This document shows, piece after piece, positions 1 through 64,000 of a stretch of DNA of 64,000 nt (position 1 is the stretch's first letter; each line of letters begins with the position of its first letter). This DNA comes from a virus (lineage: Duplodnaviria > Heunggongvirae > Uroviricota > Caudoviricetes): the IMG/VR virus record IMGVR_UViG_3300042946_001496. One strand, 5' to 3'. The notes under the pieces were generated by a model. The model saw only the letters and a list, made by a program, of their open reading frames with translations. It had not been told where the DNA came from and made no database searches. Position numbers and translations under genes: made by a program.

Positions 1-1
1 T

Positions 2-175
2 GATAAATGCAAAGATTATTTTGATTTAGAAGAAATTTATTGGTGTCAAAACAAAGAATGCCAAGAGCAATACAGATGCACAAAATGTTGTTCTTTAGAT
101 GATATTTCCGCACAATGCCTTGAGCCAGCTTCAAAGTATTCAGAAAGTCATAAAGCCTCGATTTTAAAAAAATGA
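2..175 (+). CDS. Zn-ribbon LLDSF-family small protein, 5'-truncated by window edge
   Basis: In-frame Cys-rich C-terminal half (CxxC..CxxC..CC); its TGA overlaps the next ATG (ATGA). Confidence 0.4.
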   Translation, partial: DKCKDYFDLEEIYWCQNKECQEQYRCTKCCSLDDISAQCLEPASKYSESHKASILKK

Positions 176-387
176 GTCTACTTGATAGCTTTGATCGAAA
201 TAAAACTAAGTGTAAAAATTGCAAAAAGTATTTTGATGAACTCATTTTTGCTGACGAGGGTTACACCTATACTTTTTTTTATGATTGGTGTTTGGAATGT
301 CGCACAAGAGAAAATTCAAAAAAGATTTCTATTGTTTACAGAACAATAGGCGATATAATCAAAATCAATGAACAAAAATCTAATTGA
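172..387 (+). CDS. Zn-ribbon LLDSF-family small protein
   Basis: MSLLDSFDRNKTKCKNCKKYFD N-terminus with two CxxC pairs; first full copy of the tandem paralog array. Confidence 0.6.
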   Translation: MSLLDSFDRNKTKCKNCKKYFDELIFADEGYTYTFFYDWCLECRTRENSKKISIVYRTIGDIIKINEQKSN

Positions 388-541
388 CAGTTTTGATGAA
401 AACAAAGTAAAGTGTATAGAATGTAAAAAATATACAGAAAAAAACATGTATAATATCAAATATTGCAATGACTGTGTTAACAAAATCATGACAGAATGCT
501 TCGATAGATTAAAAATGCAACCCCCTTACAAATTTAAGTAA
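368..541 (+). CDS. Zn-ribbon LLDSF-family small protein
   Basis: MNKNLIDSFDENKVKCIECKKY; 57 aa so below the ORF-track cutoff; start overlaps the previous stop. Confidence 0.5.
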   Translation: MNKNLIDSFDENKVKCIECKKYTEKNMYNIKYCNDCVNKIMTECFDRLKMQPPYKFK

Positions 542-554
542 AAAAGGAAAAACA

Positions 555-1253
555 ATGAACATTTATCAAATTAGCAAAGATGTAAAATACTCAGATGAAG
601 TAGAGTTTGACTATAATGTCGTGCATGACTGCTCTGAACAAGGTTGTCATGATGAAGGAATATGCCGTTGTGGCAAGATAGAAGACATAGAAATCAAAAA
701 AGTCAATCGAACTGTTGTCGATAGTCTTGTCAAGAAGATCAAACTCAGGAAAAATGCAAAAGTCAAAGAGACGGAAGGGCAGTTCGTTTTAGAAGACGAA
801 CAGTTTTTCATGTATTGTGTTGACAGATTGTTTACAATTAACAAGCTTTACGATGGTGATGTTTGGAACATAGATGTGCGTGGAGGATATTATGGAGAAG
901 AAATTGACAACGTTTCTCCTCCGCTTTCTTTTTCAGATGACGTTACTAAAATAGCCAAATTAGATCCACAGCAAAGAATTAAATATGTTCTTACTAGAGA
1001 GTACGGTTACCTTCACGACAAACTAAAAGATAAATCTTTCGTAGAAAGAACAGTTTCTACAAAAGATTTAGTTGTTGGAAACGAATACAGAAAAACAGAC
1101 GGCAAACTTTATGAATGTTCAGAATACCATCTTCCAATAGGAATTTATCTGAAGGACGAAAATTCAGATAAGTATGTTCTTATGGATGGGTATAATAGAT
1201 TTTATGGAATTGTTCCAAACAATAAAACTGTTCAAATTATAAGTGCAGAATAG
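555..1253 (+). CDS. hypothetical protein (232 aa)
   Basis: Long ORF with AGGA-type RBS 8 nt upstream; CxC..CxxC cluster near the N-terminus. Confidence 0.55.
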   Translation: MNIYQISKDVKYSDEVEFDYNVVHDCSEQGCHDEGICRCGKIEDIEIKKVNRTVVDSLVKKIKLRKNAKVKETEGQFVLEDEQFFMYCVDRLFTINKLYDGDVWNIDVRGGYYGEEIDNVSPPLSFSDDVTKIAKLDPQQRIKYVLTREYGYLHDKLKDKSFVERTVSTKDLVVGNEYRKTDGKLYECSEYHLPIGIYLKDENSDKYVLMDGYNRFYGIVPNNKTVQIISAE

Positions 1254-1425
1254 ATGTAGATATTACATGAGAAAAGTAACATCAGATCCTTTATCGAATA
1301 GACAAAAAAGCAAACGAGCTGGACTAGGTTTAAGTTGGTGTCATGGATGCGATCGTAACCTTATAGGAGATGGAGAAAAGTGTAAAGTTTGCGGATATCA
1401 TCATAAACCTAAAAAAATTCGTTAA
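1243..1425 (+). CDS. small basic Cys-rich (zinc-ribbon-like) protein
   Basis: CHGCDRN...CKVCGYHH; overlaps the upstream gene by a few nt. Confidence 0.4.
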   Translation: MQNRCRYYMRKVTSDPLSNRQKSKRAGLGLSWCHGCDRNLIGDGEKCKVCGYHHKPKKIR

Positions 1426-1426
1426 A

Positions 1427-1645
1427 ATGACTAATTTGCACAAAAATCTCGATAGCTTTGATGAAAATAAAGTAAAATGTAGAGACTGTAAAAAATATAT
1501 TGAAAAAGATAGTGCTTCGCCTTTTGTTGATTTAGATAAAAATTTTAATGCTATAAAAGATTATTATCTATGTGGCATCTGTATTGGCGAAAGAATGAAA
1601 AATGGTGTACCAATCCAGCCGTTTGAGCCTCCATTTTTACAGTAA
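1427..1645 (+). CDS. Zn-ribbon LLDSF-family small protein
   Basis: Internal ATG gives MTNLHKNLDSFDENKVKCRDCKKY. Confidence 0.55.
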   Translation: MTNLHKNLDSFDENKVKCRDCKKYIEKDSASPFVDLDKNFNAIKDYYLCGICIGERMKNGVPIQPFEPPFLQ

Positions 1646-1648
1646 CTT

Positions 1649-1882
1649 ATGAATAATCTCGACAGTTTTGACGAAAATAAAAAGAAGTGTGTTTCTTGTC
1701 AAAAATATTTTAATAAAGAAGATTTTAGCACAGAAAAACATGCATTAACAGGAAGAACATTAGTGGCTACTGCTTGTCCATCTTGTGAAGCAAAATCTTG
1801 GGATGAGTTTTGTAAAAAAAATAAATTAAATCGACATCTGCGACCATATACTCCAAAAAAAATCAATAATGAGCAAGCTTGA
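1649..1882 (+). CDS. Zn-ribbon LLDSF-family small protein
   Basis: MNNLDSFDENKKKCVSCQKYFNK with a second CPSC pair. Confidence 0.6.
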   Translation: MNNLDSFDENKKKCVSCQKYFNKEDFSTEKHALTGRTLVATACPSCEAKSWDEFCKKNKLNRHLRPYTPKKINNEQA

Positions 1883-2066
1883 TAGTTTTGATAAAAGTAA
1901 AAAGAAGTGTCAATATTGTGGGAAATATTTTGACAAAAAAGAGCTTAAACGATCAGCATTCCACCAGACTTCACTTTGCCCTAGCTGCTGGAAAAGAGAA
2001 AATGATATGCTGGATAATATAGTTGGCAATGATGATGATTTCTTTAACGAGTATGAATATGAGTGA
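1869..2066 (+). CDS. Zn-ribbon LLDSF-family small protein
   Basis: MSKLDSFDKSKKKCQYCGKYFDK..CPSC; overlapping junction with the previous copy. Confidence 0.6.
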   Translation: MSKLDSFDKSKKKCQYCGKYFDKKELKRSAFHQTSLCPSCWKRENDMLDNIVGNDDDFFNEYEYE

Positions 2067-2232
2067 TCTAGACAGTTTTAATAACTGTAAAATTAAATGC
2101 AAATACTGTAAACATTATTTTGATGTAGCGATAATTAACAAAAACAATTTATGTGAAAAATGTCAAGAAAAAACAGATACAGAGTTCTTGGCTAGCATCA
2201 GGCATTTAATTGGTTTGCTGAAAAATGAATAA
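2059..2232 (+). CDS. Zn-ribbon LLDSF-family small protein
   Basis: MSDLDSFNNCKIKCKYCKHYFD..CEKC. Confidence 0.55.
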   Translation: MSDLDSFNNCKIKCKYCKHYFDVAIINKNNLCEKCQEKTDTEFLASIRHLIGLLKNE

Positions 2233-2428
2233 GCTAGATAGCTTTGATAACAGTAAAGTTAAATGCACTGGCTGTTCTACTTATTTAGACAAAAAAACAT
2301 TGGTTTTTAATGTATGTGATATTTGCCTTCAAAAGGAGCTTGTGTTATGCTTCGCTCCGCTAGTTGAAAATTTAGAAAAAGATTTCTCGGGATTGCCCTA
2401 CCTGTCCGAAGGAAAAAAATGTGAGTGA
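2225..2428 (+). CDS. Zn-ribbon LLDSF-family small protein
   Basis: MNKLDSFDNSKVKCTGCSTYLDK..CDIC. Confidence 0.6.
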   Translation: MNKLDSFDNSKVKCTGCSTYLDKKTLVFNVCDICLQKELVLCFAPLVENLEKDFSGLPYLSEGKKCE

Positions 2429-2633
2429 AGATAACCTCTTGAATAGTTTCAAAGTTTGTTATTGTCCTGATTGTTTTCCTCAAAAAATAATATTACAAAA
2501 AAGCAAACCTGACTCTATGTATCTTGAAGACCGTAAGTGGCATCGAGCCATAGAAAACGACTATATCTATGAGTGTCCAGGGTGTAAATTTCTGTTTCAC
2601 AAAAATGATGCATTAGAATATTCTAATGAGTAA
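2421..2633 (+). CDS. Zn-ribbon LLDSF-family small protein (divergent)
   Basis: MSEDNLLNSFKVCYCPDCF...CPGC. Confidence 0.5.
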   Translation: MSEDNLLNSFKVCYCPDCFPQKIILQKSKPDSMYLEDRKWHRAIENDYIYECPGCKFLFHKNDALEYSNE

Positions 2634-2755
2634 ATTTAACAAAAGTCTATTAGATAATATCCCATCTTTTTTTTTGCAATGAGACAGGAAAAGTTTATTC
2701 ATGTTCATGTTGCCTAACGTATTTTAGCGAAAAATTTCTTATTGAGAGGCAAAAA

Positions 2756-3034
2756 ATGAGCAATCTTGAAAGTTTTGATGAAAGTAAAAAAAAGTGTCAT
2801 GGTTGCAAAAAATACTTTGAGGAATCATCTATTGTTGGTCTTAACGGACAATACTTATGCACACCTTGTTTAAAAGAATCTCGGGTAGCTGTTCAGCAAT
2901 TCATCGATAAAAATTATTTCAGTAAGGAAACCAGCAATTTGAATCAAGCCATGGATGAATTTTTGACATTTATGGAAAAATATGTTGAAATTCAAAAGAA
3001 TTTAATAGAAGATTTTAAAAATGAGCAAACTTGA
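2756..3034 (+). CDS. Zn-ribbon LLDSF-family small protein
   Basis: MSNLESFDESKKKCHGCKKYFEE..CTPC; C-terminus KNEQT overlaps the next start. Confidence 0.6.
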   Translation: MSNLESFDESKKKCHGCKKYFEESSIVGLNGQYLCTPCLKESRVAVQQFIDKNYFSKETSNLNQAMDEFLTFMEKYVEIQKNLIEDFKNEQT

Positions 3035-3194
3035 CAGCTTTGATTACAATAAAAAGAAGTGCCCAAATTGTAAAAATTATTTTTACAAGAAGGAAAAATT
3101 TAAATATTTTATTGATTTCTTTAATAATAAGCGTTATTTTTGTCGAAAGTGCTGGCATGGTTTTGGAGTCTCTTTAATGAAACCATTTAAATAA
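3021..3194 (+). CDS. Zn-ribbon LLDSF-family small protein
   Basis: MSKLDSFDYNKKKCPNCKNYF..CRKC; 57 aa, not in the ORF track. Confidence 0.5.
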   Translation: MSKLDSFDYNKKKCPNCKNYFYKKEKFKYFIDFFNNKRYFCRKCWHGFGVSLMKPFK

Positions 3195-3406
3195 TGAACA
3201 ATCTTGATAGTTTCGACAATAATAAGATTAAATGTAAAGTGTGTGGCAAGTATTTTGATAAAGAAAGTATCTTTTATGATCTATCTAAGTATTGTGAAAA
3301 ATGCTGGCAAGACGTAGGCTTTGACAAAAGCGTCTCAGTGTTTAGACAAAGCGGAAAGTGTATGTTAAGCTGGAACATTCTGAATGCAAAAAATGAGCAA
3401 ACTTGA
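3194..3406 (+). CDS. Zn-ribbon LLDSF-family small protein
   Basis: MNNLDSFDNNKIKCKVCGKYFDK..CEKC. Confidence 0.6.
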   Translation: MNNLDSFDNNKIKCKVCGKYFDKESIFYDLSKYCEKCWQDVGFDKSVSVFRQSGKCMLSWNILNAKNEQT

Positions 3407-3566
3407 TAGTTTCGACAACAATAAAACTAAGTGTAAAAATTGCAAAAAGTATTTTGATAAAGAAAAATTTAAATATTTCGCTCTTTGTGTAAATTGTTGG
3501 GATAGTTTTGTGCGAAATCCGTCCACGTTCCTACAGAACTATTATGATGAAAAACAAAAAATTTAA
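3384..3566 (+). CDS. Zn-ribbon LLDSF-family small protein
   Basis: MSKLDSFDNNKTKCKNCKKYFDK..CVNC. Confidence 0.6.
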   Translation: MQKMSKLDSFDNNKTKCKNCKKYFDKEKFKYFALCVNCWDSFVRNPSTFLQNYYDEKQKI

Positions 3567-3637
3567 TCTATAATGAATCTTGGAAGAAAGGTGGACACCG
3601 ACACAGAAAGTTGGTAGACTGTTTTAGTTGAAATCGA

Positions 3638-3913
3638 TCGAGAATAGTGTAATGGTAGCACAATTGACTTTTTTTTGGAGTGCTTAGAGGGAAACCTTTA
3701 ATGTAGAATCGCTTAAATTCGGTGGACGCTTAACTGCCAATACCGAGCCAAGCCTGGGTTAATTCTCAGGAAGGTGTAGAGACTTAACAGGCGACACCTA
3801 AAGTTTAAAAAACAATGGTGAAGATAAAGTCCAGACTACAAACTCATAAGAGGTAACGAAAGTTATAGTAGTATGTGGTTCAATTAGTCTAGGTCCGAAT
3901 CCTAGTTCTCGAA
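3638..3913 (+). tRNA. tRNA gene interrupted by a group I intron in the anticodon loop (about 205 nt); isotype ambiguous: Lys-UUU or Gln-UUG depending on the exact splice site
   Basis: Acceptor 5' tcgagaa pairs with 3' ttctcga plus discriminator a. D-arm gtgt/aatggta/gcac. Anticodon stem attga (3663-3667) pairs with tcaat (3880-3884) across the insert. T-arm ctagg-tccgaat-cctag. No CCA encoded. No ORF falls in this region. Confidence 0.6.
3673..3877 (+). ncRNA. group I self-splicing intron (candidate)
   Basis: S-like element aagataaagtcc (3821-3832) and R-like element gtagagacttaacag can form P7 (gactt/aagtc). 5' exon ends in U and the intron ends in G. Boundaries are +/- 2 nt. Confidence 0.45.
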
Positions 3914-3920
3914 TTTTTTT

Positions 3921-4406
3921 TTGCAGTCATCTTCAATTCTTGGAGAACCCACAATGGGCATTGATCTTAACACTTATGTTGGTTTTTATTTTACTTTAAG
4001 TAAACTTCCTACATTTGAAAAAAAGGTTAAAGTTCGTAGATGCTCTAATGAATCCCATGGCGTTTGTTACGATAATAAAATTAAATATTGCTCAACTTGT
4101 GGAGAAGCTATCGAATATTTTGAAACTATCGAAAAAGTATTTGATAGCGAATTGTTCTTAGGATCTGAATTCTATTTTACTGAATTCCATGACGAGATTT
4201 ATTTCATGCCAGACTGGAGCGGTTGCTGCACTCATAACTGCAAACATATCAACAACAAACAAGATCAAGTTGCCATAGACTTAAATGATGACTATAAAAA
4301 TAAAGCAAAAGATATATTTATTAAAAAATTAGCCAAACTACAAGAGAAACTTTCCCTTGATATTGAAATAAGTGTTAAATTTGGCGTTATTTGCTATATG
4401 AGTTGA
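3921..4406 (+). CDS. hypothetical Cys-rich protein (161 aa)
   Basis: Long ORF; CxxC-like pairs (CYDNKIKYCSTCGE; CCTHNC). Confidence 0.5.
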   Translation: MQSSSILGEPTMGIDLNTYVGFYFTLSKLPTFEKKVKVRRCSNESHGVCYDNKIKYCSTCGEAIEYFETIEKVFDSELFLGSEFYFTEFHDEIYFMPDWSGCCTHNCKHINNKQDQVAIDLNDDYKNKAKDIFIKKLAKLQEKLSLDIEISVKFGVICYMS

Positions 4407-4424
4407 ACTTTTAGGAGAAATTAA

Positions 4425-4766
4425 ATGTCAACAGTCTTTGTTATAATTACGTTGTTGTTTGGTATTTTTACTTGGTTTTTCTATAGTTCTTTAGATATGT
4501 TTCTTAATGGTGGAGAGTCACTATATAAGAATTTTTTGCAAAGCATGGGTTGGCTTTTTTCTAAAAAAAGAACACAATATATTAAAGATATGGTCAATAG
4601 ATTTGATAGTGGATATGTCGGAGAATATAGTTACCAAGAAATAAGAGAGCAAAATAGATATGCAGAAGTCGCAAATCAAGTTTTGCCAAGTCGATTTCAA
4701 ATAATTTTTATCAACTTTATAATGCCGATAATACCGGTCTTAATCTACGTTCTTTTACACCAATAA
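4425..4766 (+). CDS. small membrane protein
   Basis: AGGAGA RBS; N- and C-terminal hydrophobic helices. Confidence 0.55.
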   Translation: MSTVFVIITLLFGIFTWFFYSSLDMFLNGGESLYKNFLQSMGWLFSKKRTQYIKDMVNRFDSGYVGEYSYQEIREQNRYAEVANQVLPSRFQIIFINFIMPIIPVLIYVLLHQ

Positions 4767-4826
4767 ATGAATATATTGTTTTTCCTAAAAAATTAGCAGA
4801 AAAAATATTTCTTATGAAAACTTTCT

Positions 4827-5039
4827 ATGGTGGAAAGACTCTTGACTTTTTCGAGAAAATCCATGATCATTGAGTTCGCCAAAGAAATTGCAGTCAACTT
4901 AAAAAAATATATTGCGACGGCAGTATTATTTTTTTTATCTTTATTGGTTGTGACAGAAATTATAGAGTTTTTGGCGGGTATAGTAGCTGATAAGATTGAA
5001 TCTTTAATCAACTTTTTGTTAAAAAGGAGTTTAAAATGA
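4827..5039 (+). CDS. small membrane protein
   Basis: Hydrophobic core; chosen over the overlapping minus-strand ORF because of the plus-strand operon context. Confidence 0.35.
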   Translation: MVERLLTFSRKSMIIEFAKEIAVNLKKYIATAVLFFLSLLVVTEIIEFLAGIVADKIESLINFLLKRSLK

Positions 5040-6376
5040 ACAGCTTAACACCAACATTAGCATCATTAATATTTGGTTTAAGAGGCAAAATTTCACCAAA
5101 AGAATACAAAATTATAAAAAGACACCTTGATAGTCACAATAAAAAGTCTAAACCTAAGCCAAAGCCTGTAGTTAAATACAAGCTGCTAGATTCTATTACA
5201 GAATCTAACGATAAAAAGAAATTAATTTTTAATTTCAAGAACGATGCAAGCTTTACTTATAACTTAATAAATAAAAGTTTTAATTTAACGGGCAGTTTAT
5301 CTACTGTAGAGTTTATAAGCCCTGTATTGCCAAAAACTTTAAATTCTGAAAGAGAATTGTTTATAACATCTGCAAAAGAACCCTGGATACAAACCTTTTT
5401 TAAGATTTGTAGACATTGTGATATTTCTTTATTAAAAAGTCGTGGTGCCGGTAAAGCAACCTTAAATAGAATTGAAATAATTTCTAAAATTGAAAAATTT
5501 CAAAATCTAAGCAGCTATGATGGCATAGACAAATTAGTTAGAAACAGTAAATTTAAAACGTCGTTAAAAGACCTGGGGCTTGACTCTTGGTTTATTGACG
5601 CTGCTTTAAAAGATGGCAATCTTTGGCACCACATATCAGAATATCAGAATGCTAAAAAATCTAACTTAATTTCAGAATTTCAATTTTTATGGAACAATTA
5701 CAATTATACAAATATTTGTCGTTTGTATAAAAAGCTAGGAAGATTAATTAAAGATCATGATTATGATTTTATCAAAACAATTGATTATTTAAATGAAGGA
5801 ATGAATAATCAAGGAATTAGACCAATATTTAATCTTGATAACCATGGTATAAAGTACAAAGATGATTCACCATATTATAATTGTGATGATAACTACAAAG
5901 TAGCGATAGATCTGCTTTTAGATTATGTCAAATTTCAGACTGATAAAAATTTTGAAAAGTATCCGAGAAATTTAAAAACAGAAGTAGATAAAGCTTTTTA
6001 CAGAAAAAAATTAATTGAAAGTAAAGCTTTATACGAAGCCTCCAAAGAAAATTTTCAAAAATTAAAAGCTCTTGAATTTGAAGATGAAAATTATTGTATA
6101 ATTGCTCCGCAATCTATAGAAGATATAGTAAAAGAAGGAAGTGTTTTAAATCATTGTGTTGCAAATTATGCTCGCAAAGTAGCATCAGGAAGAAGTAGAA
6201 TACTTTTTATGAGAAAAATCACAAATAAAAATATTCCATTTATAACAATTTCGTTAAGCGGAAATAAAATTGAAATGGCTAGAAGGAAGAATAATAATTT
6301 GGTATATGATTCATCTGTAGAAAAAACATTTTTGAACAAATATACAAATCATTTAAAAAGCTTGTCTAAAAATTGA
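5036..6376 (+). CDS. protein with C-terminal PcfJ-like domain
   Basis: AAGGAG RBS. C-terminal IEDIVKEGSVLNHCVANYARKVASGRSRILFMRK...IPFITISL matches the PcfJ-like core as I recall it. Paralogous to the 37410 ORF (ILSLRDRKNIPHLTFIF..GEMKGKGN). Confidence 0.5.
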   Translation: MNSLTPTLASLIFGLRGKISPKEYKIIKRHLDSHNKKSKPKPKPVVKYKLLDSITESNDKKKLIFNFKNDASFTYNLINKSFNLTGSLSTVEFISPVLPKTLNSERELFITSAKEPWIQTFFKICRHCDISLLKSRGAGKATLNRIEIISKIEKFQNLSSYDGIDKLVRNSKFKTSLKDLGLDSWFIDAALKDGNLWHHISEYQNAKKSNLISEFQFLWNNYNYTNICRLYKKLGRLIKDHDYDFIKTIDYLNEGMNNQGIRPIFNLDNHGIKYKDDSPYYNCDDNYKVAIDLLLDYVKFQTDKNFEKYPRNLKTEVDKAFYRKKLIESKALYEASKENFQKLKALEFEDENYCIIAPQSIEDIVKEGSVLNHCVANYARKVASGRSRILFMRKITNKNIPFITISLSGNKIEMARRKNNNLVYDSSVEKTFLNKYTNHLKSLSKN

Positions 6377-6419
6377 TTTTTTGAAACAAAAACGAGTATT
6401 CTAAACTTTAGGAGAATTT

Positions 6420-7466
6420 ATGAAAGAAACTGAGCGAAAAGACGATGCGATTTCTGTAAAGTCAATGCAGATTCCAACCTTGAGTACGAATTCACCATAT
6501 TACACACATGATGAGTCCTGTTTATTAGAATTTTCTATTCGGCGTCAAAATTTAAATCTTAATACTCACAAAATTTCTATAGACATTATTACCTCTGATG
6601 GTGATCGGAAAAATATTTTAAAAGAATATTTAAGCAAAAAAAAATACACAACCATTAGTAATCAAAACGAGTTCATCGCTACCAGTGATTCTGTTTACAT
6701 TTGTCTTACCAGTGGTTTTATTAGTAATAAAACTTTTATAAAAATTGCTGGGGATTATGAGGAGGTAGAAAAAATAAAAGAAGACTTTTTAAACAAATAT
6801 GAATCAACGGAAAATCAAATTTATATTGATTGGAAATTTTTAACAGAAGAAGGTGTTAGAAATTTAAATTGTCCTTTAGATTTAGATCATACCCCTGTTC
6901 AGGAAATGTATCCTTTTTTGAATTGTTCTTTAAACGAATACTACGAAAAATTCATTCAATCAAAATCAAATATTCTAATACTCAAAGGGCCACCAGGGAC
7001 AGGAAAAACAACATTTATTAAAGGGCTATTACATTTTGCAAAAACTAGTGCTTCATTTGTTCAAGACGAATCACTATTGAATAAAGATATTCTTTTTGTT
7101 GACTTTTTTGAAAGTTCTCGAAAGTTTTTAGTTTGTGAAGATGCTGATATTTTCTTGACTCCAAGATGTAAAGGCAATCAATTCGTTCACAGATTTTTGA
7201 ATGTAGCAGAAGGTTTAATATCCAATAAAGAAAAGAAAATAATTCTAACAACTAATATTCCAAGTGTTAACGACATGGATCAAGCCTTGGTACGACCTGG
7301 GCGGTGCTTTGACATTTTAGAGTTTCCTGAACTTAACAAAGATCAAGCAGAAGCTTTAGCTAAAAAGTTTGATCTTGATTTAAACCTTTCTGATAAGACT
7401 TTTACTGTAGCAGAAATTTTAAACAACAAGAAAAATCAAAAAGTAAAATCTATTGGGTTTTGCTAA
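6420..7466 (+). CDS. AAA+ family ATPase
   Basis: Walker A GPPGTGKT, Walker B LVCEDAD, sensor-1 TTN, ALVRPGRCFD arginine-finger region; AGGAGA RBS. Confidence 0.8.
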   Translation: MKETERKDDAISVKSMQIPTLSTNSPYYTHDESCLLEFSIRRQNLNLNTHKISIDIITSDGDRKNILKEYLSKKKYTTISNQNEFIATSDSVYICLTSGFISNKTFIKIAGDYEEVEKIKEDFLNKYESTENQIYIDWKFLTEEGVRNLNCPLDLDHTPVQEMYPFLNCSLNEYYEKFIQSKSNILILKGPPGTGKTTFIKGLLHFAKTSASFVQDESLLNKDILFVDFFESSRKFLVCEDADIFLTPRCKGNQFVHRFLNVAEGLISNKEKKIILTTNIPSVNDMDQALVRPGRCFDILEFPELNKDQAEALAKKFDLDLNLSDKTFTVAEILNNKKNQKVKSIGFC

Positions 7467-7527
7467 AAACTTGACAAAAACCGTTGACTTGTTAAAATAA
7501 TTTTCCACTCTTTCAAAGGATTTTAAA

Positions 7528-8022
7528 ATGAAAAAACAAATTTTCACTGATCTTGTGTTTGTTGTTACTGTTAATTTTTTGCTCATCACAGGTAGTTTAC
7601 TATTTGTAAAATACAAAGAAGTAGGAAAAATTTCTAAAGAAGATCTTGACGAATATATTGCCACCGAATTAAATTTAAACAATGATTTTAATCTTGAAAA
7701 GCACGTTGTGGTTGAAGCAAAAACTATAGATGAAACTGTTGTTAAAGCGGTTGCTCCTCCGATAGAAGAAAAAGTTTTGACTGACGATTTGCAATCAAAG
7801 GCATATAATATTGGATACAAAAATGGACAGAGAGCTATGTATGTCCAGATGAATATGCAAGTCAACGAAGAAGAGAAGGTCACGGAATATACCAGTTTAG
7901 AAGAGTCGGAAGAAATAAAATCAGAAGAAGATAAAAAGAAGATTGAAGAAATCATCCAGAAGGGCTATGTGGATGGTTATCATCGTGCTTCTGAGAGTTT
8001 TTCTTGTCCTAGGAGTTACTGA
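7528..8022 (+). CDS. membrane-anchored acidic protein
   Basis: N-terminal TM helix then a Glu/Lys-rich region; RBS aaagga. The overlapping minus-strand ORF is rejected. Confidence 0.5.
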   Translation: MKKQIFTDLVFVVTVNFLLITGSLLFVKYKEVGKISKEDLDEYIATELNLNNDFNLEKHVVVEAKTIDETVVKAVAPPIEEKVLTDDLQSKAYNIGYKNGQRAMYVQMNMQVNEEEKVTEYTSLEESEEIKSEEDKKKIEEIIQKGYVDGYHRASESFSCPRSY

Positions 8023-8414
8023 TGAAAATTTTAAACCACATTGTAGACTTTTTTGAGCCAAAATGCTTCTGCTGGTATTGTGGCAAAAAAATGTGTAGTA
8101 TTTTTTATGGCTTCTACGACAGCCATAATGGTAAAAAAATATTTAAATATGCTTGTAGTGATGAAAAATGCAGCGGCTACGAAAAACCAAAAGATGGAAT
8201 TTTTCGTGATGGATACAACAATCCTTTAACGAAAGTGATAATGAAAATGTCTCAAAGAGACATAGTTGAAATTACCAAAGAAAACCAACAGATTAAAAAA
8301 ATCTTAATTGAATTGTTTGATTCTATCAATAATAAGTATCCCAATAAAGATCCTCAAAAATGGGACTGCCCGTATTTCCAACAACTTTCTGATCTGATCA
8401 AGTATAAAGCATGA
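8022..8414 (+). CDS. Cys-rich hypothetical protein
   Basis: CFCWYCGKKMC...ACSDEKCSGY; ATGA coupling to the upstream gene. Confidence 0.5.
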   Translation: MKILNHIVDFFEPKCFCWYCGKKMCSIFYGFYDSHNGKKIFKYACSDEKCSGYEKPKDGIFRDGYNNPLTKVIMKMSQRDIVEITKENQQIKKILIELFDSINNKYPNKDPQKWDCPYFQQLSDLIKYKA

Positions 8415-8419
8415 ACTAA

Positions 8420-8692
8420 ATGATTCATTTTAATGATATGACTACTTTGGGTTGCGATCCTGCAAATAGTGCAGAAGAGTTTTTCGAAAAACTATTGCTG
8501 TGGAAAAATGAAGAAAAGCCTTCAGAGGCTGCTGTGGCAACAGCTAAAAAATTCATTGAAATGATGCAAGAAAGACCATTGTCTTTAAGTGTGTTTGAAG
8601 ATATAATAATAATCTCTTACAAAGAAAAAAATCGTTTTAAAGAAATTGAAGTAAAAGACAGTGTTGGTGAATTTTTCACATATAAAACATGA
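8420..8692 (+). CDS. hypothetical protein
   Basis: ORF within the plus-strand operon. Confidence 0.45.
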   Translation: MIHFNDMTTLGCDPANSAEEFFEKLLLWKNEEKPSEAAVATAKKFIEMMQERPLSLSVFEDIIIISYKEKNRFKEIEVKDSVGEFFTYKT

Positions 8693-8839
8693 GTAAATTT
8701 ACCAACATAAAAATAGCTTTAAAAATTCTTAATTTTATTGACTCTTATATTTTTTATAAAAGAAAAAGAAAAGTAAAATTATTAAACACTTTCTTGAATG
8801 AAAGAATTTTGACAGAAGATACGGGACCAAGATAAATTA

Positions 8840-9472
8840 ATGACGCCAGACTTCAAACTATGTAATTCATTCGACTCATTGCGAGAAGCAATGCAGAACA
8901 CAAAACAGACAACGGAAATGTCTGTTTATGAACATGGTGTAGATGTATACAAACACTTCAATGATTTGTGTACAATCTTAAATGATTATTCTCAATCAGA
9001 TTACTGGAAAATTCCAGAATGTATTATCAATAATTCAAAACAAATTTTATCTAATCTCCACACACCAGAAGTTATATTTCAATACACTATTTGGCATGAT
9101 TGTGGCAAGCCGTTTGTAGAGACAACAGACAGTGAAGGAAAAATTCACTTCCCCAACCATGCAGAAGCATCAAAAAAACTATATTTTAGACTTACTGGAG
9201 ATGGAATTGTCTCTGATTTAATGGGTTGGGATATGGCTATTCATAGTGAGCCATCTGAGGAGATTGACCGTTTATTGAAAACCGAATGGTCAAAAAAAGA
9301 TGCTTTCACTTTACTTTTAGCCACCTTGGCTGAACTGCACAGCAATGCTAATATGTTTGGCGGAAAAGACACAACTAGTTTCAAGACTAAGTACACAAAA
9401 ATTGAAAGACGAGCCAAACAGATTTGCAAGTCGTTACTTGACGATCAACTAATGGGTATCGAAAGTTTTTAA
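8840..9472 (+). CDS. putative HD-domain phosphohydrolase
   Basis: H..(YEHGVDVYKH), HD (WHDCGKP), H/H (HFPNHAEAS) spacing resembles the HD superfamily. Confidence 0.45.
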   Translation: MTPDFKLCNSFDSLREAMQNTKQTTEMSVYEHGVDVYKHFNDLCTILNDYSQSDYWKIPECIINNSKQILSNLHTPEVIFQYTIWHDCGKPFVETTDSEGKIHFPNHAEASKKLYFRLTGDGIVSDLMGWDMAIHSEPSEEIDRLLKTEWSKKDAFTLLLATLAELHSNANMFGGKDTTSFKTKYTKIERRAKQICKSLLDDQLMGIESF

Positions 9473-9487
9473 AAAAAGGAAAAAAAA

Positions 9488-9925
9488 ATGAACTTAAACA
9501 CTATGATTGAATTTTTGAACTGCGATCTTAGAAATGAATGGAAGCATCTTCGCTTTTATCTTTATCATGCAAGTGTTGTGGTTGGCTTGCATCATGAAGA
9601 ATATAAAGAATTATTTTTAAAAGAAGCTGCGAATGAGATGCAACACGTAACAGAATTTTCTAGCCTTATTCTTGGTCTTGGTGGAACTCCTACAAATGAA
9701 TCAAACGATTTTCCTTTACTTGAAAAGCCAGAAGAAATTATTAAATATGCATTATCGATGGAAAGAGAAGTAGTTGCTAATTATGTTCGAAGAATAGATA
9801 ATGCAAATGAACTCGGAAATCAAGACAGTGTTGATGCACGTTGGATTGAAATATTTTTAGAAGGACAAATTCAAAAAAGTCGTGAAGATATTGACAAGTA
9901 TGAGCAGATAATCAAAGGGTTTTAA
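9488..9925 (+). CDS. hypothetical protein, possibly ferritin-like four-helix bundle
   Basis: ExxH-type motifs (EAANEMQH; EREVVANY); weak. Confidence 0.35.
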   Translation: MNLNTMIEFLNCDLRNEWKHLRFYLYHASVVVGLHHEEYKELFLKEAANEMQHVTEFSSLILGLGGTPTNESNDFPLLEKPEEIIKYALSMEREVVANYVRRIDNANELGNQDSVDARWIEIFLEGQIQKSREDIDKYEQIIKGF

Positions 9926-9927
9926 TA

Positions 9928-10188
9928 ATGAAAGAAAAAAAGATATCAGAAATTGCATACTTTCTTTGGCAAGAAGCTGGCTGTCCAGAAAACAAAGATT
10001 TAGATTTCTGGCTGGCTGCTGAAAAGAAATATAAGTTACTGCAAACTTTTGAAAACAATAAAACTGATGACGTTGCTCAATTTAAAAGGATTTACATTCC
10101 TCTTATTAAAAAATTAAAATTATATCCAAAGTTAATTAATTGGCAGTCCAGCTCTTCATATCAGATAGATCCTGCTGTGTTGAAGTGA
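9928..10188 (+). CDS. DUF2934-like protein
   Basis: ISEIAYFLWQEAGCPENKDLDFWLAAE matches the DUF2934 pattern IA..AY.LW...G.PEG.DL.DWL.AE; C-terminus YKLLQTFENNK. Confidence 0.65.
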   Translation: MKEKKISEIAYFLWQEAGCPENKDLDFWLAAEKKYKLLQTFENNKTDDVAQFKRIYIPLIKKLKLYPKLINWQSSSSYQIDPAVLK

Positions 10189-10195
10189 ATAAAAA

Positions 10196-10390
10196 ATGAA
10201 CAATAAAAATTTATTAACATCATTTGAAAAAAAATGTCCACTTTGCAAAAAAGGAAAATTAAAAGAAAACACGATCGAGAGAGTTCGAGTTGACGGATTA
10301 CTAACTGAGAGATATATTATCTTTAATTTTTGCGAAACATGTCCATACGCCTCCTACAAGGAGATTGAAAGTGTCCACAGCGAAAATTGA
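10196..10390 (+). CDS. Zn-ribbon LLDSF-family small protein (outlier copy)
   Basis: MNNKNLLTSFEKKCPLCKKG...CETCPY. Confidence 0.5.
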   Translation: MNNKNLLTSFEKKCPLCKKGKLKENTIERVRVDGLLTERYIIFNFCETCPYASYKEIESVHSEN

Positions 10391-10394
10391 AAAT

Positions 10395-10832
10395 ATGATA
10401 GATAAATTAAAAGAACTTGATAATAATACTTTTTCTTTAATTCAAGAAATAAATAATATTACTAAAGATATAAACCAGCGTGTAGACATTATATGGAGAA
10501 GTTTGTGCGATTTATCTGGTAGAAAAATAAATTGGTATAGTTTTAACAATGACTCTCCTCCATTCGATACAGGGGAAACCACTGGTGGTAGTTTTGATAT
10601 CAGAATACACAAAGACTTTATAAGCTTGGTTGGAGAATTTGACAAAATAGGACATGGTCATTTATATGATAACGGTTTCCCTACAGAATTTTTATATGAG
10701 TCTAACGAAAAATGGAACAAAAAAGTATTAGATGATCTTCAAAGAGTTAAAAAAGAAAAAGAAATACTCAATCAAATACAAAATAAACTATCTGCAGAAG
10801 AATGGGAGTATCTAAAAGATAGATTAAAATGA
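10395..10832 (+). CDS. hypothetical protein
   Basis: Start taken at the first ATG (MIDKLKEL); the ORF-track start is a TTG. Confidence 0.4.
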   Translation: MIDKLKELDNNTFSLIQEINNITKDINQRVDIIWRSLCDLSGRKINWYSFNNDSPPFDTGETTGGSFDIRIHKDFISLVGEFDKIGHGHLYDNGFPTEFLYESNEKWNKKVLDDLQRVKKEKEILNQIQNKLSAEEWEYLKDRLK

Positions 10833-11074
10833 ATCTTAAAGATATTGTAGAAATTTCTTACATTGCACAAACTATATGGGAAAGCTCTGGCTGTCCTTCA
10901 GAAGAAGATTCAACTATCTTAAAACAAGCAACATCTCAATATAAACTATTGAGTACATTTGAAGAAAACAAATCTGTATCTGGATCCGGTTTTGCGTGGT
11001 CGAATTATACTGTAGAAGATTTAGGCAAAATGATTAAAAGATGGTTTCCCTCAAAAAAGAACAAATTACAATAG
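10829..11074 (+). CDS. DUF2934-like protein (divergent)
   Basis: IVEISYIAQTIWESSGCPSEEDS..YKLLSTFEENK. Confidence 0.55.
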   Translation: MNLKDIVEISYIAQTIWESSGCPSEEDSTILKQATSQYKLLSTFEENKSVSGSGFAWSNYTVEDLGKMIKRWFPSKKNKLQ

Positions 11075-11113
11075 AACAGTTTAATGAACCAATGCTTTGC
11101 GAGGTAAAAGAGC

Positions 11114-11293
11114 ATGATGACTTTTTATGAATATTTATCTATAAAAGATAAAATTGAAATATCAGAAATTGCACGGTTTTTTTGGCAAGAAGCAGGCTGT
11201 CCAGAAAACAAAGATTTAGATTTCTGGCTGCTTGCTGAAAAGAAGTATAAATTATTAAAAACATTCAGTAATAGTGCCATATTGAAAATTTAA
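11114..11293 (+). CDS. DUF2934-like protein
   Basis: GAGG RBS; ISEIARFFWQEAGCPENKDLDFWLLAEKKYKLLKTF; about 65 nt nearly identical to the 9928 gene. Confidence 0.55.
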   Translation: MMTFYEYLSIKDKIEISEIARFFWQEAGCPENKDLDFWLLAEKKYKLLKTFSNSAILKI

Positions 11294-11380
11294 ATAATAA
11301 ATAAAATATTAAAAACCGCTGGACTTTCTCCTGTTTTGTGCTATAATATTGGTCTTGTTAAGGAAAAACAGGAGAAAAAA

Positions 11381-11578
11381 ATGCCTAAAAAATATGCTTT
11401 ACTTTCTGTAAAAAATGGAATAGCGACAGTAAAACATAGATGTTGGTTTTGCAAAAAAAAACATAAACTAGAATATCCTTTAGATGATGTTGGAACAAAA
11501 AATAAAGTAAATTCTTTGTGTTTAAAATGTGAAAACGATCTAGATTATTTTAAGAAAACAAATCCAGAAATTTGTTAA
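11381..11578 (+). CDS. small zinc-ribbon protein
   Basis: CAGGAG RBS; CWFCKKK...CLKCEND. Confidence 0.5.
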   Translation: MPKKYALLSVKNGIATVKHRCWFCKKKHKLEYPLDDVGTKNKVNSLCLKCENDLDYFKKTNPEIC

Positions 11579-11582
11579 ATTA

Positions 11583-11789
11583 ATGAATACCGATAATAAA
11601 GATAAATTATTTGATTCTTTTAAAAATGAAAATCTATACAAAAACGAAAATCTATACAAAAGAAAACTAAAAGCTATCTGGAGTGTTGAGACACATCAAG
11701 ATTTGCGTTCATTTTGTAATACCGAAGCAGAAGCTGAATTGTCTAAAATTTTATCAGAATTATTTCAAAGCTTAAAGGAAGAAACTTGA
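11583..11789 (+). CDS. hypothetical protein with KLFDSF N-terminus
   Basis: MNTDNKDKLFDSF; contains an 18-nt tandem duplication (NENLYK x2). Confidence 0.45.
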   Translation: MNTDNKDKLFDSFKNENLYKNENLYKRKLKAIWSVETHQDLRSFCNTEAEAELSKILSELFQSLKEET

Positions 11790-11857
11790 GCATTTGTGCA
11801 ACAACAGGTAAGACTAAGTATAACAGTGATAAAGAAGCTGCTGTTGGTCTTGAAAAT

Positions 11858-11962
11858 ATGAAAAAACATCGCCCTGAGTATGAAGGCGAACCTTATTTTT
11901 GTATGTATTGCAGCAGTTATCATTTTGGAAAAAGACCAGAAAAGAAAAAGAAAGTAAAATGA
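11858..11962 (+). CDS. small Cys-containing basic peptide (possible TTG start at 11786)
   Basis: MKKHRPEYEGEPYFCMYCSSYHFG; its TGA overlaps the downstream ATG. Confidence 0.3.
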   Translation: MKKHRPEYEGEPYFCMYCSSYHFGKRPEKKKKVK

Positions 11963-12285
11963 AAATTAAAAAATATTCGAATGATAAGATAGTTTACTGT
12001 GAGAGGTTTAATGGAGCTGAGATGATCGCGAATGTTTTCGATGACAATAGTGGATATTTTGTTATTAGTAAAAAAAACAAAGAGATATATCTTAGAGAAG
12101 ACGCTACACCAAAACACTGGCTTGCGGATATTGAATTAAAAATAAAGCAATACAACGCAGCAAAAAATTTTTTAGAAAAATTAATTGAAAATCAAAATAA
12201 AGAAAAATTAGCTAAAAAGCCTGCTGAAAAAAAACGTATAAAAGCTATAAAAAAAGTTGATAAGCCGGTTGAGGTAAAAAAGTAA
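11959..12285 (+). CDS. hypothetical Lys-rich protein
   Basis: MKIKKYSNDKIVYC...; Lys-rich C-terminus. Confidence 0.5.
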   Translation: MKIKKYSNDKIVYCERFNGAEMIANVFDDNSGYFVISKKNKEIYLREDATPKHWLADIELKIKQYNAAKNFLEKLIENQNKEKLAKKPAEKKRIKAIKKVDKPVEVKK

Positions 12286-12286
12286 A

Positions 12287-12580
12287 ATGAAAAATTTTCT
12301 TTTATTAATTTGTTGTATGTTAATAGTTGGCTGTGAGCCGCAGGATAGCAAACAAGAAAAAATTGAAGAAAATAATAAAGAAGTTGCGGGTGGCGGACAG
12401 GTTATTGCAACATTTCCAGATGGAACAAAGATTAGATGTTATATTTTAAATGTACCCTATGTTGATAATACTTGGGGAAATCGTAAGGAAACATATCTTG
12501 TTGTTGAACCAAAAGACCCTAATAGTAAAAGCATATTAATCAATGGTCAGCTTTACGCCCCTGCCGAAGAAGATAAATGA
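12287..12580 (+). CDS. lipoprotein
   Basis: Signal peptide with lipobox LIVGC (MKNFLLLICCMLIVGC). Confidence 0.6.
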   Translation: MKNFLLLICCMLIVGCEPQDSKQEKIEENNKEVAGGGQVIATFPDGTKIRCYILNVPYVDNTWGNRKETYLVVEPKDPNSKSILINGQLYAPAEEDK

Positions 12581-12611
12581 TGAAGGGTAAAAATACTTAG
12601 GAGTTTTTTTC

Positions 12612-12797
12612 ATGGAAGAAATTGAATACAAAATAAGCTTTCCTGCTACGAATGAGACAAAGTCTTTTAAAATAAATGACAAGAACAATAACTTCATAGG
12701 AAGTATTTATATTTCTAACGATGGAATATATATTACCTTAAAAGATCATGAAATAACACCGTTTAACAAAACTAGACCTAGGGAGATAAAGTATTGA
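12612..12797 (+). CDS. hypothetical protein
   Basis: AGGAG RBS. Confidence 0.45.
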   Translation: MEEIEYKISFPATNETKSFKINDKNNNFIGSIYISNDGIYITLKDHEITPFNKTRPREIKY

Positions 12798-13039
12798 TTC
12801 TTAAAGTAAATGGAAAAATTGCAGCTAAAACATTAGTTGACATGAACAAAAAAACAATTGTTTGTGTAAATTGCAAATTTTTTGAAAATTCTCCAACAAT
12901 TGAGAGAGAATTTGATTGCTACGGAATGCTAGACGATGTTTTGAAAACGGGCTGCCTAGAAGGCTTGCGGGTTGAAAAAATTGTGCTCGATTGGTTTGAA
13001 AAGGTAAAAAATGACGCTACCTCATCTAATATTGCATGA
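12794..13039 (+). CDS. hypothetical protein (TTG start)
   Basis: GGGAG about 9 nt upstream of the TTG; CVNC..C. Confidence 0.4.
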   Translation: MILKVNGKIAAKTLVDMNKKTIVCVNCKFFENSPTIEREFDCYGMLDDVLKTGCLEGLRVEKIVLDWFEKVKNDATSSNIA

Positions 13040-13137
13040 AACCTTAGTTTTTTGCATAATATATTCTTATTATAATATGTTTATGGAAGATATGAAATGC
13101 ATCAAAGAAAAAAATATGAATGACTAACTATAGTAGT

Positions 13138-13165
13138 AGTTTCTTTCTGGTACGCTGCTACTGTG
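13138..13165 (+). promoter_or_regulatory. conserved GGTACGCTG promoter-like motif (variant tttctttctggtacgctg)
   Basis: One of 13 copies; lies about 40 nt upstream of a GC-rich small gene. Confidence 0.5.
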
Positions 13166-13197
13166 TATCGGAACCATTTTCACAAAGGATATTTGCT

Positions 13198-13368
13198 ATG
13201 GCTAGCGTCGTTGGATACAATAAGTTGGTCGCCGTTATTTTTCAGAAGTATCGTGAGGGCGGCAAGTCGATCAATCTTGCAGAGGCTCGTAAGAAGGCTG
13301 ATAAGATCAGCAAGAATGTTGATTTGAACAACGACGCGGCAATTATCGCTGCTGCCGATATGGTGTGA
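13198..13368 (+). CDS. small GC-rich-codon protein
   Basis: MASVVGYNKLVAVIFQKYREGGKS...; downstream of the conserved motif. Confidence 0.5.
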   Translation: MASVVGYNKLVAVIFQKYREGGKSINLAEARKKADKISKNVDLNNDAAIIAAADMV

Positions 13369-13488
13369 ATTTTAGTCACAAGGGACAGTAGCCGCTATTC
13401 CATATAAGTATGGCGTGGGTGGCTTTGGGGTTGGATCGTAAATGACCCGCTGACCTTATTTTCATTTCATTTAACAAGGAGAATTAAA

Positions 13489-13641
13489 ATGGCTCAGATG
13501 GGTGTTATTGTTCTTGATGGTTCGATTAACGCCGAGGCATGGGCTGCTAAGGTCAAGGCTGAGACTCCCAAGGCTGTTGTCGGTAAGACAGAAACTACGA
13601 TTCAGGGCGTTAATTACATTGTTATCGACAAAGATGGTTGA
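13489..13641 (+). CDS. small GC-rich-codon protein (50 aa)
   Basis: AAGGAG RBS; MAQMGVIVLDGSINAEAWAAKVK...; followed by a terminator. Confidence 0.5.
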   Translation: MAQMGVIVLDGSINAEAWAAKVKAETPKAVVGKTETTIQGVNYIVIDKDG

Positions 13642-13694
13642 TTAAACACACTTGCTACACCGCTCCTTTTGTGATGTGTATAATTGGCAAGTTT

Positions 13695-13728
13695 AAAAGG
13701 GAGGGGTGAAAACCCCTCCCTTTTTTTG
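13695..13728 (+). terminator. rho-independent terminator
   Basis: agggaggggt-gaaa-acccctccct hairpin followed by a T7 run. Confidence 0.8.
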
Positions 13729-13764
13729 TTTTTCATTTATCAATTAAAATAAAAAGAGAATAAA

Positions 13765-14175
13765 ATGGGAATGAAACTTTTCAGTTCAAGCAGCTATGAT
13801 CGTAAAGGAGATTGTCGTTGTGATCCGCCACCGCCATCAACAACAATTAATAACTCGTCAACAATAATTAACAACTATGCAACTCTTCAAAATCCAGATC
13901 CAAACAACTACTCAATTATTGATTCTGCTTATTACTCAAAGTTGACTCATGACGTTCTAGTTGTTAGAATCAAGTATCCAGATTGCACCAATTATGAAGG
14001 AGTAAAGATTCTAGTTTATGAAAACGTGAGTTTGGATGATTTGAAGTCCCAAAAAAGCATTGATCCTCACTTTTCAGAAAACAAGAAATATTACTCCCCT
14101 ATTGCTAGATTTGAACCAACAGAAAAAGGTTGGAAGAACGCAAACAATTTTGCAAAAAGTCTTTTGTCCAATTAA
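13765..14175 (+). CDS. hypothetical protein
   Basis: ORF. Confidence 0.5.
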   Translation: MGMKLFSSSSYDRKGDCRCDPPPPSTTINNSSTIINNYATLQNPDPNNYSIIDSAYYSKLTHDVLVVRIKYPDCTNYEGVKILVYENVSLDDLKSQKSIDPHFSENKKYYSPIARFEPTEKGWKNANNFAKSLLSN

Positions 14176-14194
14176 TCTTTAAAGAAAGAATAAA

Positions 14195-14689
14195 ATGTTT
14201 ATCAGTCATATTATCGCTTGTGGGTATGGCAAGTTTCCGGTTGAAATGCTAGCCAAAGAAAATTGCTATCCAAAAGAAACTGACGATGCAATAATCATTG
14301 CAGAAACCTTTGTTAAAAATGATCATTGGAAAGTAAAACTTTACAAGATTGGAGACGGGTGGCAAACAAACGAATGGAATAAGCGAGGGGCATATCTAGT
14401 TTTTGATATTCCTGCTTCTAAACCTGATCCAGAAGATTTTGTTGGTATTCCAAAAGACAAAAGCGATGATGGTTGTAGTCCCAAGAAACCTTATTGGGTT
14501 GGTAATAACGATCCAGAAGCATTTTATAAGTGGCTGGATGAGGTTCAGCCTAAAGCTAAAGAACTTAAAGATAAGTTTTACAAAGAAGTACTTGGTAAAA
14601 CAGAAGAATTGTTTAATAGCAGTGAAAATTTTCTTAAAGAAGTTTTTGAAAATTTTGAAAAAAATATCAGAAAGTTTAAAGAAAAATGA
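14195..14689 (+). CDS. hypothetical protein
   Basis: ORF; the overlapping alternate-frame ORF is rejected. Confidence 0.5.
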   Translation: MFISHIIACGYGKFPVEMLAKENCYPKETDDAIIIAETFVKNDHWKVKLYKIGDGWQTNEWNKRGAYLVFDIPASKPDPEDFVGIPKDKSDDGCSPKKPYWVGNNDPEAFYKWLDEVQPKAKELKDKFYKEVLGKTEELFNSSENFLKEVFENFEKNIRKFKEK

Positions 14690-14928
14690 ATTGGTTTAAA
14701 AAGCCAGATCCTTTAACAAGCGAACCTGTAGTGGTTACTACTGTCAAGGGTGATAGTGTTCTTTATAGAATGGTCACAGAGGCAGATATTAGACAAGAAG
14801 CATATTTTCTATGGGAGAAAAATGGCAAAGTCGGTTCTAGTGAACGGTATTGGTATGAGGCTGAACAGAAAATAAGAAAAATTTTGCTAAATCAGAAAAA
14901 TGAACAAACCACTAAACAGTTTTCTTAA
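14686..14928 (+). CDS. DUF2934-like protein
   Basis: IRQEAYFLWEKNGKVGSSERYWYEAEQKIR; ends ..KNEQTTKQFS. Confidence 0.5.
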   Translation: MNWFKKPDPLTSEPVVVTTVKGDSVLYRMVTEADIRQEAYFLWEKNGKVGSSERYWYEAEQKIRKILLNQKNEQTTKQFS

Positions 14929-15214
14929 TCTTAAAAAGATTGATATTGTTTTAGAAATACACAACAAAGAAGATTGTTTTTTAGTAATTTGCATTAATGA
15001 TGAACTAATTTGCAAATTAAAAAAACCAGAGTTATTTGGAAGCACTCCAAACGATAGGGATCTTAGTGCCTACGAGTACTTAGTTGAAAACAACTATCTT
15101 CCTTATAGAGATCCTCTTTATCCTCTTTATCTTGAAGGTTATTGTAGAGATCATGATGTCAAATTTAGTAGTATTTCAAAAACTTACATCAAAGGATTTA
15201 AACACCAAAGATGA
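14900..15214 (+). CDS. hypothetical protein
   Basis: ORF. Confidence 0.45.
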   Translation: MNKPLNSFLNLKKIDIVLEIHNKEDCFLVICINDELICKLKKPELFGSTPNDRDLSAYEYLVENNYLPYRDPLYPLYLEGYCRDHDVKFSSISKTYIKGFKHQR

Positions 15215-15420
15215 CTCGAAAACTGCCCGCAGTTAAAGAAAGAGTAGAAACAGGAAATTTAAAATTTGGGGACGATTGGACAGGTCTTTTCATAAGAGGA
15301 GATGACGCTTTTGCTTATGCTCTATTCCTTGAAAAGGTCTTAGAAGATAAGGCAGATGTTCTAGACAAAATACAACTAAAAAGTTTGCTTGTACTTTTAA
15401 GAGGAACTTTAGAAAAGTGA
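15211..15420 (+). CDS. hypothetical protein
   Basis: ORF, ATGA-coupled. Confidence 0.45.
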   Translation: MTRKLPAVKERVETGNLKFGDDWTGLFIRGDDAFAYALFLEKVLEDKADVLDKIQLKSLLVLLRGTLEK

Positions 15421-16322
15421 ACAGATATGGAATTTGCTGCATAATTCTTTCTTTAGCAGATAATAATCCTCCAAAGAAATTTCAAAGAATTACGTATAAG
15501 AAGTTTAGTCAAACTCCAAGAAGTGAGGCAATATCTGTTCTTAGCAAGCGAATCTTAAACAATATTGATGTTACATTTCATGCAATAAAATATTGCTATG
15601 AAAGAAACTATTGCTACAGACTAAGCAGCGATCTTTTTCCGCTGATTACTTATGATAAAGCAGAATTATCTCTTGAAGATTTGCCTGATTACAACACTCT
15701 TCTTGATTTGTATGAGCAAATAAAAGCATACATACAAAAAAACAATGTTAGAATTTCTTTGCACCCAAGCGAATACAATTCACTTGCCAGTGAGAATGAA
15801 GTTGTTGTAAACAAGACTATTCGTGAACTAAATTTTTATTCTAAGTTCATGGATCAAATCGGCTGTCCTGCTGACTACAATTCGCCTGTTAATTTTCATA
15901 TTAACAACAACCAAGGAACTTGCGAAGAAATAGTAGACCGTCTTGCTAGAAATTTAGAAAAACTTGATGAAAATTGCTATAGGCGGGTGGTGTTTGAAAA
16001 TGACGATAAGCCTAAATGTTGGAGCGTCAAGAAGCTAAACGAGTATTATCACAAAGTTACAAAAAAACCAATTACATTCGACTTCTTGCACCATAAATGC
16101 CACCCGGATAACCTAACAGAAGAAGAAGCATTTAATATTTGTTATGAAACTTGGGGAAACTATAGACCTATTTTTCACTATAGTGAGAGTAGAAGTGAAA
16201 AACAAATAAGAGCACACGCAGATTATCCTGAAAATAAACCAAATACTTATGGAAAATCGTTTGATGTTGATATAGAACTTAAAATGAAAGAGAAAGCAGT
16301 AGAAAGGATTCTACAGTTATGA
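15417..16322 (+). CDS. uvsE: UV DNA damage endonuclease (UvdE/UvsE family)
   Basis: Blockwise match to Bacillus UvsE as recalled from memory: YRLSSDLFPL, RISLHPSEYNSLAS, VVFENDDK, ITFDFLHHK, SEKQIRAHADY, FDVDIELKMKEKAVERILQL. Confidence 0.85.
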   Translation: MNRYGICCIILSLADNNPPKKFQRITYKKFSQTPRSEAISVLSKRILNNIDVTFHAIKYCYERNYCYRLSSDLFPLITYDKAELSLEDLPDYNTLLDLYEQIKAYIQKNNVRISLHPSEYNSLASENEVVVNKTIRELNFYSKFMDQIGCPADYNSPVNFHINNNQGTCEEIVDRLARNLEKLDENCYRRVVFENDDKPKCWSVKKLNEYYHKVTKKPITFDFLHHKCHPDNLTEEEAFNICYETWGNYRPIFHYSESRSEKQIRAHADYPENKPNTYGKSFDVDIELKMKEKAVERILQL

Positions 16323-16717
16323 TTAAAGTTAGATTTCACCTTGGAAGAGGAGAAAATTATAAGCATTGGCAAATTGTAGAATTTCCAAATGTTAAATACT
16401 TTGATCCAAATGAAAACAACTTAATTCTTACTAATTGTCTTTTAAAAAATAATAAAAATGTAGCAGAAAAAATATACAAAGGAGAAAACAAAACAGTTTG
16501 TGCTTGGATACTTTGTGAAAAAGTTGACATTGTTTTAAACAGTAACTTCAATAAAAAGAAATATAAAAAAATATCTTACAATCCTAAAAAGTTTCCATAT
16601 TGGATTAATCTAAGCGAGAACGAACTTCTACAGACCTTTGATGACAATAGATCTATAGATAACTATAAATTTTCTGAAATAAGAAGTATTGGTAAAACTT
16701 TATACGCAATTGAATAA
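16319..16717 (+). CDS. hypothetical protein
   Basis: ORF. Confidence 0.5.
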   Translation: MIKVRFHLGRGENYKHWQIVEFPNVKYFDPNENNLILTNCLLKNNKNVAEKIYKGENKTVCAWILCEKVDIVLNSNFNKKKYKKISYNPKKFPYWINLSENELLQTFDDNRSIDNYKFSEIRSIGKTLYAIE

Positions 16718-16728
16718 TTTACCGCCGG

Positions 16729-16753
16729 TCTGGTGGTACGCTGGTCTGGTGTC
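16729..16753 (+). promoter_or_regulatory. conserved GGTGGTACGCTGG promoter-like motif
   Basis: tctggtggtacgctggtctggtgtc; 34 nt upstream of the HTH gene. Confidence 0.5.
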
Positions 16754-16786
16754 TCCTTTCAATCATCCCACATAGAGAGTATAGCC

Positions 16787-17218
16787 ATGTTCCGAGATAT
16801 TTACACCGATCATTTGGACGATAACAAGAACAGTGTTGACTATAGCAAGAGTTATAACGAGCGTAATTTTTATGCTCCTAAGAAGCGTGCGGGTAAGATG
16901 CACGTTAAGCATCGTAAATTTGTGGAAACTATCAAGCGTGTTTTCAGCGAAGGTGGTAATTATTCCGATGTTGCTCGTGAATTGATGGTTAGCCCTAGTG
17001 CCGTCTACACCAGGGTCAAGAAACTCAAGGCTCAAGGCGACAATAGTCTTCCTGCGATTTCTAGTGGTCGTAGTAGTGATGCTGCCGCTGATGCTGTTGG
17101 TATTCTTAATGAACTTGGTGTTCAAGTTGAATATACTCCTCCCGCTTCTCTTGAAAGTATGAGTGCAAGCGTGGCTGTTGAAGCGAATGAGATTCTTCGT
17201 CAGCTTGGAATGAACTAA
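16787..17218 (+). CDS. small HTH DNA-binding protein (sigma-region-4-like paralog family)
   Basis: DVARELMVSPSAVYTRVKKLKAQG plus C-terminal ANEILRQLGMN; GC-rich codons; internal ATG taken as the start. Confidence 0.6.
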   Translation: MFRDIYTDHLDDNKNSVDYSKSYNERNFYAPKKRAGKMHVKHRKFVETIKRVFSEGGNYSDVARELMVSPSAVYTRVKKLKAQGDNSLPAISSGRSSDAAADAVGILNELGVQVEYTPPASLESMSASVAVEANEILRQLGMN

Positions 17219-17225
17219 TCATTTG

Positions 17226-17268
17226 CCGGGGAGTGATGATGAAAAACTCTCACTCCCCGGCATTTTTG
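17226..17268 (+). terminator. rho-independent terminator
   Basis: ccggggagtga...tcactccccgg hairpin followed by cattttt. Confidence 0.75.
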
Positions 17269-17324
17269 GTTTTATTGCATTTGCCGAATGGTTTGCGATC
17301 AAGAAAAATTAAAAGGGTAAAACA

Positions 17325-17627
17325 ATGAAGGTAAATCCAACTGAACTTGAGTTGATTCTTGGCAAGGCAAGTCGTTTGGCAGATGAGATGGAAAGAAAGC
17401 ATCTTGATACTGCTGAACATAATCTTGAGTTGCTTAAGACTCTTGCTGTCATCAAGACCAATCTTGAACGAGCAGTAAAGCAACAGCCTAACAATCTTGC
17501 GACCGCTGTTTACGACAGTATTGATCTTGCAAGAAAGTTTACTCCCTACACTAATAACGGCAAGATTCAATATGATCCTCCTTTGACTGATGCTGAAAAA
17601 ACCTTAAACATTACTGTTGCATCATGA
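17325..17627 (+). CDS. hypothetical protein (GC-richer codons)
   Basis: ORF. Confidence 0.5.
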   Translation: MKVNPTELELILGKASRLADEMERKHLDTAEHNLELLKTLAVIKTNLERAVKQQPNNLATAVYDSIDLARKFTPYTNNGKIQYDPPLTDAEKTLNITVAS

Positions 17628-18004
17628 AAAAATTACTTAACATTAGTCTAAAACTAACATGTGGTGCAGAGAAGTTTGGTCTTTGTGATACACTCAACAT
17701 CAATTTAAATTTAGATTTGGAAGTCCAATCAAGTAATGATGAATTGTGTAGACCTGAAATTTCCAGCCATATTGTTGATTATGCTACTTTTTCTCCAAAA
17801 AAATTAAACGGACTTGAATCTTTTGTTGATAAAAACCACAAGGATATTTGGGATGATTTAACCGACGATCAAAAAGAAGATATTCATTCTTGGATAACTA
17901 AAAGATTAAAAGAAGAAGAAATAAAGGATCTAGTTGAGGAAGAATTCGTTAATAAATGTATTTCAGAGGCAGAAAGATACTACGAAAGAATTTCTGAAAG
18001 GTGA
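17624..18004 (+). CDS. hypothetical protein
   Basis: ORF. Confidence 0.5.
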   Translation: MKKLLNISLKLTCGAEKFGLCDTLNINLNLDLEVQSSNDELCRPEISSHIVDYATFSPKKLNGLESFVDKNHKDIWDDLTDDQKEDIHSWITKRLKEEEIKDLVEEEFVNKCISEAERYYERISER

Positions 18005-18198
18005 AAATGAACATAGTCAAAAGCATTTTTAAGCGAAATTATAACAAGAAAAAGATTCCAAGTTATATTTCTGCTGCTATTCGTAAAGTTCTTGAGATCA
18101 AGAAAAACAAAAGCAAAGAAGAAGAAGAGTTTCATCGTCTTTGCGAAAGTGGTTACATTCTTTTTGATGAATACAGCAATGATATGGAGGGTTACTAA
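18001..18198 (+). CDS. hypothetical protein
   Basis: ORF. Confidence 0.45.
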   Translation: MKMNIVKSIFKRNYNKKKIPSYISAAIRKVLEIKKNKSKEEEEFHRLCESGYILFDEYSNDMEGY

Positions 18199-18200
18199 AA

Positions 18201-18482
18201 ATGGGCTTCTACATTCAGTGTCAAAATAACAAAAACAAAGCAGATGAAATTATTTCCACTTTTGATGCAAGGCGTGTATCAAAAGAAATGGCTGAGGCTT
18301 TCGCTGAAAGTGAAAAGGCTGTTATTTGCGTGGTGGATAATGGTCTTTTTGAGGCGGCTGCATACTGTTACAATATGAGTGAGTTTAAAGCTTTCAACAG
18401 GGAGAGCGACAATAGACCCAAGGTATGGCTTATTGTTGACAACAAGGACTCGATTGAAAAAGCCAGCGGTAAATCAAAATGA
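18201..18482 (+). CDS. hypothetical protein
   Basis: ORF. Confidence 0.5.
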   Translation: MGFYIQCQNNKNKADEIISTFDARRVSKEMAEAFAESEKAVICVVDNGLFEAAAYCYNMSEFKAFNRESDNRPKVWLIVDNKDSIEKASGKSK

Positions 18483-19174
18483 ACACTCTTCCTAAAGACT
18501 TTATTGATAAAGCAAACAGAAATCTTAATTTGAATGATTATGCAAACAAAAGCACTCCTGTTCCTTTGTTTCTCTGTAAGGACAAGCCAGAAGTAGACAA
18601 TCAATACATTCTTAGAATGCTTGTAAAATCACCAGAAACTAATGGGTTTAAGATTCCAGAAGTTCTTGATTGGTTGAAGCCTGCAATTCTTGAGTGCGAC
18701 AATATTCAAAGAAACAACAATCTAAATAATCCTTATGTTTATGTAACCGTAAGACATGGTGAAGTTTCTTCTGTGACTGATGATGTTTGGCATGTGGGCG
18801 GCTTTTCAATGAGAACCCCCCACTACCCAGAGCAAGGATATTTTTGTTCAAATTGTTATTCTACCGAATGGCAAAATAAAGAATTTCCTATTCCAGCCGA
18901 CTTTGATCCTTTTAAACATAATCTTCATGATTATGTTGCCAGCGTTGCCGATGATAGCAATACTGTAGGGTGTTCTTCAGAAGTTGTTTACGCTTTTGAT
19001 CCTTATCTTGTTCATCGTAGACCAAATGTTCCGGTTGGCGTGAAAAGAACATTTTGGAGAATTTCTTTTATCGCAATTGAAATCGAAGATGATTCATGCA
19101 CCCAAAACCCTCTCCTTCCAGTTAAAAAGTATGGAAGAGAAGATATTAGAAAAAAACTTGTAAAGTATATTTGA
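18479..19174 (+). CDS. hypothetical protein (231 aa)
   Basis: ORF. Confidence 0.55.
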   Translation: MNTLPKDFIDKANRNLNLNDYANKSTPVPLFLCKDKPEVDNQYILRMLVKSPETNGFKIPEVLDWLKPAILECDNIQRNNNLNNPYVYVTVRHGEVSSVTDDVWHVGGFSMRTPHYPEQGYFCSNCYSTEWQNKEFPIPADFDPFKHNLHDYVASVADDSNTVGCSSEVVYAFDPYLVHRRPNVPVGVKRTFWRISFIAIEIEDDSCTQNPLLPVKKYGREDIRKKLVKYI

Positions 19175-19175
19175 A

Positions 19176-19403
19176 ATGAAAAACTTTTTGCCTGTTACTG
19201 GAAACAAAAACTTTTTGCTTATTGCTGGAAATAAAGACTATCAAAAAGCAACTGGTGATTGGATTGGATTTTTTAGTACGCATAAAGAAGCTCAGGATCA
19301 AATTTGCCCAACAATCAATGGTGGTTACTTTCATGTTTCTACAATGAAGAAGTTTGATTGGTGTGAAATTGTTGATATTTCAAAATGGACTCCCAAACCA
19401 TGA
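19176..19403 (+). CDS. hypothetical protein
   Basis: ORF with a 27-nt internal duplication. Confidence 0.45.
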   Translation: MKNFLPVTGNKNFLLIAGNKDYQKATGDWIGFFSTHKEAQDQICPTINGGYFHVSTMKKFDWCEIVDISKWTPKP

Positions 19404-19741
19404 CTACAATTGAAATTGAAGATTCTGAAAATCTTTTTGGTGAAGATTTAATTTTTGAAGTAGAAGTTGATTATCACATAACTCCTTATTTCAGCGGAAA
19501 TTATGAAAACCCACCAGAAGGTGGCGATTTAGAAATTAACAGTTTTAGTTGGTGTGTCAAATCAGAGGATGGAAAAGATAAAAATCTAATTTTATCTTTT
19601 TATAGTAAAGAGAAAATCAAAGAAATTGATGGATGGATTGAAGATAAGCTAAACAATGACAGTCGTATTTTAGAACATTTGGAGGAATATTACTCTCCAA
19701 ATGAATACGAATACGATCCAGATGATCGTTGTGATTATTGA
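19385..19741 (+). CDS. acidic hypothetical protein
   Basis: ORF; its 3' end lies in the 37-bp direct repeat. Confidence 0.45.
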   Translation: MDSQTMTTIEIEDSENLFGEDLIFEVEVDYHITPYFSGNYENPPEGGDLEINSFSWCVKSEDGKDKNLILSFYSKEKIKEIDGWIEDKLNNDSRILEHLEEYYSPNEYEYDPDDRCDY

Positions 19742-19747
19742 AAAGAC

Positions 19748-20056
19748 ATGATTACACGAGTCGCCAATCTTGTTGAGTTTCGTGGAATGGAATCAGAAGG
19801 TATGTTTTTGTTTATTGGCGATAAAGGCGAAAGGCACCATGATTTATTTTGGAAATACCTAATATCACATCAACCAGATGAGGGCGATGCATCAGAATGT
19901 GTTCAGGGATTTGTAGATGAACAAGGTAGGTTTTATGACAGAACACAAGGTGCAAAACACGCCATAGAATGCGGTCAGGTAATAAAGGATCAAGATTTAG
20001 TTGGTTGGGGACATATCTTTAACGGCTATACGCTTTATAGCGAAGATTTGTGGTAA
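19748..20056 (+). CDS. hypothetical protein
   Basis: ORF. Confidence 0.45.
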   Translation: MITRVANLVEFRGMESEGMFLFIGDKGERHHDLFWKYLISHQPDEGDASECVQGFVDEQGRFYDRTQGAKHAIECGQVIKDQDLVGWGHIFNGYTLYSEDLW

Positions 20057-20066
20057 AGGAAACAAA

Positions 20067-20264
20067 ATGTATTTTGATATTTTTGCTTTGATTGCTTTCC
20101 TTAATCTTGGCTATATTACTTGGCTTTTTAAAAACAAAATTGATAATCTTGAACATCAAGTAAATAAACTCGATAAAGTTGTTCGCAAACTCAATGGTGA
20201 GAAAATTGAATCCAAAAATGGAGTTATGATCATAACTCAAGAAAATTTCATGGAGCCTTCATGA
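20067..20264 (+). CDS. small membrane protein
   Basis: Internal ATG with aaagga RBS; one TM helix. Confidence 0.4.
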   Translation: MYFDIFALIAFLNLGYITWLFKNKIDNLEHQVNKLDKVVRKLNGEKIESKNGVMIITQENFMEPS

Positions 20265-20695
20265 ATAACGAGGAAGATGCGTCCAAGATTGCTGAAATAA
20301 AAAGAACAGCAAAGCTTCTTGATACTTTTGATAAAAGAACCAATAAGTGGGTTGTTAGTATTAAAGGAAAAGTAGAATCACAAGACTTTGAAGTTAGCGT
20401 TCTTCGTGATGACAATAAACATGGAAAATTATCTTATGGTTGGTTTGGTGATAACAAACTATTGATCATTCAGCACGGTTGCGGTGCTTATGGAATTAGA
20501 ATTACCTCGCCTCTGATAAGAAAGATTGTATTGGATAAATCTGTTAAATTTGCACAAGAATTAGCAGATGAATTGAATTTTTCTGAACTTCACGGTAGTA
20601 TTGCAAATTCATGCAACAGTTTTTGTGGTGATCTTGAATGTAATATGAATCAAGAAATAAACCCAAACATCTGCAAAAGAATACGATCCAGATGA
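20261..20695 (+). CDS. hypothetical protein (paralog of the 20724 gene)
   Basis: VSVLRDDNKHGKLSYGWFGDNKLLII...VKFAQELADELN; contains AKLLDTFDKR. Confidence 0.5.
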   Translation: MNNEEDASKIAEIKRTAKLLDTFDKRTNKWVVSIKGKVESQDFEVSVLRDDNKHGKLSYGWFGDNKLLIIQHGCGAYGIRITSPLIRKIVLDKSVKFAQELADELNFSELHGSIANSCNSFCGDLECNMNQEINPNICKRIRSR

Positions 20696-20723
20696 TCGTT
20701 GTGATTATTGAAAAGGAAAAACT

Positions 20724-20996
20724 ATGAAGGCAAAATGGGTTGTCGATGTTAAAGGTAGCGTACCACCAAACCAAGGGGTTAAAGATTCGCCCATCGACAT
20801 GGAGATTAGCGTTCTTCGTGATGATTTTGAACACGGAAAAAGATCTTGGGGTTGGTCTTGTGAAGACAAACTAATAATTAGTTGTGAGGGTGGACCTTGT
20901 AATATTATGGTAAAACAGATAATTTTGGACAAACTTGTAAAAGTAGCACAAGAAGTTGCAGACGAACTAAATCATCCACTCGCAACATTTCAATAA
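20724..20996 (+). CDS. hypothetical protein (paralog of the 20261 gene)
   Basis: ISVLRDDFEHGKRSWGWSCEDKLIIS...VKVAQEVADELN. Confidence 0.5.
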   Translation: MKAKWVVDVKGSVPPNQGVKDSPIDMEISVLRDDFEHGKRSWGWSCEDKLIISCEGGPCNIMVKQIILDKLVKVAQEVADELNHPLATFQ

Positions 20997-21009
20997 AAAA
21001 CTTATCATG

Positions 21010-21041
21010 GTTTCTTTCTGGTACGCTGGGATGGTGTGTCG
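21010..21041 (+). promoter_or_regulatory. conserved GGTACGCTGGG promoter-like motif
   Basis: tttctttctggtacgctgggatggtgtgtcg; 69 nt upstream of the HTH gene. Confidence 0.5.
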
Positions 21042-21109
21042 GTAGGTGTCGAATGAAAGCGTTTTTCATTCGATTGTTCGGATTTTTGTTTTCATAATGA
21101 GGTTTAATT

Positions 21110-21358
21110 ATGGCTGGTCGTCGTGAAGGTCAGGGTGCAGTTCCGCTTAAGGAGTTTCTTACGGTTGTTGTTCAGACGGTCAATGATGGTGGCACGGTTA
21201 AGATGGCTGCTGATGAGCTTAATCTTACCTCCTCTGCCGTTTCGGCTCGTCTTAGGTATCTGCGTGAGAAGGGCGTTAAGGTTCCTGAGTTTGCTGCAAG
21301 TCGCTCCGTGAATACGGTTGAGCAGGCTAATGCTATTCTTGAACAGTTGATGGGTTGA
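21110..21358 (+). CDS. small HTH DNA-binding protein (sigma-region-4-like paralog family)
   Basis: LKEFLTVVVQTVNDGGTVKMAADELNLTSSAVSARLRYLREKGVKVPEF..ANAILEQLMG. Confidence 0.65.
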   Translation: MAGRREGQGAVPLKEFLTVVVQTVNDGGTVKMAADELNLTSSAVSARLRYLREKGVKVPEFAASRSVNTVEQANAILEQLMG

Positions 21359-21364
21359 TTTTTT

Positions 21365-21403
21365 GCCAAGGGGGAGGTATAATCTCCCCCTTGGCAATTT
21401 TTT
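21365..21403 (+). terminator. rho-independent terminator
   Basis: gccaagggggag..ctcccccttggc hairpin followed by a T run. Confidence 0.8.
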
Positions 21404-21433
21404 GCACTAACCATAAAATAAAGGAAACTTAAA

Positions 21434-21850
21434 ATGAATAACAACACCATTCCCCCTTATACCGTCATTCAGTATATTCGCCGCAAGCGTAAGAATGAAA
21501 GTTTGATTAAGAGTGCAATTAGTAAGCTCACGATTGAAGAGCAAAAGGCTCTTGGAGTTTACAATATGAGGAATCGTACTCCTTATGGAGTTATGGTTGC
21601 TGTAAAGAATTCTGATGGTACTTTTAATACCGGATACTCTATTTGCAACAGGAAGGATCAGTTCAATAAAAAGCGAGCACTTAAGATTGCAATTGATCGT
21701 GCTGCTGCATATGAGCATCCTGGGTTTTTTCACCATGATAATGAAGGCAATAATTTTATGCCACATGATCTTGAAAAGCACTTTGCTTCATTTGTTAATC
21801 GTTGCAAGAAGTATTACAAGATTAATTCGTCCCTTGACGGGCAATCTTGA
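21434..21850 (+). CDS. hypothetical protein
   Basis: ORF; the overlapping minus-strand ORFs are rejected. Confidence 0.5.
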   Translation: MNNNTIPPYTVIQYIRRKRKNESLIKSAISKLTIEEQKALGVYNMRNRTPYGVMVAVKNSDGTFNTGYSICNRKDQFNKKRALKIAIDRAAAYEHPGFFHHDNEGNNFMPHDLEKHFASFVNRCKKYYKINSSLDGQS

Positions 21851-21926
21851 TTAAATGGTTGTGACTTGAGGGTGCCTTTGGCTTTTATGGATTTTCCAGC
21901 CCTCATGTTACAACCATACAATTACT

Positions 21927-22343
21927 TCACTTAAATTCTGCATCCTTAATGTTTTTGTTTTTATGAAGAAGTTCTAAAAAAGATAATCTACTTTTTTTTG
22001 TAGAAACTTTTACTTCATAAAAAGAACCGTTTTGTTTAAGACTAATAATTTTTCCTCCGCTATTTGAAACAATTTCTGATATTGTTTCAGGATCAACATT
22101 TTCATTAAGACCGACAACAACAGTCATTTGTTGTGTTGATGCATAGTTTAATATTGTTGTTGTTCCAATAAATAAACAAATAGCGACAGCAAGAATTAAT
22201 TGAAAAGGAAGTCTTTTTTTCTTTTCAACAATTTTTCCCATATCAACCATAACACAAGAATCTTCATTGTTTGAGCTTGATCTGTTGGAGTTTAGGTATC
22301 CCGGTAGTTTGCCAAGTGGCATTGGATTTTCGTTTTTTGACAT
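21927..22343 (-). CDS. membrane-anchored hypothetical protein
   Basis: Minus-strand ORF with one TM helix (LILAVAICLFIGTTTIL). Confidence 0.5.
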   Translation of the reverse strand: MSKNENPMPLGKLPGYLNSNRSSSNNEDSCVMVDMGKIVEKKKRLPFQLILAVAICLFIGTTTILNYASTQQMTVVVGLNENVDPETISEIVSNSGGKIISLKQNGSFYEVKVSTKKSRLSFLELLHKNKNIKDAEFK

Positions 22344-22477
22344 TTTTCCCCTTTTCTTTTATTTAGGAACTCATATGAAAGAATTTCCACTTTTTCAGCC
22401 TACTGATATTGATTTCCATGCAAAAAACTCAAAGAATATTGAGTCTAATCCTTTTGAAGAAAGCGACCCTAGACATA

Positions 22478-22759
22478 ATGAATGGATTGAATGCTTCAAC
22501 AAATGTAAAAAGCGAGCTACTAGAGACTTTTCTGCCTGAGAGTATACGTTTTGCATTTTATTCAAAACTCGCATCTGAAAGATATGGTTATGCCGTTTAT
22601 ACGAACAAAACAACCTTAGAAAACATAAAAGTTACTGGTTTGTATCAGGACATAAACGCCAAAAATTATCTTTGGGAAGATAAAGAGCTTGTAGGAGAAA
22701 TTGATTTAAACTTTTGGTATTGTTCATCTGCTCTCGGTCTAGCTCTTCGCCTCGAATGA
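22478..22759 (+). CDS. hypothetical protein with ELLETF motif
   Basis: MNGLNASTNVKSELLETFLPES; the alternative overlapping frame (22375-22539) is not excluded. Confidence 0.35.
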   Translation: MNGLNASTNVKSELLETFLPESIRFAFYSKLASERYGYAVYTNKTTLENIKVTGLYQDINAKNYLWEDKELVGEIDLNFWYCSSALGLALRLE

Positions 22760-22783
22760 ACATAAAAACTGAATGGATTCAAA

Positions 22784-23041
22784 ATGAAAAAACTTTGTTC
22801 TGATTGTGGGTCTGAGATTAAACTTGGCAAAGAAAAGTGTTGCATTTGTCAATATAGAGAAGCTAATGAAAAATTGGTTTCTTTAGAAGTCAAACTATTT
22901 GATTATCAAGTTATTTCAGAAGCTCTTGAAATCGCATCTAAAACAAAATTCAACAACACAGAAAAAACAAAAGAATTCAAAGAAGTAGCAAAGAACTGGG
23001 AAAAACTGTCTGGTAGATTTAGTCCTTTAAAGATTTATTAA
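22784..23041 (+). CDS. small zinc-ribbon protein
   Basis: MKKLCSDCGSEIKLGKEKCCICQY. Confidence 0.45.
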   Translation: MKKLCSDCGSEIKLGKEKCCICQYREANEKLVSLEVKLFDYQVISEALEIASKTKFNNTEKTKEFKEVAKNWEKLSGRFSPLKIY

Positions 23042-23048
23042 AACCGAC

Positions 23049-23075
23049 TCTGGTGGTACGCTGGGAGAGTGGAGG
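23049..23075 (+). promoter_or_regulatory. conserved GGTGGTACGCTGGG promoter-like motif
   Basis: tctggtggtacgctgggagagtggagg; the 3' ggagg doubles as an SD 7 nt before the ATG. Confidence 0.5.
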
Positions 23076-23081
23076 AAATCT

Positions 23082-23339
23082 ATGGATGACTTTATTGATT
23101 ATGGTTTTGAGGAAATAGAAGATTCTGTTAGTTCAAAAGCTAACCGAGTGCCTTTAAAAGATTTTTTGAAAGCCTACGTTCTTGTTGTTAACAAGAACGG
23201 CAACAGCGTTGATGTTGCTAGTATGTTGGGAATTAGCCCACAGGCAGTTAGGCAGCGTGTTGCTAAGTTAATTCTTGGTGGTGCTAAGCTTCCTAAACTT
23301 GGTAACATTTGTCGTAAACAACAATCGTTGGTGTCTTGA
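23082..23339 (+). CDS. small HTH DNA-binding protein (sigma-region-4-like paralog family)
   Basis: LKDFLKAYVLVVNKNGNSVDVASMLGISPQAVRQRVAKLILGGAKLPKLG. Confidence 0.6.
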   Translation: MDDFIDYGFEEIEDSVSSKANRVPLKDFLKAYVLVVNKNGNSVDVASMLGISPQAVRQRVAKLILGGAKLPKLGNICRKQQSLVS

Positions 23340-23536
23340 TGAAAAACATCTTTAGATTTTTTTTTAATTGGATCATGTTCACTTCTTGTTTTTTGCTTTT
23401 TCAGCAAATTAGCAATAGACAATACAGCGTTGCTTTTTTCACATTTTTTCTCATGTTTTGTTTGTATATTCTTCGTCATACAATTATTCACAGCCTCATT
23501 GTTGCCATGAGCGAAGATCAAAACCAGAACTATTAA
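23336..23536 (+). CDS. small hydrophobic protein
   Basis: ORF, ATGA-coupled. Confidence 0.35.
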   Translation: MMKNIFRFFFNWIMFTSCFLLFQQISNRQYSVAFFTFFLMFCLYILRHTIIHSLIVAMSEDQNQNY

Positions 23537-23552
23537 TCAAGGAGTGATAATA

Positions 23553-23825
23553 ATGAAGACTATCGTTGCTGGTAAGACTAAAAAGGGTAACAATTACTAC
23601 AAGTTCTCCATGAGCGAATCTGAATTTACTGGTCTTGATAATGACAATGAAGGAATTTGTGTTTTTTGCGGAGAAACCCAAAACGGTTGTGAGCCTGATG
23701 CAAGAATGTATGAGTGTGAAAGTTGTGAAAAGAAGGGTGTTTACGGTGCATCAGAGTTGCTTATGATGGGTCTTATTTCCTTCAGTGGGGATGATTTGGA
23801 GGAAAATAAAGATGATCAACCTTAG
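23553..23825 (+). CDS. small Cys-rich protein
   Basis: AAGGAG RBS; CVFCGE...CESCEKKG. Confidence 0.5.
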   Translation: MKTIVAGKTKKGNNYYKFSMSESEFTGLDNDNEGICVFCGETQNGCEPDARMYECESCEKKGVYGASELLMMGLISFSGDDLEENKDDQP

Positions 23826-24027
23826 TCCTTTCAACAATATTTTTGATGATCCTTTTTGGCGAAATTTCTGGAATACGCATTATAGGATCAATCTTTTCGC
23901 TATTCCATTTCTAATCGTTTTTATGTGGTATCATTCCGGATATTTTGCATATCAACTTCTTGCCTCATATGTTTTTTGTTACACTTTTGTCAACTACTCT
24001 ATCTACTGCGAGGAAAAAAACCGATGA
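23812..24027 (+). CDS. small membrane protein
   Basis: GGAGG RBS 8 nt upstream; two hydrophobic segments. Confidence 0.4.
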   Translation: MINLSPFNNIFDDPFWRNFWNTHYRINLFAIPFLIVFMWYHSGYFAYQLLASYVFCYTFVNYSIYCEEKNR

Positions 24028-24299
24028 ACAAAATCATTTACGCTAGAATTTCAGGTCGTGGTGAGTTTCCTGTTGATATGCTAAGGAGGGATCTTTGCAG
24101 TCCTGCAACCGAAGAAGATAGTGGTCTTATCAGCAGTACTTTTAAAAGTTTTGATAAGTGGGTAATCTTTGTCAAGCGACCTTTGCTTGAACGCCGACGA
24201 AAAAATGATCCAGTTTTTACTATCGGGAGATGGAACAGTTTTGGTTGTGAAATTGTTGAAGTTAGTTCGCCTTATCAAGACCGCCCAGCCTTGGTGTAA
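24024..24299 (+). CDS. hypothetical protein
   Basis: ATGA-coupled internal start MNKIIYARISGRGEF. Confidence 0.4.
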   Translation: MNKIIYARISGRGEFPVDMLRRDLCSPATEEDSGLISSTFKSFDKWVIFVKRPLLERRRKNDPVFTIGRWNSFGCEIVEVSSPYQDRPALV

Positions 24300-24301
24300 A
24301 C

Positions 24302-24988
24302 ATGCGAATTATTTCTGAATTTCATGACTATTACGATTCGGTGCAAGCGATGGGTCAAGATCAATCGCTACTCTATATTCGTAATGAAAGAGAAGATTCC
24401 GTTAGGGGTAAGGATTATCCTTTTCCTTATATGTATGATTCTCCTGATGCTCATCAATATGCCATAGGTTTTTGCGGAAAAATCTATCCTGTTATTAATG
24501 TTTTTCGTTGGGGAGGCGTTCAACCTATAAAAGCTTGGTGCTACACACTAGATGATGTAGATCAATTTGTTGAATCTCTTTTCAAAAAGAAAGAAGTTGA
24601 AGCATATCACACACGGCAAAGACGATCTCTATGGGGTAGAAGAGTATCATTGGTAAGAGAAGATGTTAAAGAGCTGTTTGATGAGTTTGAAGTTAAAAAA
24701 GAAGACTACCGGGAAATATTCATCAAGGAAAGGTGTCCAGTAATTGTTGGCAAATATCATTCGTCACACCTTGGCAAACCATGTAAAATGATATTTAATG
24801 CTTCTTTGAAGGAATATGAATTCTTTAGAGTGATGCCACATTATATGGCTTTTCAAGAAATTCAGATGTTTATGAGCAATCTGGCAGTTCCATTGAAACC
24901 TGTTCCTGAAATTTCAGATAAAATTATGGTCGATATTAAAGGTTTTGATAAATGGAGTTTCCGTAAACCACCACAGGATAAAAAATGA
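24302..24988 (+). CDS. hypothetical protein (228 aa)
   Basis: ORF. Confidence 0.55.
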   Translation: MRIISEFHDYYDSVQAMGQDQSLLYIRNEREDSVRGKDYPFPYMYDSPDAHQYAIGFCGKIYPVINVFRWGGVQPIKAWCYTLDDVDQFVESLFKKKEVEAYHTRQRRSLWGRRVSLVREDVKELFDEFEVKKEDYREIFIKERCPVIVGKYHSSHLGKPCKMIFNASLKEYEFFRVMPHYMAFQEIQMFMSNLAVPLKPVPEISDKIMVDIKGFDKWSFRKPPQDKK

Positions 24989-25242
24989 AGCATTTTGAAG
25001 AAGTTAAAACTCTTGAAGTAACAAGTATTACTTGTGATGTTTGTAACGGTGAATGCAAAAAAGAATTCAGCATAGAGTCTGCAAACATTAAAGCATCGTG
25101 GGGATATGAGTCAGACCATGATCTTGACCATTATGATTTTGACTTGTGCGAAGTTTGTTTTTTGAAAGCTGTTAGCTACCTGAAAACTATTGCAGTAAAT
25201 CCTGAAAAACTCAATCCAAAAGAATTCTCGCTAGATGGCTAA
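24985..25242 (+). CDS. hypothetical Cys-containing protein
   Basis: ORF. Confidence 0.45.
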   Translation: MKHFEEVKTLEVTSITCDVCNGECKKEFSIESANIKASWGYESDHDLDHYDFDLCEVCFLKAVSYLKTIAVNPEKLNPKEFSLDG

Positions 25243-25564
25243 AAATAAATCTTTAAATTTCACGGAGGTTCAAGCTATGATTCAGTGGGTCACTTTTGCA
25301 TTTGCTGTTATCGGATTTGTTTATAACGGATATAAGCAATCCCAAATTTTTCCTCCTCAAAATGTTCAGGGTGTAATTCAAAATTCACCTGTGGTTCACC
25401 CTGCACCTAGTGCTATGCCAGTCATGTATTGGCAAGTTGCATTTGATCCTAACAATGGAAGATTTTATCATCTTCACAGTGACGGTAAGTGGTACGATCA
25501 GCCACCTCAAATTCAAGTTCAGCAAGTTCAAAACACACAGACGATCAATCCTTGGGTTCGATGA
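25235..25564 (+). CDS. membrane-anchored Gln/Pro-rich protein
   Basis: ORF with an N-terminal TM helix. Confidence 0.45.
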   Translation: MAKNKSLNFTEVQAMIQWVTFAFAVIGFVYNGYKQSQIFPPQNVQGVIQNSPVVHPAPSAMPVMYWQVAFDPNNGRFYHLHSDGKWYDQPPQIQVQQVQNTQTINPWVR

Positions 25565-25585
25565 ACCATAAACAAAAAAAATTCT

Positions 25586-25792
25586 ATGAATTTAATTTAC
25601 TTCTTAGTTTTTGCTCCTTTTGGCTTGGTGGCAATGATTTTTTCTTTTTTTGCTATGATTTTTTGGCTTGTTGCTAGTTTTTTCAAATGGATTAGCAATA
25701 ATTTGGTAGCAGCAGCAGACTTTGTTGCAGAATATGGTTTTTCAATAACAGGTAGTTTAGTAGATATTTTTGATAAACAGAACCATCAATAA
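25586..25792 (+). CDS. small membrane protein
   Basis: Two TM helices. Confidence 0.4.
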   Translation: MNLIYFLVFAPFGLVAMIFSFFAMIFWLVASFFKWISNNLVAAADFVAEYGFSITGSLVDIFDKQNHQ

Positions 25793-26043
25793 AAAAGGAG
25801 AATCCAAATGTCTAACTATCCCTCTTTAAAGCAGTCCGTATTTTTTATTGCCTGGACCGTTTTCTGTTTTGTTGCTTTCCCATTCCTTTTGCAAATGATT
25901 TGGTAATTATTAAAAATAACCACAACTCTTTTGAAGTAACGTGTGAACGATTTCATGACCCCCCACTAATAAATAATAAGAAATCACCAGCCGTAAACAA
26001 CAACCCCCGAGCCGTAAACAGCAACCCCCGAAAGGACCAATTA

Positions 26044-26640
26044 ATGGGATACGCCACAACTAAAATTGCAATTTATGGAATTGAGATTGAAGGATTTATT
26101 GACGCCGAGGATCGAGATGCAGACCCTAGCAACAAATTGCAAGTTTTGCATAATTTGATTTATGATGAAGAAGGCGATTATTTGGTCAAACTTCCACTTT
26201 ATGTGGATGGATCTTTTGAAATTCCACATCATAAAGACCTAAGCTCTTTTGATTCCCGTATGCGTCATTTTCTAAATGGAAGAGAACCTTCCAAAACATC
26301 TGCTGACATTCTGGGTATGGACGAAAAAGATTTTGTCAAGATGGTTGAATACATTCAAAAGAACAAAATTGAATTGCGATCGGATCGCTATAAAATCGAG
26401 CTTATGGGAGACGGAGCAGACGTAAGAATTAGTGATGAGGAAGCTGGGGTTGATACTTATGCTTTTGGAATCTTATTGGCAAGTAAAGGATACGCATATA
26501 ACGATAATCTAAAGGATTACACAAATCCTGTTAATCCGATTGCTATTCAACGCTGGAATGATTATTGCGTTCCGCTTCTTACAAAAGCAGGCATCGAAAT
26601 TACTAAACCAGAAGTTGTGAAAATTTCTCAAGTTTGGTGA
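26044..26640 (+). CDS. hypothetical protein
   Basis: Internal ATG with aaagga RBS; 21-nt direct repeat upstream (25987-26030). Confidence 0.5.
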   Translation: MGYATTKIAIYGIEIEGFIDAEDRDADPSNKLQVLHNLIYDEEGDYLVKLPLYVDGSFEIPHHKDLSSFDSRMRHFLNGREPSKTSADILGMDEKDFVKMVEYIQKNKIELRSDRYKIELMGDGADVRISDEEAGVDTYAFGILLASKGYAYNDNLKDYTNPVNPIAIQRWNDYCVPLLTKAGIEITKPEVVKISQVW

Positions 26641-26664
26641 TGACCTTAAAGGAAAATAAAAACT

Positions 26665-27021
26665 ATGGCAAAATCATTTGAGCATTTAGTTAAAAAGACA
26701 GCAACCAAAAAGTCTAAAGCTACTGCTAAAAAAAGGACAAAAGAGCTTCTTGATACTTTTGACAAAAGAATCAAGACCTGCTCTTACATTGACAGCAGCG
26801 AATTGTTTAAAGATTGCGAAGAGGCATGGAATCTTTTTGTTGATTTTAGTAAGGATTGTAGTTGGGGAGATAACGATCTTAGTTTAATTGCTGCCAGCCT
26901 TATTGGTGATACTTTGGATAATAGTGATCCATCCACTAAAGAGGAAGAAAAGCAAATCAAAATTATCTTCAAAAGAATTGATGAACTTGGTTTAGATTTT
27001 TTTGTTAATTTGGAAAACTAA
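26665..27021 (+). CDS. hypothetical protein with ELLDTFDKR motif
   Basis: KKRTKELLDTFDKRIKTC. Confidence 0.5.
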   Translation: MAKSFEHLVKKTATKKSKATAKKRTKELLDTFDKRIKTCSYIDSSELFKDCEEAWNLFVDFSKDCSWGDNDLSLIAASLIGDTLDNSDPSTKEEEKQIKIIFKRIDELGLDFFVNLEN

Positions 27022-27023
27022 TA

Positions 27024-27385
27024 TGAGTGCAGAAAATATTATCTCAAAAAATGAAAAAAGAAAAGAGTTTTCAGAAAAATCAGCAGCAATTAGTGCAAAA
27101 TTGCTCGATGTCGCTACGCAGATAGTCGCTGGCGGCGTTGATAGCACTTTGCGTAATGAAGTAATTGAATTGCGTAATGAAGTAATTGAATTGCTTCAAA
27201 AAACATACCACGATTTTAATAAAGCTAGATTAGCTGCTGGGGTAGCCGCAGGAGCTTTAAATGGCGTAGCCGCTGTTATTTCTTCATATGAAAAAAATCC
27301 TGTAGCCGATCTTCTTGTTTATGCTAAATTTTTTGCAGAAAAACAAGCCTCTTTAATCAAAGAAAGTGTTACTGAGCTAGGGTGA
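27024..27385 (+). CDS. hypothetical protein
   Basis: ORF with a 21-nt tandem repeat (RNEVIEL x2). Confidence 0.45.
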
Positions 27386-27478
27386 GTGATTGACAAAGCT
27401 TGAGATTTTTGTATCTTGATTTCTTACAGTAGGCGTTCTACTGTTGTTTGTTTGTTTTTTTAACTAAGAAGGATTTAT

Positions 27479-27862
27479 ATGCGTTCTTTGATTGCTTTGA
27501 TGGTTTTGTTGATGGGTGTGTTTGGTGGACAAGTTCATGGTGCGTTGAAGATCATGAAGACTCCCGTTCCGGCAATTACCCATGTAAGCCCATCAACGAA
27601 GGGGAATATTACTATCTGGCGTGGGTGGATTACAATTCTATTTCCAGATGGACGAAAGGTATCGGGTTATGCTGATTGGAGGGGCTATCCAGACAGTGTT
27701 CCGTTGTGGGATTCTTACACCAATATCTATTCAGGGTCTGGCATGAGTTGGCATCTCCTCTCTGATAAGGAGAGGAGAGGGATTGCTGTAATCCTTGTCG
27801 AGATTGATTTGGGATACGGAAATGGACCCTACAAGCCAGGTTCTAGTTCTACTGGACTTTGA
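27479..27862 (+). CDS. secreted small protein (signal peptide), GC-richer codons
   Basis: MRSLIALMVLLMGVFGGQVHGA signal peptide; terminator follows. Confidence 0.55.
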   Translation: MRSLIALMVLLMGVFGGQVHGALKIMKTPVPAITHVSPSTKGNITIWRGWITILFPDGRKVSGYADWRGYPDSVPLWDSYTNIYSGSGMSWHLLSDKERRGIAVILVEIDLGYGNGPYKPGSSSTGL

Positions 27863-27883
27863 TCCAGTAGTTAGTTAAGATAA

Positions 27884-27920
27884 AGGGAGGTTAGCCTAAA
27901 TGGCTAACCTCCCTTTTTTT
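27884..27920 (+). terminator. rho-independent terminator
   Basis: agggaggttagcc..ggctaacctccct hairpin followed by a T7 run. Confidence 0.8.
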
Positions 27921-27932
27921 ATGTACTTATTT

Positions 27933-28232
27933 TCAGTTAAGTTTAGCTTTAATGCACATTGGGTCAATTAAAACTTTATCTCTCTCGGTTCCATCATAGT
28001 TTGGAACAGGAGTAACCATGCCTGAAATTAACACTCTATCTCCGACAGCAAATCCATAGGTATCACTAACCAAGGGTCCAATTCCAACTACTATTCCTTG
28101 AAACTCTCTCATTGTTTTTGAGTTTTCACTAACAATAAGTTTTGTTCCAAGCATTTCTTGAGGAGTAAGCATTTCAAGCAATACTTGGTTTCCACAAGGT
28201 GTGCACTTTTTTACAGGGTCTAATTTAGTCAT
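27933..28232 (-). CDS. groES: GroES-like co-chaperonin (Cpn10)
   Basis: AGGAGA RBS; aligns to E. coli GroES blocks: GIVVGIGPL~GEVLAVGNG, FAVGDRVLISG~VKVGDIVIFND, DGTERDKVLIDPMCIKA~DNEEVLIMSESDILA; 99 aa. Confidence 0.65.
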   Translation of the reverse strand: MTKLDPVKKCTPCGNQVLLEMLTPQEMLGTKLIVSENSKTMREFQGIVVGIGPLVSDTYGFAVGDRVLISGMVTPVPNYDGTERDKVLIDPMCIKAKLN

Positions 28233-28318
28233 GTTTTCTCCTAACGGTTTAAGTTAATATAGTGTAAATTTTTATTTTCAAAACTATAATAAACATACAA
28301 AACAATATATAATTTTGT

Positions 28319-28687
28319 ATGTTAAAAAAATTAACAATAGAAAATTTTGACAATTTTGTCAAAAAAACAAGAAGAATAGCATTTGAAACGCCTTTTAAAC
28401 TTGCTAAAAAACTAAAACTAGCAAAATTAGCAACTGAGGAAGACATAGAGCAAATTATATCTTTTAAAGAAGTAAAATTATTAATACTTGACCAATATTC
28501 AAAAGAATATAATGATGAATATGTAATAATTGACAATGACTATGAAAACTGTTCACAGATACTAGAAAGTGTGATTAGTAGATTGGTTAATAATGAACTA
28601 AACAAAATGGCAAGTGACGGGGAACTTGAGTGTTATTTTGATAACGAAATTAATGATTTTCGCTTTCAAATGAAAAAAGATAATTAA
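28319..28687 (+). CDS. hypothetical protein
   Basis: ORF. Confidence 0.45.
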   Translation: MLKKLTIENFDNFVKKTRRIAFETPFKLAKKLKLAKLATEEDIEQIISFKEVKLLILDQYSKEYNDEYVIIDNDYENCSQILESVISRLVNNELNKMASDGELECYFDNEINDFRFQMKKDN

Positions 28688-29574
28688 TGGGATATAAAAT
28701 ACTTCGTAGAGTTGATAATAAAAATTATATTTGGAGACCATCAACAGATGTATATAAAATATACTTTGATGGAGTAACTCCAACTCCAGATTGTCCTGCT
28801 CCTTGGATGAGAATTCTTTTAAGCAATGGAGAAAAAATTCCTGCTGGTGATCTTAAGGTTGGAATGAAGGTTAGAACTTTTCATGAAAAAACAATGGAGC
28901 ATGGTGATTATGAAGTATCTTATGTAAAGATTTTACAAAGTAATAGACTGTCTTTAAAGTTTGATCATGTAGATTTTATTTGTTCTGAAAGTCATAAATT
29001 CTTTATAAACAATGATTGGATAAAAGCAAAAGATTTAATAATAGGAAGTGTTATTAGTGGGCACAAATTGGAATCTATTTCTGATTATGATTATGGAGAA
29101 ATAGTAAAAATAACAGTAGATGAAGCACACACTTATGTTTGTGAAGATTTATTCAGCCATAATAAAGAACCACCCCCACCAACACCAACGGCTACAATAC
29201 CACCAACACCAACGGCTACAATACCACCAACACCAACGGCTACAATACCACCAACACCAACGGCTACAATACCACCAACATCGACACCTACATCGACACC
29301 TACGCCAACGCCTACAGCTACTGTGATTTGCGGTACTAGTCGATGGCTTTGCATTAATGGAAGTCCACCCAGCGTGGTAGAATACTGTGATCCTGAAAGT
29401 GGAGCGGCTTGCTATGTATCTTATGATTCGAACAATGTTCCTATTGGTTTTGATACATGTGCTGATTGCGTATCTAATAGTCCTGGACCGGGTAATGTTT
29501 GTGGTCCTAATGAGGATCCTGGTGCTAATGAAAATGATCCATATTATGTGTTTTTCCCATGCGTTCCAAGATAA
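28687..29574 (+). CDS. Hint (intein-like) domain protein with Pro/Thr tandem-repeat linker and Cys-rich C-terminal domain
   Basis: Hint-like blocks IPAGDLKVGMKVRTF and GEIVKITVDEAHTYVCEDLFSHN; 4.5 copies of PPTPTATI; 12-Cys C-terminal domain. Confidence 0.55.
   Translation: MGYKILRRVDNKNYIWRPSTDVYKIYFDGVTPTPDCPAPWMRILLSNGEKIPAGDLKVGMKVRTFHEKTMEHGDYEVSYVKILQSNRLSLKFDHVDFICSESHKFFINNDWIKAKDLIIGSVISGHKLESISDYDYGEIVKITVDEAHTYVCEDLFSHNKEPPPPTPTATIPPTPTATIPPTPTATIPPTPTATIPPTSTPTSTPTPTPTATVICGTSRWLCINGSPPSVVEYCDPESGAACYVSYDSNNVPIGFDTCADCVSNSPGPGNVCGPNEDPGANENDPYYVFFPCVPR
29165..29283 (+). repeat. 24-nt tandem repeat (ccaccaacaccaacggctacaata) x about 4.5 inside the CDS
   Basis: Perfect copies are visible in the sequence. 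Confidence 0.9.
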
Positions 29575-29771
29575 AACATAATTAAAATTAAAAACAATAA
29601 ATAATAATAACACGGAGGTTATTATTATGGATATAATTACAATTATTTATGATTTAATACTTTGGCATAAAAAAAATAAAATTCATGCCAATAAAAAACA
29701 AAAAGAAATATTTGAGATAAAAGAATATAAACTTAAAAAGATAATTAATTTAATAAAAAGCGAACAATATC

Positions 29772-29815
29772 ACTAAAATAACAAGAGCCCTGGTGATTGT
29801 TTTCACCAGGGCTCT
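29772..29815. terminator. bidirectional intrinsic terminator between convergent genes
   Basis: caagagccctggtga..tcaccagggctcttg hairpin with U-rich tracts on both sides. Confidence 0.75.
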
Positions 29816-29824
29816 TGTTTTCTT

Positions 29825-30217
29825 TCACCAAGGAACATCTTTGATATCACCACCTGCTAATGCGGGTGTTTCATTCTCAGAAACTTCCTCTTCGCTATCT
29901 TCTCTTCTAACAGGATTTAACCTTAACTCTAATTCATTAACACCAACAAAATGTTTTTGACGCTTCTTGCCAGTGTCTTTATCTTCCCATTCATTTTCCA
30001 ACAATCTTCCGGTGATAAAGACTTTTTTGCCACGCTTTAGGTAATCTACTGCACGGGTAGGATTCCACCATTCGCAGTCTATGTAGGTGGTTCGTTTTTC
30101 TCCGTTACTGACGCACAGGCGGAACTTTGCCAGTACGCTGTCTCCTATTGGCTTTGTGACGCAATCCCCGGCTAGATTTCCCTCTAGGCATAGGTTGTTA
30201 ATGTCTCTTGACTTCAT
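29825..30217 (-). CDS. ssb: single-stranded DNA-binding protein
   Basis: OB-fold blocks YLKRGKKVFITGRLLENEWEDKDTGKKRQKHFVGVN match E. coli SSB [34 protein letters not shown]; acidic C-terminal tail DIKDVPW resembles DDDIPF; AAGGAG RBS. Confidence 0.85.
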   Translation of the reverse strand: MKSRDINNLCLEGNLAGDCVTKPIGDSVLAKFRLCVSNGEKRTTYIDCEWWNPTRAVDYLKRGKKVFITGRLLENEWEDKDTGKKRQKHFVGVNELELRLNPVRREDSEEEVSENETPALAGGDIKDVPW

Positions 30218-30328
30218 TTAATATCTCCTTTTAAAAAGAATCACTACATCAATGTAGCAAAATATTTGATAGAATCAACAGTTGAAATAAAAATTATTTT
30301 ACTTTATACTTTGCTTTGGAGGTTTAAA

Positions 30329-30859
30329 ATGACACTAATAGTAAATTTTTTTGGTGGTCCAGGTTGCGGCAAAAGCACCATTGCTGCTGGTGTTTTTTAT
30401 CAACTAAAAAGAAAAATGTTTAATGCAGAGCTTGTCACAGAGTTTGCCAAAGATCTTGTTTGGGAAAAAAGAAAAAGTGCTTTAGATTGTCAACCTTATG
30501 TTTTTGGAAAACAGCTTCATAAAATAGAAAGACTAATAAATCAAACAGACGTTATTGTTACAGATTCTCCAATACTTTTAAGTGTAATTTATAACAAAAA
30601 ATATCCGGAATCTTTCACAAACTCTGTTGTTGAAATTTTCAATAATATGAATAATCTAAGCTATTTCATTGATAGAAACGAAGATAAATACGATAGTATT
30701 GGTAGAGAGCAAACAGTAGAAGAAGCAGTTGAAATAGACAATAAAATCAAAAGCTTTTTAAATTATAAAAATATAAAATATCAAAATATAATTAAGCATT
30801 ATGATAATATCGATAAGGTCATCAGTGATATAGAAAACGAAAATCCTATCGCTTATTGA
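30329..30859 (+). CDS. P-loop NTPase / nucleotide or polynucleotide kinase-like protein
   Basis: GGAGG RBS; Walker A FFGGPGCGKST; VIVTDSP Walker-B-like; start moved to the internal ATG. Confidence 0.55.
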   Translation: MTLIVNFFGGPGCGKSTIAAGVFYQLKRKMFNAELVTEFAKDLVWEKRKSALDCQPYVFGKQLHKIERLINQTDVIVTDSPILLSVIYNKKYPESFTNSVVEIFNNMNNLSYFIDRNEDKYDSIGREQTVEEAVEIDNKIKSFLNYKNIKYQNIIKHYDNIDKVISDIENENPIAY

Positions 30860-30872
30860 TATATAAATTCAT

Positions 30873-31322
30873 ATGAAAACATTCAATAAATGGCTAGAAA
30901 ATTTATCACAAGGCTGGGAGCTTTTTCACGGATCAAATAGCGAAGAGTTTGTTGGTCAAATTAGAGCTAACGAGCGTGATAGTGGTTGGTTTGGTTCCGG
31001 GTTTTATCTTAGTGCAATACCATCTTATGCTAAACGATGGGGTAAAAATGTGCACAAAATGATTGTTCCTTTCGGAAAATTTGCAAAGATTCAAGTAATT
31101 GGAAATTATAAAGAAATATTATTTGGAGACGCTGAATTTGCTAATCAAGAAGCTGGAGGGCAGGAAGCGTTTAATGATAATGAACATCTTTGGTCTAAAA
31201 AATTCACCGAAGCACTAAAAAAACAAGGATATGATGGAGTTAGAGTTGATTTTGATGAACATAAAGACGTAGAAGTAGTAATCTTTGATCCTTCAAAAAT
31301 ACAAGTGCTTGGAAAAATTTAA
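30873..31322 (+). CDS. hypothetical protein with MKTFNKWL leader; possible ADP-ribosyltransferase-like fold (weak)
   Basis: LFHGSN..GSGFYLS..E pattern is only suggestive. Confidence 0.45.
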   Translation: MKTFNKWLENLSQGWELFHGSNSEEFVGQIRANERDSGWFGSGFYLSAIPSYAKRWGKNVHKMIVPFGKFAKIQVIGNYKEILFGDAEFANQEAGGQEAFNDNEHLWSKKFTEALKKQGYDGVRVDFDEHKDVEVVIFDPSKIQVLGKI

Positions 31323-31408
31323 AACTTTCTGCTTGTCATACAATCTTTTTTATGCTATGTTTTTCGACGGAAGTTCTCCATTGTGATATTTCTATCGAAA
31401 GGGCAAAC

Positions 31409-32716
31409 ATGAAATGGCTTAATGAAAATTGGCTTAAAATATTTATGCTAATTCTTCTTGTGTTCGGGTACTCGCTAGCCTCTAATCAATATTTTTTACA
31501 GCGACAAAAAGCAGACACCTCCGTTGCTTTAGAAAATTTTCAAGAAAACAAAACACCTGAAAGAAATATCTCCAATCTAGAAAGTGGTGGATATATTTTT
31601 GGTTGGATGGTTGTGGGTCTAATTTCTTTTCTTACACTGAAAGGTTCTATTAAATTGAGTAATTCAACAAAAGTTGCCGGCATTGTTCTTCTTGCTTTAA
31701 GCACAACTGGCTGTGGACTCATAAAACCGTTTAAGCCTGTTAAACTTGAAGCTATTGAGAGTCATGAAGTAGCATTTCTGATTCCTTATCTCCAAGATGG
31801 AACAACTCAAGAAAGCTCAAAAAACGAAGAATTCTATAAGCAGCGACTTGTTTTTGCACAGCAAGTTCAAATTCCCCAGCAATGGGTTCAACAAGGTTAT
31901 GAATTTATCGGCTATAATGGTCAATGGCGAGATGCTGCTGTATTAATTAAGGTGGACACACAACCAGTGACGAGAGAATGGACTGCTGATCCTAATAGCG
32001 GTACTAGCGACAGAAATGAAGCTATTTGGGTTATGACGAGTGACCAAGTAGAATTTTCAACTGGCTGGAATGTTACTGCTAGAATTAAAGATCGTGATGA
32101 TTCTGTTAAATTCCTGTCTAACTATCCTAATGGTAGTTTGCAAAAAGTTCTAGATCAAGAAGTTCATGCTAAATTGCAAACCACGTTTGCCCTTGCTGTA
32201 ACTGATCTTCCAATGGATACTCTGAGAAAGGCAGCAACTCCAGTTATTGAGAAAACCTCTAAAGAGGTTATTGATTTCTTTGAGAAAAGAGGAGTAACTA
32301 TTACCAATCTTGGTATCACCGGCGGATTTGTCTATAAAGATAAGACAATTATGGACACTCTTGTGAAGGTATTTAATGCTGAACAAGATAAAAACATCGC
32401 CGCTGCCGCTACTGCTGCACAGGAAGAAAAGAACAAGAAAATTCTTTTAGAGGCTAGTGGTAAAGCCGACGCTCTTCTTAAGGAGAAAAAAGCGGAAGCT
32501 GATGGTATCAAAGCTATTGCTGAGGCAAAGTTTTATGAGCTTGAGAAGGCAAAGCAGAATCTACAAGATTATGTATCACTTAAGAACCTTGAATTGACTA
32601 AGGAACTTATCAATAAGTGGGATGGTAATTTTCCAGAATACTATATGGGTAGTGGTGGGGATCATCCCAACACTCTCTTGCAACTGCCCGCATTTGGAAC
32701 TCAAAAGAAAGAGTGA
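31409..32716 (+). CDS. membrane protein, possible SPFH/band-7 (flotillin-like) family
   Basis: N-terminal TM helices; C-terminal Ala/Glu/Lys coiled region (AEADGIKAIAEAKFYELEKAK). Confidence 0.4.
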   Translation: MKWLNENWLKIFMLILLVFGYSLASNQYFLQRQKADTSVALENFQENKTPERNISNLESGGYIFGWMVVGLISFLTLKGSIKLSNSTKVAGIVLLALSTTGCGLIKPFKPVKLEAIESHEVAFLIPYLQDGTTQESSKNEEFYKQRLVFAQQVQIPQQWVQQGYEFIGYNGQWRDAAVLIKVDTQPVTREWTADPNSGTSDRNEAIWVMTSDQVEFSTGWNVTARIKDRDDSVKFLSNYPNGSLQKVLDQEVHAKLQTTFALAVTDLPMDTLRKAATPVIEKTSKEVIDFFEKRGVTITNLGITGGFVYKDKTIMDTLVKVFNAEQDKNIAAAATAAQEEKNKKILLEASGKADALLKEKKAEADGIKAIAEAKFYELEKAKQNLQDYVSLKNLELTKELINKWDGNFPEYYMGSGGDHPNTLLQLPAFGTQKKE

Positions 32717-32726
32717 ATAAATATTG

Positions 32727-32762
32727 ACTTCGCCGCCCATACCAAATAGTATGGGCGGCGAA
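32727..32762 (+). terminator. strong GC hairpin (terminator-like, no T tract)
   Basis: cttcgccgcccata..tatgggcggcgaag. Confidence 0.35.
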
Positions 32763-32786
32763 GCCACCTATTAAAGAGAGATTTTT

Positions 32787-33536
32787 ATGTTTAAATTTCT
32801 TGGACCAAGATTTAGAGTTAATTACTGGAGCTGCTCTAAGCTGGCTGATAGAGTCAGAGGAACAAACAAACCAGAAGTAGGATTAACTCATGAGGGTTGG
32901 CAGGAGTGGCGTAATAACGCCAAAGCGAAACATCCTGTTAGGTTTTATATTGCAGAAGAACTACTGGACAATATTCAAGATTTTTTTTGTTTTCCCAAAG
33001 ATGTTTATAGGGCAATAAGAAATTATATTAACAACAGATATATTCATAAAACTCATTATCTAAAAACAGGGTTAAAACCTGGTAATTTTTATGAATTTGA
33101 TACTCGAATGTTACATGGACTATTCAACGAATTAGTTGATTTTGTTGAAATAGAAAAAGCCCATATGTGTTTAATCACAAATGATGATGAATCAAAGAAA
33201 TATAAATTTAAAAAAGAAAGATGTATAGAAGCAGGCTTGGACTATCTTGATTGGGAGTCGAAGCTCACATATAAAGATGAGCCTACGCCGCAAGCTGAAT
33301 CGGCTATAAAAATACTTAAGCTTTATAATTGGTGGAAAAACAGAATAAATCGACCCGATCCGATGGATGAAAGCGGCTGGAGCGAATACTGTGACAGCAC
33401 GGAGTATGAATCAAAAATAAACGATGAAGGAAGAGAAAAATTAAACAAATTGAATGAATTAGAAGAAAAATACGACCAAGAAGATGAAGATATGATGATT
33501 GAATTAATTAAAATCAGAAGAAGTTTGTGGACTTGA
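32787..33536 (+). CDS. hypothetical protein (MFKFL leader-like N-terminus)
   Basis: ORF; acidic C-terminus. Confidence 0.5.
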   Translation: MFKFLGPRFRVNYWSCSKLADRVRGTNKPEVGLTHEGWQEWRNNAKAKHPVRFYIAEELLDNIQDFFCFPKDVYRAIRNYINNRYIHKTHYLKTGLKPGNFYEFDTRMLHGLFNELVDFVEIEKAHMCLITNDDESKKYKFKKERCIEAGLDYLDWESKLTYKDEPTPQAESAIKILKLYNWWKNRINRPDPMDESGWSEYCDSTEYESKINDEGREKLNKLNELEEKYDQEDEDMMIELIKIRRSLWT

Positions 33537-33552
33537 AAACAGGAGAGTATAT

Positions 33553-33684
33553 ATGAACGGAAAAGGTTGCAAGCCAAGAAAAAGATTTGTAAATCAAAAA
33601 ACTTGGAGTGAAAATTGGGATAAGATTTTTAAGAAGGCTAAAGATGGAAAATCAATCAAAAATAATAATAAAAACAAAAGATGA
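33553..33684 (+). CDS. small basic protein (43 aa)
   Basis: Strong AGGAGAG RBS; MNGKGCKPRKRF...; overlaps the alternative-frame ORF 33608-33817. Confidence 0.35.
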   Translation: MNGKGCKPRKRFVNQKTWSENWDKIFKKAKDGKSIKNNNKNKR

Positions 33685-33944
33685 AAATGGTTGTGAGGTC
33701 AATGGTGAAGGATATATCATAAAACAGTTAAATAAAAAAACATTTGAAGTATGGAGTGAAAACCTCAATTCAGTCATAATAATTGCTGGTAGGGACTTTT
33801 CTTTTTCAGAAAATTAAAAGACCGATTCTTTCGAGAAAAAATCTAATAGCGTACCCAGACATTAACATAATCATAACTATAAAGATTAAAAATATTTCAA
33901 AAGAATGATTTTCTTTATTTTCTTGCAATGGACTCCTTGGTGAA

Positions 33945-34151
33945 CTATTTTGGTTTTTTATTGCCAATCAATATATTTCCAAAATAAGAATAATACCACT
34001 CTTTGTTTTTATCTTTATATCTTTCGCTTAATGTATATTGATGTATACTTTTTTTACCTGCCGCTATGAATGTGGGAATAGGATCCTTTTCATTAATTTC
34101 TACAATTTCGCCATCATAAGGACCGCCAACTAATTCTGCTTTATTTTGCAT
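33945..34151 (-). CDS. hypothetical protein
   Basis: Minus-strand ORF inside the minus-strand block. Confidence 0.4.
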   Translation of the reverse strand: MQNKAELVGGPYDGEIVEINEKDPIPTFIAAGKKSIHQYTLSERYKDKNKEWYYSYFGNILIGNKKPK

Positions 34152-34206
34152 AGTATAAATATATACTCATGAAATGAAATATATATTCACAGTAAGATTA
34201 TCTAAT

Positions 34207-34665
34207 CTAGTGCCAAGTAACATTTATTATACGATTGGCTGGTATATCTTCCATGATTACAAATGTTTTTGTTAAATCTATGAATTCCTCAACTAGATTT
34301 CCATCATATAGTTCTTCATAATCATATTCTTCTTCTTTAAATTTTTCTTGAACATTTGATTTTTTTTCAAAATAAAATCCATTTTCATCAATTATTGCTC
34401 CATGATCAATCAAGCTTCCTAAATCTGCACCTTTTTTAAGACCCTTAACATTAATTGTTAATTGAACACCCTCTTTATAAGAGGTTTTTGATAAACTTAA
34501 AAATATTGGCACGATTCCATAAGCTCTTTTTAACCAATCATTGGATCCCTTTGTATAAAAAGATTTTTGGTTTATTTTTAATCCTTTCTGTTTTATCTCT
34601 TCGTAATTTTCAACATTTGTTGTGTGAAAGCCTATATCTTTTAATAAATATTGTTTGAAATTCAT
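34207..34665 (-). CDS. hypothetical protein with MNFKQYL leader
   Basis: Minus-strand ORF. Confidence 0.5.
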   Translation of the reverse strand: MNFKQYLLKDIGFHTTNVENYEEIKQKGLKINQKSFYTKGSNDWLKRAYGIVPIFLSLSKTSYKEGVQLTINVKGLKKGADLGSLIDHGAIIDENGFYFEKKSNVQEKFKEEEYDYEELYDGNLVEEFIDLTKTFVIMEDIPANRIINVTWH

Positions 34666-34673
34666 TTTTAACC

Positions 34674-35105
34674 TTACTTTACGTTACCAATAGTAATATG
34701 GTATTCATTTCTTTTAACTCCACCAAAAAGAGAATCATCTCTATATCTCTGTAGACCCAACTCTTCTCTTATATCACCTATATCTTCACTGTAGGCGTTT
34801 ATCCAAAAATATTTATCGTCTCTTTGAACGTCTGTGTCATACTCGAAAGATATTTTTTTCCCTTCATGTTTTCCCCAATTTTCCATTTTAGTTGGCTGTT
34901 CTTTTTTTAACCTAACTATGGTTATATGAGCAGGATACATTTGCGGCTTTACATTATAATATTTTGGAATTAAACTTCGATAATAGTTACTTATATTTTG
35001 ATCTATATTTGCAACAACCTTAATCCCAGGACCGTATTTTACAATAGCGGTTCCTTGAAATTTATATTCTTCAAACAGCCTCATCCAATCAAGAAAATTT
35101 TGCAT
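34674..35105 (-). CDS. 2H phosphoesterase superfamily protein (LigT / cyclic phosphodiesterase-like)
   Basis: Two H-x-T-x motifs (AHITIVRL and YHITIGNV) about 80 residues apart in a 143-aa protein. Confidence 0.6.
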   Translation of the reverse strand: MQNFLDWMRLFEEYKFQGTAIVKYGPGIKVVANIDQNISNYYRSLIPKYYNVKPQMYPAHITIVRLKKEQPTKMENWGKHEGKKISFEYDTDVQRDDKYFWINAYSEDIGDIREELGLQRYRDDSLFGGVKRNEYHITIGNVK

Positions 35106-35119
35106 ATAATATATAATAT

Positions 35120-35713
35120 ATGAGAAATATTTTCTTTTATTTTCTTTTCTTTTTATTAATTCCTTTGTTTTTATTTTATCTGTTGCTCTGTCTAACTTTA
35201 CCTTTGATCAAAATTGGGAAAAAAAATAAAGAAAAAGAAGAAGTTGAGATTTACATTGTAAAAGACTTTATTCATTCTGACTTTGTGTTTAAAAGCGAAG
35301 ACATTAAAGACATTTTTAAGAGTAATGAAAAATATTTAAAGATTGGATGGGGCGATAGGAAAATATTTCTTGAAACAAAAAGTTGGAGTGAACTTAAAGT
35401 AGAAAACTTTTTAAAGGCTTTTTTTGGATTAACCAAAACTGTTCTTAGGGCAGAAGACTTAAAAGAATTACCTGAAAAGTATAAAACATTAAAAATAAGC
35501 AAAAAACAACTCGAAATACTAAAAAAATATATTAAAAACTCACACACTAATATTAAAATTGAAAAAAAAGAAGACTATTATCAATTTGGCTCTTATTATG
35601 AATCAAAACTATATTACAATTGTTTGGCTACTTGTAATAATTGGACAAATACAGGCATGAAAAAAATGAAAATTAGTAATAGAATTTGGTGTCCAATTTC
35701 ATTATATATCTGA
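35120..35713 (+). CDS. hypothetical membrane-anchored protein
   Basis: Low-complexity hydrophobic N-terminus. Confidence 0.4.
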   Translation: MRNIFFYFLFFLLIPLFLFYLLLCLTLPLIKIGKKNKEKEEVEIYIVKDFIHSDFVFKSEDIKDIFKSNEKYLKIGWGDRKIFLETKSWSELKVENFLKAFFGLTKTVLRAEDLKELPEKYKTLKISKKQLEILKKYIKNSHTNIKIEKKEDYYQFGSYYESKLYYNCLATCNNWTNTGMKKMKISNRIWCPISLYI

Positions 35714-35714
35714 T

Positions 35715-36224
35715 ATGTTAAAGTTTAAAATTTGGGTAGAATATAACGATACTATACAAGAAATTAATTCTATATTACATGAATATAGTGCATTAATCCC
35801 AAGATTGGAACTAAAATTTAATAATCTCGATAAATTAGAAGAAATAATAAAAGGCGGTTATGCAAAGGAAGTTTCAATACAAAGCAGACACGGAAGAAGA
35901 ATAGCTGAACCGGCAGCAATTGTTTTTAATAAAATAAGACATTTATTTACAAATTATGATGAAATAAGAGATAGATTAAATAAACATGTTCAACTTGGAG
36001 ACATACCAATTTGCGAAGAACTTGAAATGCTTGAAAGTATTTACTCTCAAATGAAAAAATTGGTAATAATGATAATAAACAGTATAAATTATCCTTTTAA
36101 CGTATATGATAATGTAACAATAAGAAAAAAAGACGAAATTGCAAGAGCTGCAATGAAGTATTTTAACAGAGAATCATCAAACATAGATGCTTCTCGCAAG
36201 AAATATTGCTTACAAGAAAGTTGA
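35715..36224 (+). CDS. hypothetical protein (MLKFKIWV leader-like)
   Basis: ORF. Confidence 0.45.
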   Translation: MLKFKIWVEYNDTIQEINSILHEYSALIPRLELKFNNLDKLEEIIKGGYAKEVSIQSRHGRRIAEPAAIVFNKIRHLFTNYDEIRDRLNKHVQLGDIPICEELEMLESIYSQMKKLVIMIINSINYPFNVYDNVTIRKKDEIARAAMKYFNRESSNIDASRKKYCLQES

Positions 36225-36228
36225 AATT

Positions 36229-37413
36229 ATGAACAAAATAACAGGCGAATATTGGATAATAGATGGAAGGGCTGATTTTGCTGATGGTGATGTTGGAGAT
36301 AAGAATCACGAAATGATAGCAATAGAGCATATTTGTTCTAAATATTTAGATCAAATTTATGATTGTGCCAAAGAGTTGAATTTAAATATACCTAGTTTAC
36401 ACTCAATGGAAGATGAATCCGTAGAATCTGCTCATTCTTTATTATCTTTGATTTTTGAAAAACTAAAGTCTTGGGAAATGGTACAAAAAGAATGTAATAT
36501 TGATATTGAAACGCTTAAAATAATAACAAGTAATAATAGTGATCCTAGACTTTATGTCATGAAAAGAGAAAATTGGATTGCTGTAAGAAATAATAATATA
36601 GAGCTATACAGCTTAGATCAAAAAAAATTAAAAGAATTAGGTTCTGGGCTTGATGATATTGTTGAACAGGAGTTCATGGGGGATGACATTAATGATGAAG
36701 AATTAGAATTTAATCTTTATGATCATAAAAATAACAAAAGCATATATTTAACACTTCAAGATATAAAAGAAAAAAGTGCGTTTAGACCTCAAACAGCACC
36801 CCAAACCACATACAATAGACTTGCTTTACCTGCTGCTAAAGGAAAAATGTATGGAAGAGAATTGTGGAGAGGAACAAGCGAAAGTTTTAAAAACTGGTTA
36901 AGCTTAGTCGAGAATATTCAATTGAACGAAAGCAAACACATGCAGAATAATAGTGCCGCATGTGAGCATTGCAAGAAAAGTTTAAAAGTTGTCGACATTA
37001 TTATTGGGAGACACATGTTTCCTATCGGGCAACTTTTTGAATGCGTTTGCAAAAAATCAAAAGTTTTTACCAATACTATACGAAACATTGAAAACTTATT
37101 GGAATATATTGATGGAAACAGATCAAGTTACTATAATGGTTTTTGCAATGATAGAAAGTGCGGATATTGTTTTAATTATTTAACACCTCTACTTAATGGT
37201 GTAGATGTTTCAAAAGACATGGAACTAAGCACACATGATACGAGAGCAGATAGATATGGTTGTTTAAAATGTCCTGAAAATCAAAATATACTAATAGTAG
37301 GGCAGGCTTTTTTACCAGAAGGAGATAAAACAAGTAACCATTTCATAGAGTTTTATACTAAAAACAAAGATAAAGTTGAAGCTTTGTACAAGAAATTAAA
37401 AGGAGAGACATGA
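36229..37413 (+). CDS. hypothetical Cys-rich protein (394 aa)
   Basis: Internal ATG taken as the start; several CxxC pairs in the C-terminal half. Confidence 0.5.
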   Translation: MNKITGEYWIIDGRADFADGDVGDKNHEMIAIEHICSKYLDQIYDCAKELNLNIPSLHSMEDESVESAHSLLSLIFEKLKSWEMVQKECNIDIETLKIITSNNSDPRLYVMKRENWIAVRNNNIELYSLDQKKLKELGSGLDDIVEQEFMGDDINDEELEFNLYDHKNNKSIYLTLQDIKEKSAFRPQTAPQTTYNRLALPAAKGKMYGRELWRGTSESFKNWLSLVENIQLNESKHMQNNSAACEHCKKSLKVVDIIIGRHMFPIGQLFECVCKKSKVFTNTIRNIENLLEYIDGNRSSYYNGFCNDRKCGYCFNYLTPLLNGVDVSKDMELSTHDTRADRYGCLKCPENQNILIVGQAFLPEGDKTSNHFIEFYTKNKDKVEALYKKLKGET

Positions 37414-38738
37414 ATTTCCACAAACTTTATCAATTAATTAATGAAAATACAATAAGCCAAGAACTTAAAAAGTTTGACAAAGTAATACTAAAAACTGCAG
37501 TAGACATGGCAGACAAAAAAATGAGTACACAGTTCCCAAGTCTAAACGTAAATTCAAAAAACATTTTTATAAAATGGTTTTTATTCGTAGCACTAAAAAA
37601 TCTAAACTTGGATAAAGATTCACGACATCTGACCGATCAAGAGATCGATCGACTTGATCTAATCGGTCCTTGGATAGAAGAACTAAGAGGCGAATTTGGA
37701 GATTTTATTGCACATAACATTGATGATGATGGCAATTTAAGTGCCCAACTTGCAAGTAAATTTAATAACCCAGCGTTTAAAATAGATGATTTACGTATTT
37801 TAGACCGTAAATATCATGAAGCCTTAGCTAAAGGTGCCATCGTAAAACAAGGAGCAAAAGGAAAACCAATATTAACTTTTAATGATGGTTATAGCTGGGT
37901 AGATCTTGAAAAAGGATATTGTGAAAAAGAAGGCAGAAGCATGGGTCACTGTGGTAATGTTAATACTCAACCGGGTGATAGCATTCTTAGTCTTAGAGAT
38001 AGAAAAAATATACCGCATCTTACATTTATTTTTAACAATGGTTATTTAGGAGAAATGAAAGGCAAAGGCAACAGTAAGCCCTCTCAATCTTATCACAAGT
38101 ATATTGTTGAATTGCTTAAACTTCCAATAATTAAAAATATAATTGATGGAAGATATTTAACTGAAAATGATTTTAAGCTAAGTGATTTAACTGATGAGCA
38201 AAGAGAAGAAATTTTTAATGTTAATCCTAAGTTTAAAACTAGATATATGGTTGAAAAATTAAAAGAAAACCAAAATCTTTCAAAAGAAGAGTTTAATGAA
38301 CTTGAAAGTTTTGCCTTATCCAGAACCGGGGCTTCTTTTTCAGAAAGACAAAAAGTAAAAGCAAGTTTGGCAAAAAATACTAACACTCCTGGTGAGGTTT
38401 TAACTGCTTTGTTTAATCAATCAAAAGAAGATAATTTTGATGGTGATGACAGAATGATACTGCAGTATATTGCTGGAAATCCTAACACTCCGACAAAGGT
38501 TTTAAAAGGATTGGCAGAACTTAACAGTATTCGAATCAGATCAGAATTAGCAAAAAATGACAACACACCTTTAGAAGCTTTAGAAATTCTTGCAAATGAT
38601 GTTTTTGCTAGCATAAGAATGTATGCTGCTATGAATGCCAATGTTTCAAAAGAACTTTTAATAAAATTAAGCAAAGATAAAGAACCGGATGTAAAAAACA
38701 CAGCATTGGCATACATAAAAGAGCGTGGATTCAATTAG
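37410..38738 (+). CDS. PcfJ-like domain protein with C-terminal leucine-rich-repeat-variant (LRV)-type repeats
   Basis: MNFHKLYQL leader; GRSMGHCGNV...ILSLRDRKNIPHLTFIF core; repeats LAKNTNTPGEVL / AGNPNTPTKVL / LAKNDNTPLEAL. Confidence 0.55.
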   Translation: MNFHKLYQLINENTISQELKKFDKVILKTAVDMADKKMSTQFPSLNVNSKNIFIKWFLFVALKNLNLDKDSRHLTDQEIDRLDLIGPWIEELRGEFGDFIAHNIDDDGNLSAQLASKFNNPAFKIDDLRILDRKYHEALAKGAIVKQGAKGKPILTFNDGYSWVDLEKGYCEKEGRSMGHCGNVNTQPGDSILSLRDRKNIPHLTFIFNNGYLGEMKGKGNSKPSQSYHKYIVELLKLPIIKNIIDGRYLTENDFKLSDLTDEQREEIFNVNPKFKTRYMVEKLKENQNLSKEEFNELESFALSRTGASFSERQKVKASLAKNTNTPGEVLTALFNQSKEDNFDGDDRMILQYIAGNPNTPTKVLKGLAELNSIRIRSELAKNDNTPLEALEILANDVFASIRMYAAMNANVSKELLIKLSKDKEPDVKNTALAYIKERGFN

Positions 38739-39174
38739 ACTTAGGCTTTAAACCTATTTTGCAAAGAATCTTGAAACCATCATGACCAATTGCTCCATAA
38801 TTATATTCTTTGCCTCTATACTCAAAAGTAACGTGATTTCTAAATTCTTCGCCCATCCTAATTACGAAGTTTGCAATTCCTGATTGAACTTTTGGAGGTT
38901 GAACTTTTGCCATCCATGGAGCATTTTTACTTGCCCAATATCTTTGAAATTTATTTACAACTGATCTAATTTCATCTGGGCTAATGGGTTCATAGCCAAA
39001 TTTTTCTGCGAGACTGGCTGCGATTTCATAACAATTATGATCTGCTTGGTTCCAAGCATTTGGACCTTTTATTAAATTTTGGCTAGCGGCTAACTCTGAG
39101 CCTAGTCTGTTTACATGCGGTTTTCTTTCATAACCAACACTTGAAAAATCTTCTAGCCACTGCTTAAACTTCAT
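38731..39174 (-). CDS. hypothetical protein with MKFKQWL leader
   Basis: Minus-strand ORF. Confidence 0.5.
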   Translation of the reverse strand: MKFKQWLEDFSSVGYERKPHVNRLGSELAASQNLIKGPNAWNQADHNCYEIAASLAEKFGYEPISPDEIRSVVNKFQRYWASKNAPWMAKVQPPKVQSGIANFVIRMGEEFRNHVTFEYRGKEYNYGAIGHDGFKILCKIGLKPKSN

Positions 39175-39235
39175 AATAAATATATACTATTTAAATATAT
39201 AAAATATCGTGAGTTTTTACAAATTACGGATATCA

Positions 39236-41341
39236 ATGTTAAACTTTAAACAATATATTAACGAAATTAGACAAAAAGATCTTGAAAATATAGATTTAAA
39301 CAGGAACTTATTGTTTAACAATATATTTGGAGATAAGTTAAGAGTATTAATTCCTTTAGGAGAAGATCTAGAAACCAGGGAGTTTATGGATGAGCTAGAA
39401 GACCTGGGTTATATAGTAAACTACAGTGATTTGATTCATAAAAAAATAATATACAAAAAAATAAAAACAAAAGAAGGAACAAAAGAAAGAGCTGAAAAAG
39501 TAGGAAAAGTTCTACAAAATGAAATTAAAAAATTATCATCACAGTCGCAATTAGACGTTGTGAGCAGAGATAATGTACCCCCAGAATCGTGGCAAGAATA
39601 TATTAAAAAATACACCAAAATGTTAGATTGGTGGCAAAAAAATAGTGAAAATTTAAAAAATAGTGACAGTGGCTCAAGCGTAATAATAAGCAGAAGTCCT
39701 ATCGATCTTGTTAGAATGAGTGATCATGACAATATATCAAGTTGCCATAGTCCTGATGGCAGTTATTTTAAATGTGCCAAACAAGAAGCTAAAACTGGTG
39801 GTGCTGTTGCTTATGTCGTTAAGAACAGTGATTTAAAAGACGTCGATATACAAAAGCCAGAATTGTTTGAAGACGAAGAAAGAAAAATAGAAGGAATAGT
39901 TCCTCTTGAAAGACTTAGACTAAGAAGATTCTCTAAAGGAGAGATAGATTTATTGGTTCCGGAAATAAAAACTTATGGAACATCAAATATCGGATTTTAC
40001 GGCAAAGTTAAACAATGGGCTAAAGATTCTCAAAAAGATACTTTAGAAAAGTTAGATCCAGAAAAAGATTATGAAAATTTTGATTTAAAAGGAGGAAGCT
40101 ATCAGGATAGTCCAGCAGAAAAAATTTGGAGTAATTTTTTTGACAATAGCGTTAAAGGACATAAAACAAGTTTAGACGATGAAGATGAGAATGAAGGTGA
40201 AAATACTGCGGATGATATTTATAATGCGGCTGAAGCTCAAATAAGACAACATCAAAGAGTTTGGAAGCACTTTAGTGTTCATCACGACATATATGATAAT
40301 GAAAACAATGTTTTAGACTATACCGCTTATTGTAGCATTTCTATTCCTAGAAAACTATTTACATTAGAATTTTCAGATGAATGGAATGATAAAAATTATA
40401 GAGAAATAAAAAACGTAATAGAAAGCAATATTGATATTTATAGTATTTCCGATATAAGTCTTAATGACGAAGATGATAAAAACTATCACTTTAATATATC
40501 AGTTCAGAATGAAGATCCCTATCATCAAAACAATCAACTAGTCAGGTTGGAGCACTTCTTGGATTACATTGATGACATAGACGGAAACTTTGACACACAC
40601 GTTTCAAAAGTTTATAGAGGGTTAATCAACAAAGGTTATATTAAATCTGTTGGTGGTAAACTAACGTTTAAAAACTTTACAATAGAAGAAGATGATTATG
40701 AAGGAACAACAATAAAAAGTGTAGAAGAAAAAATAGCATACTTAAAAGACTTTCCTGTAATTGAAAATATTGGTGGAAATTATAGAGACAAGCAAATGTT
40801 TACAAGTAAACAAAAAATATACATAAATGATTTTAGAAACAAACTTATAAACTCCGCTGAATTTAAAAGTCTTAAAATATTTCCTTTTAATTTAAATCAA
40901 AATGAAATAAATTTTTATTTAATAGAAGGAATAACCAAGATTGATAGAACAAAAGAGCCAGCATTTTCAGGAAGTTATAGCGATCCTGATAATTTTGATC
41001 CTATTGCTCCTAAAATAACAAAGCTTACTGGATGGGTTTATTTTGAATTAGAAAAAACAATTGGATTTGATATAACCTCAAACACAAAAACAATACAGTT
41101 CTTAAAAAATATTGATAATAATTGGGACTTTTATATTAAAAAATTAAATAAATTTTTTGAATCATTTTTAAAAATGAAATATAGTCCAATTGATCAATGG
41201 GACAACTCCATGGATAAACCTCGATCCCCGAAGCCAGAAGACCATATTAATTTTAACAAAAAAATCTTCCCTCAAAAACCAGTAGTCAAAAAATCAGAAA
41301 AACAACTAACATTCAAAGATTTCGTCAATAAAAAGCGATAA
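39236..41341 (+). CDS. large hypothetical protein (about 700 aa) with MLNFKQYI leader and a weak PcfJ-like core
   Basis: NISSCHSPDGSYFKC..GGAVAYVV; start chosen at the leader Met (the ORF track starts 27 nt upstream). Confidence 0.5.
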   Translation: MLNFKQYINEIRQKDLENIDLNRNLLFNNIFGDKLRVLIPLGEDLETREFMDELEDLGYIVNYSDLIHKKIIYKKIKTKEGTKERAEKVGKVLQNEIKKLSSQSQLDVVSRDNVPPESWQEYIKKYTKMLDWWQKNSENLKNSDSGSSVIISRSPIDLVRMSDHDNISSCHSPDGSYFKCAKQEAKTGGAVAYVVKNSDLKDVDIQKPELFEDEERKIEGIVPLERLRLRRFSKGEIDLLVPEIKTYGTSNIGFYGKVKQWAKDSQKDTLEKLDPEKDYENFDLKGGSYQDSPAEKIWSNFFDNSVKGHKTSLDDEDENEGENTADDIYNAAEAQIRQHQRVWKHFSVHHDIYDNENNVLDYTAYCSISIPRKLFTLEFSDEWNDKNYREIKNVIESNIDIYSISDISLNDEDDKNYHFNISVQNEDPYHQNNQLVRLEHFLDYIDDIDGNFDTHVSKVYRGLINKGYIKSVGGKLTFKNFTIEEDDYEGTTIKSVEEKIAYLKDFPVIENIGGNYRDKQMFTSKQKIYINDFRNKLINSAEFKSLKIFPFNLNQNEINFYLIEGITKIDRTKEPAFSGSYSDPDNFDPIAPKITKLTGWVYFELEKTIGFDITSNTKTIQFLKNIDNNWDFYIKKLNKFFESFLKMKYSPIDQWDNSMDKPRSPKPEDHINFNKKIFPQKPVVKKSEKQLTFKDFVNKKR

Positions 41342-41349
41342 ATTTAAAG

Positions 41350-41381
41350 TTTCTTTCTGGTACGCTGGGATGTTGACGGTC
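41350..41381 (+). promoter_or_regulatory. conserved GGTACGCTGGG promoter-like motif
   Basis: tttctttctggtacgctgggatgttgacggtc. Confidence 0.5.
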
Positions 41382-41471
41382 AAAGTCTGTCAAAGGACTT
41401 GATTTCTGTTTGGCTTGTTGTTATACTCAACCTGTGTCATGTTTGTGTGGCACTTATTTAAGGAGAATTGT

Positions 41472-41765
41472 ATGAAGAGTGTAATGTTTGCATGGATGGT
41501 TCTGATTGCTGGTGTTTGTTATGGTGGTCAGGAGGCTAGCGTTGTTGTTAGCCCAACTCCTGCTCCTGCTGTAGTTGTTGCTCCTGCTCCTGTTGTTGTG
41601 ACCGCAACCCCTGTTGTTGTTGGTTGTAATGGCGGTTGTTGCAGTGGTAAGTGCGACCCTGTTTACACCACAAAGACTGATGAGCGATCCAGTTGCCGTC
41701 GTACAGTTTTTGGCAAGGTAGTTCGCCGTGATGTTAGGCGAACTGTTGTTGCCCCTGTTCGCTGA
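41472..41765 (+). CDS. secreted small Pro/Val/Ala- and Cys-rich protein
   Basis: AAGGAG RBS; signal peptide MKSVMFAWMVLIAGVCYG; PAPAVVVAPAPVVV; CNGGCCSGKC; GC-rich codons; terminator follows. Confidence 0.55.
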   Translation: MKSVMFAWMVLIAGVCYGGQEASVVVSPTPAPAVVVAPAPVVVTATPVVVGCNGGCCSGKCDPVYTTKTDERSSCRRTVFGKVVRRDVRRTVVAPVR

Positions 41766-41785
41766 AAAACTAACTAATTAGTTTA

Positions 41786-41832
41786 GCCAAGCCCCCTTAA
41801 TCTTTATTGGTTAAGGGGGCTTGGTTTTTTAT
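41786..41832 (+). terminator. rho-independent terminator
   Basis: gccaagccccctta..taagggggcttgg hairpin followed by a T6 run. Confidence 0.8.
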
Positions 41833-42039
41833 TCAGTCTTTTTTCACGCTATGAAGTTTTAAATTACTCCAAGCTACTACTAAGCTATAATTCTCTACCA
41901 GCACGTTATCTACAAGTGCTATTTGAGCAATAACGTTTATCTTTGAATCTTTGTGGCTTATAACTTCCACAATGGTTCCTTCTGGTACATAGAAATCTTC
42001 GCCTACAGCAGATGCTTTCAATGTGCATAAAAGTTTCAT
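41833..42039 (-). CDS. hypothetical small protein
   Basis: Minus-strand ORF between plus-strand cassettes. Confidence 0.35.
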   Translation of the reverse strand: MKLLCTLKASAVGEDFYVPEGTIVEVISHKDSKINVIAQIALVDNVLVENYSLVVAWSNLKLHSVKKD

Positions 42040-42096
42040 ACATTTAAATTAGTTAAAATTTTAACTTTCCAAAACAAACTTCCTAACTAATACCCG

Positions 42097-42124
42097 TAGT
42101 GGTGGTACGCTGGGAGGGTGTCCG
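42097..42124 (+). promoter_or_regulatory. conserved GGTGGTACGCTGGGAGGGTGTC promoter-like motif
   Basis: Best match to the motif consensus. Confidence 0.5.
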
Positions 42125-42163
42125 ACAAAGATACTCTGTAATTCTGGAAAAGGTGGTTTTCTT

Positions 42164-42379
42164 ATGGCTACGGTAATTACCGGCGACAATATCCAACGAT
42201 TTCGACTTCAAGTAATCAAGCAAGCTCTTTACCTTGAAACTAGGGGTATGCGATCTTCAAGGGTTAGTGCCGCTGCTACTGCTAGGGATATTCTGGTTAA
42301 GGTTGGCATCAAGGCGGCTCATAACAAGGCTGCTCTTCTTGTTCAGTTTACCGATTACATCAACAATCTGGAGGGTTAA
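42164..42379 (+). CDS. small GC-rich-codon protein
   Basis: MATVITGDNIQRFRLQVIKQALYLETRG.. Confidence 0.5.
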   Translation: MATVITGDNIQRFRLQVIKQALYLETRGMRSSRVSAAATARDILVKVGIKAAHNKAALLVQFTDYINNLEG

Positions 42380-42382
42380 ATT

Positions 42383-42766
42383 ATGTGGAACTTTAGTGAA
42401 ATTACTCGTAGTGAAGATCGTGCTAAGTTGAGCCTCACTATGAAGTTTAGCCACAGCAATCCTACCGCTGTAGCTGGTGGTGTTTGGACAATTAAGTATA
42501 AGCTCCGTAACCGTCAGGGCAAGTTGACTAATTTGTTCAGCATTAGTGCTCCCGATAGGCTTAAGCCTCGTCGTGAGCATCGTCTTGATGATGTGATGGA
42601 TACTGTTAAGTTCGCTGCATTTCACGATCGCAATAACACTACTGGTCTGCTTGGGTTTAAGACCTTTAAGGTCCGGCTTCGTGAAATTGTTGGTGTTGAT
42701 CTTGCTAATCAAGTTGCTACTATGTTTGCTGAACGTATTAAGAGTGAAATTACCGTCAAAAGTTGA
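42383..42766 (+). CDS. hypothetical protein (GC-rich codons)
   Basis: ORF. Confidence 0.5.
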   Translation: MWNFSEITRSEDRAKLSLTMKFSHSNPTAVAGGVWTIKYKLRNRQGKLTNLFSISAPDRLKPRREHRLDDVMDTVKFAAFHDRNNTTGLLGFKTFKVRLREIVGVDLANQVATMFAERIKSEITVKS

Positions 42767-42777
42767 AAGGAATTACT

Positions 42778-43068
42778 ATGGACGACATTACTCGAAGAGA
42801 AGCGTTGCTTAGGCTTAAGAGAACTCTTACCAAGCAACAAATTGAAGATTTGCAAATTGTAATTAATAGTAAGAAAGCCGCAGGAGATTATACTGGAGTA
42901 GATGATGACGGCGGAAGTTTTTGGGAAGAAAGTATAAGTTCAACTCTTGCGTCTCTTGCTGCTGAACTTAATTTTGATAATGATGCTTTTGATGTTCAAA
43001 ATGAAGATGAAGATGATGATGAAGATGATGAATCTTGGGGATCAGAAGCCTGCTATGAAGGAGAATAA
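42778..43068 (+). CDS. acidic hypothetical protein
   Basis: AAGGA RBS; ATG chosen over the ORF-track TTG; poly-Asp/Glu C-terminus. Confidence 0.5.
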   Translation: MDDITRREALLRLKRTLTKQQIEDLQIVINSKKAAGDYTGVDDDGGSFWEESISSTLASLAAELNFDNDAFDVQNEDEDDDEDDESWGSEACYEGE

Positions 43069-43070
43069 AT

Positions 43071-43331
43071 ATGCACACTCTTCGATTTAGTGCTTATTGT
43101 GGTATGGGTTGGAGTATTAAGTCTGGAACTCTTGATGAATGTAGAGTTGCTGCTGCTAAAATCCTGCGTAAGCGTAAGCGTGAAGGACACAATATTGTTA
43201 AATTGAAAGAAAACAAATGGGAGTGTCAGGAACCTGAAAATTGTATGATGGTTCCAGATACAGCAGGGGTTCTTGTTTTGGAAAACAACAATAAGGATGA
43301 TGATTATGAAGAAGAGTATAACGAAGAATAA
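43071..43331 (+). CDS. hypothetical protein
   Basis: ORF. Confidence 0.5.
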   Translation: MHTLRFSAYCGMGWSIKSGTLDECRVAAAKILRKRKREGHNIVKLKENKWECQEPENCMMVPDTAGVLVLENNNKDDDYEEEYNEE

Positions 43332-43632
43332 TCTTCTTGATACTTTCGTAGAAGTTGAAAGTATTTTTATTATTGGGCGAAGATGGTTTGAAAAAACCAA
43401 TGGAAATACTTATCATACATCCGAGATTTATGTGAATAATAATTTTGTTCACAAAATCAGCATGACCTATGGTTATGGACAACAATACTTGTGGACTGCT
43501 CTTAATTGGCTTAAGAACAATAAGTATTTAAGTTCAATCTCTGAAAAAGATAACCCTTCAATTTTTTGTCGAGAAAACAACATTAAGTTAAATCACACTG
43601 TTGCTGATGTTGGTAGAAAAAAAGATTTGTAA
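43306..43632 (+). CDS. hypothetical protein with NNLLDTF motif
   Basis: MKKSITKNNLLDTFVEVE. Confidence 0.4.
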   Translation: MKKSITKNNLLDTFVEVESIFIIGRRWFEKTNGNTYHTSEIYVNNNFVHKISMTYGYGQQYLWTALNWLKNNKYLSSISEKDNPSIFCRENNIKLNHTVADVGRKKDL

Positions 43633-43677
43633 TCACTAGATTTTACTTTCTTATCAAAAACTTACTTACCAACGCGG

Positions 43678-43705
43678 GTTGGTGGTACGCTAGGGTGGTG
43701 TCGGG
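43678..43705 (+). promoter_or_regulatory. conserved GGTGGTACGCTAGGGTGGTGTCGGG promoter-like motif
   Basis: 46 nt upstream of the HTH gene. Confidence 0.5.
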
Positions 43706-43750
43706 TTGATACGGTTCAGAAAATCCTATAACACTGAAAGGTGGGTTTTT

Positions 43751-44059
43751 ATGGCTGGTCGTAAGGAGGGTCAAAAGGCTGTTGATCTTCGTAAGTTCCT
43801 CACTACTCTTGTTGAGGTTCACAACGAGGGCGGCACGCTTAAGATGGTTGCTGATGCTCTTGGTATTAGTTCGGCTGCGGTCAGTAGCCGAGTTAGCACT
43901 CTTCGCAAGAAGGGTGTTAAGCTGCCTGAGTTTCAGCGTGGACGTTCGGCAAACATTGCCGATGAGGCTACTAACATCCTTGATGAGCTGGGTTTTGCCG
44001 GCGATGAGGATGAGGATGAGGATTCCGATGAGGATGAGGATTCCGATGAGGATGAGTGA
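43751..44059 (+). CDS. small HTH DNA-binding protein (sigma-region-4-like paralog family)
   Basis: LRKFLTTLVEVHNEGGTLKMVADALGISSAAVSSRVSTLRKKGVKLPEF..ATNILDELG plus a poly-DE tail; close paralog of the 21110 gene. Confidence 0.65.
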   Translation: MAGRKEGQKAVDLRKFLTTLVEVHNEGGTLKMVADALGISSAAVSSRVSTLRKKGVKLPEFQRGRSANIADEATNILDELGFAGDEDEDEDSDEDEDSDEDE

Positions 44060-44085
44060 TCGTTAAGATCAACCCTCAAAAAAAC

Positions 44086-44125
44086 TGCCCACCCGCTTGA
44101 AATATAGCGGGTGGGCTTTTTTTTT
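44086..44125 (+). terminator. rho-independent terminator
   Basis: gcccacccgc..gcgggtgggc hairpin followed by a T9 run. Confidence 0.85.
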
Positions 44126-44173
44126 GTTGAATTGTTGATTCTTGTTTTTAATTATGATATACTAAATATCATA

Positions 44174-44386
44174 ATGATTAAACAAGAAATTTACAAATAC
44201 GCTTACAATGTTTTTAATTATTGGCAAATGGAATATGATAACCACATTGGCGATGAATTTGAAGATTTAATTAACAATCACGTATTGAGCATGATTGTTA
44301 ATGATTGCTATAAACTAAAAATAAAACCTTGCAACTGCTGTGTTGTGATTCACAATACATTTTTTAATTTTAAAGAAGAAGATTAA
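44174..44386 (+). CDS. hypothetical protein
   Basis: ORF; no clear RBS. Confidence 0.3.
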   Translation: MIKQEIYKYAYNVFNYWQMEYDNHIGDEFEDLINNHVLSMIVNDCYKLKIKPCNCCVVIHNTFFNFKEED

Positions 44387-44478
44387 CTAAAAATGAAAAA
44401 TCAATTTGAAACCGACAAAAGTTATTATACAGGGGGTTTGTCGGTTATCAGTCTGCATAATCTTAAAAAGGAGATGAC

Positions 44479-44673
44479 ATGGTTGAAAATTACACCATCA
44501 ACAGATTGTGGAACGAATGGCTAGATAAAAAACAACCTGTTGTTAATATAGGGGATAAATCTGTATCTAACAGGGAAAGATACGAGGATATAACTCAATT
44601 CATGGAACTTGCTTTCTATGCGGGATTTGAAGCAAAGTTAAAATATACAACAGAAGAAAATTTACAAAAATAA
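44479..44673 (+). CDS. hypothetical protein
   Basis: AAGGAG RBS. Confidence 0.45.
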   Translation: MVENYTINRLWNEWLDKKQPVVNIGDKSVSNRERYEDITQFMELAFYAGFEAKLKYTTEENLQK

Positions 44674-44689
44674 TTTAATCTACCCACCG

Positions 44690-44714
44690 TTCTGGTGGTA
44701 CGCTATTTCCCCGG
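44690..44714 (+). promoter_or_regulatory. conserved GGTGGTACGCT promoter-like motif (3' half divergent)
   Basis: ttctggtggtacgctatttccccgg. Confidence 0.45.
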
Positions 44715-44745
44715 AGCGACAATTTCCTCTTTAAAGGGTGAATCA

Positions 44746-45003
44746 ATGGAGTTTAGTTGCACGGCAAGAATTGCGATTGAAAGTCGTAAGAAGACCATTG
44801 TTGAGGAAATCAATAAACTCAAGGAAAAAATTGATAAGTTTGATATTGAAAAGCCCGAGCTTAGTATGATTTCGATTAACATGAGTATTGAAAATATCAA
44901 TCGTCTGTCAATCGCAATCTCTACTATCGAAAGCATGGATTGTATTCAAACTGAGTTTAGCAAAAATCCTATTTATCGATATGCTACTGTTGATGCAAAC
45001 TGA
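44746..45003 (+). CDS. hypothetical protein
   Basis: Downstream of the conserved motif. Confidence 0.5.
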   Translation: MEFSCTARIAIESRKKTIVEEINKLKEKIDKFDIEKPELSMISINMSIENINRLSIAISTIESMDCIQTEFSKNPIYRYATVDAN

Positions 45004-45038
45004 TTTTTAAACTCCATTTAACTTTGGAAAGGATTCCA

Positions 45039-45182
45039 ATGAACAACAAGTTTTGGAACGAATTAATTCGTAGTTTGTTTCTTATTCGTCTAGGGCAGGA
45101 GTTAGGAACAAATAGTCATCTTAGCCAAATCATTGCAAATAGCATTGATTTGTTTGTCAATCAATTTAGCAAAGTTTTTTGA
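45039..45182 (+). CDS. small hypothetical protein (47 aa)
   Basis: AAAGGA RBS. Confidence 0.35.
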   Translation: MNNKFWNELIRSLFLIRLGQELGTNSHLSQIIANSIDLFVNQFSKVF

Positions 45183-45208
45183 AATAAATAAACATAGGAT
45201 AAAATATC

Positions 45209-45748
45209 ATGCAGACTGTTGAAAATCTTCGTAAGAGTGGCTGGAAGGTTCGGGTTCTTCATTACCGTAATGATGAAAGTTGTGAAGGGAAAGTAAAGTC
45301 TTCACACTCGAAGGAATATAAGATCAATCCTAAGGGCGGTAAGACTGTGGTTATTCTTGATAGTCCTTTTGGGGAGCATTTTGAAGGTCTTGCAATCTGC
45401 AACGCTGGTGATCTTTACAACAAAAAGATTGGTGTTAAGATTGCTATTGGTCGAGCACTTTTCTCTAAAGATGAAGGGTCTATTGAGAATATTCATGATA
45501 AGTGGCAACGAAAAATTATCGAAAATTTCAAACTTCACCGTAAAGAAGTTCTTGAAACTTTTTGTGAAATTGCTGGCAAGTTGGCGATCTTGAAAGGAAA
45601 AATTGCCAACTTGCCCGTTTCTGTAGAAGTGTGTAATGAACTTAGGGAAATAATCAATGATTGCCAAGAGATTATGGCAATTAAAGCAGATGTTGCTCCG
45701 ATAAGGTTGATTTCGGGGGAGTTTCTCAAAAATCCAAAGGCTGATTAA
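45209..45748 (+). CDS. hypothetical protein (GC-richer codons)
   Basis: ORF; the overlapping minus-strand ORF is rejected. Confidence 0.5.
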   Translation: MQTVENLRKSGWKVRVLHYRNDESCEGKVKSSHSKEYKINPKGGKTVVILDSPFGEHFEGLAICNAGDLYNKKIGVKIAIGRALFSKDEGSIENIHDKWQRKIIENFKLHRKEVLETFCEIAGKLAILKGKIANLPVSVEVCNELREIINDCQEIMAIKADVAPIRLISGEFLKNPKAD

Positions 45749-46189
45749 ATGAAAATCACCTTTCACGCTAAAAAGCGTTTATCTGAAAGATTTCCTAAAG
45801 TAAAAGAAAAAGTTGAATCGTTAATCAACAAATCTATTCCGTTTGGTGAAGGAGAAAAAGAAAAATTTCTTTTGAATCAAGAGTATGATATTGTTTTTGT
45901 AGTATGTAAGGTTGGTAAAAGCGATCAGTTAAGAACTGTTTTGACCAAAGATCAACACTTTTCTCAAAACCCTAAAAAAATAACTAAACCATCGCTATCT
46001 GATATTGAAATTAAATTAATTGCAAAAGAGTTTTGTGAAAACTGCGACTTTTCTTGTCCAAACAAGAAAAAAAGAAAAGAGTTTACAAAAACGATAATTG
46101 AAAAAGGCATCAACCCAGAAAAAATTAATCAATTTTGGAACTGTGTAATGAAAATGATTTATCAACATCACAATAAAACTGGAGGTTAA
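45749..46189 (+). CDS. hypothetical protein
   Basis: ORF. Confidence 0.5.
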   Translation: MKITFHAKKRLSERFPKVKEKVESLINKSIPFGEGEKEKFLLNQEYDIVFVVCKVGKSDQLRTVLTKDQHFSQNPKKITKPSLSDIEIKLIAKEFCENCDFSCPNKKKRKEFTKTIIEKGINPEKINQFWNCVMKMIYQHHNKTGG

Positions 46190-46195
46190 ATAATC

Positions 46196-46564
46196 ATGTT
46201 CACCAGCTACAGTCAATATGAAGAGTGGTATAACGAAGCCAAGAAAAGATTTCCTAAGATTCGCAAGAAGACAGTAAAAGAAGTTGAATTTGAAAATTAC
46301 CATGATCTTGTGGAGTATTATCTTGTTAGTGAATACTGCACCCTTCCTTTTAGTGAAATTTTCTATGGTAATGTTTCAATAGAAGATTTTCAAAATGAAA
46401 TTATGACCCCTGCTGAATCTAAGGGTTATATGATTCAGGACCAAACTTATGGGATGATTAAAATTGGTTTTGAAGGAAAAATTAGCGTTCCTGAAACTGC
46501 TGCTAACATACATGCTTATTTGAAGCAAGTAAAAGCAGTAAAAAATAATGAAGAGATTGAATAA
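46196..46564 (+). CDS. hypothetical protein
   Basis: ORF. Confidence 0.5.
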   Translation: MFTSYSQYEEWYNEAKKRFPKIRKKTVKEVEFENYHDLVEYYLVSEYCTLPFSEIFYGNVSIEDFQNEIMTPAESKGYMIQDQTYGMIKIGFEGKISVPETAANIHAYLKQVKAVKNNEEIE

Positions 46565-46596
46565 ATAATAGAAGAACAAGAATTAAAAAAGATTGA

Positions 46597-46995
46597 TTGA
46601 AGGTATGCCCAGAAGTAACGAATGCTTCTAAAGATAGGATGAACGTGCCTTATCCTTCAATCAAATATAACATAGATTTACCTAGGATTTTTAAGGAAAG
46701 CACAATGCAAACACAAGTATGTATGCAAAAGCGTGTTTCAGTTGAATCAAATAAATGGACGCCTGTTAATGAAGCAGTTCCACAAAATAATGGCATTGAA
46801 TATTTTGTCACAGTCTGCAATCAACGAGGTGATAAAAACATTCGTTGGGTTTCCGAAGCTAAGTATCTACAAAATGATTATTGGCATTGGAGAATGAATT
46901 ATGAGGATGGAGAAGAAAGATTTCCAGAACAAGATGGGTGGAAAGTAATTGCTTGGATGCCAAAACCTTTATATCCTGAGCCGTATAGGGGTTGA
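46597..46995 (+). CDS. DUF551-domain protein
   Basis: KWTPVNEAVPQNNG ... GWKVIAWMPKPLYPEP matches the DUF551 W..V...LP / HWMPLPEPP signature. Confidence 0.6.
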   Translation: MKVCPEVTNASKDRMNVPYPSIKYNIDLPRIFKESTMQTQVCMQKRVSVESNKWTPVNEAVPQNNGIEYFVTVCNQRGDKNIRWVSEAKYLQNDYWHWRMNYEDGEERFPEQDGWKVIAWMPKPLYPEPYRG

Positions 46996-47160
46996 CTTTT
47001 TGGAAAAAGCTTTTATAAACACATAAAACAGGACAAAGCATCTTGGATAAAGAATATCGTTATATCGACAGCAAAAAGTTTAGGTGGTTCGGTAAAGACC
47101 AATTTTTCAAACATTTTAAGAAACTTGCAACCCGAATGGGTAGACGTAAAGGAAAAAATC

Positions 47161-47331
47161 ATGTCAAGGAGAAAGAAACCCACACAGAAGATTAAGCTTA
47201 ATATCCGCCCTATCTATGAATTGCCTAAAGGGCATCACAATCATATTAGTGGCAGCGGAGTTCATAATAATGCCCCTAAAAGGGAACGAACCAGGGGCGA
47301 TATTATTCGCAAAATACTTAAAGAGGAATAA
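47161..47331 (+). CDS. small basic protein
   Basis: AAAGGA RBS; MSRRKKPTQKIKLNIRP. Confidence 0.4.
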   Translation: MSRRKKPTQKIKLNIRPIYELPKGHHNHISGSGVHNNAPKRERTRGDIIRKILKEE

Positions 47332-47335
47332 AAAA

Positions 47336-47515
47336 ATGCTTGAAGGTATTCGATCTTTAAACGAACAAATTAAAAGTATGCTTGAAGCTGTTCGTTCTTT
47401 TCAAGAAGAACAAACTCTTTCACAAGCGGAAGTTGATTCTCTAATGAAATCAAAACCAAGACCTAAAATTAAACCTAAGCTATTGCCTAAGCGTCCCGAT
47501 CAACCAATATCTTAA
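47336..47515 (+). CDS. small coiled-coil / basic protein
   Basis: MLEGIRSLNEQIKSMLEAVRSF..KPRPKIKPKLLPKRP. Confidence 0.4.
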   Translation: MLEGIRSLNEQIKSMLEAVRSFQEEQTLSQAEVDSLMKSKPRPKIKPKLLPKRPDQPIS

Positions 47516-47528
47516 TTGTAGTGGCAAG

Positions 47529-47556
47529 TCTGGTGGTACGCTCGTTGGGTGTCGCC
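47529..47556 (+). promoter_or_regulatory. conserved GGTGGTACGCT..GGGTGTCGCC promoter-like motif
   Basis: 88 nt upstream of the 47644 gene. Confidence 0.5.
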
Positions 47557-47643
47557 GTATTAGTTGGTCCCCGTGGGACAAAAAGCCGATAAGTAAGATA
47601 TAGATCCCTTAATTAGTAAAACAAAAAAAGTAAAAGGAAAATT

Positions 47644-48132
47644 ATGCCTATCGACCATGAAGATCACGCACGGCTTCATTCTGCTATCAAGGTTGTCGAA
47701 AACGCTGAGTTTAAACTTCTCACAGCACATAAGAACGAAGATACTTCTTGTGCAGTTAAAAGTGTAATCAATGCTTTGGATCGTGCAAAATCTATTGCAA
47801 GCGAAATGCTTGATAAGATTGAAAACAAGGTGAACAAAGCTCCTCATCAAATTAGCGTTAAGGTTTATGATCTCGGCGGAATTGATTGCCTTGAAGGTTC
47901 GTGTCCTTTTAAAAAGGAGTGTGCTAATCACGAAACTGCTGGCGACTTTAGGAGTGAAGACGGGTTTACTCCTGAGCTTTACAAAGAAGGAGAAGTTTTC
48001 TTTTGCAAGACTAAAAACAAGCCTGCAAATGCAAAATATCCTGAACTTCCGTTTGAAACTAAAGGAAATGGATCACTTATAATTAAAAATAGTGAATTGG
48101 TAATTCATGATGACCGGCTCGAAGCGTTTTAG
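47644..48132 (+). CDS. hypothetical Cys-containing protein
   Basis: ORF downstream of the conserved motif. Confidence 0.5.
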   Translation: MPIDHEDHARLHSAIKVVENAEFKLLTAHKNEDTSCAVKSVINALDRAKSIASEMLDKIENKVNKAPHQISVKVYDLGGIDCLEGSCPFKKECANHETAGDFRSEDGFTPELYKEGEVFFCKTKNKPANAKYPELPFETKGNGSLIIKNSELVIHDDRLEAF

Positions 48133-48143
48133 GGATAAAACTA

Positions 48144-48473
48144 ATGCAACAACAAATCAATGAATGGCTTGAGGTTCTGGTTGAAAAATCCAATGATGTT
48201 CATTTGCCGCATAGAGACATTAAATATGTTCTTGAGCCTGGACGTAAATATACTAAAGTTGTAAGAGAAGAATGGTGGGATAATTCCGATAGAGTCTCAA
48301 AAAGCGTTCATGCGTTCATTGATAATTCTAACGGTGATATTTACAAAGCGGCTGGATGGAAGGCTCCTGCTAAAAATGGAGCAAGATTCAATGTAGTAAA
48401 TGACATTGAAACTTTGCTTCAAGTTTGTGATCCATTCGGTAGTTATCTTTACAAACTAAACAGGAGTTTTTAA
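48144..48473 (+). CDS. hypothetical protein
   Basis: ORF. Confidence 0.5.
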   Translation: MQQQINEWLEVLVEKSNDVHLPHRDIKYVLEPGRKYTKVVREEWWDNSDRVSKSVHAFIDNSNGDIYKAAGWKAPAKNGARFNVVNDIETLLQVCDPFGSYLYKLNRSF

Positions 48474-48652
48474 TGGAAAGTTTGGTAGGAAAAACGGTGT
48501 CTGCCGTTAGGTATGTTGATCCTTGGGAAAATGGACTAAAAATCACGTTTACTGATGGGACAACCCTTGAGGTAACAGAAGCCAGACAAGCGGGTGAAAT
48601 TAAAGTATCTATTGACAACAAAGTAATCAAATCAGAAACACCACTGACATGA
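48473..48652 (+). CDS. small hypothetical protein (59 aa)
   Basis: CAGGAG RBS; ATGA coupling at both ends. Confidence 0.4.
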   Translation: MESLVGKTVSAVRYVDPWENGLKITFTDGTTLEVTEARQAGEIKVSIDNKVIKSETPLT

Positions 48653-49167
48653 TCCCAATCAGTAAAATCAAAAAAAGTGTTGTTGAAGATGTTCGTAACT
48701 TCAAAAACAAATGGAAGTGTTGCTTTAATGATCCTCCTCCAAAGGGTTCAAATATCTTTGCACTAATGATTTGCAAAGATATTTATCCTAGCACTAAGTT
48801 TGATGAAGACAACGCCCCAGATATTGTTCATGTTTATGTTGGGGAAGAAATTCCTTATCCTTGTAGCCGATATTATTTTATCGGACATGGTGATGGAAGC
48901 GGTGGTAAAATCCCTCCTTCAAATGATAATGTGTTTGAAAGGCGTGATTATGAACTTATTCTTTGGATTGATGAGAATGATTACTACAACTTCTCAATGT
49001 CTGTGAATGAGTATAATCCTAATCCTTGGATTTTCGTAAAAGAATATAACGGAAATTACGAAGAAGCATTTCAAGAAATGGCTAAACTTCAAGAAAATGA
49101 TCCTGAATACGCCTATCGTATTTGGGATGATAGAGAAAATATCAACAATCCCATAAATCAAAAGTAA
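48649..49167 (+). CDS. hypothetical protein
   Basis: ORF. Confidence 0.5.
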   Translation: MIPISKIKKSVVEDVRNFKNKWKCCFNDPPPKGSNIFALMICKDIYPSTKFDEDNAPDIVHVYVGEEIPYPCSRYYFIGHGDGSGGKIPPSNDNVFERRDYELILWIDENDYYNFSMSVNEYNPNPWIFVKEYNGNYEEAFQEMAKLQENDPEYAYRIWDDRENINNPINQK

Positions 49168-49202
49168 TTTACTTCTTTTCATCCTAAATCTGGTAAAGAC
49201 CA

Positions 49203-49613
49203 ATGAACACTCACGCCATCTTGTTGAACTTGAATGATCTTGAGATTAAGCTGCTTCGTGATGCAACTGCTAATCTTGACACTGACTGCGTTAATAACGT
49301 CACCCTCCAACTTAAGATTGCTAATGCAATTCTTGATAGCAGTTATCGCCTTCCGCCAATTCAACAAGAACCTTTTGTTGATTTTTCCGGTCTTGGTGTT
49401 ACTAAAAGCTCGTCAATTGATACAATTAAGCCACTCGACAGGGTTAGGATCAAGTGCGGCGAAGGTCATGTAGCAAAAGTTATCAATACATGTAATGGCG
49501 ACATGATTAAAGTTGTTCTTGACCAAGCTATGGAAGTTCGTTGTTATAATGGTGATGTTGCACACCTGCACAGCGTTTGGGTTACACCCTCAGACGGCAT
49601 AAAAAAGATTTAA
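49203..49613 (+). CDS. hypothetical protein
   Basis: ORF. Confidence 0.5.
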   Translation: MNTHAILLNLNDLEIKLLRDATANLDTDCVNNVTLQLKIANAILDSSYRLPPIQQEPFVDFSGLGVTKSSSIDTIKPLDRVRIKCGEGHVAKVINTCNGDMIKVVLDQAMEVRCYNGDVAHLHSVWVTPSDGIKKI

Positions 49614-49615
49614 AT

Positions 49616-49714
49616 ATGGGCGTTATGCCATGTAGTTGCAAAAATTGTAAGAAAATCATGTGTGACTACTATTTCGAGAATATTGGCTATCTTTGCAATC
49701 ATGTCAATTCATAA
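49616..49714 (+). CDS. small Cys-rich peptide (paralog of the N-terminus of the 55240 ORF)
   Basis: MGVMPCSCKNCKKIMCDYYFENIGYLCN versus MGVMSCSRSQCYNIMCDLCIYDIGYVCS. Confidence 0.4.
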   Translation: MGVMPCSCKNCKKIMCDYYFENIGYLCNHVNS

Positions 49715-49742
49715 TGAATACTCGCAGGGAAGAGAGGTAAAT

Positions 49743-49988
49743 ATGAACTATGGAAATTGTTTAGTTTGTGCGTTTTTCATATACTTTAAGGAAAGACACA
49801 ACAATCCAAAGTTCATACTTACCAATAGACCTGGAACCTTAGTGCCACACTTTATGGTAAGATCGACAACTGGATTTCATCACTACAAAACCGTTAAAGA
49901 TATTCTTCCTTTTCCTTTTTGCTACTTGCTTTTCAAAGGCGAATTTCAAACAATCCCTGCTGTGGATGGGTGGTCACTTGAAAAGTAA
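49743..49988 (+). CDS. hypothetical protein
   Basis: AGAGAGG RBS. Confidence 0.4.
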   Translation: MNYGNCLVCAFFIYFKERHNNPKFILTNRPGTLVPHFMVRSTTGFHHYKTVKDILPFPFCYLLFKGEFQTIPAVDGWSLEK

Positions 49989-50026
49989 CCTTAACAAGGA
50001 TTGGTAACTAACCAACGAATCATCAT

Positions 50027-50236
50027 ATGTGTTCAAATTGCTTAGCACTTCAAAATAAACTTGAACACTCTAAATTTGAGAATGAGCAAAAAATAGCTCG
50101 TCAACGATATGAGCTAAAATCAAAGCTAGAACATTGTTTAAATGAAGCTCTGCTTCTTATCGACAGACCATCACCTAACCTTGATATGGCAATAAGTCGA
50201 ATTCTACTGGCTAAAGAGATTTTAAAAAACAATTAA
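50027..50236 (+). CDS. hypothetical protein
   Basis: ORF. Confidence 0.4.
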   Translation: MCSNCLALQNKLEHSKFENEQKIARQRYELKSKLEHCLNEALLLIDRPSPNLDMAISRILLAKEILKNN

Positions 50237-50246
50237 TTGCTATCGT

Positions 50247-50274
50247 AGTTGGTGGTACGCTGGGAGGGTGTCGC
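50247..50274 (+). promoter_or_regulatory. conserved GGTGGTACGCTGGGAGGGTGTCGC promoter-like motif
   Basis: Consensus copy; 74 nt upstream of the start. Confidence 0.5.
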
Positions 50275-50347
50275 TAATATCCATCACAAGCCACCTAGAA
50301 AGCCTGTAGAGGGCGAGTATAGGTGGAGAAACAAGAGGGCTACAAAA

Positions 50348-50809
50348 ATGGACAACCACGTTAGACTCGCAATCAGCAAGGTTAAAGACGATGGTGTTAG
50401 GGACAATGTTGCTCCCGGTGAGTATAATATTGATGCCACTATTAGGATTCGTGGAAATCTTGTGGTTGGCGAAGATTATGAGCGAGCCACAAGTACGGTT
50501 TTGCCGCACACTGAAGTTTTGGCTTACGCTTTGCATCTTGCTGGTATTCAGCAAGATAGGGCAATCAGCATCATCAGAGATAGCGTTAAGGCTTGTTTGA
50601 CCAATGGCGAAAGTGCCGTTGGTAAGATTAGGGATAACATTCCTACTATTGAGGCTGAGATCAATCGAATCAAGCAAGAGATCGTCAACCAACTTCCCAA
50701 GCAACAGTGTAAGGGTAATGTTAAGTTTGCTCTTACTACTATTGAGTCTGTTGAGGGGGACAAGACTATTCAGGAAGCTAACGATATTCTTCGTGAGCTT
50801 ATGGGTTAA
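50348..50809 (+). CDS. member of the HTH-paralog family, sharing the family's C-terminal signature
   Basis: C-terminal EANDILRELMG matches EQANAILEQLMG / ANEILRQLGMN / ATNILDELG. Confidence 0.5.
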   Translation: MDNHVRLAISKVKDDGVRDNVAPGEYNIDATIRIRGNLVVGEDYERATSTVLPHTEVLAYALHLAGIQQDRAISIIRDSVKACLTNGESAVGKIRDNIPTIEAEINRIKQEIVNQLPKQQCKGNVKFALTTIESVEGDKTIQEANDILRELMG

Positions 50810-50826
50810 CAACAAGGAAATAAATC

Positions 50827-51204
50827 ATGAAGGATTGGGAAGTCCAAGCTAATCGCATGATGATAGGTGTTGTTGTCTTTCTTGCTGCGTTGGTTCCGGC
50901 GACTTTTTGGTATGATGTTAATGTAAAGCAACCAAAAGACAAGATTAATTTTGAAAATCAAATCAAAGAATTAATTGAACTTCGTGCTAAAACTTTTGCG
51001 TTTGGCGGCGAAGTAGTTGGAAAGTTAAGAGATGGCAGAACCGTTACTTTGTATGTTGTAAGAACAACAAGTTTTCCCCATCATGTTTATGTAGTTGATA
51101 ACAGTTCAAGCGTTAGCACAAACAAAACAGTTCAAACCAGCAAGAATAGTTTTGAAAATCAAGTTGAAACCTTTGTAGAAAGTGAAATTGAAAGTGGACA
51201 CTAA
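50827..51204 (+). CDS. membrane-anchored hypothetical protein
   Basis: N-terminal TM helix. Confidence 0.5.
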   Translation: MKDWEVQANRMMIGVVVFLAALVPATFWYDVNVKQPKDKINFENQIKELIELRAKTFAFGGEVVGKLRDGRTVTLYVVRTTSFPHHVYVVDNSSSVSTNKTVQTSKNSFENQVETFVESEIESGH

Positions 51205-51490
51205 AACCAATTACAGTAATCTTACCACATTCAGAAACAAGCCAGTCTACAGTTTTTATGATGCTCGTTACATGATGGATCTTGGCTGTGGGGATGATGT
51301 TTGGCGTATTTGCGGCATTAGAGACGGAAAACCAATTATGCCAGGCTTTCCTATCAGTATTGATAGGGAGAGCGATACTTTTGAAACAACCAGAAGTATT
51401 TACAAAATCGAAAATTATGATTGCGATAAAACTAAGTTTTGGGATCAAGTTGAAAGTGATATGAAACGTGGTGGATTTGAAATTCACTAA
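51182..51490 (+). CDS. hypothetical protein
   Basis: ORF. Confidence 0.45.
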   Translation: MKLKVDTKTNYSNLTTFRNKPVYSFYDARYMMDLGCGDDVWRICGIRDGKPIMPGFPISIDRESDTFETTRSIYKIENYDCDKTKFWDQVESDMKRGGFEIH

Positions 51491-51529
51491 AATATTCTGC
51501 TTAAGCAGAAAAAATAAACTCTAACATAG

Positions 51530-51568
51530 AAGGTATGTTGCTTAATCGGCAACATACCTTTTTTTGTT
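51530..51568 (+). terminator. rho-independent terminator
   Basis: aaggtatgttgc..ggcaacatacctt hairpin followed by a T7 run; preceded by a smaller ctgcttaagcag hairpin. Confidence 0.8.
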
Positions 51569-51586
51569 TATAAGAAGGAAAAGAAA

Positions 51587-52138
51587 ATGATATACATTAT
51601 TAGCGATCCACATTTTGGACACTCTAATATAATTTCTTATTGTAATCGTCCATTTGATAATGTTCACGAGATGGATCAATATATCCTAGATCAGATAAAT
51701 CTTGTGGTTAAAGAGAAAGATATTCTTTATTTTCTTGGAGACTTTTGTCATAAAAACAAAAGTCCACTTGAGTACAGGAATAAAATAAAATGCAAGAAGG
51801 TTCATCTAATACTTGGAAACCATGATCTCATACATCACAAAAAAAATCTTTTTAACGAAGGTTTTGAAAGTGTTGATTTTGTAAAAGAGATAATCTATTG
51901 TAATCAAAAAATATTTATGAGTCATTATTGCCATAAGGTATGGCCCTCTAGTCATAAGGGATCATTTATGTGCTATGGTCATACACACTCAAAATTTGAT
52001 AAAGATGACAAAAAGGCTAATCTTAAAGTTTTAGATGTTGGTGTTGATAATTGTGTAAATTACAACAAACCTTTTGGGCAACCATTTAGTTTTAAAGAAA
52101 TTCAAAATATAATGTTTAAGATGAGACCACAAAATTAA
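51587..52138 (+). CDS. calcineurin-like metallophosphoesterase
   Basis: Motifs DPHFGH, GDF, GNHD, GHTH in canonical order. Confidence 0.8.
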   Translation: MIYIISDPHFGHSNIISYCNRPFDNVHEMDQYILDQINLVVKEKDILYFLGDFCHKNKSPLEYRNKIKCKKVHLILGNHDLIHHKKNLFNEGFESVDFVKEIIYCNQKIFMSHYCHKVWPSSHKGSFMCYGHTHSKFDKDDKKANLKVLDVGVDNCVNYNKPFGQPFSFKEIQNIMFKMRPQN

Positions 52139-52144
52139 ATTTTT

Positions 52145-52264
52145 ATGAAAAACAAAAATAAATTATTTAAAAGCTTTGTGAATAAAACTTGCAAAAAATG
52201 CAAAGAGAGTATAAAACTCGTTCCAGGGAGTAAGAAAATTTACTTTTGTGGTTGTTGGCGATAA
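52145..52264 (+). CDS. small Zn-ribbon LLDSF-like peptide (39 aa)
   Basis: MKNKNKLFKSFVNKTCKKCKE...CGCW. Confidence 0.4.
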   Translation: MKNKNKLFKSFVNKTCKKCKESIKLVPGSKKIYFCGCWR

Positions 52265-52317
52265 AAAGCAGTTTAGGAGAATTTGTGGCAAAATTACTAG
52301 CCCGAAACTGATCAAAA

Positions 52318-53046
52318 ATGGAATATAAAAATATTTTTAGACACAGAGGGCAGTCTTACGATCTAGCCATGAGGAACTATCCTGATGCTAGAAACGAAGA
52401 ATTTTATCAACTATTTGATAGATATCCAATTAAAAACAAAGAGACCATATTAGACATACCATCTCTTGGCGGGTATTTAAAAAAATATTGTCCAGAAGAC
52501 AGTACTGTATTATCATTAGATTTTTCTGAATCTATTAATAGTATAGCGGTAGTATCTCCTTATGAAAAATGGCCAACCCCCAAACTTGATAGAATAGTAT
52601 GCCTTGCATCAATTCATCATGTGCAAAAATTAGATTTATTTTTAGATAATATTGCATTGCACACGAAAGACAAAGGATTAATTCATTTAGCAGATGTCTC
52701 ACTTGGTAGTAATATTTCGTTTTTTTTAGACGAATTCGTTGGTAAGTACACCTCAACAGGTGAACACAAAGGACTTTACTATGATTGGAATGTGGTTAAA
52801 TTTCCCAAAGACTTGTCTATATTAAATATTTCCGACATATCGTGTCCTTGGATATTTAATTCAAAAAACGACATGATCAATTATTCTAGACTATTGTTTG
52901 ATTTACAGAATATTACTGATGGTGAGATATTGAGTGGATTAGAAAAATATATAGGGTACAAAAAAGAGGCTAATAGTTCTGTGTTTTTGAATTGGCATTT
53001 AACATATATTGATCTTGAGTATAATTTAAATGAAAAACCTACTTGA
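52318..53046 (+). CDS. hypothetical protein (possible Rossmann-like fold; weak)
   Basis: ORF; its C-terminus NEKPT-stop overlaps an LLDSF-family start. Confidence 0.5.
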   Translation: MEYKNIFRHRGQSYDLAMRNYPDARNEEFYQLFDRYPIKNKETILDIPSLGGYLKKYCPEDSTVLSLDFSESINSIAVVSPYEKWPTPKLDRIVCLASIHHVQKLDLFLDNIALHTKDKGLIHLADVSLGSNISFFLDEFVGKYTSTGEHKGLYYDWNVVKFPKDLSILNISDISCPWIFNSKNDMINYSRLLFDLQNITDGEILSGLEKYIGYKKEANSSVFLNWHLTYIDLEYNLNEKPT

Positions 53047-53101
53047 TAGTTTTGTAGACTTAAAATGTCCATGGTGTCCTTCTGTTAAGCTAGAACGTTG
53101 A
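53030..53101 (+). pseudogene. truncated Zn-ribbon LLDSF-family remnant (23 aa)
   Basis: MKNLLDSFVDLKCPWCPSVKLER-stop. Confidence 0.3.
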
Positions 53102-53150
53102 AATATATGTATAGTAGAATTATTGCTAATGATCAATATATAAAGTTATT

Positions 53151-54416
53151 ATGAACTTTTATGAATTCTACAATCTAGTCGCTGAAAACGTTGAAGAAAA
53201 TTTTGACAAATGGCTAGATGCTTTGATTAAGTATGCAAAAAAAGATGAATTAGTATTCAGCGGCTGGTTCGATGTGCGTGCATTTAATCGAGTTGTTATC
53301 ATAAATGTTCTTAAAGAGCAAAATCTTGAAAACTTTAATTGGTTTAGTTTCTGTATTGGTTACTATGCTGTCAAACCAGCGTTTAGAAAAGAAGACTTAG
53401 AGATGGCAATAACTGCAACCAAAAAAGCTGTTGATAGTGGCGAGTTGCCTAAAGCTGAGATAGGAGTCAAGGGTTGGTTTAAAATTGGCTTCGAAGCACC
53501 TGAAAGAGTAAGAAAATATCTTGCAGGTCAAAATCAATTAAGTAACAGAGAAGCTTTAAAAAGAAAAAAGCTTGGTCAAGCAGAATTAGACCGTAAGTTT
53601 GTACAATTAATAGCAAGTGAAAAAGAATATAAAATATACTATTTGCCTAAAAATGCAATAGCTTATGCTGACAATGAACTAAACGCAAATATTGAAGACA
53701 TAAAACAAAGACACCAAATATTATGCAAGTTAGGAAAAGATACCGAGTGGTGTACCGCTCAACCTAGTTGGGATGCTCACGAAAGCTACATCAATGATGA
53801 TATTTACATTATTCATCAAATAATAAATATGGATGAAATTCCAATTTATCAATTTACAGATTGTGGAAATCCTAATGAACAGTTTATGGACAATGAAAAT
53901 AATGATGTTGAATATTTGCCTGGAAAGGTTTTCAATATTTTAAAAATACACTTACCAGAAATAATAAGTTGTTATGGTTTAAAAAAAGAATTAGAAGGTG
54001 TTGAAGACTTCTTAAATAGAGAGCTTAAAGATTTAGACGGAATTAAAATAAAAGAAATGGATAAATTGCTCTTATCTTTATTCAAAAAGAAAGACATTAA
54101 TAAAATAAAAGATGTAATGAACAAACTTATTGAATACATAGACAATAAAATAAATTTTATTAAATGGTCAAGCCGGGCGATGAGGTTAACACCAAGCTAC
54201 ACCAAAATTTTAAACTTTACATACATAATTGTTAAAGAAATCGCTCAGCTATCAAGAGAGTCGGGAATCGTTTTCAATATGCCGCAAGCTGAAAAGTTAA
54301 AAGATTTGTTGAAAACAATGGTTGATCTAGACAAAGCTGTAACACACCACTGGCAGAATAAAGATCTTTATAGAAATGTTGACTCACTATTAGCAAAAGA
54401 AACTGGTGAAGATTGA
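53151..54416 (+). CDS. PcfJ-like domain protein with MNFYEFY leader
   Basis: LGKDTEWCTAQPSWDAHESYINDDIYIIHQI core. Confidence 0.5.
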   Translation: MNFYEFYNLVAENVEENFDKWLDALIKYAKKDELVFSGWFDVRAFNRVVIINVLKEQNLENFNWFSFCIGYYAVKPAFRKEDLEMAITATKKAVDSGELPKAEIGVKGWFKIGFEAPERVRKYLAGQNQLSNREALKRKKLGQAELDRKFVQLIASEKEYKIYYLPKNAIAYADNELNANIEDIKQRHQILCKLGKDTEWCTAQPSWDAHESYINDDIYIIHQIINMDEIPIYQFTDCGNPNEQFMDNENNDVEYLPGKVFNILKIHLPEIISCYGLKKELEGVEDFLNRELKDLDGIKIKEMDKLLLSLFKKKDINKIKDVMNKLIEYIDNKINFIKWSSRAMRLTPSYTKILNFTYIIVKEIAQLSRESGIVFNMPQAEKLKDLLKTMVDLDKAVTHHWQNKDLYRNVDSLLAKETGED

Positions 54417-54594
54417 TTAAAAAATTATTTGACTTCTTTAAGAAAAAAGTAGGAGCAAGCGGTAAACTAGTTATTACTGTGACGCCTTCTCCAGACAACA
54501 GGAAGAAAAAACAAGAAGAGCAAAATAAAAAATCACTTCCAACGAGACGACCTTTAAGTGGATAATAAAATCAAAAATTCTGCATAAATAATTC

Positions 54595-54735
54595 ATGTCG
54601 CTTAATTTTTATAAATTACATTTGTTGATAAACGAGTACGGTGAAAAAACAATAGAAGCTCTTGTTCAAAAGTTTAAAAAAGAAGAGCCTGGTCTTACTG
54701 ATCAGATAATAAGATCATTGTACTCGTTGTCTTGA
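54595..54735 (+). CDS. leader-only small ORF (46 aa)
   Basis: MSLNFYKLHLLINEYGEK resembles the MNFHKLYQLINEN / MNFYKL leaders of the large proteins. Confidence 0.35.
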   Translation: MSLNFYKLHLLINEYGEKTIEALVQKFKKEEPGLTDQIIRSLYSLS

Positions 54736-54787
54736 AGGATTTAACCCAAATAATCCTAAAATCAAAAAACCAAATTAAAAAATCTGC

Positions 54788-54815
54788 TCTAGTGGTACGC
54801 TGGGTTTCTGGAGAG
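54788..54815 (+). promoter_or_regulatory. conserved GTGGTACGCTGGG promoter-like motif
   Basis: tctagtggtacgctgggtttctggagag. Confidence 0.5.
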
Positions 54816-54848
54816 AGACTCTGGTTTGAGTTCTTTTAAGGAACAACA

Positions 54849-55031
54849 ATGACTAATTCAGACGAACAAGTATTGATGGGATGTTTGTATGTAGTTTTTG
54901 CGTTGTTGGTTCCGATCATCGCAATTTCGTGCACCAACACTTTATTTGGTCTTCAAATTCAGCCTACTTGGTACAATTATTTGGCTATGGCAATTCTTTT
55001 GTTCATACTTAGAGTGCCGACTGGCAGATAA
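54849..55031 (+). CDS. small membrane protein
   Basis: Two TM helices; downstream of the motif. Confidence 0.45.
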   Translation: MTNSDEQVLMGCLYVVFALLVPIIAISCTNTLFGLQIQPTWYNYLAMAILLFILRVPTGR

Positions 55032-55239
55032 AATCTAGCTTCATTGCAGATTCTAAACACTATGATTTCATAAAACAGTGTAAAAACAAAATGAACAAAA
55101 AGTTCTACTTGAGTTGGGTGTGGAATCCTTTATTCTGGACTATCGAAAAAACCAGAAGATTCAACGGCGGCAATCCTTATGATTGTTATAGGTTTGGACC
55201 GCTCTTTTTAAGAGTATATCTTTAAAAGGAACCAATTTA

Positions 55240-55482
55240 ATGGGCGTTATGTCTTGTAGCCGATCTCAATGCTATAATATCATGTGTGACCTTTGCATTT
55301 ATGACATAGGTTACGTTTGCTCTGATTGTGAAGAAGAATTCAAGGCTGGGTATACTGGTGGTGAAGGTTTCGATGAAATTCGTGAATCGCTTAAGACTTT
55401 CATGGAATCGCCTAAAGTAAAGGTTTGCGTATCTTCAAGCAAAGAGGCTGTGGAAGATTTTTTTAATACTTATCGTTCTTAG
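55240..55482 (+). CDS. small Cys-rich protein
   Basis: MGVMSCSRSQCYNIMCDLCIYDIGYVCSDCEEEF. Confidence 0.5.
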   Translation: MGVMSCSRSQCYNIMCDLCIYDIGYVCSDCEEEFKAGYTGGEGFDEIRESLKTFMESPKVKVCVSSSKEAVEDFFNTYRS

Positions 55483-55489
55483 GAAAAAA

Positions 55490-55717
55490 ATGAAAGTCTC
55501 TGACCTTATTGAACTACTTAGTAATCTTGATCCAAACTCCAGGGTTATTGTACGAAACAAAACCGAGCCAGTAATTTGGGCTGAGGGCGAAGTTACTTGG
55601 TTTCAAGAACTTGCTGTGATCGGTGATGAAGATGAACTTGGATATAGTGTTAGTTGGTGGGAAGAAACCAAACTGTTTAAGGATCTTCTTGAAGGAGAAA
55701 CAAATGAAAATGGATGA
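55490..55717 (+). CDS. hypothetical protein
   Basis: ORF. Confidence 0.45.
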   Translation: MKVSDLIELLSNLDPNSRVIVRNKTEPVIWAEGEVTWFQELAVIGDEDELGYSVSWWEETKLFKDLLEGETNENG

Positions 55718-55907
55718 CTTTAATAAAGTTGATCGGCTGAATATCAAGTTGCTATCAGGTAAAGAGTATATTGGTATGCACTGTATTCGCAATTTCACCA
55801 ATCCTGAAAGCAAAAGACTAACTTTCTTTAATCCAAAAGAAGGTTCCATCATGTCAATTAATTGGAAACTAATTGAGCATGTTTACTTTTATGAAAATGA
55901 AGATTGA
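55704..55907 (+). CDS. hypothetical protein
   Basis: AAGGAG RBS upstream of an internal ATG. Confidence 0.4.
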   Translation: MKMDDFNKVDRLNIKLLSGKEYIGMHCIRNFTNPESKRLTFFNPKEGSIMSINWKLIEHVYFYENED

Positions 55908-55914
55908 TAAAATC

Positions 55915-55941
55915 TCTGTTCGGTGGTACGCTGGTGCTAAG
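55915..55941 (+). promoter_or_regulatory. conserved GGTGGTACGCTGG promoter-like motif
   Basis: tctgttcggtggtacgctggtgctaag. Confidence 0.5.
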
Positions 55942-55973
55942 TTACAGTTTCATAACAAAAAATTGGATAAAAA

Positions 55974-56321
55974 ATGCCGCACCTTGAACGCTTTTACAAC
56001 ATCGGTCATTTGGTAAGCACTTTGCTGAAAAGTATTGAACTTCCGAACCAAAAGAATTACGATCTTCGTAATTTGACAGATGAACAAGCCACTCAAATTA
56101 TTCTTAAGGTGAAAGAATTTTTTGAGTCACGCTTTAATGATTGGTGTGATGGAACATACGATGTAATGAGATGTTGTTTTGTTGATGGTAGTTGTAGTTG
56201 GTTGCTTGACCCACCTACAGACCTCAATAACGATGAAGTTGAAAAACTGATTGATGATTGCTACGATAGCCTTGGTGAAAAAATTCTAAAGCAGAGAGGC
56301 GTGAATGAAAATCAGAATTAA
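55974..56321 (+). CDS. hypothetical protein
   Basis: Downstream of the motif. Confidence 0.5.
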   Translation: MPHLERFYNIGHLVSTLLKSIELPNQKNYDLRNLTDEQATQIILKVKEFFESRFNDWCDGTYDVMRCCFVDGSCSWLLDPPTDLNNDEVEKLIDDCYDSLGEKILKQRGVNENQN

Positions 56322-56649
56322 AGGAATTTCAGTTCCAATTGACGTTAATGATATTGAAGACCCTAATCTTTTGGGTGAATCGCTTAGGGATTTGTTTTTT
56401 GGTACTGAAAAGGGGCGTGGTTGTTATGAAAACTTTGAAGTAGAACCAGGTGTTGAGTATTTAGGTGAGGAACGAGATCCCACTGATTACACTGATCCTG
56501 AATACGCAGTTGTTTACAAAACCTATCAATTTGAAAACATCAAAATGATGTATTATTGGGATGGGGATGGAACTTTGATCTTTATTCTGGGTGATAGGAC
56601 TCTTATGAATAATGATTGCAAGAAAAACTACATTTGGGACTTTGTTTAA
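56305..56649 (+). CDS. hypothetical protein
   Basis: ORF; terminator follows. Confidence 0.5.
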   Translation: MKIRIKGISVPIDVNDIEDPNLLGESLRDLFFGTEKGRGCYENFEVEPGVEYLGEERDPTDYTDPEYAVVYKTYQFENIKMMYYWDGDGTLIFILGDRTLMNNDCKKNYIWDFV

Positions 56650-56673
56650 CACAATTATATAACTTAACGGAAA

Positions 56674-56713
56674 CTCAGGCAAGGACTAACTATCCTTGCC
56701 TGAGTTTTTTTGT
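56674..56713 (+). terminator. rho-independent terminator
   Basis: ctcaggcaagga..tccttgcctgag hairpin followed by a T8 run. Confidence 0.85.
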
Positions 56714-56728
56714 AATTAACACTAAAAA

Positions 56729-56956
56729 TTGACTAACATTAATTCTAAACTTAAAATGAATGAAACTAAAAAAGATCTACTTGACAAATTCGTTTCTTAC
56801 AATTGCCCATATTGTAAGAACATTTTAATCAAAGAGTCTAAAGAAAATTGGCGTACGTTTGATATTGAATCAGGTGAAGAAACTTTTTTTGGAGTTTATG
56901 GTTGCAAAAAGTGTGGATCTTACTTTAGTGGAAAAGTGTTATATGAATGCAAATAA
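56729..56956 (+). CDS. Zn-ribbon LLDSF-family small protein (array 2)
   Basis: KKDLLDKFVSYNCPYCKN...CKKCG; the start may be the internal Met at 56756. Confidence 0.5.
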   Translation: MTNINSKLKMNETKKDLLDKFVSYNCPYCKNILIKESKENWRTFDIESGEETFFGVYGCKKCGSYFSGKVLYECK

Positions 56957-57185
56957 AAAAAAATTGCTTGAAAGCTTTTTGGACCATAAATGTCCTTGGC
57001 ATAACAAAGAATTAGATGATAATAGTAAAATTTTATTTTGTAACGTTGTCGTAACAACTGGACAGTATTGTTGTGGAATTTGGGATAATCACAGAGTAAA
57101 CACTATTCTTGGCAGAATAAAGATTCAAGGATCTGCTTACAAAAGACTTTTAAAAATAAAAGAATACTATGAAAAACTCGCTTGA
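56943..57185 (+). CDS. Zn-ribbon LLDSF-family small protein
   Basis: MNANKKKLLESFLDHKCPWHN..; ends KEYYEKLA. Confidence 0.55.
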   Translation: MNANKKKLLESFLDHKCPWHNKELDDNSKILFCNVVVTTGQYCCGIWDNHRVNTILGRIKIQGSAYKRLLKIKEYYEKLA

Positions 57186-57402
57186 TAGTTTCACAAAACA
57201 TTTTTGCCCTAAATGTTATGAAGAAACTTATGCTCAGCTAAATCCTTCTAACGGAAATAAAATAAGGATTTGTTTGAATAATAATTGTGAAGATCTAGCC
57301 AGAGTTTACACAAAAAATTCAAACTCTCAAGTTTATGTTCACACTCATTCTGTCCCGCCCCATATTGTGCCAGAGCTAAAAAGATTGAAAGATGAACAAT
57401 AA
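57169..57402 (+). CDS. Zn-ribbon LLDSF-family small protein
   Basis: MKNSLDSFTKHFCPKCYE...CLNNNC. Confidence 0.55.
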   Translation: MKNSLDSFTKHFCPKCYEETYAQLNPSNGNKIRICLNNNCEDLARVYTKNSNSQVYVHTHSVPPHIVPELKRLKDEQ

Positions 57403-57712
57403 AAAATTGCTTGAGACTTTTGAAACAGTTTACTACTGTGGATTTTGTTCTGCGTCAATATTCCCGACAAAAACTATAGCAACATTAATTACTGATAAAG
57501 ATTTAATAAAAAAGTGTGACAAATACTGTGTTCCTTCATCAAAAGATTTAGAAAAGCTTCAAGAATCTTTTGATATTACTGAACAGCATGAAAGATTTTA
57601 TTGTAGTTTTTGTGGTAGTTATTCTGCGGTTAACTTGGAATCAAAAAGTATTCACTATATTACAAAGTCTTACAGTTTGTGGCGGTCGCTAAACGAAGGC
57701 TATGAAACATAA
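57392..57712 (+). CDS. Zn-ribbon LLDSF-family small protein
   Basis: MNNKKLLETFETVYYCGFCS...CSFCG. Confidence 0.55.
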   Translation: MNNKKLLETFETVYYCGFCSASIFPTKTIATLITDKDLIKKCDKYCVPSSKDLEKLQESFDITEQHERFYCSFCGSYSAVNLESKSIHYITKSYSLWRSLNEGYET

Positions 57713-57748
57713 ATTGCTTGAAAACTTTGTTAGTTGTTATTTATAAAA

Positions 57749-57850
57749 ATGAAGAAAAAATTACTTTCTAGTTTTTTAGAATACGAATGTCCTTGGCGTG
57801 ATGAGCCTGATAGAAAATGTACTAAAAAATTAAACATAATAAAGTCATGA
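57749..57850 (+). pseudogene. truncated Zn-ribbon LLDSF-family remnant (33 aa)
   Basis: MKKKLLSSFLEYECPWRDEPDRKC.. then a stop; an even shorter remnant MKHKLLENF lies at 57709. Confidence 0.3.
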
Positions 57851-57979
57851 ATTATATTAAAACTATAGGTGAAGAAAAGTTAGAAGAAATATTAGGCATG
57901 GATCGATCGTGGGATACACGCCCTGAATTTGAAAATTATAGTTTAGTTGATGATATTATCAAAAATTATATTGCGTAAT

Positions 57980-58210
57980 ATGAACAGAAAAAAACTGCTA
58001 AGTAGTTTTATTGAATACTGCTGTCCTTTTTCACACTGTGGTGAAAAACTAACCTTTTCAAAAGATATTTTTTATTGTAAAAAACATAAATCATGGGATC
58101 TTGATAATACTGTCTTTTTTTTACACCTTCATCCTAACCCCTCTTACTTAAATAGAGAAAGATTAATTAAACTAAAAGAATACTATGAGTCAGAAATTAG
58201 CTCGCCGTGA
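57980..58210 (+). CDS. Zn-ribbon LLDSF-family small protein
   Basis: MNRKKLLSSFIEYCCPFSHCGEK..; ends LKEYYESE. Confidence 0.5.
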   Translation: MNRKKLLSSFIEYCCPFSHCGEKLTFSKDIFYCKKHKSWDLDNTVFFLHLHPNPSYLNRERLIKLKEYYESEISSP

Positions 58211-58283
58211 GCGAGTAATAAGTAGGTCTAAATCTTATTGAAGAGCTTTTTTAAATTACTTATTTTCATTCATATATAAAAAC

Positions 58284-58928
58284 ATGGAATTCAAAAATTG
58301 GCTTATAGAACATGATTATTTAAAAGACCTTGATCCACTCTCACATGAAAAAGAAAACGATAGAGCAAACGCATTAAATAAATTTTTTCCTGACGGCGAT
58401 ACATATCCGCAAATTAATCTTGAAAACAAAAGAATTGTAATGAGTAAGTACAGGCAGCCGCCAATTGTTATACCATACAAAGGCACGCGGAGCGATAAAC
58501 CAAAAGGTGGATTGTGGTATGGAGAAGGCAATGAGTGGATTAGCTTTATACAATATAATATCCCAAATCTTATTGCCATGTTTGTTCATGAAATTTTTAT
58601 AAATCCATCAAGAATGTGTATAATTCATGATGAAAAAACATTAGAAGATTTTACTTGGAAATATCGTCTAGATGCCGAATCTGAAGTAATTGATTGGGAT
58701 AAAGTTGCTAGCGAATTTGATGGAATAGAGTGTTTTGGCAATGGATTCGATAAAGAAAATTGGCAATATAGTTGGGATGTTCCAAGCGGTTGTATTTGGA
58801 ACAACACAGCATTAAAAGATTCTAAATTGTTATCTGTCTACGATGTGCATAACAAAAAATTCAGAAAAGCAAACGAATTAGGCGTGTATGCAGGAAACGC
58901 AAGTAAAATAAAAAATCCAATTAGATAA
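58284..58928 (+). CDS. hypothetical protein with MEFKNWL leader
   Basis: ORF; interrupts the Zn-ribbon array. Confidence 0.5.
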   Translation: MEFKNWLIEHDYLKDLDPLSHEKENDRANALNKFFPDGDTYPQINLENKRIVMSKYRQPPIVIPYKGTRSDKPKGGLWYGEGNEWISFIQYNIPNLIAMFVHEIFINPSRMCIIHDEKTLEDFTWKYRLDAESEVIDWDKVASEFDGIECFGNGFDKENWQYSWDVPSGCIWNNTALKDSKLLSVYDVHNKKFRKANELGVYAGNASKIKNPIR

Positions 58929-58955
58929 AAGTAAGTATGAGCGATCGAAATCTAA

Positions 58956-59201
58956 ATGATAAAAAAATTATTAGACACTTTTGTTGAAGAAAAGATTTTT
59001 TGTCCATCTAGATGTTATACTTGGGCAGAAACTCGTGATCACACTGGTCATTATCCGACAAAAGACATTTTTTTAAAAAAGATTACCTATATTGATGGTG
59101 TAATAATTTACAAGTGTCCAGGATGTGGTGGTAAATATTCTAAAGAGTTTCTTATTGCTTATGAAATTCATCATGACATAAAGCTTTTTTTGAAACCTTA
59201 A
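58956..59201 (+). CDS. Zn-ribbon LLDSF-family small protein
   Basis: MIKKLLDTFVEEKIFCPSRC...CPGCGG. Confidence 0.55.
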   Translation: MIKKLLDTFVEEKIFCPSRCYTWAETRDHTGHYPTKDIFLKKITYIDGVIIYKCPGCGGKYSKEFLIAYEIHHDIKLFLKP

Positions 59202-59202
59202 A

Positions 59203-59538
59203 ATGAACAAACTGCTTGATAGATTTTTAGGCTTAAAGTGTCCTACCTGTGGCAAGTCTCTAGAACTAAAAACTAAAAAAGAAATTTTACTTTTTACTGC
59301 ACTGTCACCGCCCGTTTACTCTTATCTTGAAAAATTAAACTTAGAAGATAAAGTGCCTGTTTGTTTAGATCACAAAAATAAGAGCGGAAAAGAAATTGGT
59401 ATGTGGGTTTGGACACCATTTTCTACATATGCTATTGAAAAAATGCATAAACAATGTCCATCTGGTTGGGTGCTTCATCCTAACGGAATTGAACCTTTAA
59501 ACAAACTAAAAGAATACTTCAATGAACAAACTGCTTGA
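59203..59538 (+). CDS. Zn-ribbon LLDSF-family small protein
   Basis: MNKLLDRFLGLKCPTCGKS...; ends LKEYFNEQTA. Confidence 0.55.
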   Translation: MNKLLDRFLGLKCPTCGKSLELKTKKEILLFTALSPPVYSYLEKLNLEDKVPVCLDHKNKSGKEIGMWVWTPFSTYAIEKMHKQCPSGWVLHPNGIEPLNKLKEYFNEQTA

Positions 59539-59641
59539 TAGATTTTTAGATTTAAAGTGTCCTACCTGTGGCAAGTCTCTAGAACTAAAAACTAAAAAAG
59601 AAATTTTACTTTTTTTGTTCCACCTAATATTACCGGGTCGC
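59522..59641 (+). pseudogene. truncated duplicate of the 59203 gene (first about 100 nt nearly identical), reading into inserted DNA
   Basis: MNKLLDRFLDLKCPTCGKSLELKTKKEILLF then unrelated sequence and a stop. Confidence 0.45.
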
Positions 59642-59708
59642 TAAGATGGCTAACAGAAAGCTAATTTTATGGATTACTATTCATATTGAAAAGAAGTGAA
59701 GATAACAA

Positions 59709-59933
59709 ATGATTCAAGTTTATTGTGACAATCCATTAAATGCCTCATTAGAATTTGTGAAGGGGCTGCCTTCTATGAGATCGTGCCGTCTTTGGTCACG
59801 GCGGGAGTATCCAGTCGTATCTGTTAAAGTGTTTATTTCCAACAATTTTAATTTCGTCAACAAAAAAGAAGCTCAGCTACATGAAGTGTCCGATGTTGTA
59901 ATTCAGTTCAATTTGATAGAGACCTGTCATTAA
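59709..59933 (+). CDS. hypothetical protein inside the inserted segment
   Basis: ORF; GC-richer DNA. Confidence 0.3.
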   Translation: MIQVYCDNPLNASLEFVKGLPSMRSCRLWSRREYPVVSVKVFISNNFNFVNKKEAQLHEVSDVVIQFNLIETCH

Positions 59934-59980
59934 CTTGATGTGCCCGAATTTTTTGCTATACTTAGATAAGGAGAAAAATA

Positions 59981-60268
59981 ATGACCACTAAACAAAGAAT
60001 TCAAAATATCAAAAGAGAAATTGAATGGTATGGTGTTCGTAAAACTATTGCTGAGGCTATGGTTGAATGTGGCAAATTAGGATTTGAATTTTCTGGTCAT
60101 GGAGCAGGGTTTGGTGGTGAAGACTTTAATTTAGTAGATAATAAAAAAAACCTTTACATAAATTTTTGTGACAAGGGTAGAAGTTGCGAAGTTATGATAT
60201 GCGAAAATGAAATCGCCGTATTTATAGGAACGATTGGAAAGGCAATGAAGTTTCTACATAATTCATAA
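59981..60268 (+). CDS. hypothetical protein inside the inserted segment
   Basis: AAGGAG RBS; MTTKQRIQNIKREIEWYG.. Confidence 0.4.
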   Translation: MTTKQRIQNIKREIEWYGVRKTIAEAMVECGKLGFEFSGHGAGFGGEDFNLVDNKKNLYINFCDKGRSCEVMICENEIAVFIGTIGKAMKFLHNS

Positions 60269-60394
60269 TATCCATCGCCAAATAAAATTAAGAATGGTAC
60301 AAATGCCAGACAAAAAGCATACTATTGTAACGGCTATTAAAAAGCATCCAGAAATAACAAATTGTGATTGAATTTGGGTTCTTCTTTTATATTC

Positions 60395-60477
60395 TCTATA
60401 CGCTAAATAAGACCCGATTTCTACCTTAAAAAACTATCTGAACTAAAAGAATACTTCAATGAACAAACTGCTTGATA
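60395..60477 (+). pseudogene. C-terminal remnant of a Zn-ribbon LLDSF-family gene (...DFYLKKLSELKEYFNEQTA-stop)
   Basis: Matches the C-terminus of the 60736 and 59203 paralogs; no upstream body. Confidence 0.4.
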
Positions 60478-60698
60478 GTTTCTTAGATTTAAAGTGTCCT
60501 TGGCATGACACAAAAATAAGCATACAAAATGAAACTTTATTTTGTATGAAATGTGATGCGGAAACCCTCTCTGGAAATTGGAATATTAATAGAATTAATA
60601 CTCTTTTAGCCGCCACCGAATCTGTTTGGAGAAATAGAATTGAACGTTTAAAAAAACTAAAAGAATACTATAAAAAACAAGAACAAACTACTTTATAG
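60459..60698 (+). CDS. Zn-ribbon LLDSF-family small protein
   Basis: MNKLLDSFLDLKCPWHDTKIS..CMKCD; ends LKEYYKKQEQTTL. Confidence 0.55.
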   Translation: MNKLLDSFLDLKCPWHDTKISIQNETLFCMKCDAETLSGNWNINRINTLLAATESVWRNRIERLKKLKEYYKKQEQTTL

Positions 60699-60699
60699 T

Positions 60700-60927
60700 T
60701 TTTTAGATTTAAAGTGTCCTATTCATGGTTGTAAATTGAAACCGTTAGAAGGAAGTTTATTTTGTCCAACTGAAATAATACTAAAGCTCCATCCAGACGA
60801 AATTTTTTGTGGAAATTGGAATCTTGAAAGAATTGAAAACGTTTTGAGCCTCAACGGATCATATATATCCGATTTCTACCTTAAAAAACTAAATGAACTA
60901 AAAGAATACTTTAATGAACAGAAATAA
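60700..60927 (+). CDS. Zn-ribbon LLDSF-family paralog lacking an ATG (junction ATG mutated to AAG); TTG-initiated or pseudogene
   Basis: ..KLLYSFLDLKCPIHGCKLKPLEGSLFCP..; ends LKEYFNEQK. Confidence 0.35.
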   Translation, partial: FLDLKCPIHGCKLKPLEGSLFCPTEIILKLHPDEIFCGNWNLERIENVLSLNGSYISDFYLKKLNELKEYFNEQK

Positions 60928-60999
60928 ACTATTTGATAGTTTTGTTGAACGAAAACGTTTTGTTGTAGGATATGATCAAAATGGAAATTTAATTTTTAA

Positions 61000-61212
61000 A
61001 TGAAAAAATCTAACAAAGAACTGCTAGACAGCTTTAAAGTTTATTATTGTCCTAATTCTGGAAGATCCTACCCAGTAAACAACCACCCTAAAACAAAATT
61101 AATTAAAACCTTGTTTCAAAATAAATTTAATTATACTTGGTACGAAGGTTACGAGTGTCCAATTTGTCTTTGGCACTGGCTGGAGCATGAATTAAATGAA
61201 CAAACTAAGTAG
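61000..61212 (+). CDS. Zn-ribbon LLDSF-family small protein
   Basis: MKKSNKELLDSFKVYYCPNSG...CPICLWHW; preceded by a 29-aa remnant (60914-61003). Confidence 0.55.
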   Translation: MKKSNKELLDSFKVYYCPNSGRSYPVNNHPKTKLIKTLFQNKFNYTWYEGYECPICLWHWLEHELNEQTK

Positions 61213-61423
61213 TTTTATAGAAAAAAAATGTCCTTGGCACAATCTTCAATTAACAGGACCAGACTTAAGTTGTGAAAAGTGTGGATTCTGGACGAATGAA
61301 AGAGTCAATAGTTTATCCACCTGGCAAAACTATTTTTTATTTATTAAAAGTGCTATGCGCAATGTTGAAGACGGAAGTGAACTACGATTGCAATTACTTA
61401 AAGAATATTATGATGAACAATAA
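61196..61423 (+). CDS. Zn-ribbon LLDSF-family small protein
   Basis: MNKLSSFIEKKCPWHNLQ..CEKCG; ends LKEYYDEQ. Confidence 0.55.
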   Translation: MNKLSSFIEKKCPWHNLQLTGPDLSCEKCGFWTNERVNSLSTWQNYFLFIKSAMRNVEDGSELRLQLLKEYYDEQ

Positions 61424-61565
61424 AAACCAAAAACTGCTTGATTCTTTCGCCAAACCAGTGTGCAAATACTGTAATAAGGAATTGAATATTTACAAAGTCA
61501 TAATGCGTGGTATTTGTTTTAACGAAAAATGTAGCCATAGATTTAAACCTGTAAATATATCATAA
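61410..61565 (+). CDS. Zn-ribbon LLDSF-family small protein
   Basis: MMNNKNQKLLDSFAKPVCKYCNKE...NEKCSHRFK. Confidence 0.5.
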   Translation: MMNNKNQKLLDSFAKPVCKYCNKELNIYKVIMRGICFNEKCSHRFKPVNIS

Positions 61566-61622
61566 AAACTATATTCGAGAAATACGCACTAATTGTCACC
61601 GTTGGTATGGTGTCATGCAATC

Positions 61623-61856
61623 ATGAATCATTCTAACAAAAACTTATTAGATAGCTTCTCTTGGACCATTAACAATGGACAGCCTACAGATTATAAATAT
61701 ATTGAAGCCATGTCTCGCCAAGGACGTTGCTATTGCTGTGCCGTTACTCACCCCCGTCTTCTTGTGATTTTAGATAGAGATGACGATATAATTAAATACA
61801 GAGAAATTAGTATGAGAGATTATCTTAAATACCCTTTGCCCCAGCATGTAAAATGA
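61623..61856 (+). CDS. Zn-ribbon LLDSF-family small protein
   Basis: MNHSNKNLLDSFSWTINNGQ...CYCC. Confidence 0.5.
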   Translation: MNHSNKNLLDSFSWTINNGQPTDYKYIEAMSRQGRCYCCAVTHPRLLVILDRDDDIIKYREISMRDYLKYPLPQHVK

Positions 61857-62026
61857 ACGAATCTAACAAAAAACTCTTAGACAGCTTTGAAATTCCTGAA
61901 TGCTGCAGATGTGGCAGCACTTTGGTTAACCGTGTATCTACCAAGAATTTACAGCGAATTTACTATTGTCAGCCTTGCTCGTGTTACACTGTATATCCTG
62001 AAAACGAAACAAAACAAGCTTCTTAA
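61853..62026 (+). CDS. Zn-ribbon LLDSF-family small protein
   Basis: MNESNKKLLDSFEIPECCRCGS...CQPCSC; 57 aa. Confidence 0.5.
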   Translation: MNESNKKLLDSFEIPECCRCGSTLVNRVSTKNLQRIYYCQPCSCYTVYPENETKQAS

Positions 62027-62058
62027 TTAGATTTGAAAAATGAAATTATTATCAACAA

Positions 62059-62077
62059 TTTGGTGATACGCTAGGGT
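62059..62077 (+). promoter_or_regulatory. conserved GGTGATACGCTAGGGT promoter-like motif immediately abutting the start codon
   Basis: The motif's 3' half is replaced by the ATG; this would give a leaderless or very short-leader transcript. Confidence 0.4.
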
Positions 62078-62290
62078 ATGATGAACAAAAACACTAAAAA
62101 ACTACTTGACTCTTTCACTAAACCAATTTGCAAAAATTGTAATGAAGAATTAGAATTATTTGCCTTTTCTTTATCAGATGATTCAAAACCAATTAAAATC
62201 ATTGATGCCGCTGGTAATTTCGGAGGACGGTGTATTAACGAAAAATGTAGCCATAGATTTAAAACCGTTAGGATAGATAATTATCAGTGA
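62078..62290 (+). CDS. Zn-ribbon LLDSF-family small protein
   Basis: MMNKNTKKLLDSFTKPICKNCNEE...INEKCSHRFK; close paralog of the 61410 gene. Confidence 0.55.
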   Translation: MMNKNTKKLLDSFTKPICKNCNEELELFAFSLSDDSKPIKIIDAAGNFGGRCINEKCSHRFKTVRIDNYQ

Positions 62291-62347
62291 TGCTTTTTAC
62301 CTAAAAACTAAAAAACAAGTTGGCATCGAAGGGATGTAAAGATAATC

Positions 62348-64000
62348 ATGAATTTCTACAAACTAGACTTTTTATTAGAAGGATTGGCAGAAGATTTCAT
62401 AGTCAAAAATCCAGATTTAAAGGTCGCCTATGACAAAGGTATTAAAAACATAGGACTATTGACATGGTTAAATAGTGTTAAAAATCAAGAGCCAATAGAA
62501 GATATAATTCCTGTTATACTAAGTTTTAATAACAACAAACAAAGATTAAAAGAAAAAGATATTAATGCTTATAAAACGGCAGCAAATTTAAGACAAACTT
62601 TAGAAAATCTAGGTAGATCAAAAACTAAACAAGATAAAATATTAAAAAGTGAAGAAACTACTAAAATAGGTGAATTTGGAGACTGGCTTGTTGTTATGCC
62701 TCATACTAGAGAAAGTAGTTGTTTATGGGGAAAAGGAACAAGCTGGTGTACTGCTGCAACAGCATCAGGAAACTTATTTTTAAGTTATACAGGAAAAAAA
62801 CAAAGAAAGATTTTTTTATATTATTTAATTAAAAAAGGAGCAGATTCTGTAAAAGATCCTGATTCAAAGATAAGCATAGGGATCAAGAATAAAGTCATGA
62901 TAATGGATGGTATGGATGGAGGATTAACAGTTAACGCTGCAAATATTGGAATGAATGAGGAAAAACTAAAATCGGTATTAGGTTCAAATTATGATCAAAT
63001 AATCAATGCTATAAAACAGCATAATAATACTATAGAAAAACATCCTGCTCTAGATCAGATAGAAAAAATAGCAAGCAGCAAAAACCCAGAAGACTTAGAA
63101 AATTTTATTAGAGGTATGAGTGAATATGAAGCAATCGATTTTATAGAAAATTTAATGGACCACAATCTTTCACCAGAATTGTTTTTATATGTAATAAAAA
63201 GAAAAAGTGTTGGGGACAGAAGATTTAGTGGAATAAACAAAGAAGATATTGCAATTTTACTTAAAAATGAAAACTTACTGCTTTCTATACTAGAGAAAAA
63301 CTTATCTGATGATGACGTTTATGCTATTTTAGATAGTTTATATTCTAATTCTGGACTCGGATTTTCCCGTGCTCTTGTTGATCCGGAAAATATAATCTTG
63401 AATGTAGCAAAACATAAAAAAGAACTAACTCCTAGAAATGTTTACGACATATTATATTATGCTAATATTACAAACAATTCTCATAGTTTATACTTGGATT
63501 TGATCAAGATTTTAGGAAAAGAAAACTTAATCAAATTAAGAGATTATCCTGATGAAAAATTTGTTTTGATGGACATAGTTTATACTCTACTTTTAGTAGC
63601 TCCTAACAAAAAAGAAACGGCAGATATTTTAGGTAAAAAAAATATTAACAAACTAAGTTCTGATCGTGTTCTTGATCTGTTGCACTACGACTCAGATAAA
63701 AATACAATGGCAGAAATTCTTGGACAAGAAAACATAAACAAACTGAGTGATGGTGAAATTAGAAGATTTAAGAATTATAAAGATAAAGATGAAATTATAA
63801 ACATAATCATAGATTATAAAAAAGAGCTAACTTCAGACAATATTCTTTGGCTTTTACAAAATTCTTCTGACAAAGAAAATTTAGCAAGAAAAATAAAAAA
63901 AGATATTGACAAACTGAGTGGGTATGAAATTTTCATTTCAATTATGAGTACAAATAACCATAATGAAATGGTAAATCTTTTAGGAAAAGAAAACTTTGAA
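62348..64000 (+). CDS. large PcfJ-like domain protein with MNFYKL leader and C-terminal repeats (3' end beyond the window)
   Basis: ESSCLWGKGTSWCTAA...IFLYYLIKKG core; repeated ILGKENI.KLS modules; no stop before the window end. Confidence 0.55.
   Translation, partial: MNFYKLDFLLEGLAEDFIVKNPDLKVAYDKGIKNIGLLTWLNSVKNQEPIEDIIPVILSFNNNKQRLKEKDINAYKTAANLRQTLENLGRSKTKQDKILKSEETTKIGEFGDWLVVMPHTRESSCLWGKGTSWCTAATASGNLFLSYTGKKQRKIFLYYLIKKGADSVKDPDSKISIGIKNKVMIMDGMDGGLTVNAANIGMNEEKLKSVLGSNYDQIINAIKQHNNTIEKHPALDQIEKIASSKNPEDLENFIRGMSEYEAIDFIENLMDHNLSPELFLYVIKRKSVGDRRFSGINKEDIAILLKNENLLLSILEKNLSDDDVYAILDSLYSNSGLGFSRALVDPENIILNVAKHKKELTPRNVYDILYYANITNNSHSLYLDLIKILGKENLIKLRDYPDEKFVLMDIVYTLLLVAPNKKETADILGKKNINKLSSDRVLDLLHYDSDKNTMAEILGQENINKLSDGEIRRFKNYKDKDEIINIIIDYKKELTSDNILWLLQNSSDKENLARKIKKDIDKLSGYEIFISIMSTNNHNEMVNLLGKENFE

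What the first reader, a model, noticed from the sequence alone, without database searches (positions are those of the whole stretch)
1..62290. Two tandem arrays totalling more than 30 copies of a small zinc-ribbon family with a conserved N-terminal LLDSF motif and a nucleotide-conserved overlapping stop/start junction
- **Array 1** (1-3566) holds about 13 copies.
- **Array 2** (52145-62290) holds about 20 copies, including remnants.
- Every copy is 55-110 aa and begins M(S/N)K(K)LLDSF(D)xxKxKC..C.KYF with a second CxxC pair.
- Many copies end ..LKEYF/YNEQT(A).
- The stop of copy n and the start of copy n+1 overlap inside a DNA motif close to AATGARCAAACTKGATAGYTTTGA (for example KNEQT-stop over MSKLDSF).
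- That motif is conserved at nucleotide level even where flanking genes are unrelated, for example at the end of the 52318 gene.

Such birth-and-death arrays of tiny metal-binding proteins in a phage accessory region are typical of host-takeover or anti-defence arsenals. The size and regularity here are exceptional, and the family looks undescribed.
Basis: seen in the sequence. Interest (0 to 1): 0.85.

Follow-up and report, generated by a model that had tools for sequence, protein, structure and literature searches.

The report
Phage arrays of tagged zinc-finger genes
An uncultured freshwater phage carries over 30 tiny zinc-finger genes chained head to tail, each starting with the same short 'LDSF' peptide, which also labels unrelated small proteins; the family is real and undescribed, but its function is unknown.

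Summary
The window holds 12 copies at 172-3566, one at 10196-10390, and 14 intact plus 6 decayed copies at 53030-62290. Another 12 kb upstream holds at least 6 more.

The genes are coding. Orthologue dN/dS is 0.27-0.88, and the motif L[DE][ST]F occurs 27 times against 1.1 expected.

Four corrections:
- **Fold:** it looks like a treble-clef C4 finger, not a zinc ribbon, at low model confidence.
- **Motif scope:** KxKCxxCxKYF holds only for array 1.
- **NEQT(A) tails:** they are the -1 frame reading of the next gene's ATGAACAAACT(GCT)TGA, so the "DNA motif" is dual coding plus recent duplication.
- **LDSF peptide:** it is a portable tag, also found on non-zinc proteins.

No Pfam, PHROG, NCBIfam or PADLOC family matches. 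An exhaustive HMM search finds 117 cluster representatives, apparently all from metagenomes. One 7.7-kb contig has 25 tandem copies, and all 24 junctions overlap.

Relatives carry a T4-type terminase fragment.

Best reading: a diversifying effector family that grows by unequal recombination, is translationally chained, and shares a docking tag. Function and partner are inferred, not shown.

The parts
1..175 (+). 3' end of upstream gene (154 aa, P0010), an in-frame fusion of two family copies
172..387 (+). A1, 71 aa, MSLLDSFDRNKTKCKNC
368..541 (+). A2, 57 aa, MNKNLIDSFDENKVKC; 20-nt overlap with A1
1427..1645 (+). A3, 72 aa (an upstream ATG at 1370 is also possible)
   Evidence: orthologue dN/dS 0.29
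1649..1882 (+). A4, 77 aa, ends NNEQA
1869..2066 (+). A5, 65 aa; 14-nt overlap, A4 stop inside its Leu-Asp codons
2053..2232 (+). A6, 59 aa
2225..2428 (+). A7, 67 aa
2421..2633 (+). A8, 70 aa, GTG start, array-2-like head (LLNSFKVCYCPDC)
2756..3034 (+). A9, 92 aa, ends EDFKNEQT
3021..3194 (+). A10, 57 aa; 14-nt overlap
   Evidence: dN/dS 0.27
3194..3406 (+). A11, 70 aa, the copy that was modelled
3393..3566 (+). A12, 57 aa; 14-nt overlap
10196..10390 (+). M1, isolated copy, 64 aa, MNNKNLLTSFEKKCPLC
53030..53101 (+). B0, 23-codon truncated copy overlapping the end of the 52318-53046 gene by 17 nt
56756..56956 (+). B1, 66 aa
56943..57185 (+). B2, 80 aa, CPWH head, IKEYYEKLA tail
57169..57402 (+). 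B3, 77 aa; 17-nt overlap
57392..57712 (+). B4, 106 aa
57749..57850 (+). B5, 33-codon truncated copy
57980..58210 (+). B6, 76 aa, LKEYY tail
58956..59201 (+). B7, 81 aa
59203..59538 (+). B8, 111 aa, ends LKEYFNEQTA
59522..59644 (+). B9, 40-codon remnant; its first 94 nt are 98% identical to the start of B8
   Evidence: D2
60407..60475 (+). C-terminal remnant (..DFYLKKLSELKEYFNEQTA*) of a decayed copy, overlapping the B10 start
   Evidence: (D6)
60459..60698 (+). B10, 79 aa
60670..60927 (+). B11, full-length copy with ATG mutated to ATA and LLYSF in the tag; probable pseudogene
60914..61003 (+). B12, 29-codon remnant (MNRNKLFDSF..)
61000..61212 (+). B13, 70 aa, ends NEQTK
61196..61423 (+). B14, 75 aa, LKEYYDEQ tail; 17-nt overlap
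61410..61565 (+). B15, 51 aa, paralogue of B18
61623..61856 (+). B16, 77 aa, tag present but no Cys pair next to it
61853..62026 (+). B17, 57 aa
62078..62290 (+). B18, 70 aa
8689..8835 (+). non-zinc ORF with the tag near its C-terminus (KLLNTFLNERILTEDTGPR); conserved in L007
9928..10188 (+). DUF2934 protein followed by the tag (KYKLLQTFENNK)
10829..11074 (+). DUF2934-like paralogue followed by the tag (KLLSTFEENK)
11114..11293 (+). DUF2934 paralogue followed by KLLKTF
11583..11789 (+). 68-aa ORF: N-terminal KLFDSF tag plus a Gp23 capsid-protein fragment
14900..15214 (+). non-zinc ORF starting MNKPLNSF
20261..20695 (+). non-zinc ORF with KLLDTFDKR at residue 20
26665..27021 (+). non-zinc ORF with ELLDTFDKR at residue 29
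43297..43632 (+). non-zinc ORF starting MMIMKKSITKNNLLDTF

Best explanation
This is a lineage-specific, rapidly diversifying multigene family of small (about 55-110 aa) four-ligand zinc-finger proteins. It sits in the accessory arm of an uncultured freshwater tailed phage.

**Shown**
- The ORFs are genuine coding genes.
- Copies are born, truncated and interrupted within the arrays.
- Neighbouring genes are chained by short overlaps. The upstream stop usually lies inside the first codons of the next gene.

**Inferred**
- Arrays grow and shrink by unequal or illegitimate recombination between the conserved gene heads and tails.
- The overlaps couple translation along the chain.
- The head's coding sequence closes both other reading frames, so any newly formed junction still ends the upstream gene cleanly.
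- The N-terminal L(L)DSF peptide is a portable docking tag, not part of the finger. It brings many different variable bodies to one common, still unknown partner.
- That makes the set an arsenal of early or accessory effectors for host takeover or counter-defence.
For: **Coding and selection**
- The motif is strongly enriched.
- Window copies compared with their orthologues in L007 give dN/dS of 0.27, 0.29, 0.37 and 0.88.
- The tag varies by synonymous and conservative changes.

**One family**
- Arrays 1 and 2 align profile to profile with 91% probability over the tag plus both Cys pairs.

**Fold**
- AF2 gives a beta-hairpin knuckle plus CxxC at a helix start. pLDDT is 70-85 in the core, and the tag is coil with low confidence.

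**Birth and death**
- In-frame double copies also occur.

**Chaining**
- 18 of 32 junctions overlap in the window.
- 24 of 24 overlap in the 25-copy array of L012, and the frame advances by +1 at 21 of those junctions.
- In L012 the Leu codon is CTT in 24 of 25 copies, while the Asp, Phe and Asn third positions vary. The conserved T is the one that makes the upstream TGA.
- In the window Leu is CTN in 24 of 29 copies, against 52% genome-wide.
- All 31 starts scored read RTGA, against 54% of other genes. Both other frames are closed within 12 codons in 31 of 31 copies, against 71 of 111 other genes.

**Portable tag**
- The same peptide heads or follows unrelated non-zinc ORFs, including three DUF2934 proteins. 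These cases are conserved between the window phage and L007.

**Lineage trait**
- 117 cluster representatives have the same head, and many end in NEQT-type tails.
- Arrays also occur in L007/L043, L012 and L014.

**Accessory context:**
Against: - No experiment or homology ties any copy to a function or partner.
- Expression timing is unknown. Promoter scans are uninformative.
- Paralogues share ancestry, so the codon statistics are not independent tests. AGY serine and CTT leucine may partly be inherited.
- Off-frame stops are common in a 32% GC genome.
- The models have low overall confidence (pLDDT 56-60), so the fold class and the 'disordered tag' are tentative.
- Tags that sit in the middle of DUF2934 proteins could be recombination scars rather than functional motifs.
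Confidence: 0.45

Rival explanations
1. The LDSF peptide is a capsid-targeting signal like the T4 internal-protein CTS. The small proteins would be loaded into the prohead and injected with the DNA as counter-defence factors.
For: [quoted passage not shown] That is the same logic of one N-terminal peptide on divergent small proteins.
- A relative contig encodes a T4 gp17-type terminase fragment.
- A Gp23 fragment carries the tag.
Against: - No conserved hydrophobic-x-Glu cleavage site follows the tag.
- In several proteins the tag is internal or near the C-terminus.
- A different N-terminal motif (MNFYEF.., MKTFNKW..) on larger ORFs, including an ART-like one, looks more like T4's MKTYQEFIAE, which I recall from memory.
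- No head genes were available to check.
Confidence: 0.12
2. The tag is a sliding-clamp-binding peptide, for a phage gp45-like clamp or the host beta clamp. It would tether or block the clamp with many zinc-finger adaptors.
For: - T4-family clamp-binding motifs are short hydrophobic and acidic peptides that are interchangeable between proteins (PMC2988020; PMC7892883).
- A Tevenvirinae DNA polymerase ends ..KKASLFDMFDF. That resembles KKLLDSFDE and KLFDSF in L-[LF]-D-x-F-D and in the preceding lysines.
- Clamps are the classic hub for one motif on many proteins.
Against: - T4 motifs are C-terminal, whereas these are mostly N-terminal.
- The tag fits only about 3 of 5 positions of the bacterial QL[SD]LF motif (recalled from memory).
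- The closest cultured terminase relative, Flavobacterium phage immuto, has a family A polymerase and DnaB in its first 50 kb, and I found no T4-type clamp there. That stretch shows no tag enrichment either.
- No polymerase, gp33 or gp55 of this lineage could be retrieved.
Confidence: 0.13
3. The tag has no protein-level role. It persists because its DNA serves as the recombination handle and the start/stop coupling cassette of a selfishly expanding gene array.
For: - The head's DNA closes both other frames and provides the overlapped stop.
- Junction segments are near-identical between some copies.
- Internal tags could be recombination scars.
Against: - The amino-acid motif is kept through synonymous codon changes: CTT/CTA/TTA, GAT/GAC, AGY/TCN, TTT/TTC.
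- It is kept in non-array genes that have no overlapping neighbour, and at internal positions conserved between phages.
Confidence: 0.15
4. The conserved junction is a non-coding repeat or regulatory element, and the small ORFs are not real genes.
For: - Sigma-70-like hexamers are modestly enriched in 1-5000 (36 against 22.7 +/- 4.8), partly because CTTGAYAG resembles TTGACA.
Against: - dN/dS is below 1.
- The Cys ligands are invariant.
- 117 homologous protein clusters exist.
- There are no Rfam matches.
- Third-codon positions vary freely.
Confidence: 0.03

Closest known systems
T4 internal proteins (IPI, IPII, IPIII and polymorphic Ip genes) with their capsid-targeting sequence
   Same: - Many small, fast-evolving, otherwise unrelated phage proteins share one short N-terminal peptide.
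- They sit in a plastic locus, in a phage with T4-type packaging genes.
- The known role of IPI* is counter-defence (PMC3012670).
   Different: - The peptide sequence differs.
- No protease site follows the tag.
- The tag also occurs internally.
- Most bearers here are homologous zinc fingers in long overlapping tandem arrays.
- Virion location is untested.
Hyperplastic regions of T4-type phages, with promoter-early stem-loop (PeSL) cassettes (recalled from memory, not read here)
   Same: - Blocks of small accessory ORFs of unknown function.
- Gene gain, loss and shuffling mediated by short conserved sequences at cassette borders.
   Different: - Here the conserved border is coding: tail of gene n plus head of gene n+1.
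- Genes overlap instead of being separated by promoter and stem-loop.
- No repeated promoter or terminator unit was found.
Sliding-clamp-binding motifs (T4 SCBM; PIP box; bacterial QL[SD]LF)
   Same: - A short hydrophobic and acidic peptide, portable between unrelated proteins.
- It resembles ..KKASLFDMFDF.
   Different: - Mostly N-terminal, not C-terminal.
- The partner is untested.
- Whether this lineage has a clamp is unknown.
Small phage zinc-binding proteins such as Lar-like restriction-alleviation proteins (phrog_5558) and FCS/TRASH-type treble clefs
   Same: - Similar size, two CxxC pairs, and phage accessory context.
- One copy hits phrog_5558 at E = 0.002.
- FCS fingers are among the structural near-misses.
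   Different: - No match is significant or reproducible across copies.
- None of those families has the LDSF head or tandem arrays.

Membership tests
Zinc ribbon (fold class) | Two zinc knuckles, each on a beta-hairpin | tested here: inconclusive
   AF2 puts the first CxxC on a hairpin (E11-13, E20-22) and the second at the start of helix 35-41, which is treble-clef-like. Mean pLDDT is only 56-60.
Zinc ribbon (fold class) | Four metal ligands in two pairs | tested here: met
   C14, C17, C34 and C37 are invariant in 113 sequences. Array 2 has CxxC or CxxH plus CxxC.
Curated protein families (Pfam, PHROGs, NCBIfam, PADLOC) | Score above the family threshold | tested here: not met
   No hit reaches a cutoff. 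The best are E = 0.002-0.1 to assorted zinc fingers.
T4 internal proteins / CTS | N-terminal consensus close to MKTYQEFIAE (from memory) | tested here: not met
   The tag is M(x)NK(L)LDSF. Other window ORFs fit the T4 pattern better.
T4 internal proteins / CTS | Prohead-protease site (Leu/Ile-x-Glu) after the signal | tested here: not met
   Residues after the tag vary (DEN, DNN, NKD, LDL).
T4 internal proteins / CTS | Protein present in the virion and injected | not testable with these tools
   Needs virion proteomics.
T4 internal proteins / CTS | T4-type head assembly genes in the same genome | tested here: inconclusive
   Only a gp17-type terminase fragment in the relative L007 and a Gp23 fragment in the window. 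No head genes lie in the available DNA.
Sliding-clamp-binding motif | Short hydrophobic and acidic peptide shared by several proteins | tested here: met
   L-[LF]-[DE]-[ST]-F-[DE] occurs on more than 40 proteins. Compare ..SLFDMFDF.
Sliding-clamp-binding motif | Same peptide on the phage's own polymerase or clamp partners; a clamp gene present | not tested
   Core replication genes are not in the window.
Sliding-clamp-binding motif | C-terminal position on a linker (T4 type) | tested here: not met
   The tag is N-terminal in most bearers.
PeSL-type hyperplastic region | Each small ORF flanked by an early promoter and a stem-loop | tested here: not met
   Genes overlap or abut. No repeated promoter/terminator unit was found.

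The most novel reading that the evidence does not exclude
L(L)DSF is a phage-encoded 'address label'. It would be a portable peptide marking 40 or more proteins per genome, of several unrelated folds, for one shared machine. Candidates are a clamp, the packaging or ejection apparatus, a protease, or a phage compartment. The zinc-finger arrays would then be a combinatorial library of cargo or adaptors, built by a self-terminating, translationally coupled cassette architecture.
Probability: 0.3. Interest if true: 0.8.

Novelty: new variant of a known kind. Interest (0 to 1): 0.6.

Why it matters
- **New family:** it would add an undescribed, highly expanded protein family to the poorly charted accessory genomes of large freshwater phages.
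- **Gene-array architecture:** genes overlap by 14 or 17 nt, the reading frame rotates by +1 at each junction, and each gene head closes both other frames. This gives a clean natural system for studying translational coupling and array expansion.
- **Portable tag:** a tag shared by unrelated proteins points to a single hub that could be found with one pull-down. If that hub is a host or phage core machine, the arrays become a library of natural modulators.

Tried and rejected
**Searches that found nothing useful**
- Near and distant DNA searches, and tblastn, against 50,697 phage records.
- IMG/VR and GTDB scans with the family profile.
- IMG/VR DNA-pattern scans found only an unrelated membrane protein and chance-level hits.
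- The metagenome scan gave only short contigs.

**Structure and RNA comparisons**
- Foldseek against the PDB gave no hit at E <= 0.001.
- The profile search of PDB sequences gave only spurious matches spanning two C2H2 fingers.
- Rfam gave no matches.

**Promoter motifs**
- The T4 late-promoter motif TATAAATA and a Bacteroidota-type promoter pattern are both at chance level.

**Dead ends**
- Programmed frameshifting into poly-finger proteins was considered and dropped. The junction (ACU-UGA) offers no re-pairing for a +1 slip. This is reasoning only.
- No copy-number differences between strains were seen. L016 and L001 are 99.96-100% identical to the window.

Full report
**1. What is in the sequence**

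All genes in the two regions are on the + strand. GC content is about 32% and there are no tRNAs. I located every in-frame L(L)[DE..][ST]F motif and fixed the start codons.

- Array 1 holds 12 copies between 172 and 3566. It is interrupted by an unrelated 232-aa gene (555-1253) and a small CxxC ORF (1243-1425).
- Bases 1-175 are the end of an upstream 154-aa gene that is an in-frame fusion of two copies.
- One copy sits alone at 10196-10390.
- Array 2 proper runs 56756-62290. It has 14 intact copies and 5 decayed ones:
  - three truncated ORFs of 29-40 codons;
  - a full-length copy whose ATG is now ATA (60670-60927);
  - a C-terminal stump (60407-60475).
- A 23-codon stump follows the unrelated 52318-53046 gene.

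The motif is far beyond chance. L[DE][ST]F occurs 27 times against 1.1 in shuffles, and 20 times against 0.24 in the first 25 residues.

**2. One family, two flavours**

- Array 1 aligns as M-x-x-LDSFDxxKxKCxxCxKYFDK...CxxC, with nine invariant positions.
- Array 2 shares only M..KKLLDSF-x4-CP-x-C/H and a second Cys pair. A sub-group ends in LKEY[YF].
- Profile-to-profile comparison links the two at 91% probability (E = 1e-6) over 39 columns.
- The proteins are mildly basic, with median pI 8.4 against 6.6 for all window ORFs.

**3. They are real genes**

- Four window copies compared with their orthologues in a related contig (L007) give dN/dS of 0.27, 0.29, 0.37 and 0.88.
- Motif codons vary synonymously.
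- There are no Rfam matches.

**4. Fold**

- AF2 with a 20-sequence alignment, and again with a 113-sequence alignment, gave mean pLDDT 56 and 60.
- Residues 11-41 are the confident part, at 65-85.
- The model has a beta-hairpin carrying the first CxxC, and the second CxxC at the start of a helix.
- The tag is coil with low confidence.
- This looks treble-clef-like rather than a classical zinc ribbon, but the models are weak.
- Foldseek found nothing at E <= 0.001. The nearest matches were uS14, FCS, PHD and ZZ fingers.
- A profile search of PDB sequences gave only artefactual matches across two C2H2 fingers.

**5. The junction**

The NEQT and NEQTA tails are simply the upstream frame reading the next gene's start:

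- A|ATG|AAC|AAA|CTT|GA reads as AAT-GAA-CAA-ACT-TGA.
- With LL in the tag it reads ...ACT-GCT-TGA.

In the window, 18 of 32 starts are overlapped by the upstream ORF, by 14 nt in 7 cases and 17 nt in 4. In 8 cases the stop lies in the Leu-Asp(-Ser) codons.

Leu is CTN in 24 of 29 copies against 52% genome-wide. Ser is AGY in 23 of 26 against 46%. The Asp and Phe third positions match genome usage.

The 25-copy array in L012 is clearer:

- Leu is CTT in 24 of 25 copies.
- Asp is GAC 18 / GAT 6, Phe is TTC 16 / TTT 9, and Asn is AAT 12 / AAC 13.
- So the one conserved silent site near the start is the T that creates the upstream TGA.
- A downstream Asp-Lys pair (GAT-AAA) is also invariant, which I attribute to recent common ancestry.
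- All 24 junctions there overlap (14 nt in 11, 17 in 4, 11 in 4, 8 in 2, 4 in 3), and 21 shift the frame by +1.

All 31 window starts scored read RTGA, against 54% of other genes. Both other frames are closed within 12 codons in 31 of 31 copies, against 71 of 111 other genes.

So the 'conserved DNA motif' is protein conservation, plus dual coding, plus selection for or inheritance of the overlapped stop, plus recent duplication. Examples of the last are 94 nt at 98% identity and 52 nt at 94%. Paralogues are not independent, so the p-values are upper bounds on significance.

**6. The tag is portable**

The same peptide, often extended to K-L-L-x-[ST]-F-[DE]-x-[NK]-K, occurs on ORFs with no zinc site:

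- After the DUF2934 domain in 9928-10188, 10829-11074 and 11114-11293.
- Near the end of 8689-8835.
- At or near the start of 11583-11789, 14900-15214, 20261-20695, 26665-27021 and 43297-43632.

Several such proteins are conserved with their tag between this phage and L007. One example is MK(N/K)QKNKESLD(T/S)FSDV.... The spacing from the tag to the first Cys varies from 3 to 6 residues. The tag therefore behaves as a separate module.

**7. Distribution**

- A single-sequence search found only the query itself.
- Word-indexed profile searches found 20 and 13 proteins, nearly all from this lineage.
- The exhaustive HMM search found 117 cluster representatives at E <= 1e-3. Almost all are 50-110 aa with the match starting at residues 1-6, and many end in ..NEQT..WCNNEQT or ..FLNEQ. 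Chained arrays are therefore widespread in the group.

Contexts:

- L012 is 7.7 kb with 25 tandem copies, next to a Kyano_Gp96-family gene.
- L007/L043 is one 48.8-kb contig. It is syntenic with the window (PcfJ, AAA, DUF2934), has two arrays, and holds an in-frame fusion to a longer domain.
- L014 is from a 41-kb contig with about 10 copies.
- L016 is 100% identical to window 1-3502. It adds 12 kb upstream with at least 6 more zinc copies and 3 tagged non-zinc ORFs.
- L016 comes from IMG metagenome 3300002835, the 'ME' lake metagenome of PMC6344600. My recollection is that this is Lake Mendota.

The family is absent from the INPHARED phage records, from IMG/VR and from the GTDB representatives at the sensitivity used.

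**8. What phage**

- The other 111 window ORFs show only accessory domains: DUF2934, PcfJ, UvdE, ferritin, AAA, metallophosphatase, an ART-PolyVal-like protein, and HTH.
- One ORF (8840-9472) has homologues in jumbo phages.
- L007 ends in a T4 gp17-type terminase fragment. It is closest to a 595-kb uncultured phage (37% identity) and to Flavobacterium phage immuto (33.5%).
- Immuto itself has a family A polymerase in its first 50 kb, and that stretch shows no tag enrichment.
- Start regions are A-rich without clear Shine-Dalgarno sequences.

**9. Mechanism**

Shown:
- The genes are coding.
- Copies turn over within the arrays.
- Genes are chained by overlaps.
- The tag is portable.

Inferred:
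- Arrays expand by unequal recombination at the conserved heads and tails.
- Translation is coupled along the chain.
- The tag docks on a common partner.
- The variable bodies act as effectors.

The T4 internal-protein CTS is the nearest precedent in logic (PMC3012670). However, no cleavage site follows the tag, the tag is not always N-terminal, and another N-terminal motif in the window looks more CTS-like.

The tag resembles the T4-family clamp-binding end ..KKASLFDMFDF. Its position differs, and the replication genes of this lineage are unknown. Both remain rivals.

**10. Verdict**

This is a real, undescribed, lineage-restricted family with an unusual gene-chain architecture and a portable tag. 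Its function is unproven. I class it as a new variant of a known kind: plastic accessory arrays of small phage proteins that share a terminal peptide.

Noticed in passing
window 30873, 37410, 39236, 53151, 54595, 58284, 62349, 11114 (ORF starts): A second shared N-terminal motif, M(x)[NKE]F[YHKN][EKQN][FLYW]..(L/I).E, sits on larger and otherwise unrelated ORFs, including an ART-PolyVal-like protein (MKTFNKWLENL). It resembles the T4 capsid-targeting sequence MKTYQEFIAE, which I recall from memory.
   Followed up: partly
window 11583-11789: A 68-aa ORF joins the KLFDSF tag to a fragment matching the T4 Gp23 major capsid protein (PF07068, E = 1e-5, profile positions 148-180).
   Followed up: no
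window 59615-60413: Two unrelated ORFs (59709-59933 and 59981-60268) appear to have been inserted into a family copy. That left its head (B9) and its tail (60407-60475) on either side.
   Followed up: partly
window 16787-17218, 21110-21358, 23082-23339, 43751-44059: Four paralogous small HTH proteins with GcrA/HTH_28/HTH_1-like hits are scattered through the window.
   Followed up: no
window 34207-35105: This stretch, with the window's lowest GC (27%) and negative GC skew, holds two long minus-strand ORFs with no overlapping plus-strand call, and they may be minus-strand genes. No Pfam hit for the one tested.
   Followed up: no
L007 1-970; L014 5450-6628: Related phage contigs carry a TnpB/IS605 OrfB gene on the opposite strand inside the accessory region. 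The window has none at the syntenic place.
   Followed up: no
L012 array (2882-7660) and L043 110-2322: These copies also share a C-terminal acidic-aromatic motif just before the overlap ([FW]-[ED]-D-W-C-N-N-EQT or ..DFLNEQ). In one variant, TGGTG lies 5 nt upstream of the next ATG and could serve as a weak ribosome-binding site.
   Followed up: partly
window 26665-27021: This tagged ORF also ends ..ELGLDFFVNLEN, a second hydrophobic and acidic peptide at its C-terminus.
   Followed up: no

What the first reader, a model, noticed from the sequence alone, without database searches (positions are those of the whole stretch)
3638..3913. tRNA gene split by an approximately 205-nt group I intron
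- A complete cloverleaf can be drawn only if 3663-3667 (attga) pairs with 3880-3884 (tcaat) across a roughly 205-nt insert.
- The insert carries group-I-like R (gtagagacttaacag) and S (aagataaagtcc) elements able to form P7.
- It starts after a U and ends in G.
- The acceptor stem (7 bp), D-arm and T-arm (ctagg/tccgaat/cctag) are canonical, and no CCA is encoded.
- The isotype is Lys(UUU) or Gln(UUG) depending on the splice site.

Intron-containing tRNAs are uncommon in phages and can influence host specificity and tRNA supply.
Basis: partly seen in the sequence, partly recalled or inferred. Interest (0 to 1): 0.65.

Follow-up and report, generated by a model that had tools for sequence, protein, structure and literature searches.

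The report
Self-splicing intron in phage tRNA-Gln gene
A glutamine tRNA gene of an uncultured freshwater phage is interrupted in its anticodon by a compact 205-base group I (self-splicing) intron, one of a large family of such introns in phage tRNA genes that default tRNA finders miss.

Summary
Window 3638-3913 (+) is a tRNA gene split by a 205-nt group I intron, 3671-3875.

- **Intron identity.** Rfam Intron_gpI scores 58.1 bits against a gathering cut-off of 50, but only when the region is searched alone. The default whole-window Rfam and ARAGORN runs found nothing.
- **Isotype.** It is Gln(UUG), not Lys(UUU), and the intron sits between U34 and U35. Intron-less genes of the same tRNA family read ...GACUU|UGG..., and five of them have exons identical to those of an intron-containing relative. 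The internal guide G3678AGU pairs with A3667CUU, with a U3670·G3678 wobble. The P10 guide fits the 3' exon start UGG.
- **Structure.** P1-P9 including the P7 pseudoknot is paired in 92.9% of cells across 26 relatives (31-42% when partners are slid). The spliced cloverleaf is paired in 97.6% of cells.
- **Context.** The intron has no ORF and no homing endonuclease lies nearby.
- **Relatives.** The closest are ORF-less introns in phage tRNA-Leu(UAA) genes. More than 100 IMG/VR contigs carry the family's signature words. About 55 sequence-distinct genes were classified, in Leu, Gln, Asn, Ala and CAU tRNAs. The cultured jumbo phage Atu_ph07 has an unannotated example.

Verdict: a new member of a known kind. 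Self-splicing itself is inferred, not shown.

The parts
3638..3670 (+). 5' exon of tRNA-Gln(UUG): tRNA positions 1-34 (acceptor 5' strand, D arm, anticodon-stem 5' strand, C32 U33 U34)
   Evidence: ARAGORN intron mode. Near-identical to the 5' halves of intron-less Gln(UUG) genes in IMG/VR. Cloverleaf covariation.
3671..3875 (+). Group I intron, 205 nt, no ORF, IC3-like compact architecture
   Evidence: Rfam RF00028 at 58.1 bits against GA 50. 77% identity to the tRNA-Leu(UAA) intron of huge phage LR756501. Covariation on alignment A1. No ORF of 40 aa or more inside.
3876..3913 (+). 3' exon: U35 G36 G37 U38, anticodon-stem 3' strand, 4-nt variable loop, T arm, acceptor 3' strand, discriminator A3913; no CCA
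3667..3681 (+). P1: A3667-U3681, C3668-G3680, U3669-A3679, U3670·G3678 (5' splice site wobble), U3671·G3677; loop 3672-3676. The P10 guide U3675 U3676 G3677 can pair with G3878 G3877 U3876.
   Evidence: Read from the sequence. The guide sequence and P10 guide change with the exon sequence across isotypes.
3685..3700 (+). P2 hairpin (6 bp, GAAA tetraloop 3691-3694)
   Evidence: 96.8% of cells paired; all 6 pairs show changes on both sides (helix 4).
3709..3714 (+). P3 5' strand (pairs with 3789-3794)
   Evidence: 96.1% paired; 6 of 6 pairs show changes on both sides (helix 5).
3719..3746 (+). P4 (3719-3724 with 3741-3746), J4/5 (3725-3727), short P5 (3728-3729 with 3736-3737)
   Evidence: P4 100% paired, P5 94.2% (helices 6 and 7). 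G3725 replaces an A that is nearly invariant in the family.
3747..3775 (+). P6 (3747-3749 with 3773-3775) and P6a hairpin (3753-3758 with 3765-3770)
   Evidence: helices 8-11. P6a was recovered by the minimum-energy fold. The loop-proximal P6a pairs align poorly (helix 11, 66% paired).
3779..3785 (+).
   Evidence: 99.4% of cells paired; 3 pairs change on both sides (helix 12).
3789..3794 (+). P3 3' strand
   Evidence: helix 5.
3797..3818 (+). P8 hairpin
   Evidence: helices 13 and 14 (94.7% and 90.9% paired; 5 pairs change on both sides).
3819..3832 (+).
   Evidence: Highly conserved columns in A1; P7 pairing.
3835..3872 (+). P9.0 (3835-3839 with 3868-3872) enclosing P9a (3843-3845 with 3850-3852) and P9b (3853-3857 with 3862-3866, GAAA loop)
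   Evidence: P9.0 97.7% paired; P9b 99.2% paired with 4 pairs changing on both sides (helices 15-18).
3875..3875 (+). Terminal guanosine (omega G), last intron base
   Evidence: Invariant G in all 26 aligned relatives. In the relative L018, the alignment to intron-less genes breaks exactly after the equivalent G.
3914..3922 (+). Run of nine T directly after the discriminator base; possible end of the transcript
   Evidence: Sequence only. Not called by the terminator scan. Inference.
3592..3620 (+). Promoter-like site TGGACA-17-TAGACT, 18 nt upstream of the tRNA
   Evidence: Consensus match only (4 sites found against 2.2 expected by chance). Weak.

Best explanation
Window 3638-3913 encodes the precursor of a phage tRNA-Gln with anticodon UUG. 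A 205-nt, ORF-less, IC3-like group I ribozyme (3671-3875) interrupts its anticodon loop between U34 and U35.

**Proposed mechanism (standard group I chemistry; inferred, not shown here).**
1. The precursor is transcribed.
2. The intron folds into P1-P9 with the P3/P7 pseudoknot.
3. The internal guide G3678AGU3681 pairs with the last four exon bases A3667CUU3670, placing the U3670·G3678 wobble at the 5' splice site.
4. A free guanosine bound in P7 attacks after U3670.
5. G3875 then takes the guanosine site, and U3675UG3677 aligns the 3' exon start U3876GG3878 (P10).
6. The 3'-OH of U3670 attacks after G3875.
7. The ligated 71-nt product has the anticodon loop C U U U G G U. It is then trimmed and given CCA by cellular or phage enzymes.

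**Likely role and origin.** The tRNA reads CAA, which makes up 78% of Gln codons in the window's ORFs. The intron most likely came from the closely related introns of phage tRNA-Leu(UAA) genes. Those genes share the same 5' target ACUU and the same guide GAGU.
For: **Shown here**
- Rfam Intron_gpI scores 58.1 bits against a cut-off of 50, E 3.4e-14.
- ARAGORN in intron mode finds a tRNA at 3638-3913 with a 205-nt intron.
- The product spliced at 3670|3876 is called tRNA-Gln(ttg), 71 nt.
- 28 IMG/VR contigs carry the same tRNA body without a group I intron, and 26 of them read gactt|TGG... or gactt|TGA..., that is Gln(UUG). Five have exons identical to those of the intron-containing L018.
- L018 aligns to those genes with a break exactly at the intron ends.
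- By homology the window's intron ends ...gtagtatG|TGG, just as the tRNA-Leu introns end ...gtagtaaG|AAA.
- P1 and P10 guides change with the exons. GAGU pairs with ACUU and GGAU or GAAU with AUUU. UUU guides the Leu exon start AAA, and CCG, CUG, CCA or UUG guide the Gln exon start UGG.
- Core structure on 26 relatives: 92.9% of cells paired against 31-42% when partners are slid. 42 of 63 pairs change on both sides, and no shuffle of 500 reaches the observed values.
- Cloverleaf on 10 tRNAs: 97.6% paired, 16 of 21 pairs change on both sides.
- The window matches 92 of 96 highly conserved family columns.
- The same sequence, identical or one base different, recurs in three further metagenome assemblies. 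Two shorter Logan contigs cover only its 3' part.
- Eleven other Gln(UUG) genes carry related introns at the same site.
- CAA is used 265 times against 73 for CAG.

**Inferred**: self-splicing itself, which aminoacyl-tRNA synthetase charges the tRNA, and the transfer from Leu genes.
Against: - No transcript or splicing data exist for this locus.
- P1 has only 4-5 pairs, and the window's P10 would consist of three wobble pairs (U·G, G·U, G·U).
- J4/5 has G3725 where 24 of 25 relatives have A, at a position that in other group I introns contacts the splice-site wobble pair.
- The T loop has C55 instead of the near-universal U55. One other intron-containing relative, L297, shares this.
- The default whole-window Rfam scan did not report the hit.
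- The tRNA is called Gln from its anticodon, its U1-A72 pair and its family. No isotype-specific model was run.
Confidence: 0.9

Rival explanations
1. The same split tRNA, spliced two bases further downstream (5' exon ends at U3672, intron ends at G3877). This gives tRNA-Lys(UUU) with the intron after position 36.
For: This splice also follows a U and ends in G. ARAGORN accepts the product as tRNA-Lys(ttt).
Against: - Intron-less family members read CUU|UGG, never CUUUU|GU.
- The conserved intron 3' end in relatives is ...GTAGTA(A/T/C)G, which places the terminal G at 3875.
- The family's guide GAGU pairs with ACUU and puts the wobble at U3670. U3672 would lie in the P1 loop.
- U1-A72 is typical of bacterial tRNA-Gln, whereas tRNA-Lys normally has G1-C72 (my own knowledge, not tested here).
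Confidence: 0.02
2. A decayed relic: the intron no longer splices, or splices poorly, so the locus is a tRNA pseudogene.
For: - The window has unusual bases: G3725 in J4/5, a weak all-wobble P10, and C55 in the T loop.
- No expression data exist.
Against: - All 52 invariant family columns and 92 of 96 highly conserved columns are kept.
- Every helix can form in the window's own sequence.
- Each of the three oddities recurs in another family member. L135 also has G in J4/5, L136 has a partly wobble P10, and L297 has the same T-loop start.
- The locus is unchanged in independent assemblies.
Confidence: 0.07
3. The intron is not just a tolerated selfish insert. The phage keeps it because it does something, for example by delaying or gating maturation of the phage tRNA, or by breaking up a DNA or RNA target of a nuclease that recognises the anticodon loop.
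For: - The family recurs in many large phages and in several tRNA isotypes. Some contigs carry more than one split tRNA: three places of the family on contig 3300027741_000022 (one confirmed as a Gln gene) and two split genes on 3300032332_001787.
- The introns lack homing endonuclease genes, so persistence by homing is not evident.
- The guide sequences are kept matched to each host tRNA.
Against: - Intron-less genes with identical exons exist in other phages, so the intron is dispensable for the tRNA.
- Matched guides are equally expected for a neutral intron that must splice so as not to harm its host gene.
- No data here bear on timing or defence.
Confidence: 0.15

Closest known systems
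[quoted passage not shown]
   Same: - It sits in the anticodon loop between positions 34 and 35, after ...ACUU. PMC13011429 gives 34/35 as the usual Leu site.
- It is compact, has no ORF, and has the same helix order with P9.0 and P9 capped by a GAAA loop.
- The window's nearest relatives are phage tRNA-Leu(UAA) introns, at 77-81% identity.
   Different: - The host gene is tRNA-Gln(UUG), not Leu.
- The P10 guide is adapted to the exon start UGG instead of AAA.
- The genome is a phage.
- I did not align the window to the experimentally studied Anabaena sequence, so the IC3 label rests on resemblance and on my own knowledge.
Azoarcus sp. BH72 tRNA-Ile(CAU) intron (IC3; crystal and cryo-EM structures, e.g. 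PMC13168695)
   Same: Similar small size (about 200 nt), no peripheral P5abc domain, and a tRNA anticodon-loop host. From memory, the core strings (AAAUUCGG.GAAAC, CCGAGCCAAGC, GGUGUAGAGACU) are nearly the same.
   Different: The insertion site is different (after the third anticodon base, 36/37, from my own knowledge), as are the guide sequence and the P2 and P9 details. The host is bacterial, not phage.
[quoted passage not shown]
   Same: These are tRNA genes missed by standard tRNA finders because of a group I intron in the anticodon loop. Those authors showed accurate self-splicing in vitro.
   Different: Those introns are subgroup IA, sit at 35/36, and occur in bacterial genomes. That survey covered 4,934 bacterial genomes and no phages.
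Classical phage group I introns (T4 td, nrdB, nrdD; SPO1 and Twort introns)
   Same: Self-splicing group I introns carried by virulent phages.
   Different: All of them interrupt protein-coding genes, and many encode homing endonucleases. The 2014 review PMC3984707 states that every phage intron known then lay in a protein-coding gene despite the many phage tRNA genes.
Unannotated phage tRNA-Leu(UAA) introns found here (Agrobacterium phage Atu_ph07, NC_042013; huge phage LR756501)
   Same: Same intron family, same 34/35 site, same GAGU guide.
   Different: The host is Leu rather than Gln. The Atu_ph07 intron is longer (278 nt) and scores 48.9 bits, just under the Rfam cut-off.

Membership tests
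Group I intron (Rfam RF00028) | Covariance-model score at or above the curated gathering score | tested here: met
   58.1 bits against 50, E 3.4e-14, full model 1-253 matched. The whole-window gathering scan did not report it.
Group I intron (Rfam RF00028) | P1 formed by an internal guide sequence, with a U·G wobble at the 5' splice site | tested here: met
   A3667CUU3670 pairs with G3678AGU3681, with U3670·G3678. The guide changes with the exon sequence in relatives.
Group I intron (Rfam RF00028) | Conserved core P3-P8 with the P3/P7 pseudoknot and a bulged base in P7 | tested here: met
   Paired cells: P3 96.1%, P4 100%, P6 98.7%, P7 99.4%, P8 91-95%, with many changes on both sides of a pair. 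Slid controls give 31-42%.
Group I intron (Rfam RF00028) | Intron ends in guanosine (omega G) | tested here: met
   G3875, an invariant column in 26 relatives.
Group I intron (Rfam RF00028) | Guanosine-dependent self-splicing | not testable with these tools
   Needs in vitro transcription and a splicing assay, or RNA sequencing.
tRNA anticodon-loop group I introns of the tRNA-Leu(UAA) type (IC3) | Insertion between tRNA positions 34 and 35 | tested here: met
   Intron-less genes of the same tRNA family and the break points of L018 against them; ARAGORN on the spliced product.
tRNA anticodon-loop group I introns of the tRNA-Leu(UAA) type (IC3) | Host gene is tRNA-Leu(UAA) | tested here: not met
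   The host is tRNA-Gln(UUG). The window is a relative of the Leu introns sitting in another isotype.
tRNA anticodon-loop group I introns of the tRNA-Leu(UAA) type (IC3) | Assignment to subgroup IC3 by a subgroup classifier or by alignment to reference IC3 introns | not tested
   No subgroup models were available. The label rests on the compact architecture and on homology to tRNA-Leu introns.
tRNA-Gln(UUG) | Cloverleaf with a 7-nt anticodon loop and anticodon UUG after splicing | tested here: met
   ARAGORN calls tRNA-Gln(ttg), 71 nt. Covariation: 97.6% of cells paired.
tRNA-Gln(UUG) | Bacterial Gln identity features (weak U1-A72 pair, U35, G36) and charging with glutamine | tested here: inconclusive
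   U1-A72, U35 and G36 are present. The discriminator is A73 and position 37 is G, which differs from E. coli tRNA-Gln (my own knowledge). Charging cannot be tested here.
Mobile group I intron with homing endonuclease | An endonuclease ORF inside the intron or next to it | tested here: not met
   No ORF of 40 aa or more lies in 3567-3920. The flanking small ORFs give only weak zinc-ribbon matches.

The most novel reading that the evidence does not exclude
Phage tRNA genes, mostly those of large freshwater, marine and soil phages, are a sizeable and so far undescribed reservoir of ORF-less IC3 group I introns. These introns move between tRNA isotypes by reverse splicing at short shared targets such as ACUU in both Leu(UAA) and Gln(UUG), then re-tune their P10 guide. 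Phages retain them because they gate tRNA maturation or remove a nuclease target in the anticodon loop. The window's tRNA-Gln intron would be one such transfer.
Probability: 0.2. Interest if true: 0.75.

Novelty: new member of a known kind. Interest (0 to 1): 0.55.

Why it matters
1. **Missed genes.** Default tRNA finders and a default whole-window Rfam scan miss this gene, and tRNAscan-SE was not designed for such introns (PMC8450103). Phage tRNA repertoires, and the codon-usage or host arguments built on them, are therefore undercounted. In Agrobacterium phage Atu_ph07 a 'hypothetical protein' is annotated over the 3' end of an unannotated split tRNA-Leu gene.

2. **A gap in the literature.** A 2014 review states that all known phage introns lie in protein-coding genes (PMC3984707). 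This locus and its relatives (about 55 sequence-distinct split genes classified in IMG/VR) show that phage tRNA genes are also hosts, in at least Leu, Gln, Asn, Ala and CAU tRNAs.

3. **Isotype switching.** Closely related introns sit in Leu(UAA) and Gln(UUG) genes that share the 5' target ACUU, and their guide sequences have adapted to each. This makes switching of ORF-less introns between isotypes directly testable.

4. **Possible use.** Very compact natural ribozymes of 191-205 nt are candidate material for permuted-intron RNA circularisation, which currently relies on the Anabaena tRNA-Leu and T4 td introns (my own knowledge).

Tried and rejected
- **Default scans.** Default ARAGORN and the whole-window Rfam gathering scan found nothing. 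These were false negatives, resolved by ARAGORN's intron mode and a local Rfam search.
- **ARAGORN's isotype call.** In intron mode ARAGORN says 'His(gtg)'. I rejected this because it places the intron without regard to the rule that a group I intron follows a U and ends in G.
- **Lys(UUU) splice variant.** Rejected; see the rival explanations.
- **Close relatives among deposited phages.** Megablast of window 1-12000 against 50,697 phage records found nothing.
- **Homing endonuclease.** None found in or beside the intron.
- **Bacterial tRNA-Gln introns.** The genome scan stopped at 120 rows and showed Tyr, Thr, Leu, Met, Arg, Lys, Ser and Asn hosts but no Gln. Absence is therefore not established.
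- **Table S5 of PMC13011429.** This table lists 333 bacterial tRNA introns, but the stored file is cut short and could not be read.
- **Degenerate junction pattern.** ATAGTRGTANGTGGNTC gave mostly chance matches. Only 7 of the 116 new loci passed the family profile.
- **Literature.** I found no paper describing group I introns in phage tRNA genes. Statements that Lak megaphage tRNAs 'contain introns' do not say what kind.

Full report
**1. What is there**

  - a 7-bp acceptor stem (3638-3644 with 3906-3912);
  - a D arm (G3647-U3650 with G3658-C3661) whose loop AAUGGUA carries G18 and G19;
  - an anticodon stem that forms only across the insert (3663-3667 with 3880-3884);
  - a T arm (3889-3893 / 3894-3900 / 3901-3905);
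  - discriminator A3913 followed by nine T, with no CCA.
- Default ARAGORN found no tRNA in the 64-kb window. The whole-window Rfam scan at gathering thresholds found nothing.
- Searched alone, the region matches Rfam Intron_gpI over the full model at 58.1 bits (cut-off 50, E 3.4e-14), covering 3661-3856.
- A profile built from the family alignment hits the window only here (nhmmer E 2.9e-52). The window's own sequence is one of the 26 rows of that alignment.

**2. Splice sites and isotype**

Two placements obey the rule that the intron follows a U and ends in G. Splicing at 3670|3876 gives Gln(UUG). Splicing at 3672|3878 gives Lys(UUU). Three independent lines choose the first.

- *Homology of the intron ends.* The intron is 77% identical to one in a tRNA-Leu(UAA) gene of the 735-kb uncultured phage LR756501. 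There the ends are unambiguous...GGGACUU|AUGG...GUAGUAAG|AAAAUCC. The window aligns as ...UUGACUU|UUUU...GUAGUAUG|UGGUUC.
- *Intron-less genes.* A scan of IMG/VR with the window's 5' exon found 28 contigs that carry the same tRNA body without a group I intron.
  - 26 of them are Gln(UUG) genes reading ...GACUU UGGAUC... or ...GACUU UGACUC.... The other two are the variants L052 and L050 described in the passing observations.
  - Five have exons identical to those of the intron-containing relative L018.
  - L018 aligns to them with a break exactly at its intron ends.
- *Guide sequences.* The internal guide G3678AGU3681 pairs with A3667CUU3670 and puts the wobble at U3670·G3678.
  - Across the family the guide follows the exon: GAGU for ACUU, and GGAU or GAAU for AUUU.
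  - The three bases before the guide follow the 3' exon: UUU for the Leu start AAA, and CCG, CUG, CCA or UUG for the Gln start UGG.

The gene is therefore tRNA-Gln(UUG) with the intron at 34/35. The mature anticodon loop is C32 U33 U34 U35 G36 G37 U38.

**3. Anatomy of the intron (window coordinates)**

| Element | Position |
|---|---|
| P1 | 3667-3671 with 3677-3681 |
| P2 | 3685-3690 with 3695-3700, GAAA loop |
| P3 | 3709-3714 with 3789-3794 |
| P4 | 3719-3724 with 3741-3746 |
| J4/5 | 3725-3727 |
| P5 (short) | 3728-3729 with 3736-3737 |
| P6 | 3747-3749 with 3773-3775 |
| P6a | 3753-3758 with 3765-3770 |
| P7 | 3779, 3781-3785 with 3827-3832; A3780 bulged |
| P8 | 3797-3805 with 3811-3818 |
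| J8/7 | 3819-3826 |
| P9.0 | 3835-3839 with 3868-3872 |
| P9a | 3843-3845 with 3850-3852 |
| P9b | 3853-3857 with 3862-3866, GAAA loop |
| Terminal G | 3875 |

- There is no ORF of 40 aa or more on either strand.
- The minimum-energy fold of the precursor recovers the acceptor, D and T arms and P2, P3, P4, P5, P6a, P8 and P9b on its own. Its z-score against shuffles is -2.27.

**4. Comparative support**

- I aligned 26 distinct precursors, each with 12 nt of exon on either side of the intron (A1). I then counted the structure above on that alignment.
  - 92.9% of 1,567 cells form standard pairs, against 31-42% when the 3' partners are slid by 1-3 columns.
  - 42 of 63 pairs show changes on both sides.
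  - The covariation score is 0.483 against 0.07-0.10 for the slid controls. No shuffle of 500 reaches the observed values.
  - P2, P3, P8 and P9b are especially rich in compensatory changes. P4, P6 and P7 are nearly invariant.
- The window keeps all 52 invariant columns and 92 of 96 highly conserved ones. The exceptions are 3674 (P1 loop), 3725 (J4/5, A to G), 3759 (P6a loop) and 3850 (P9a).
- For the ligated exons I aligned ten tRNAs: five spliced, four intron-less Gln genes, and one variant with anticodon UCA. They give 97.6% paired cells and 16 of 21 pairs with changes on both sides.
- Eight of the ten start with a U1-A72 pair.

**5. Genomic context**

- The window is 100% identical to a 25-kb contig of JGI sample 3300002835 and 99.98% identical to one of sample 3300044617. 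It also matches Logan and ENA assemblies and a second JGI contig with a B570J prefix. The source appears to be a freshwater population; I infer this from the sample names and did not look them up.
- Nearly all ORFs are on the + strand and many are small. GC content is 29-37%.
- Many ORFs match PHROG families of unknown function. Others match an endonuclease family that Pfam identifies as UvdE, a thymidylate kinase and a metallophosphoesterase.
- The AAA protein at 6420-7466 has its best relatives in jumbo phages of 235-380 kb.
- I conclude that this is part of a large phage genome. No structural genes were identified in the window.
- This is the only tRNA in the 64 kb. CAA outnumbers CAG by 265 to 73 in the window's long ORFs.
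- The flanking ORFs are small proteins with weak zinc-ribbon matches; none is a homing endonuclease.
- A promoter-like site at 3592-3620 is a consensus match only. The T run at 3914-3922 was read from the sequence and was not called by the terminator scan.

**6. The family**

- Two short conserved words from P7/P9 occur in more than 100 IMG/VR contigs.
- About 55 sequence-distinct split genes were classified by splicing in silico. Their hosts are:
  - mostly tRNA-Leu(UAA) at 34/35;
  - Gln(UUG) at 34/35;
  - Asn(GUU) at 33/34, 35/36 and 36/37;
  - Ala(UGC) at 34/35;
  - a CAU tRNA at 33/34;
  - Leu(CAA) and Leu(UAA) at 33/34.
- A further scan added seven Gln(UUG) cases, which makes twelve with the window.
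- Many of the contigs exceed 100 kb.
- The cultured Agrobacterium jumbo phage Atu_ph07 carries an unannotated tRNA-Leu(UAA) gene with a 278-nt intron of this family.
None was in a Gln gene.
- The window's nearest intron is L136, also in a Gln gene, at 83% identity. Leu introns are almost as close, at 78-81%.
- In a neighbour-joining tree without bootstraps, the Gln introns fall into at least three groups interleaved with Leu introns. This suggests more than one switch of host isotype but does not prove it.

**7. How it most likely works**

- This is standard group I chemistry, inferred from the anatomy.
  - Guanosine attacks after U3670, within the P1 wobble pair.
  - G3875 and P10 then position the 3' exon.
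  - The exons are ligated into a 71-nt tRNA-Gln(UUG).
  - The ends are processed and CCA is added.
[quoted passage not shown] I take this from the title of Zaug et al. 1993, cited in PMC3984707. The same stem, 3663-3667 with 3880-3884, is present here.
- What is shown here is the sequence, the structure, its conservation and the matched guides. Catalysis and charging are not shown.

**8. Comparison with what is known, and novelty**

- The kind of element is well known: a group I intron in a bacterial tRNA anticodon loop.
- What I could not find described is a tRNA-Gln host and a phage location.
  - The 2014 review says all phage introns known then were in protein-coding genes (PMC3984707).
  - The 2026 survey of 4,934 bacterial genomes lists fMet, Leu, Arg, Asn and Asp sites in its text and covers no phages (PMC13011429).
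  - Papers on Lak megaphages and on jumbo phages mention tRNA 'introns' without saying what kind they are.
- My literature access is limited to open-access text, so prior description elsewhere cannot be excluded.
- I rate this a new member of a known kind, of moderate interest. The interest comes mainly from the size and host breadth of the overlooked phage family that it belongs to.

**9. Caveats**

- There is no RNA evidence.
- The window's P10 is weak.
- G3725 and C55 are unusual.
- The IC3 label was not tested with subgroup models.
- The phage assignment rests on gene content, not on structural genes.
- The family counts come from exact-word scans and are lower bounds. The tree has no support values.

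Noticed in passing
L269 (NC_042013.1, Agrobacterium phage Atu_ph07, record ~112890-113251, minus strand): This cultured 490-kb jumbo phage has an unannotated tRNA-Leu(UAA) gene split at 34/35 by a 278-nt group I intron (ARAGORN intron mode; Rfam 48.9 bits, just under the cut-off). RefSeq annotates a 'hypothetical protein' (FDI40_gp154) across the end of the intron and the 3' exon.
   Followed up: partly
L043 (IMGVR_UViG_3300035670_000121): A tRNA-Leu(UAA) gene carries a related intron that lies before the anticodon stem (about position 26/27), with an intact anticodon arm CAGACTTAAAATCTG in the 3' exon. A group I intron outside the anticodon loop is unusual. The 2026 bacterial survey describes its group I tRNA introns only at anticodon-loop positions.
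   Followed up: partly
L007, L009, L011, L031, L033, L035, L048, L085 and others (IMG/VR): Many intron-containing tRNAs with anticodon UAA have only a 4-nt variable region instead of the long variable arm expected of tRNA-Leu. ARAGORN calls them Leu from the anticodon alone. Their true identity is unclear.
   Followed up: no
L052 (IMGVR_UViG_3300014039_000017): A tRNA with the same D arm and anticodon stem as the Gln family has the loop CUUCAAA, so its anticodon is UCA and it would read UGA. It could be an opal suppressor or a Trp-at-UGA decoder in a 147-kb viral contig.
   Followed up: no
L050 (IMGVR_UViG_3300031885_000006): A member of the same Gln-like tRNA family has an insert of about 22 nt (TTGGCTAGACGGCCAACAAGT) in the anticodon loop. 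That is far too short for a group I intron. Its nature is unknown.
   Followed up: no
L002 (Pelagibacter phage HTVC120P, MH598807) and L003 (uncultured phage Deep1-GF2-KM23-C739, KT997847): Related compact group I introns split the major capsid genes of marine podophages. KT997847 has two introns at 78 and 77 bits (one inside the capsid gene, one just downstream of it). In HTVC120P the match lies between two ORFs that are both annotated 'capsid protein', gp29 and gp30.
   Followed up: partly
L149-L268 (bacterial genome contigs): The same intron subfamily, defined by the exact word AAAGTCCAGACTACAAAC, is common in gut Clostridia and Bacilli genome bins. There it sits in tRNA-Tyr(GUA) at 35/36 (48 loci) and tRNA-Thr(UGU) at 36/37 (29 loci). 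Single cases occur in Lys, Ser and Asn tRNAs, two in Arg, and four each in Leu and Met.
   Followed up: partly
L099, L112, L338 (all IMGVR_UViG_3300027741_000022, 187 kb); L031 and L276 (IMGVR_UViG_3300032332_001787, 230 kb): Single phage contigs carry more than one member of the family. Contig 3300032332_001787 has two split genes (a UAA tRNA and a Gln). Contig 3300027741_000022 has three places that match family words; only L338 was confirmed as a split Gln gene.
   Followed up: no
window 51587-52138 (+): A 183-aa metallophosphoesterase (Pfam Metallophos_2) has homologues at 44-50% identity lying about 1-1.5 kb from the intron-containing tRNA genes in at least ten IMG/VR loci (for example L012, L014, L044, L007, L038). 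In the window it is 48 kb from the tRNA. This may be plain synteny among related phages or a link to tRNA metabolism.
   Followed up: no
window 9943-10038 and 11159-11254: Two 96-nt stretches are 90.6% identical. They lie in two small neighbouring genes that both carry Pfam DUF2934, so this looks like a local gene duplication.
   Followed up: no
L018, L276, L336, L342, L301 (IMG/VR): In several phages the tRNA-Gln(UUG) gene, with or without the intron, lies directly downstream of a tRNA with anticodon UGU (Thr), and the pair is conserved. The window lacks this upstream tRNA.
   Followed up: no
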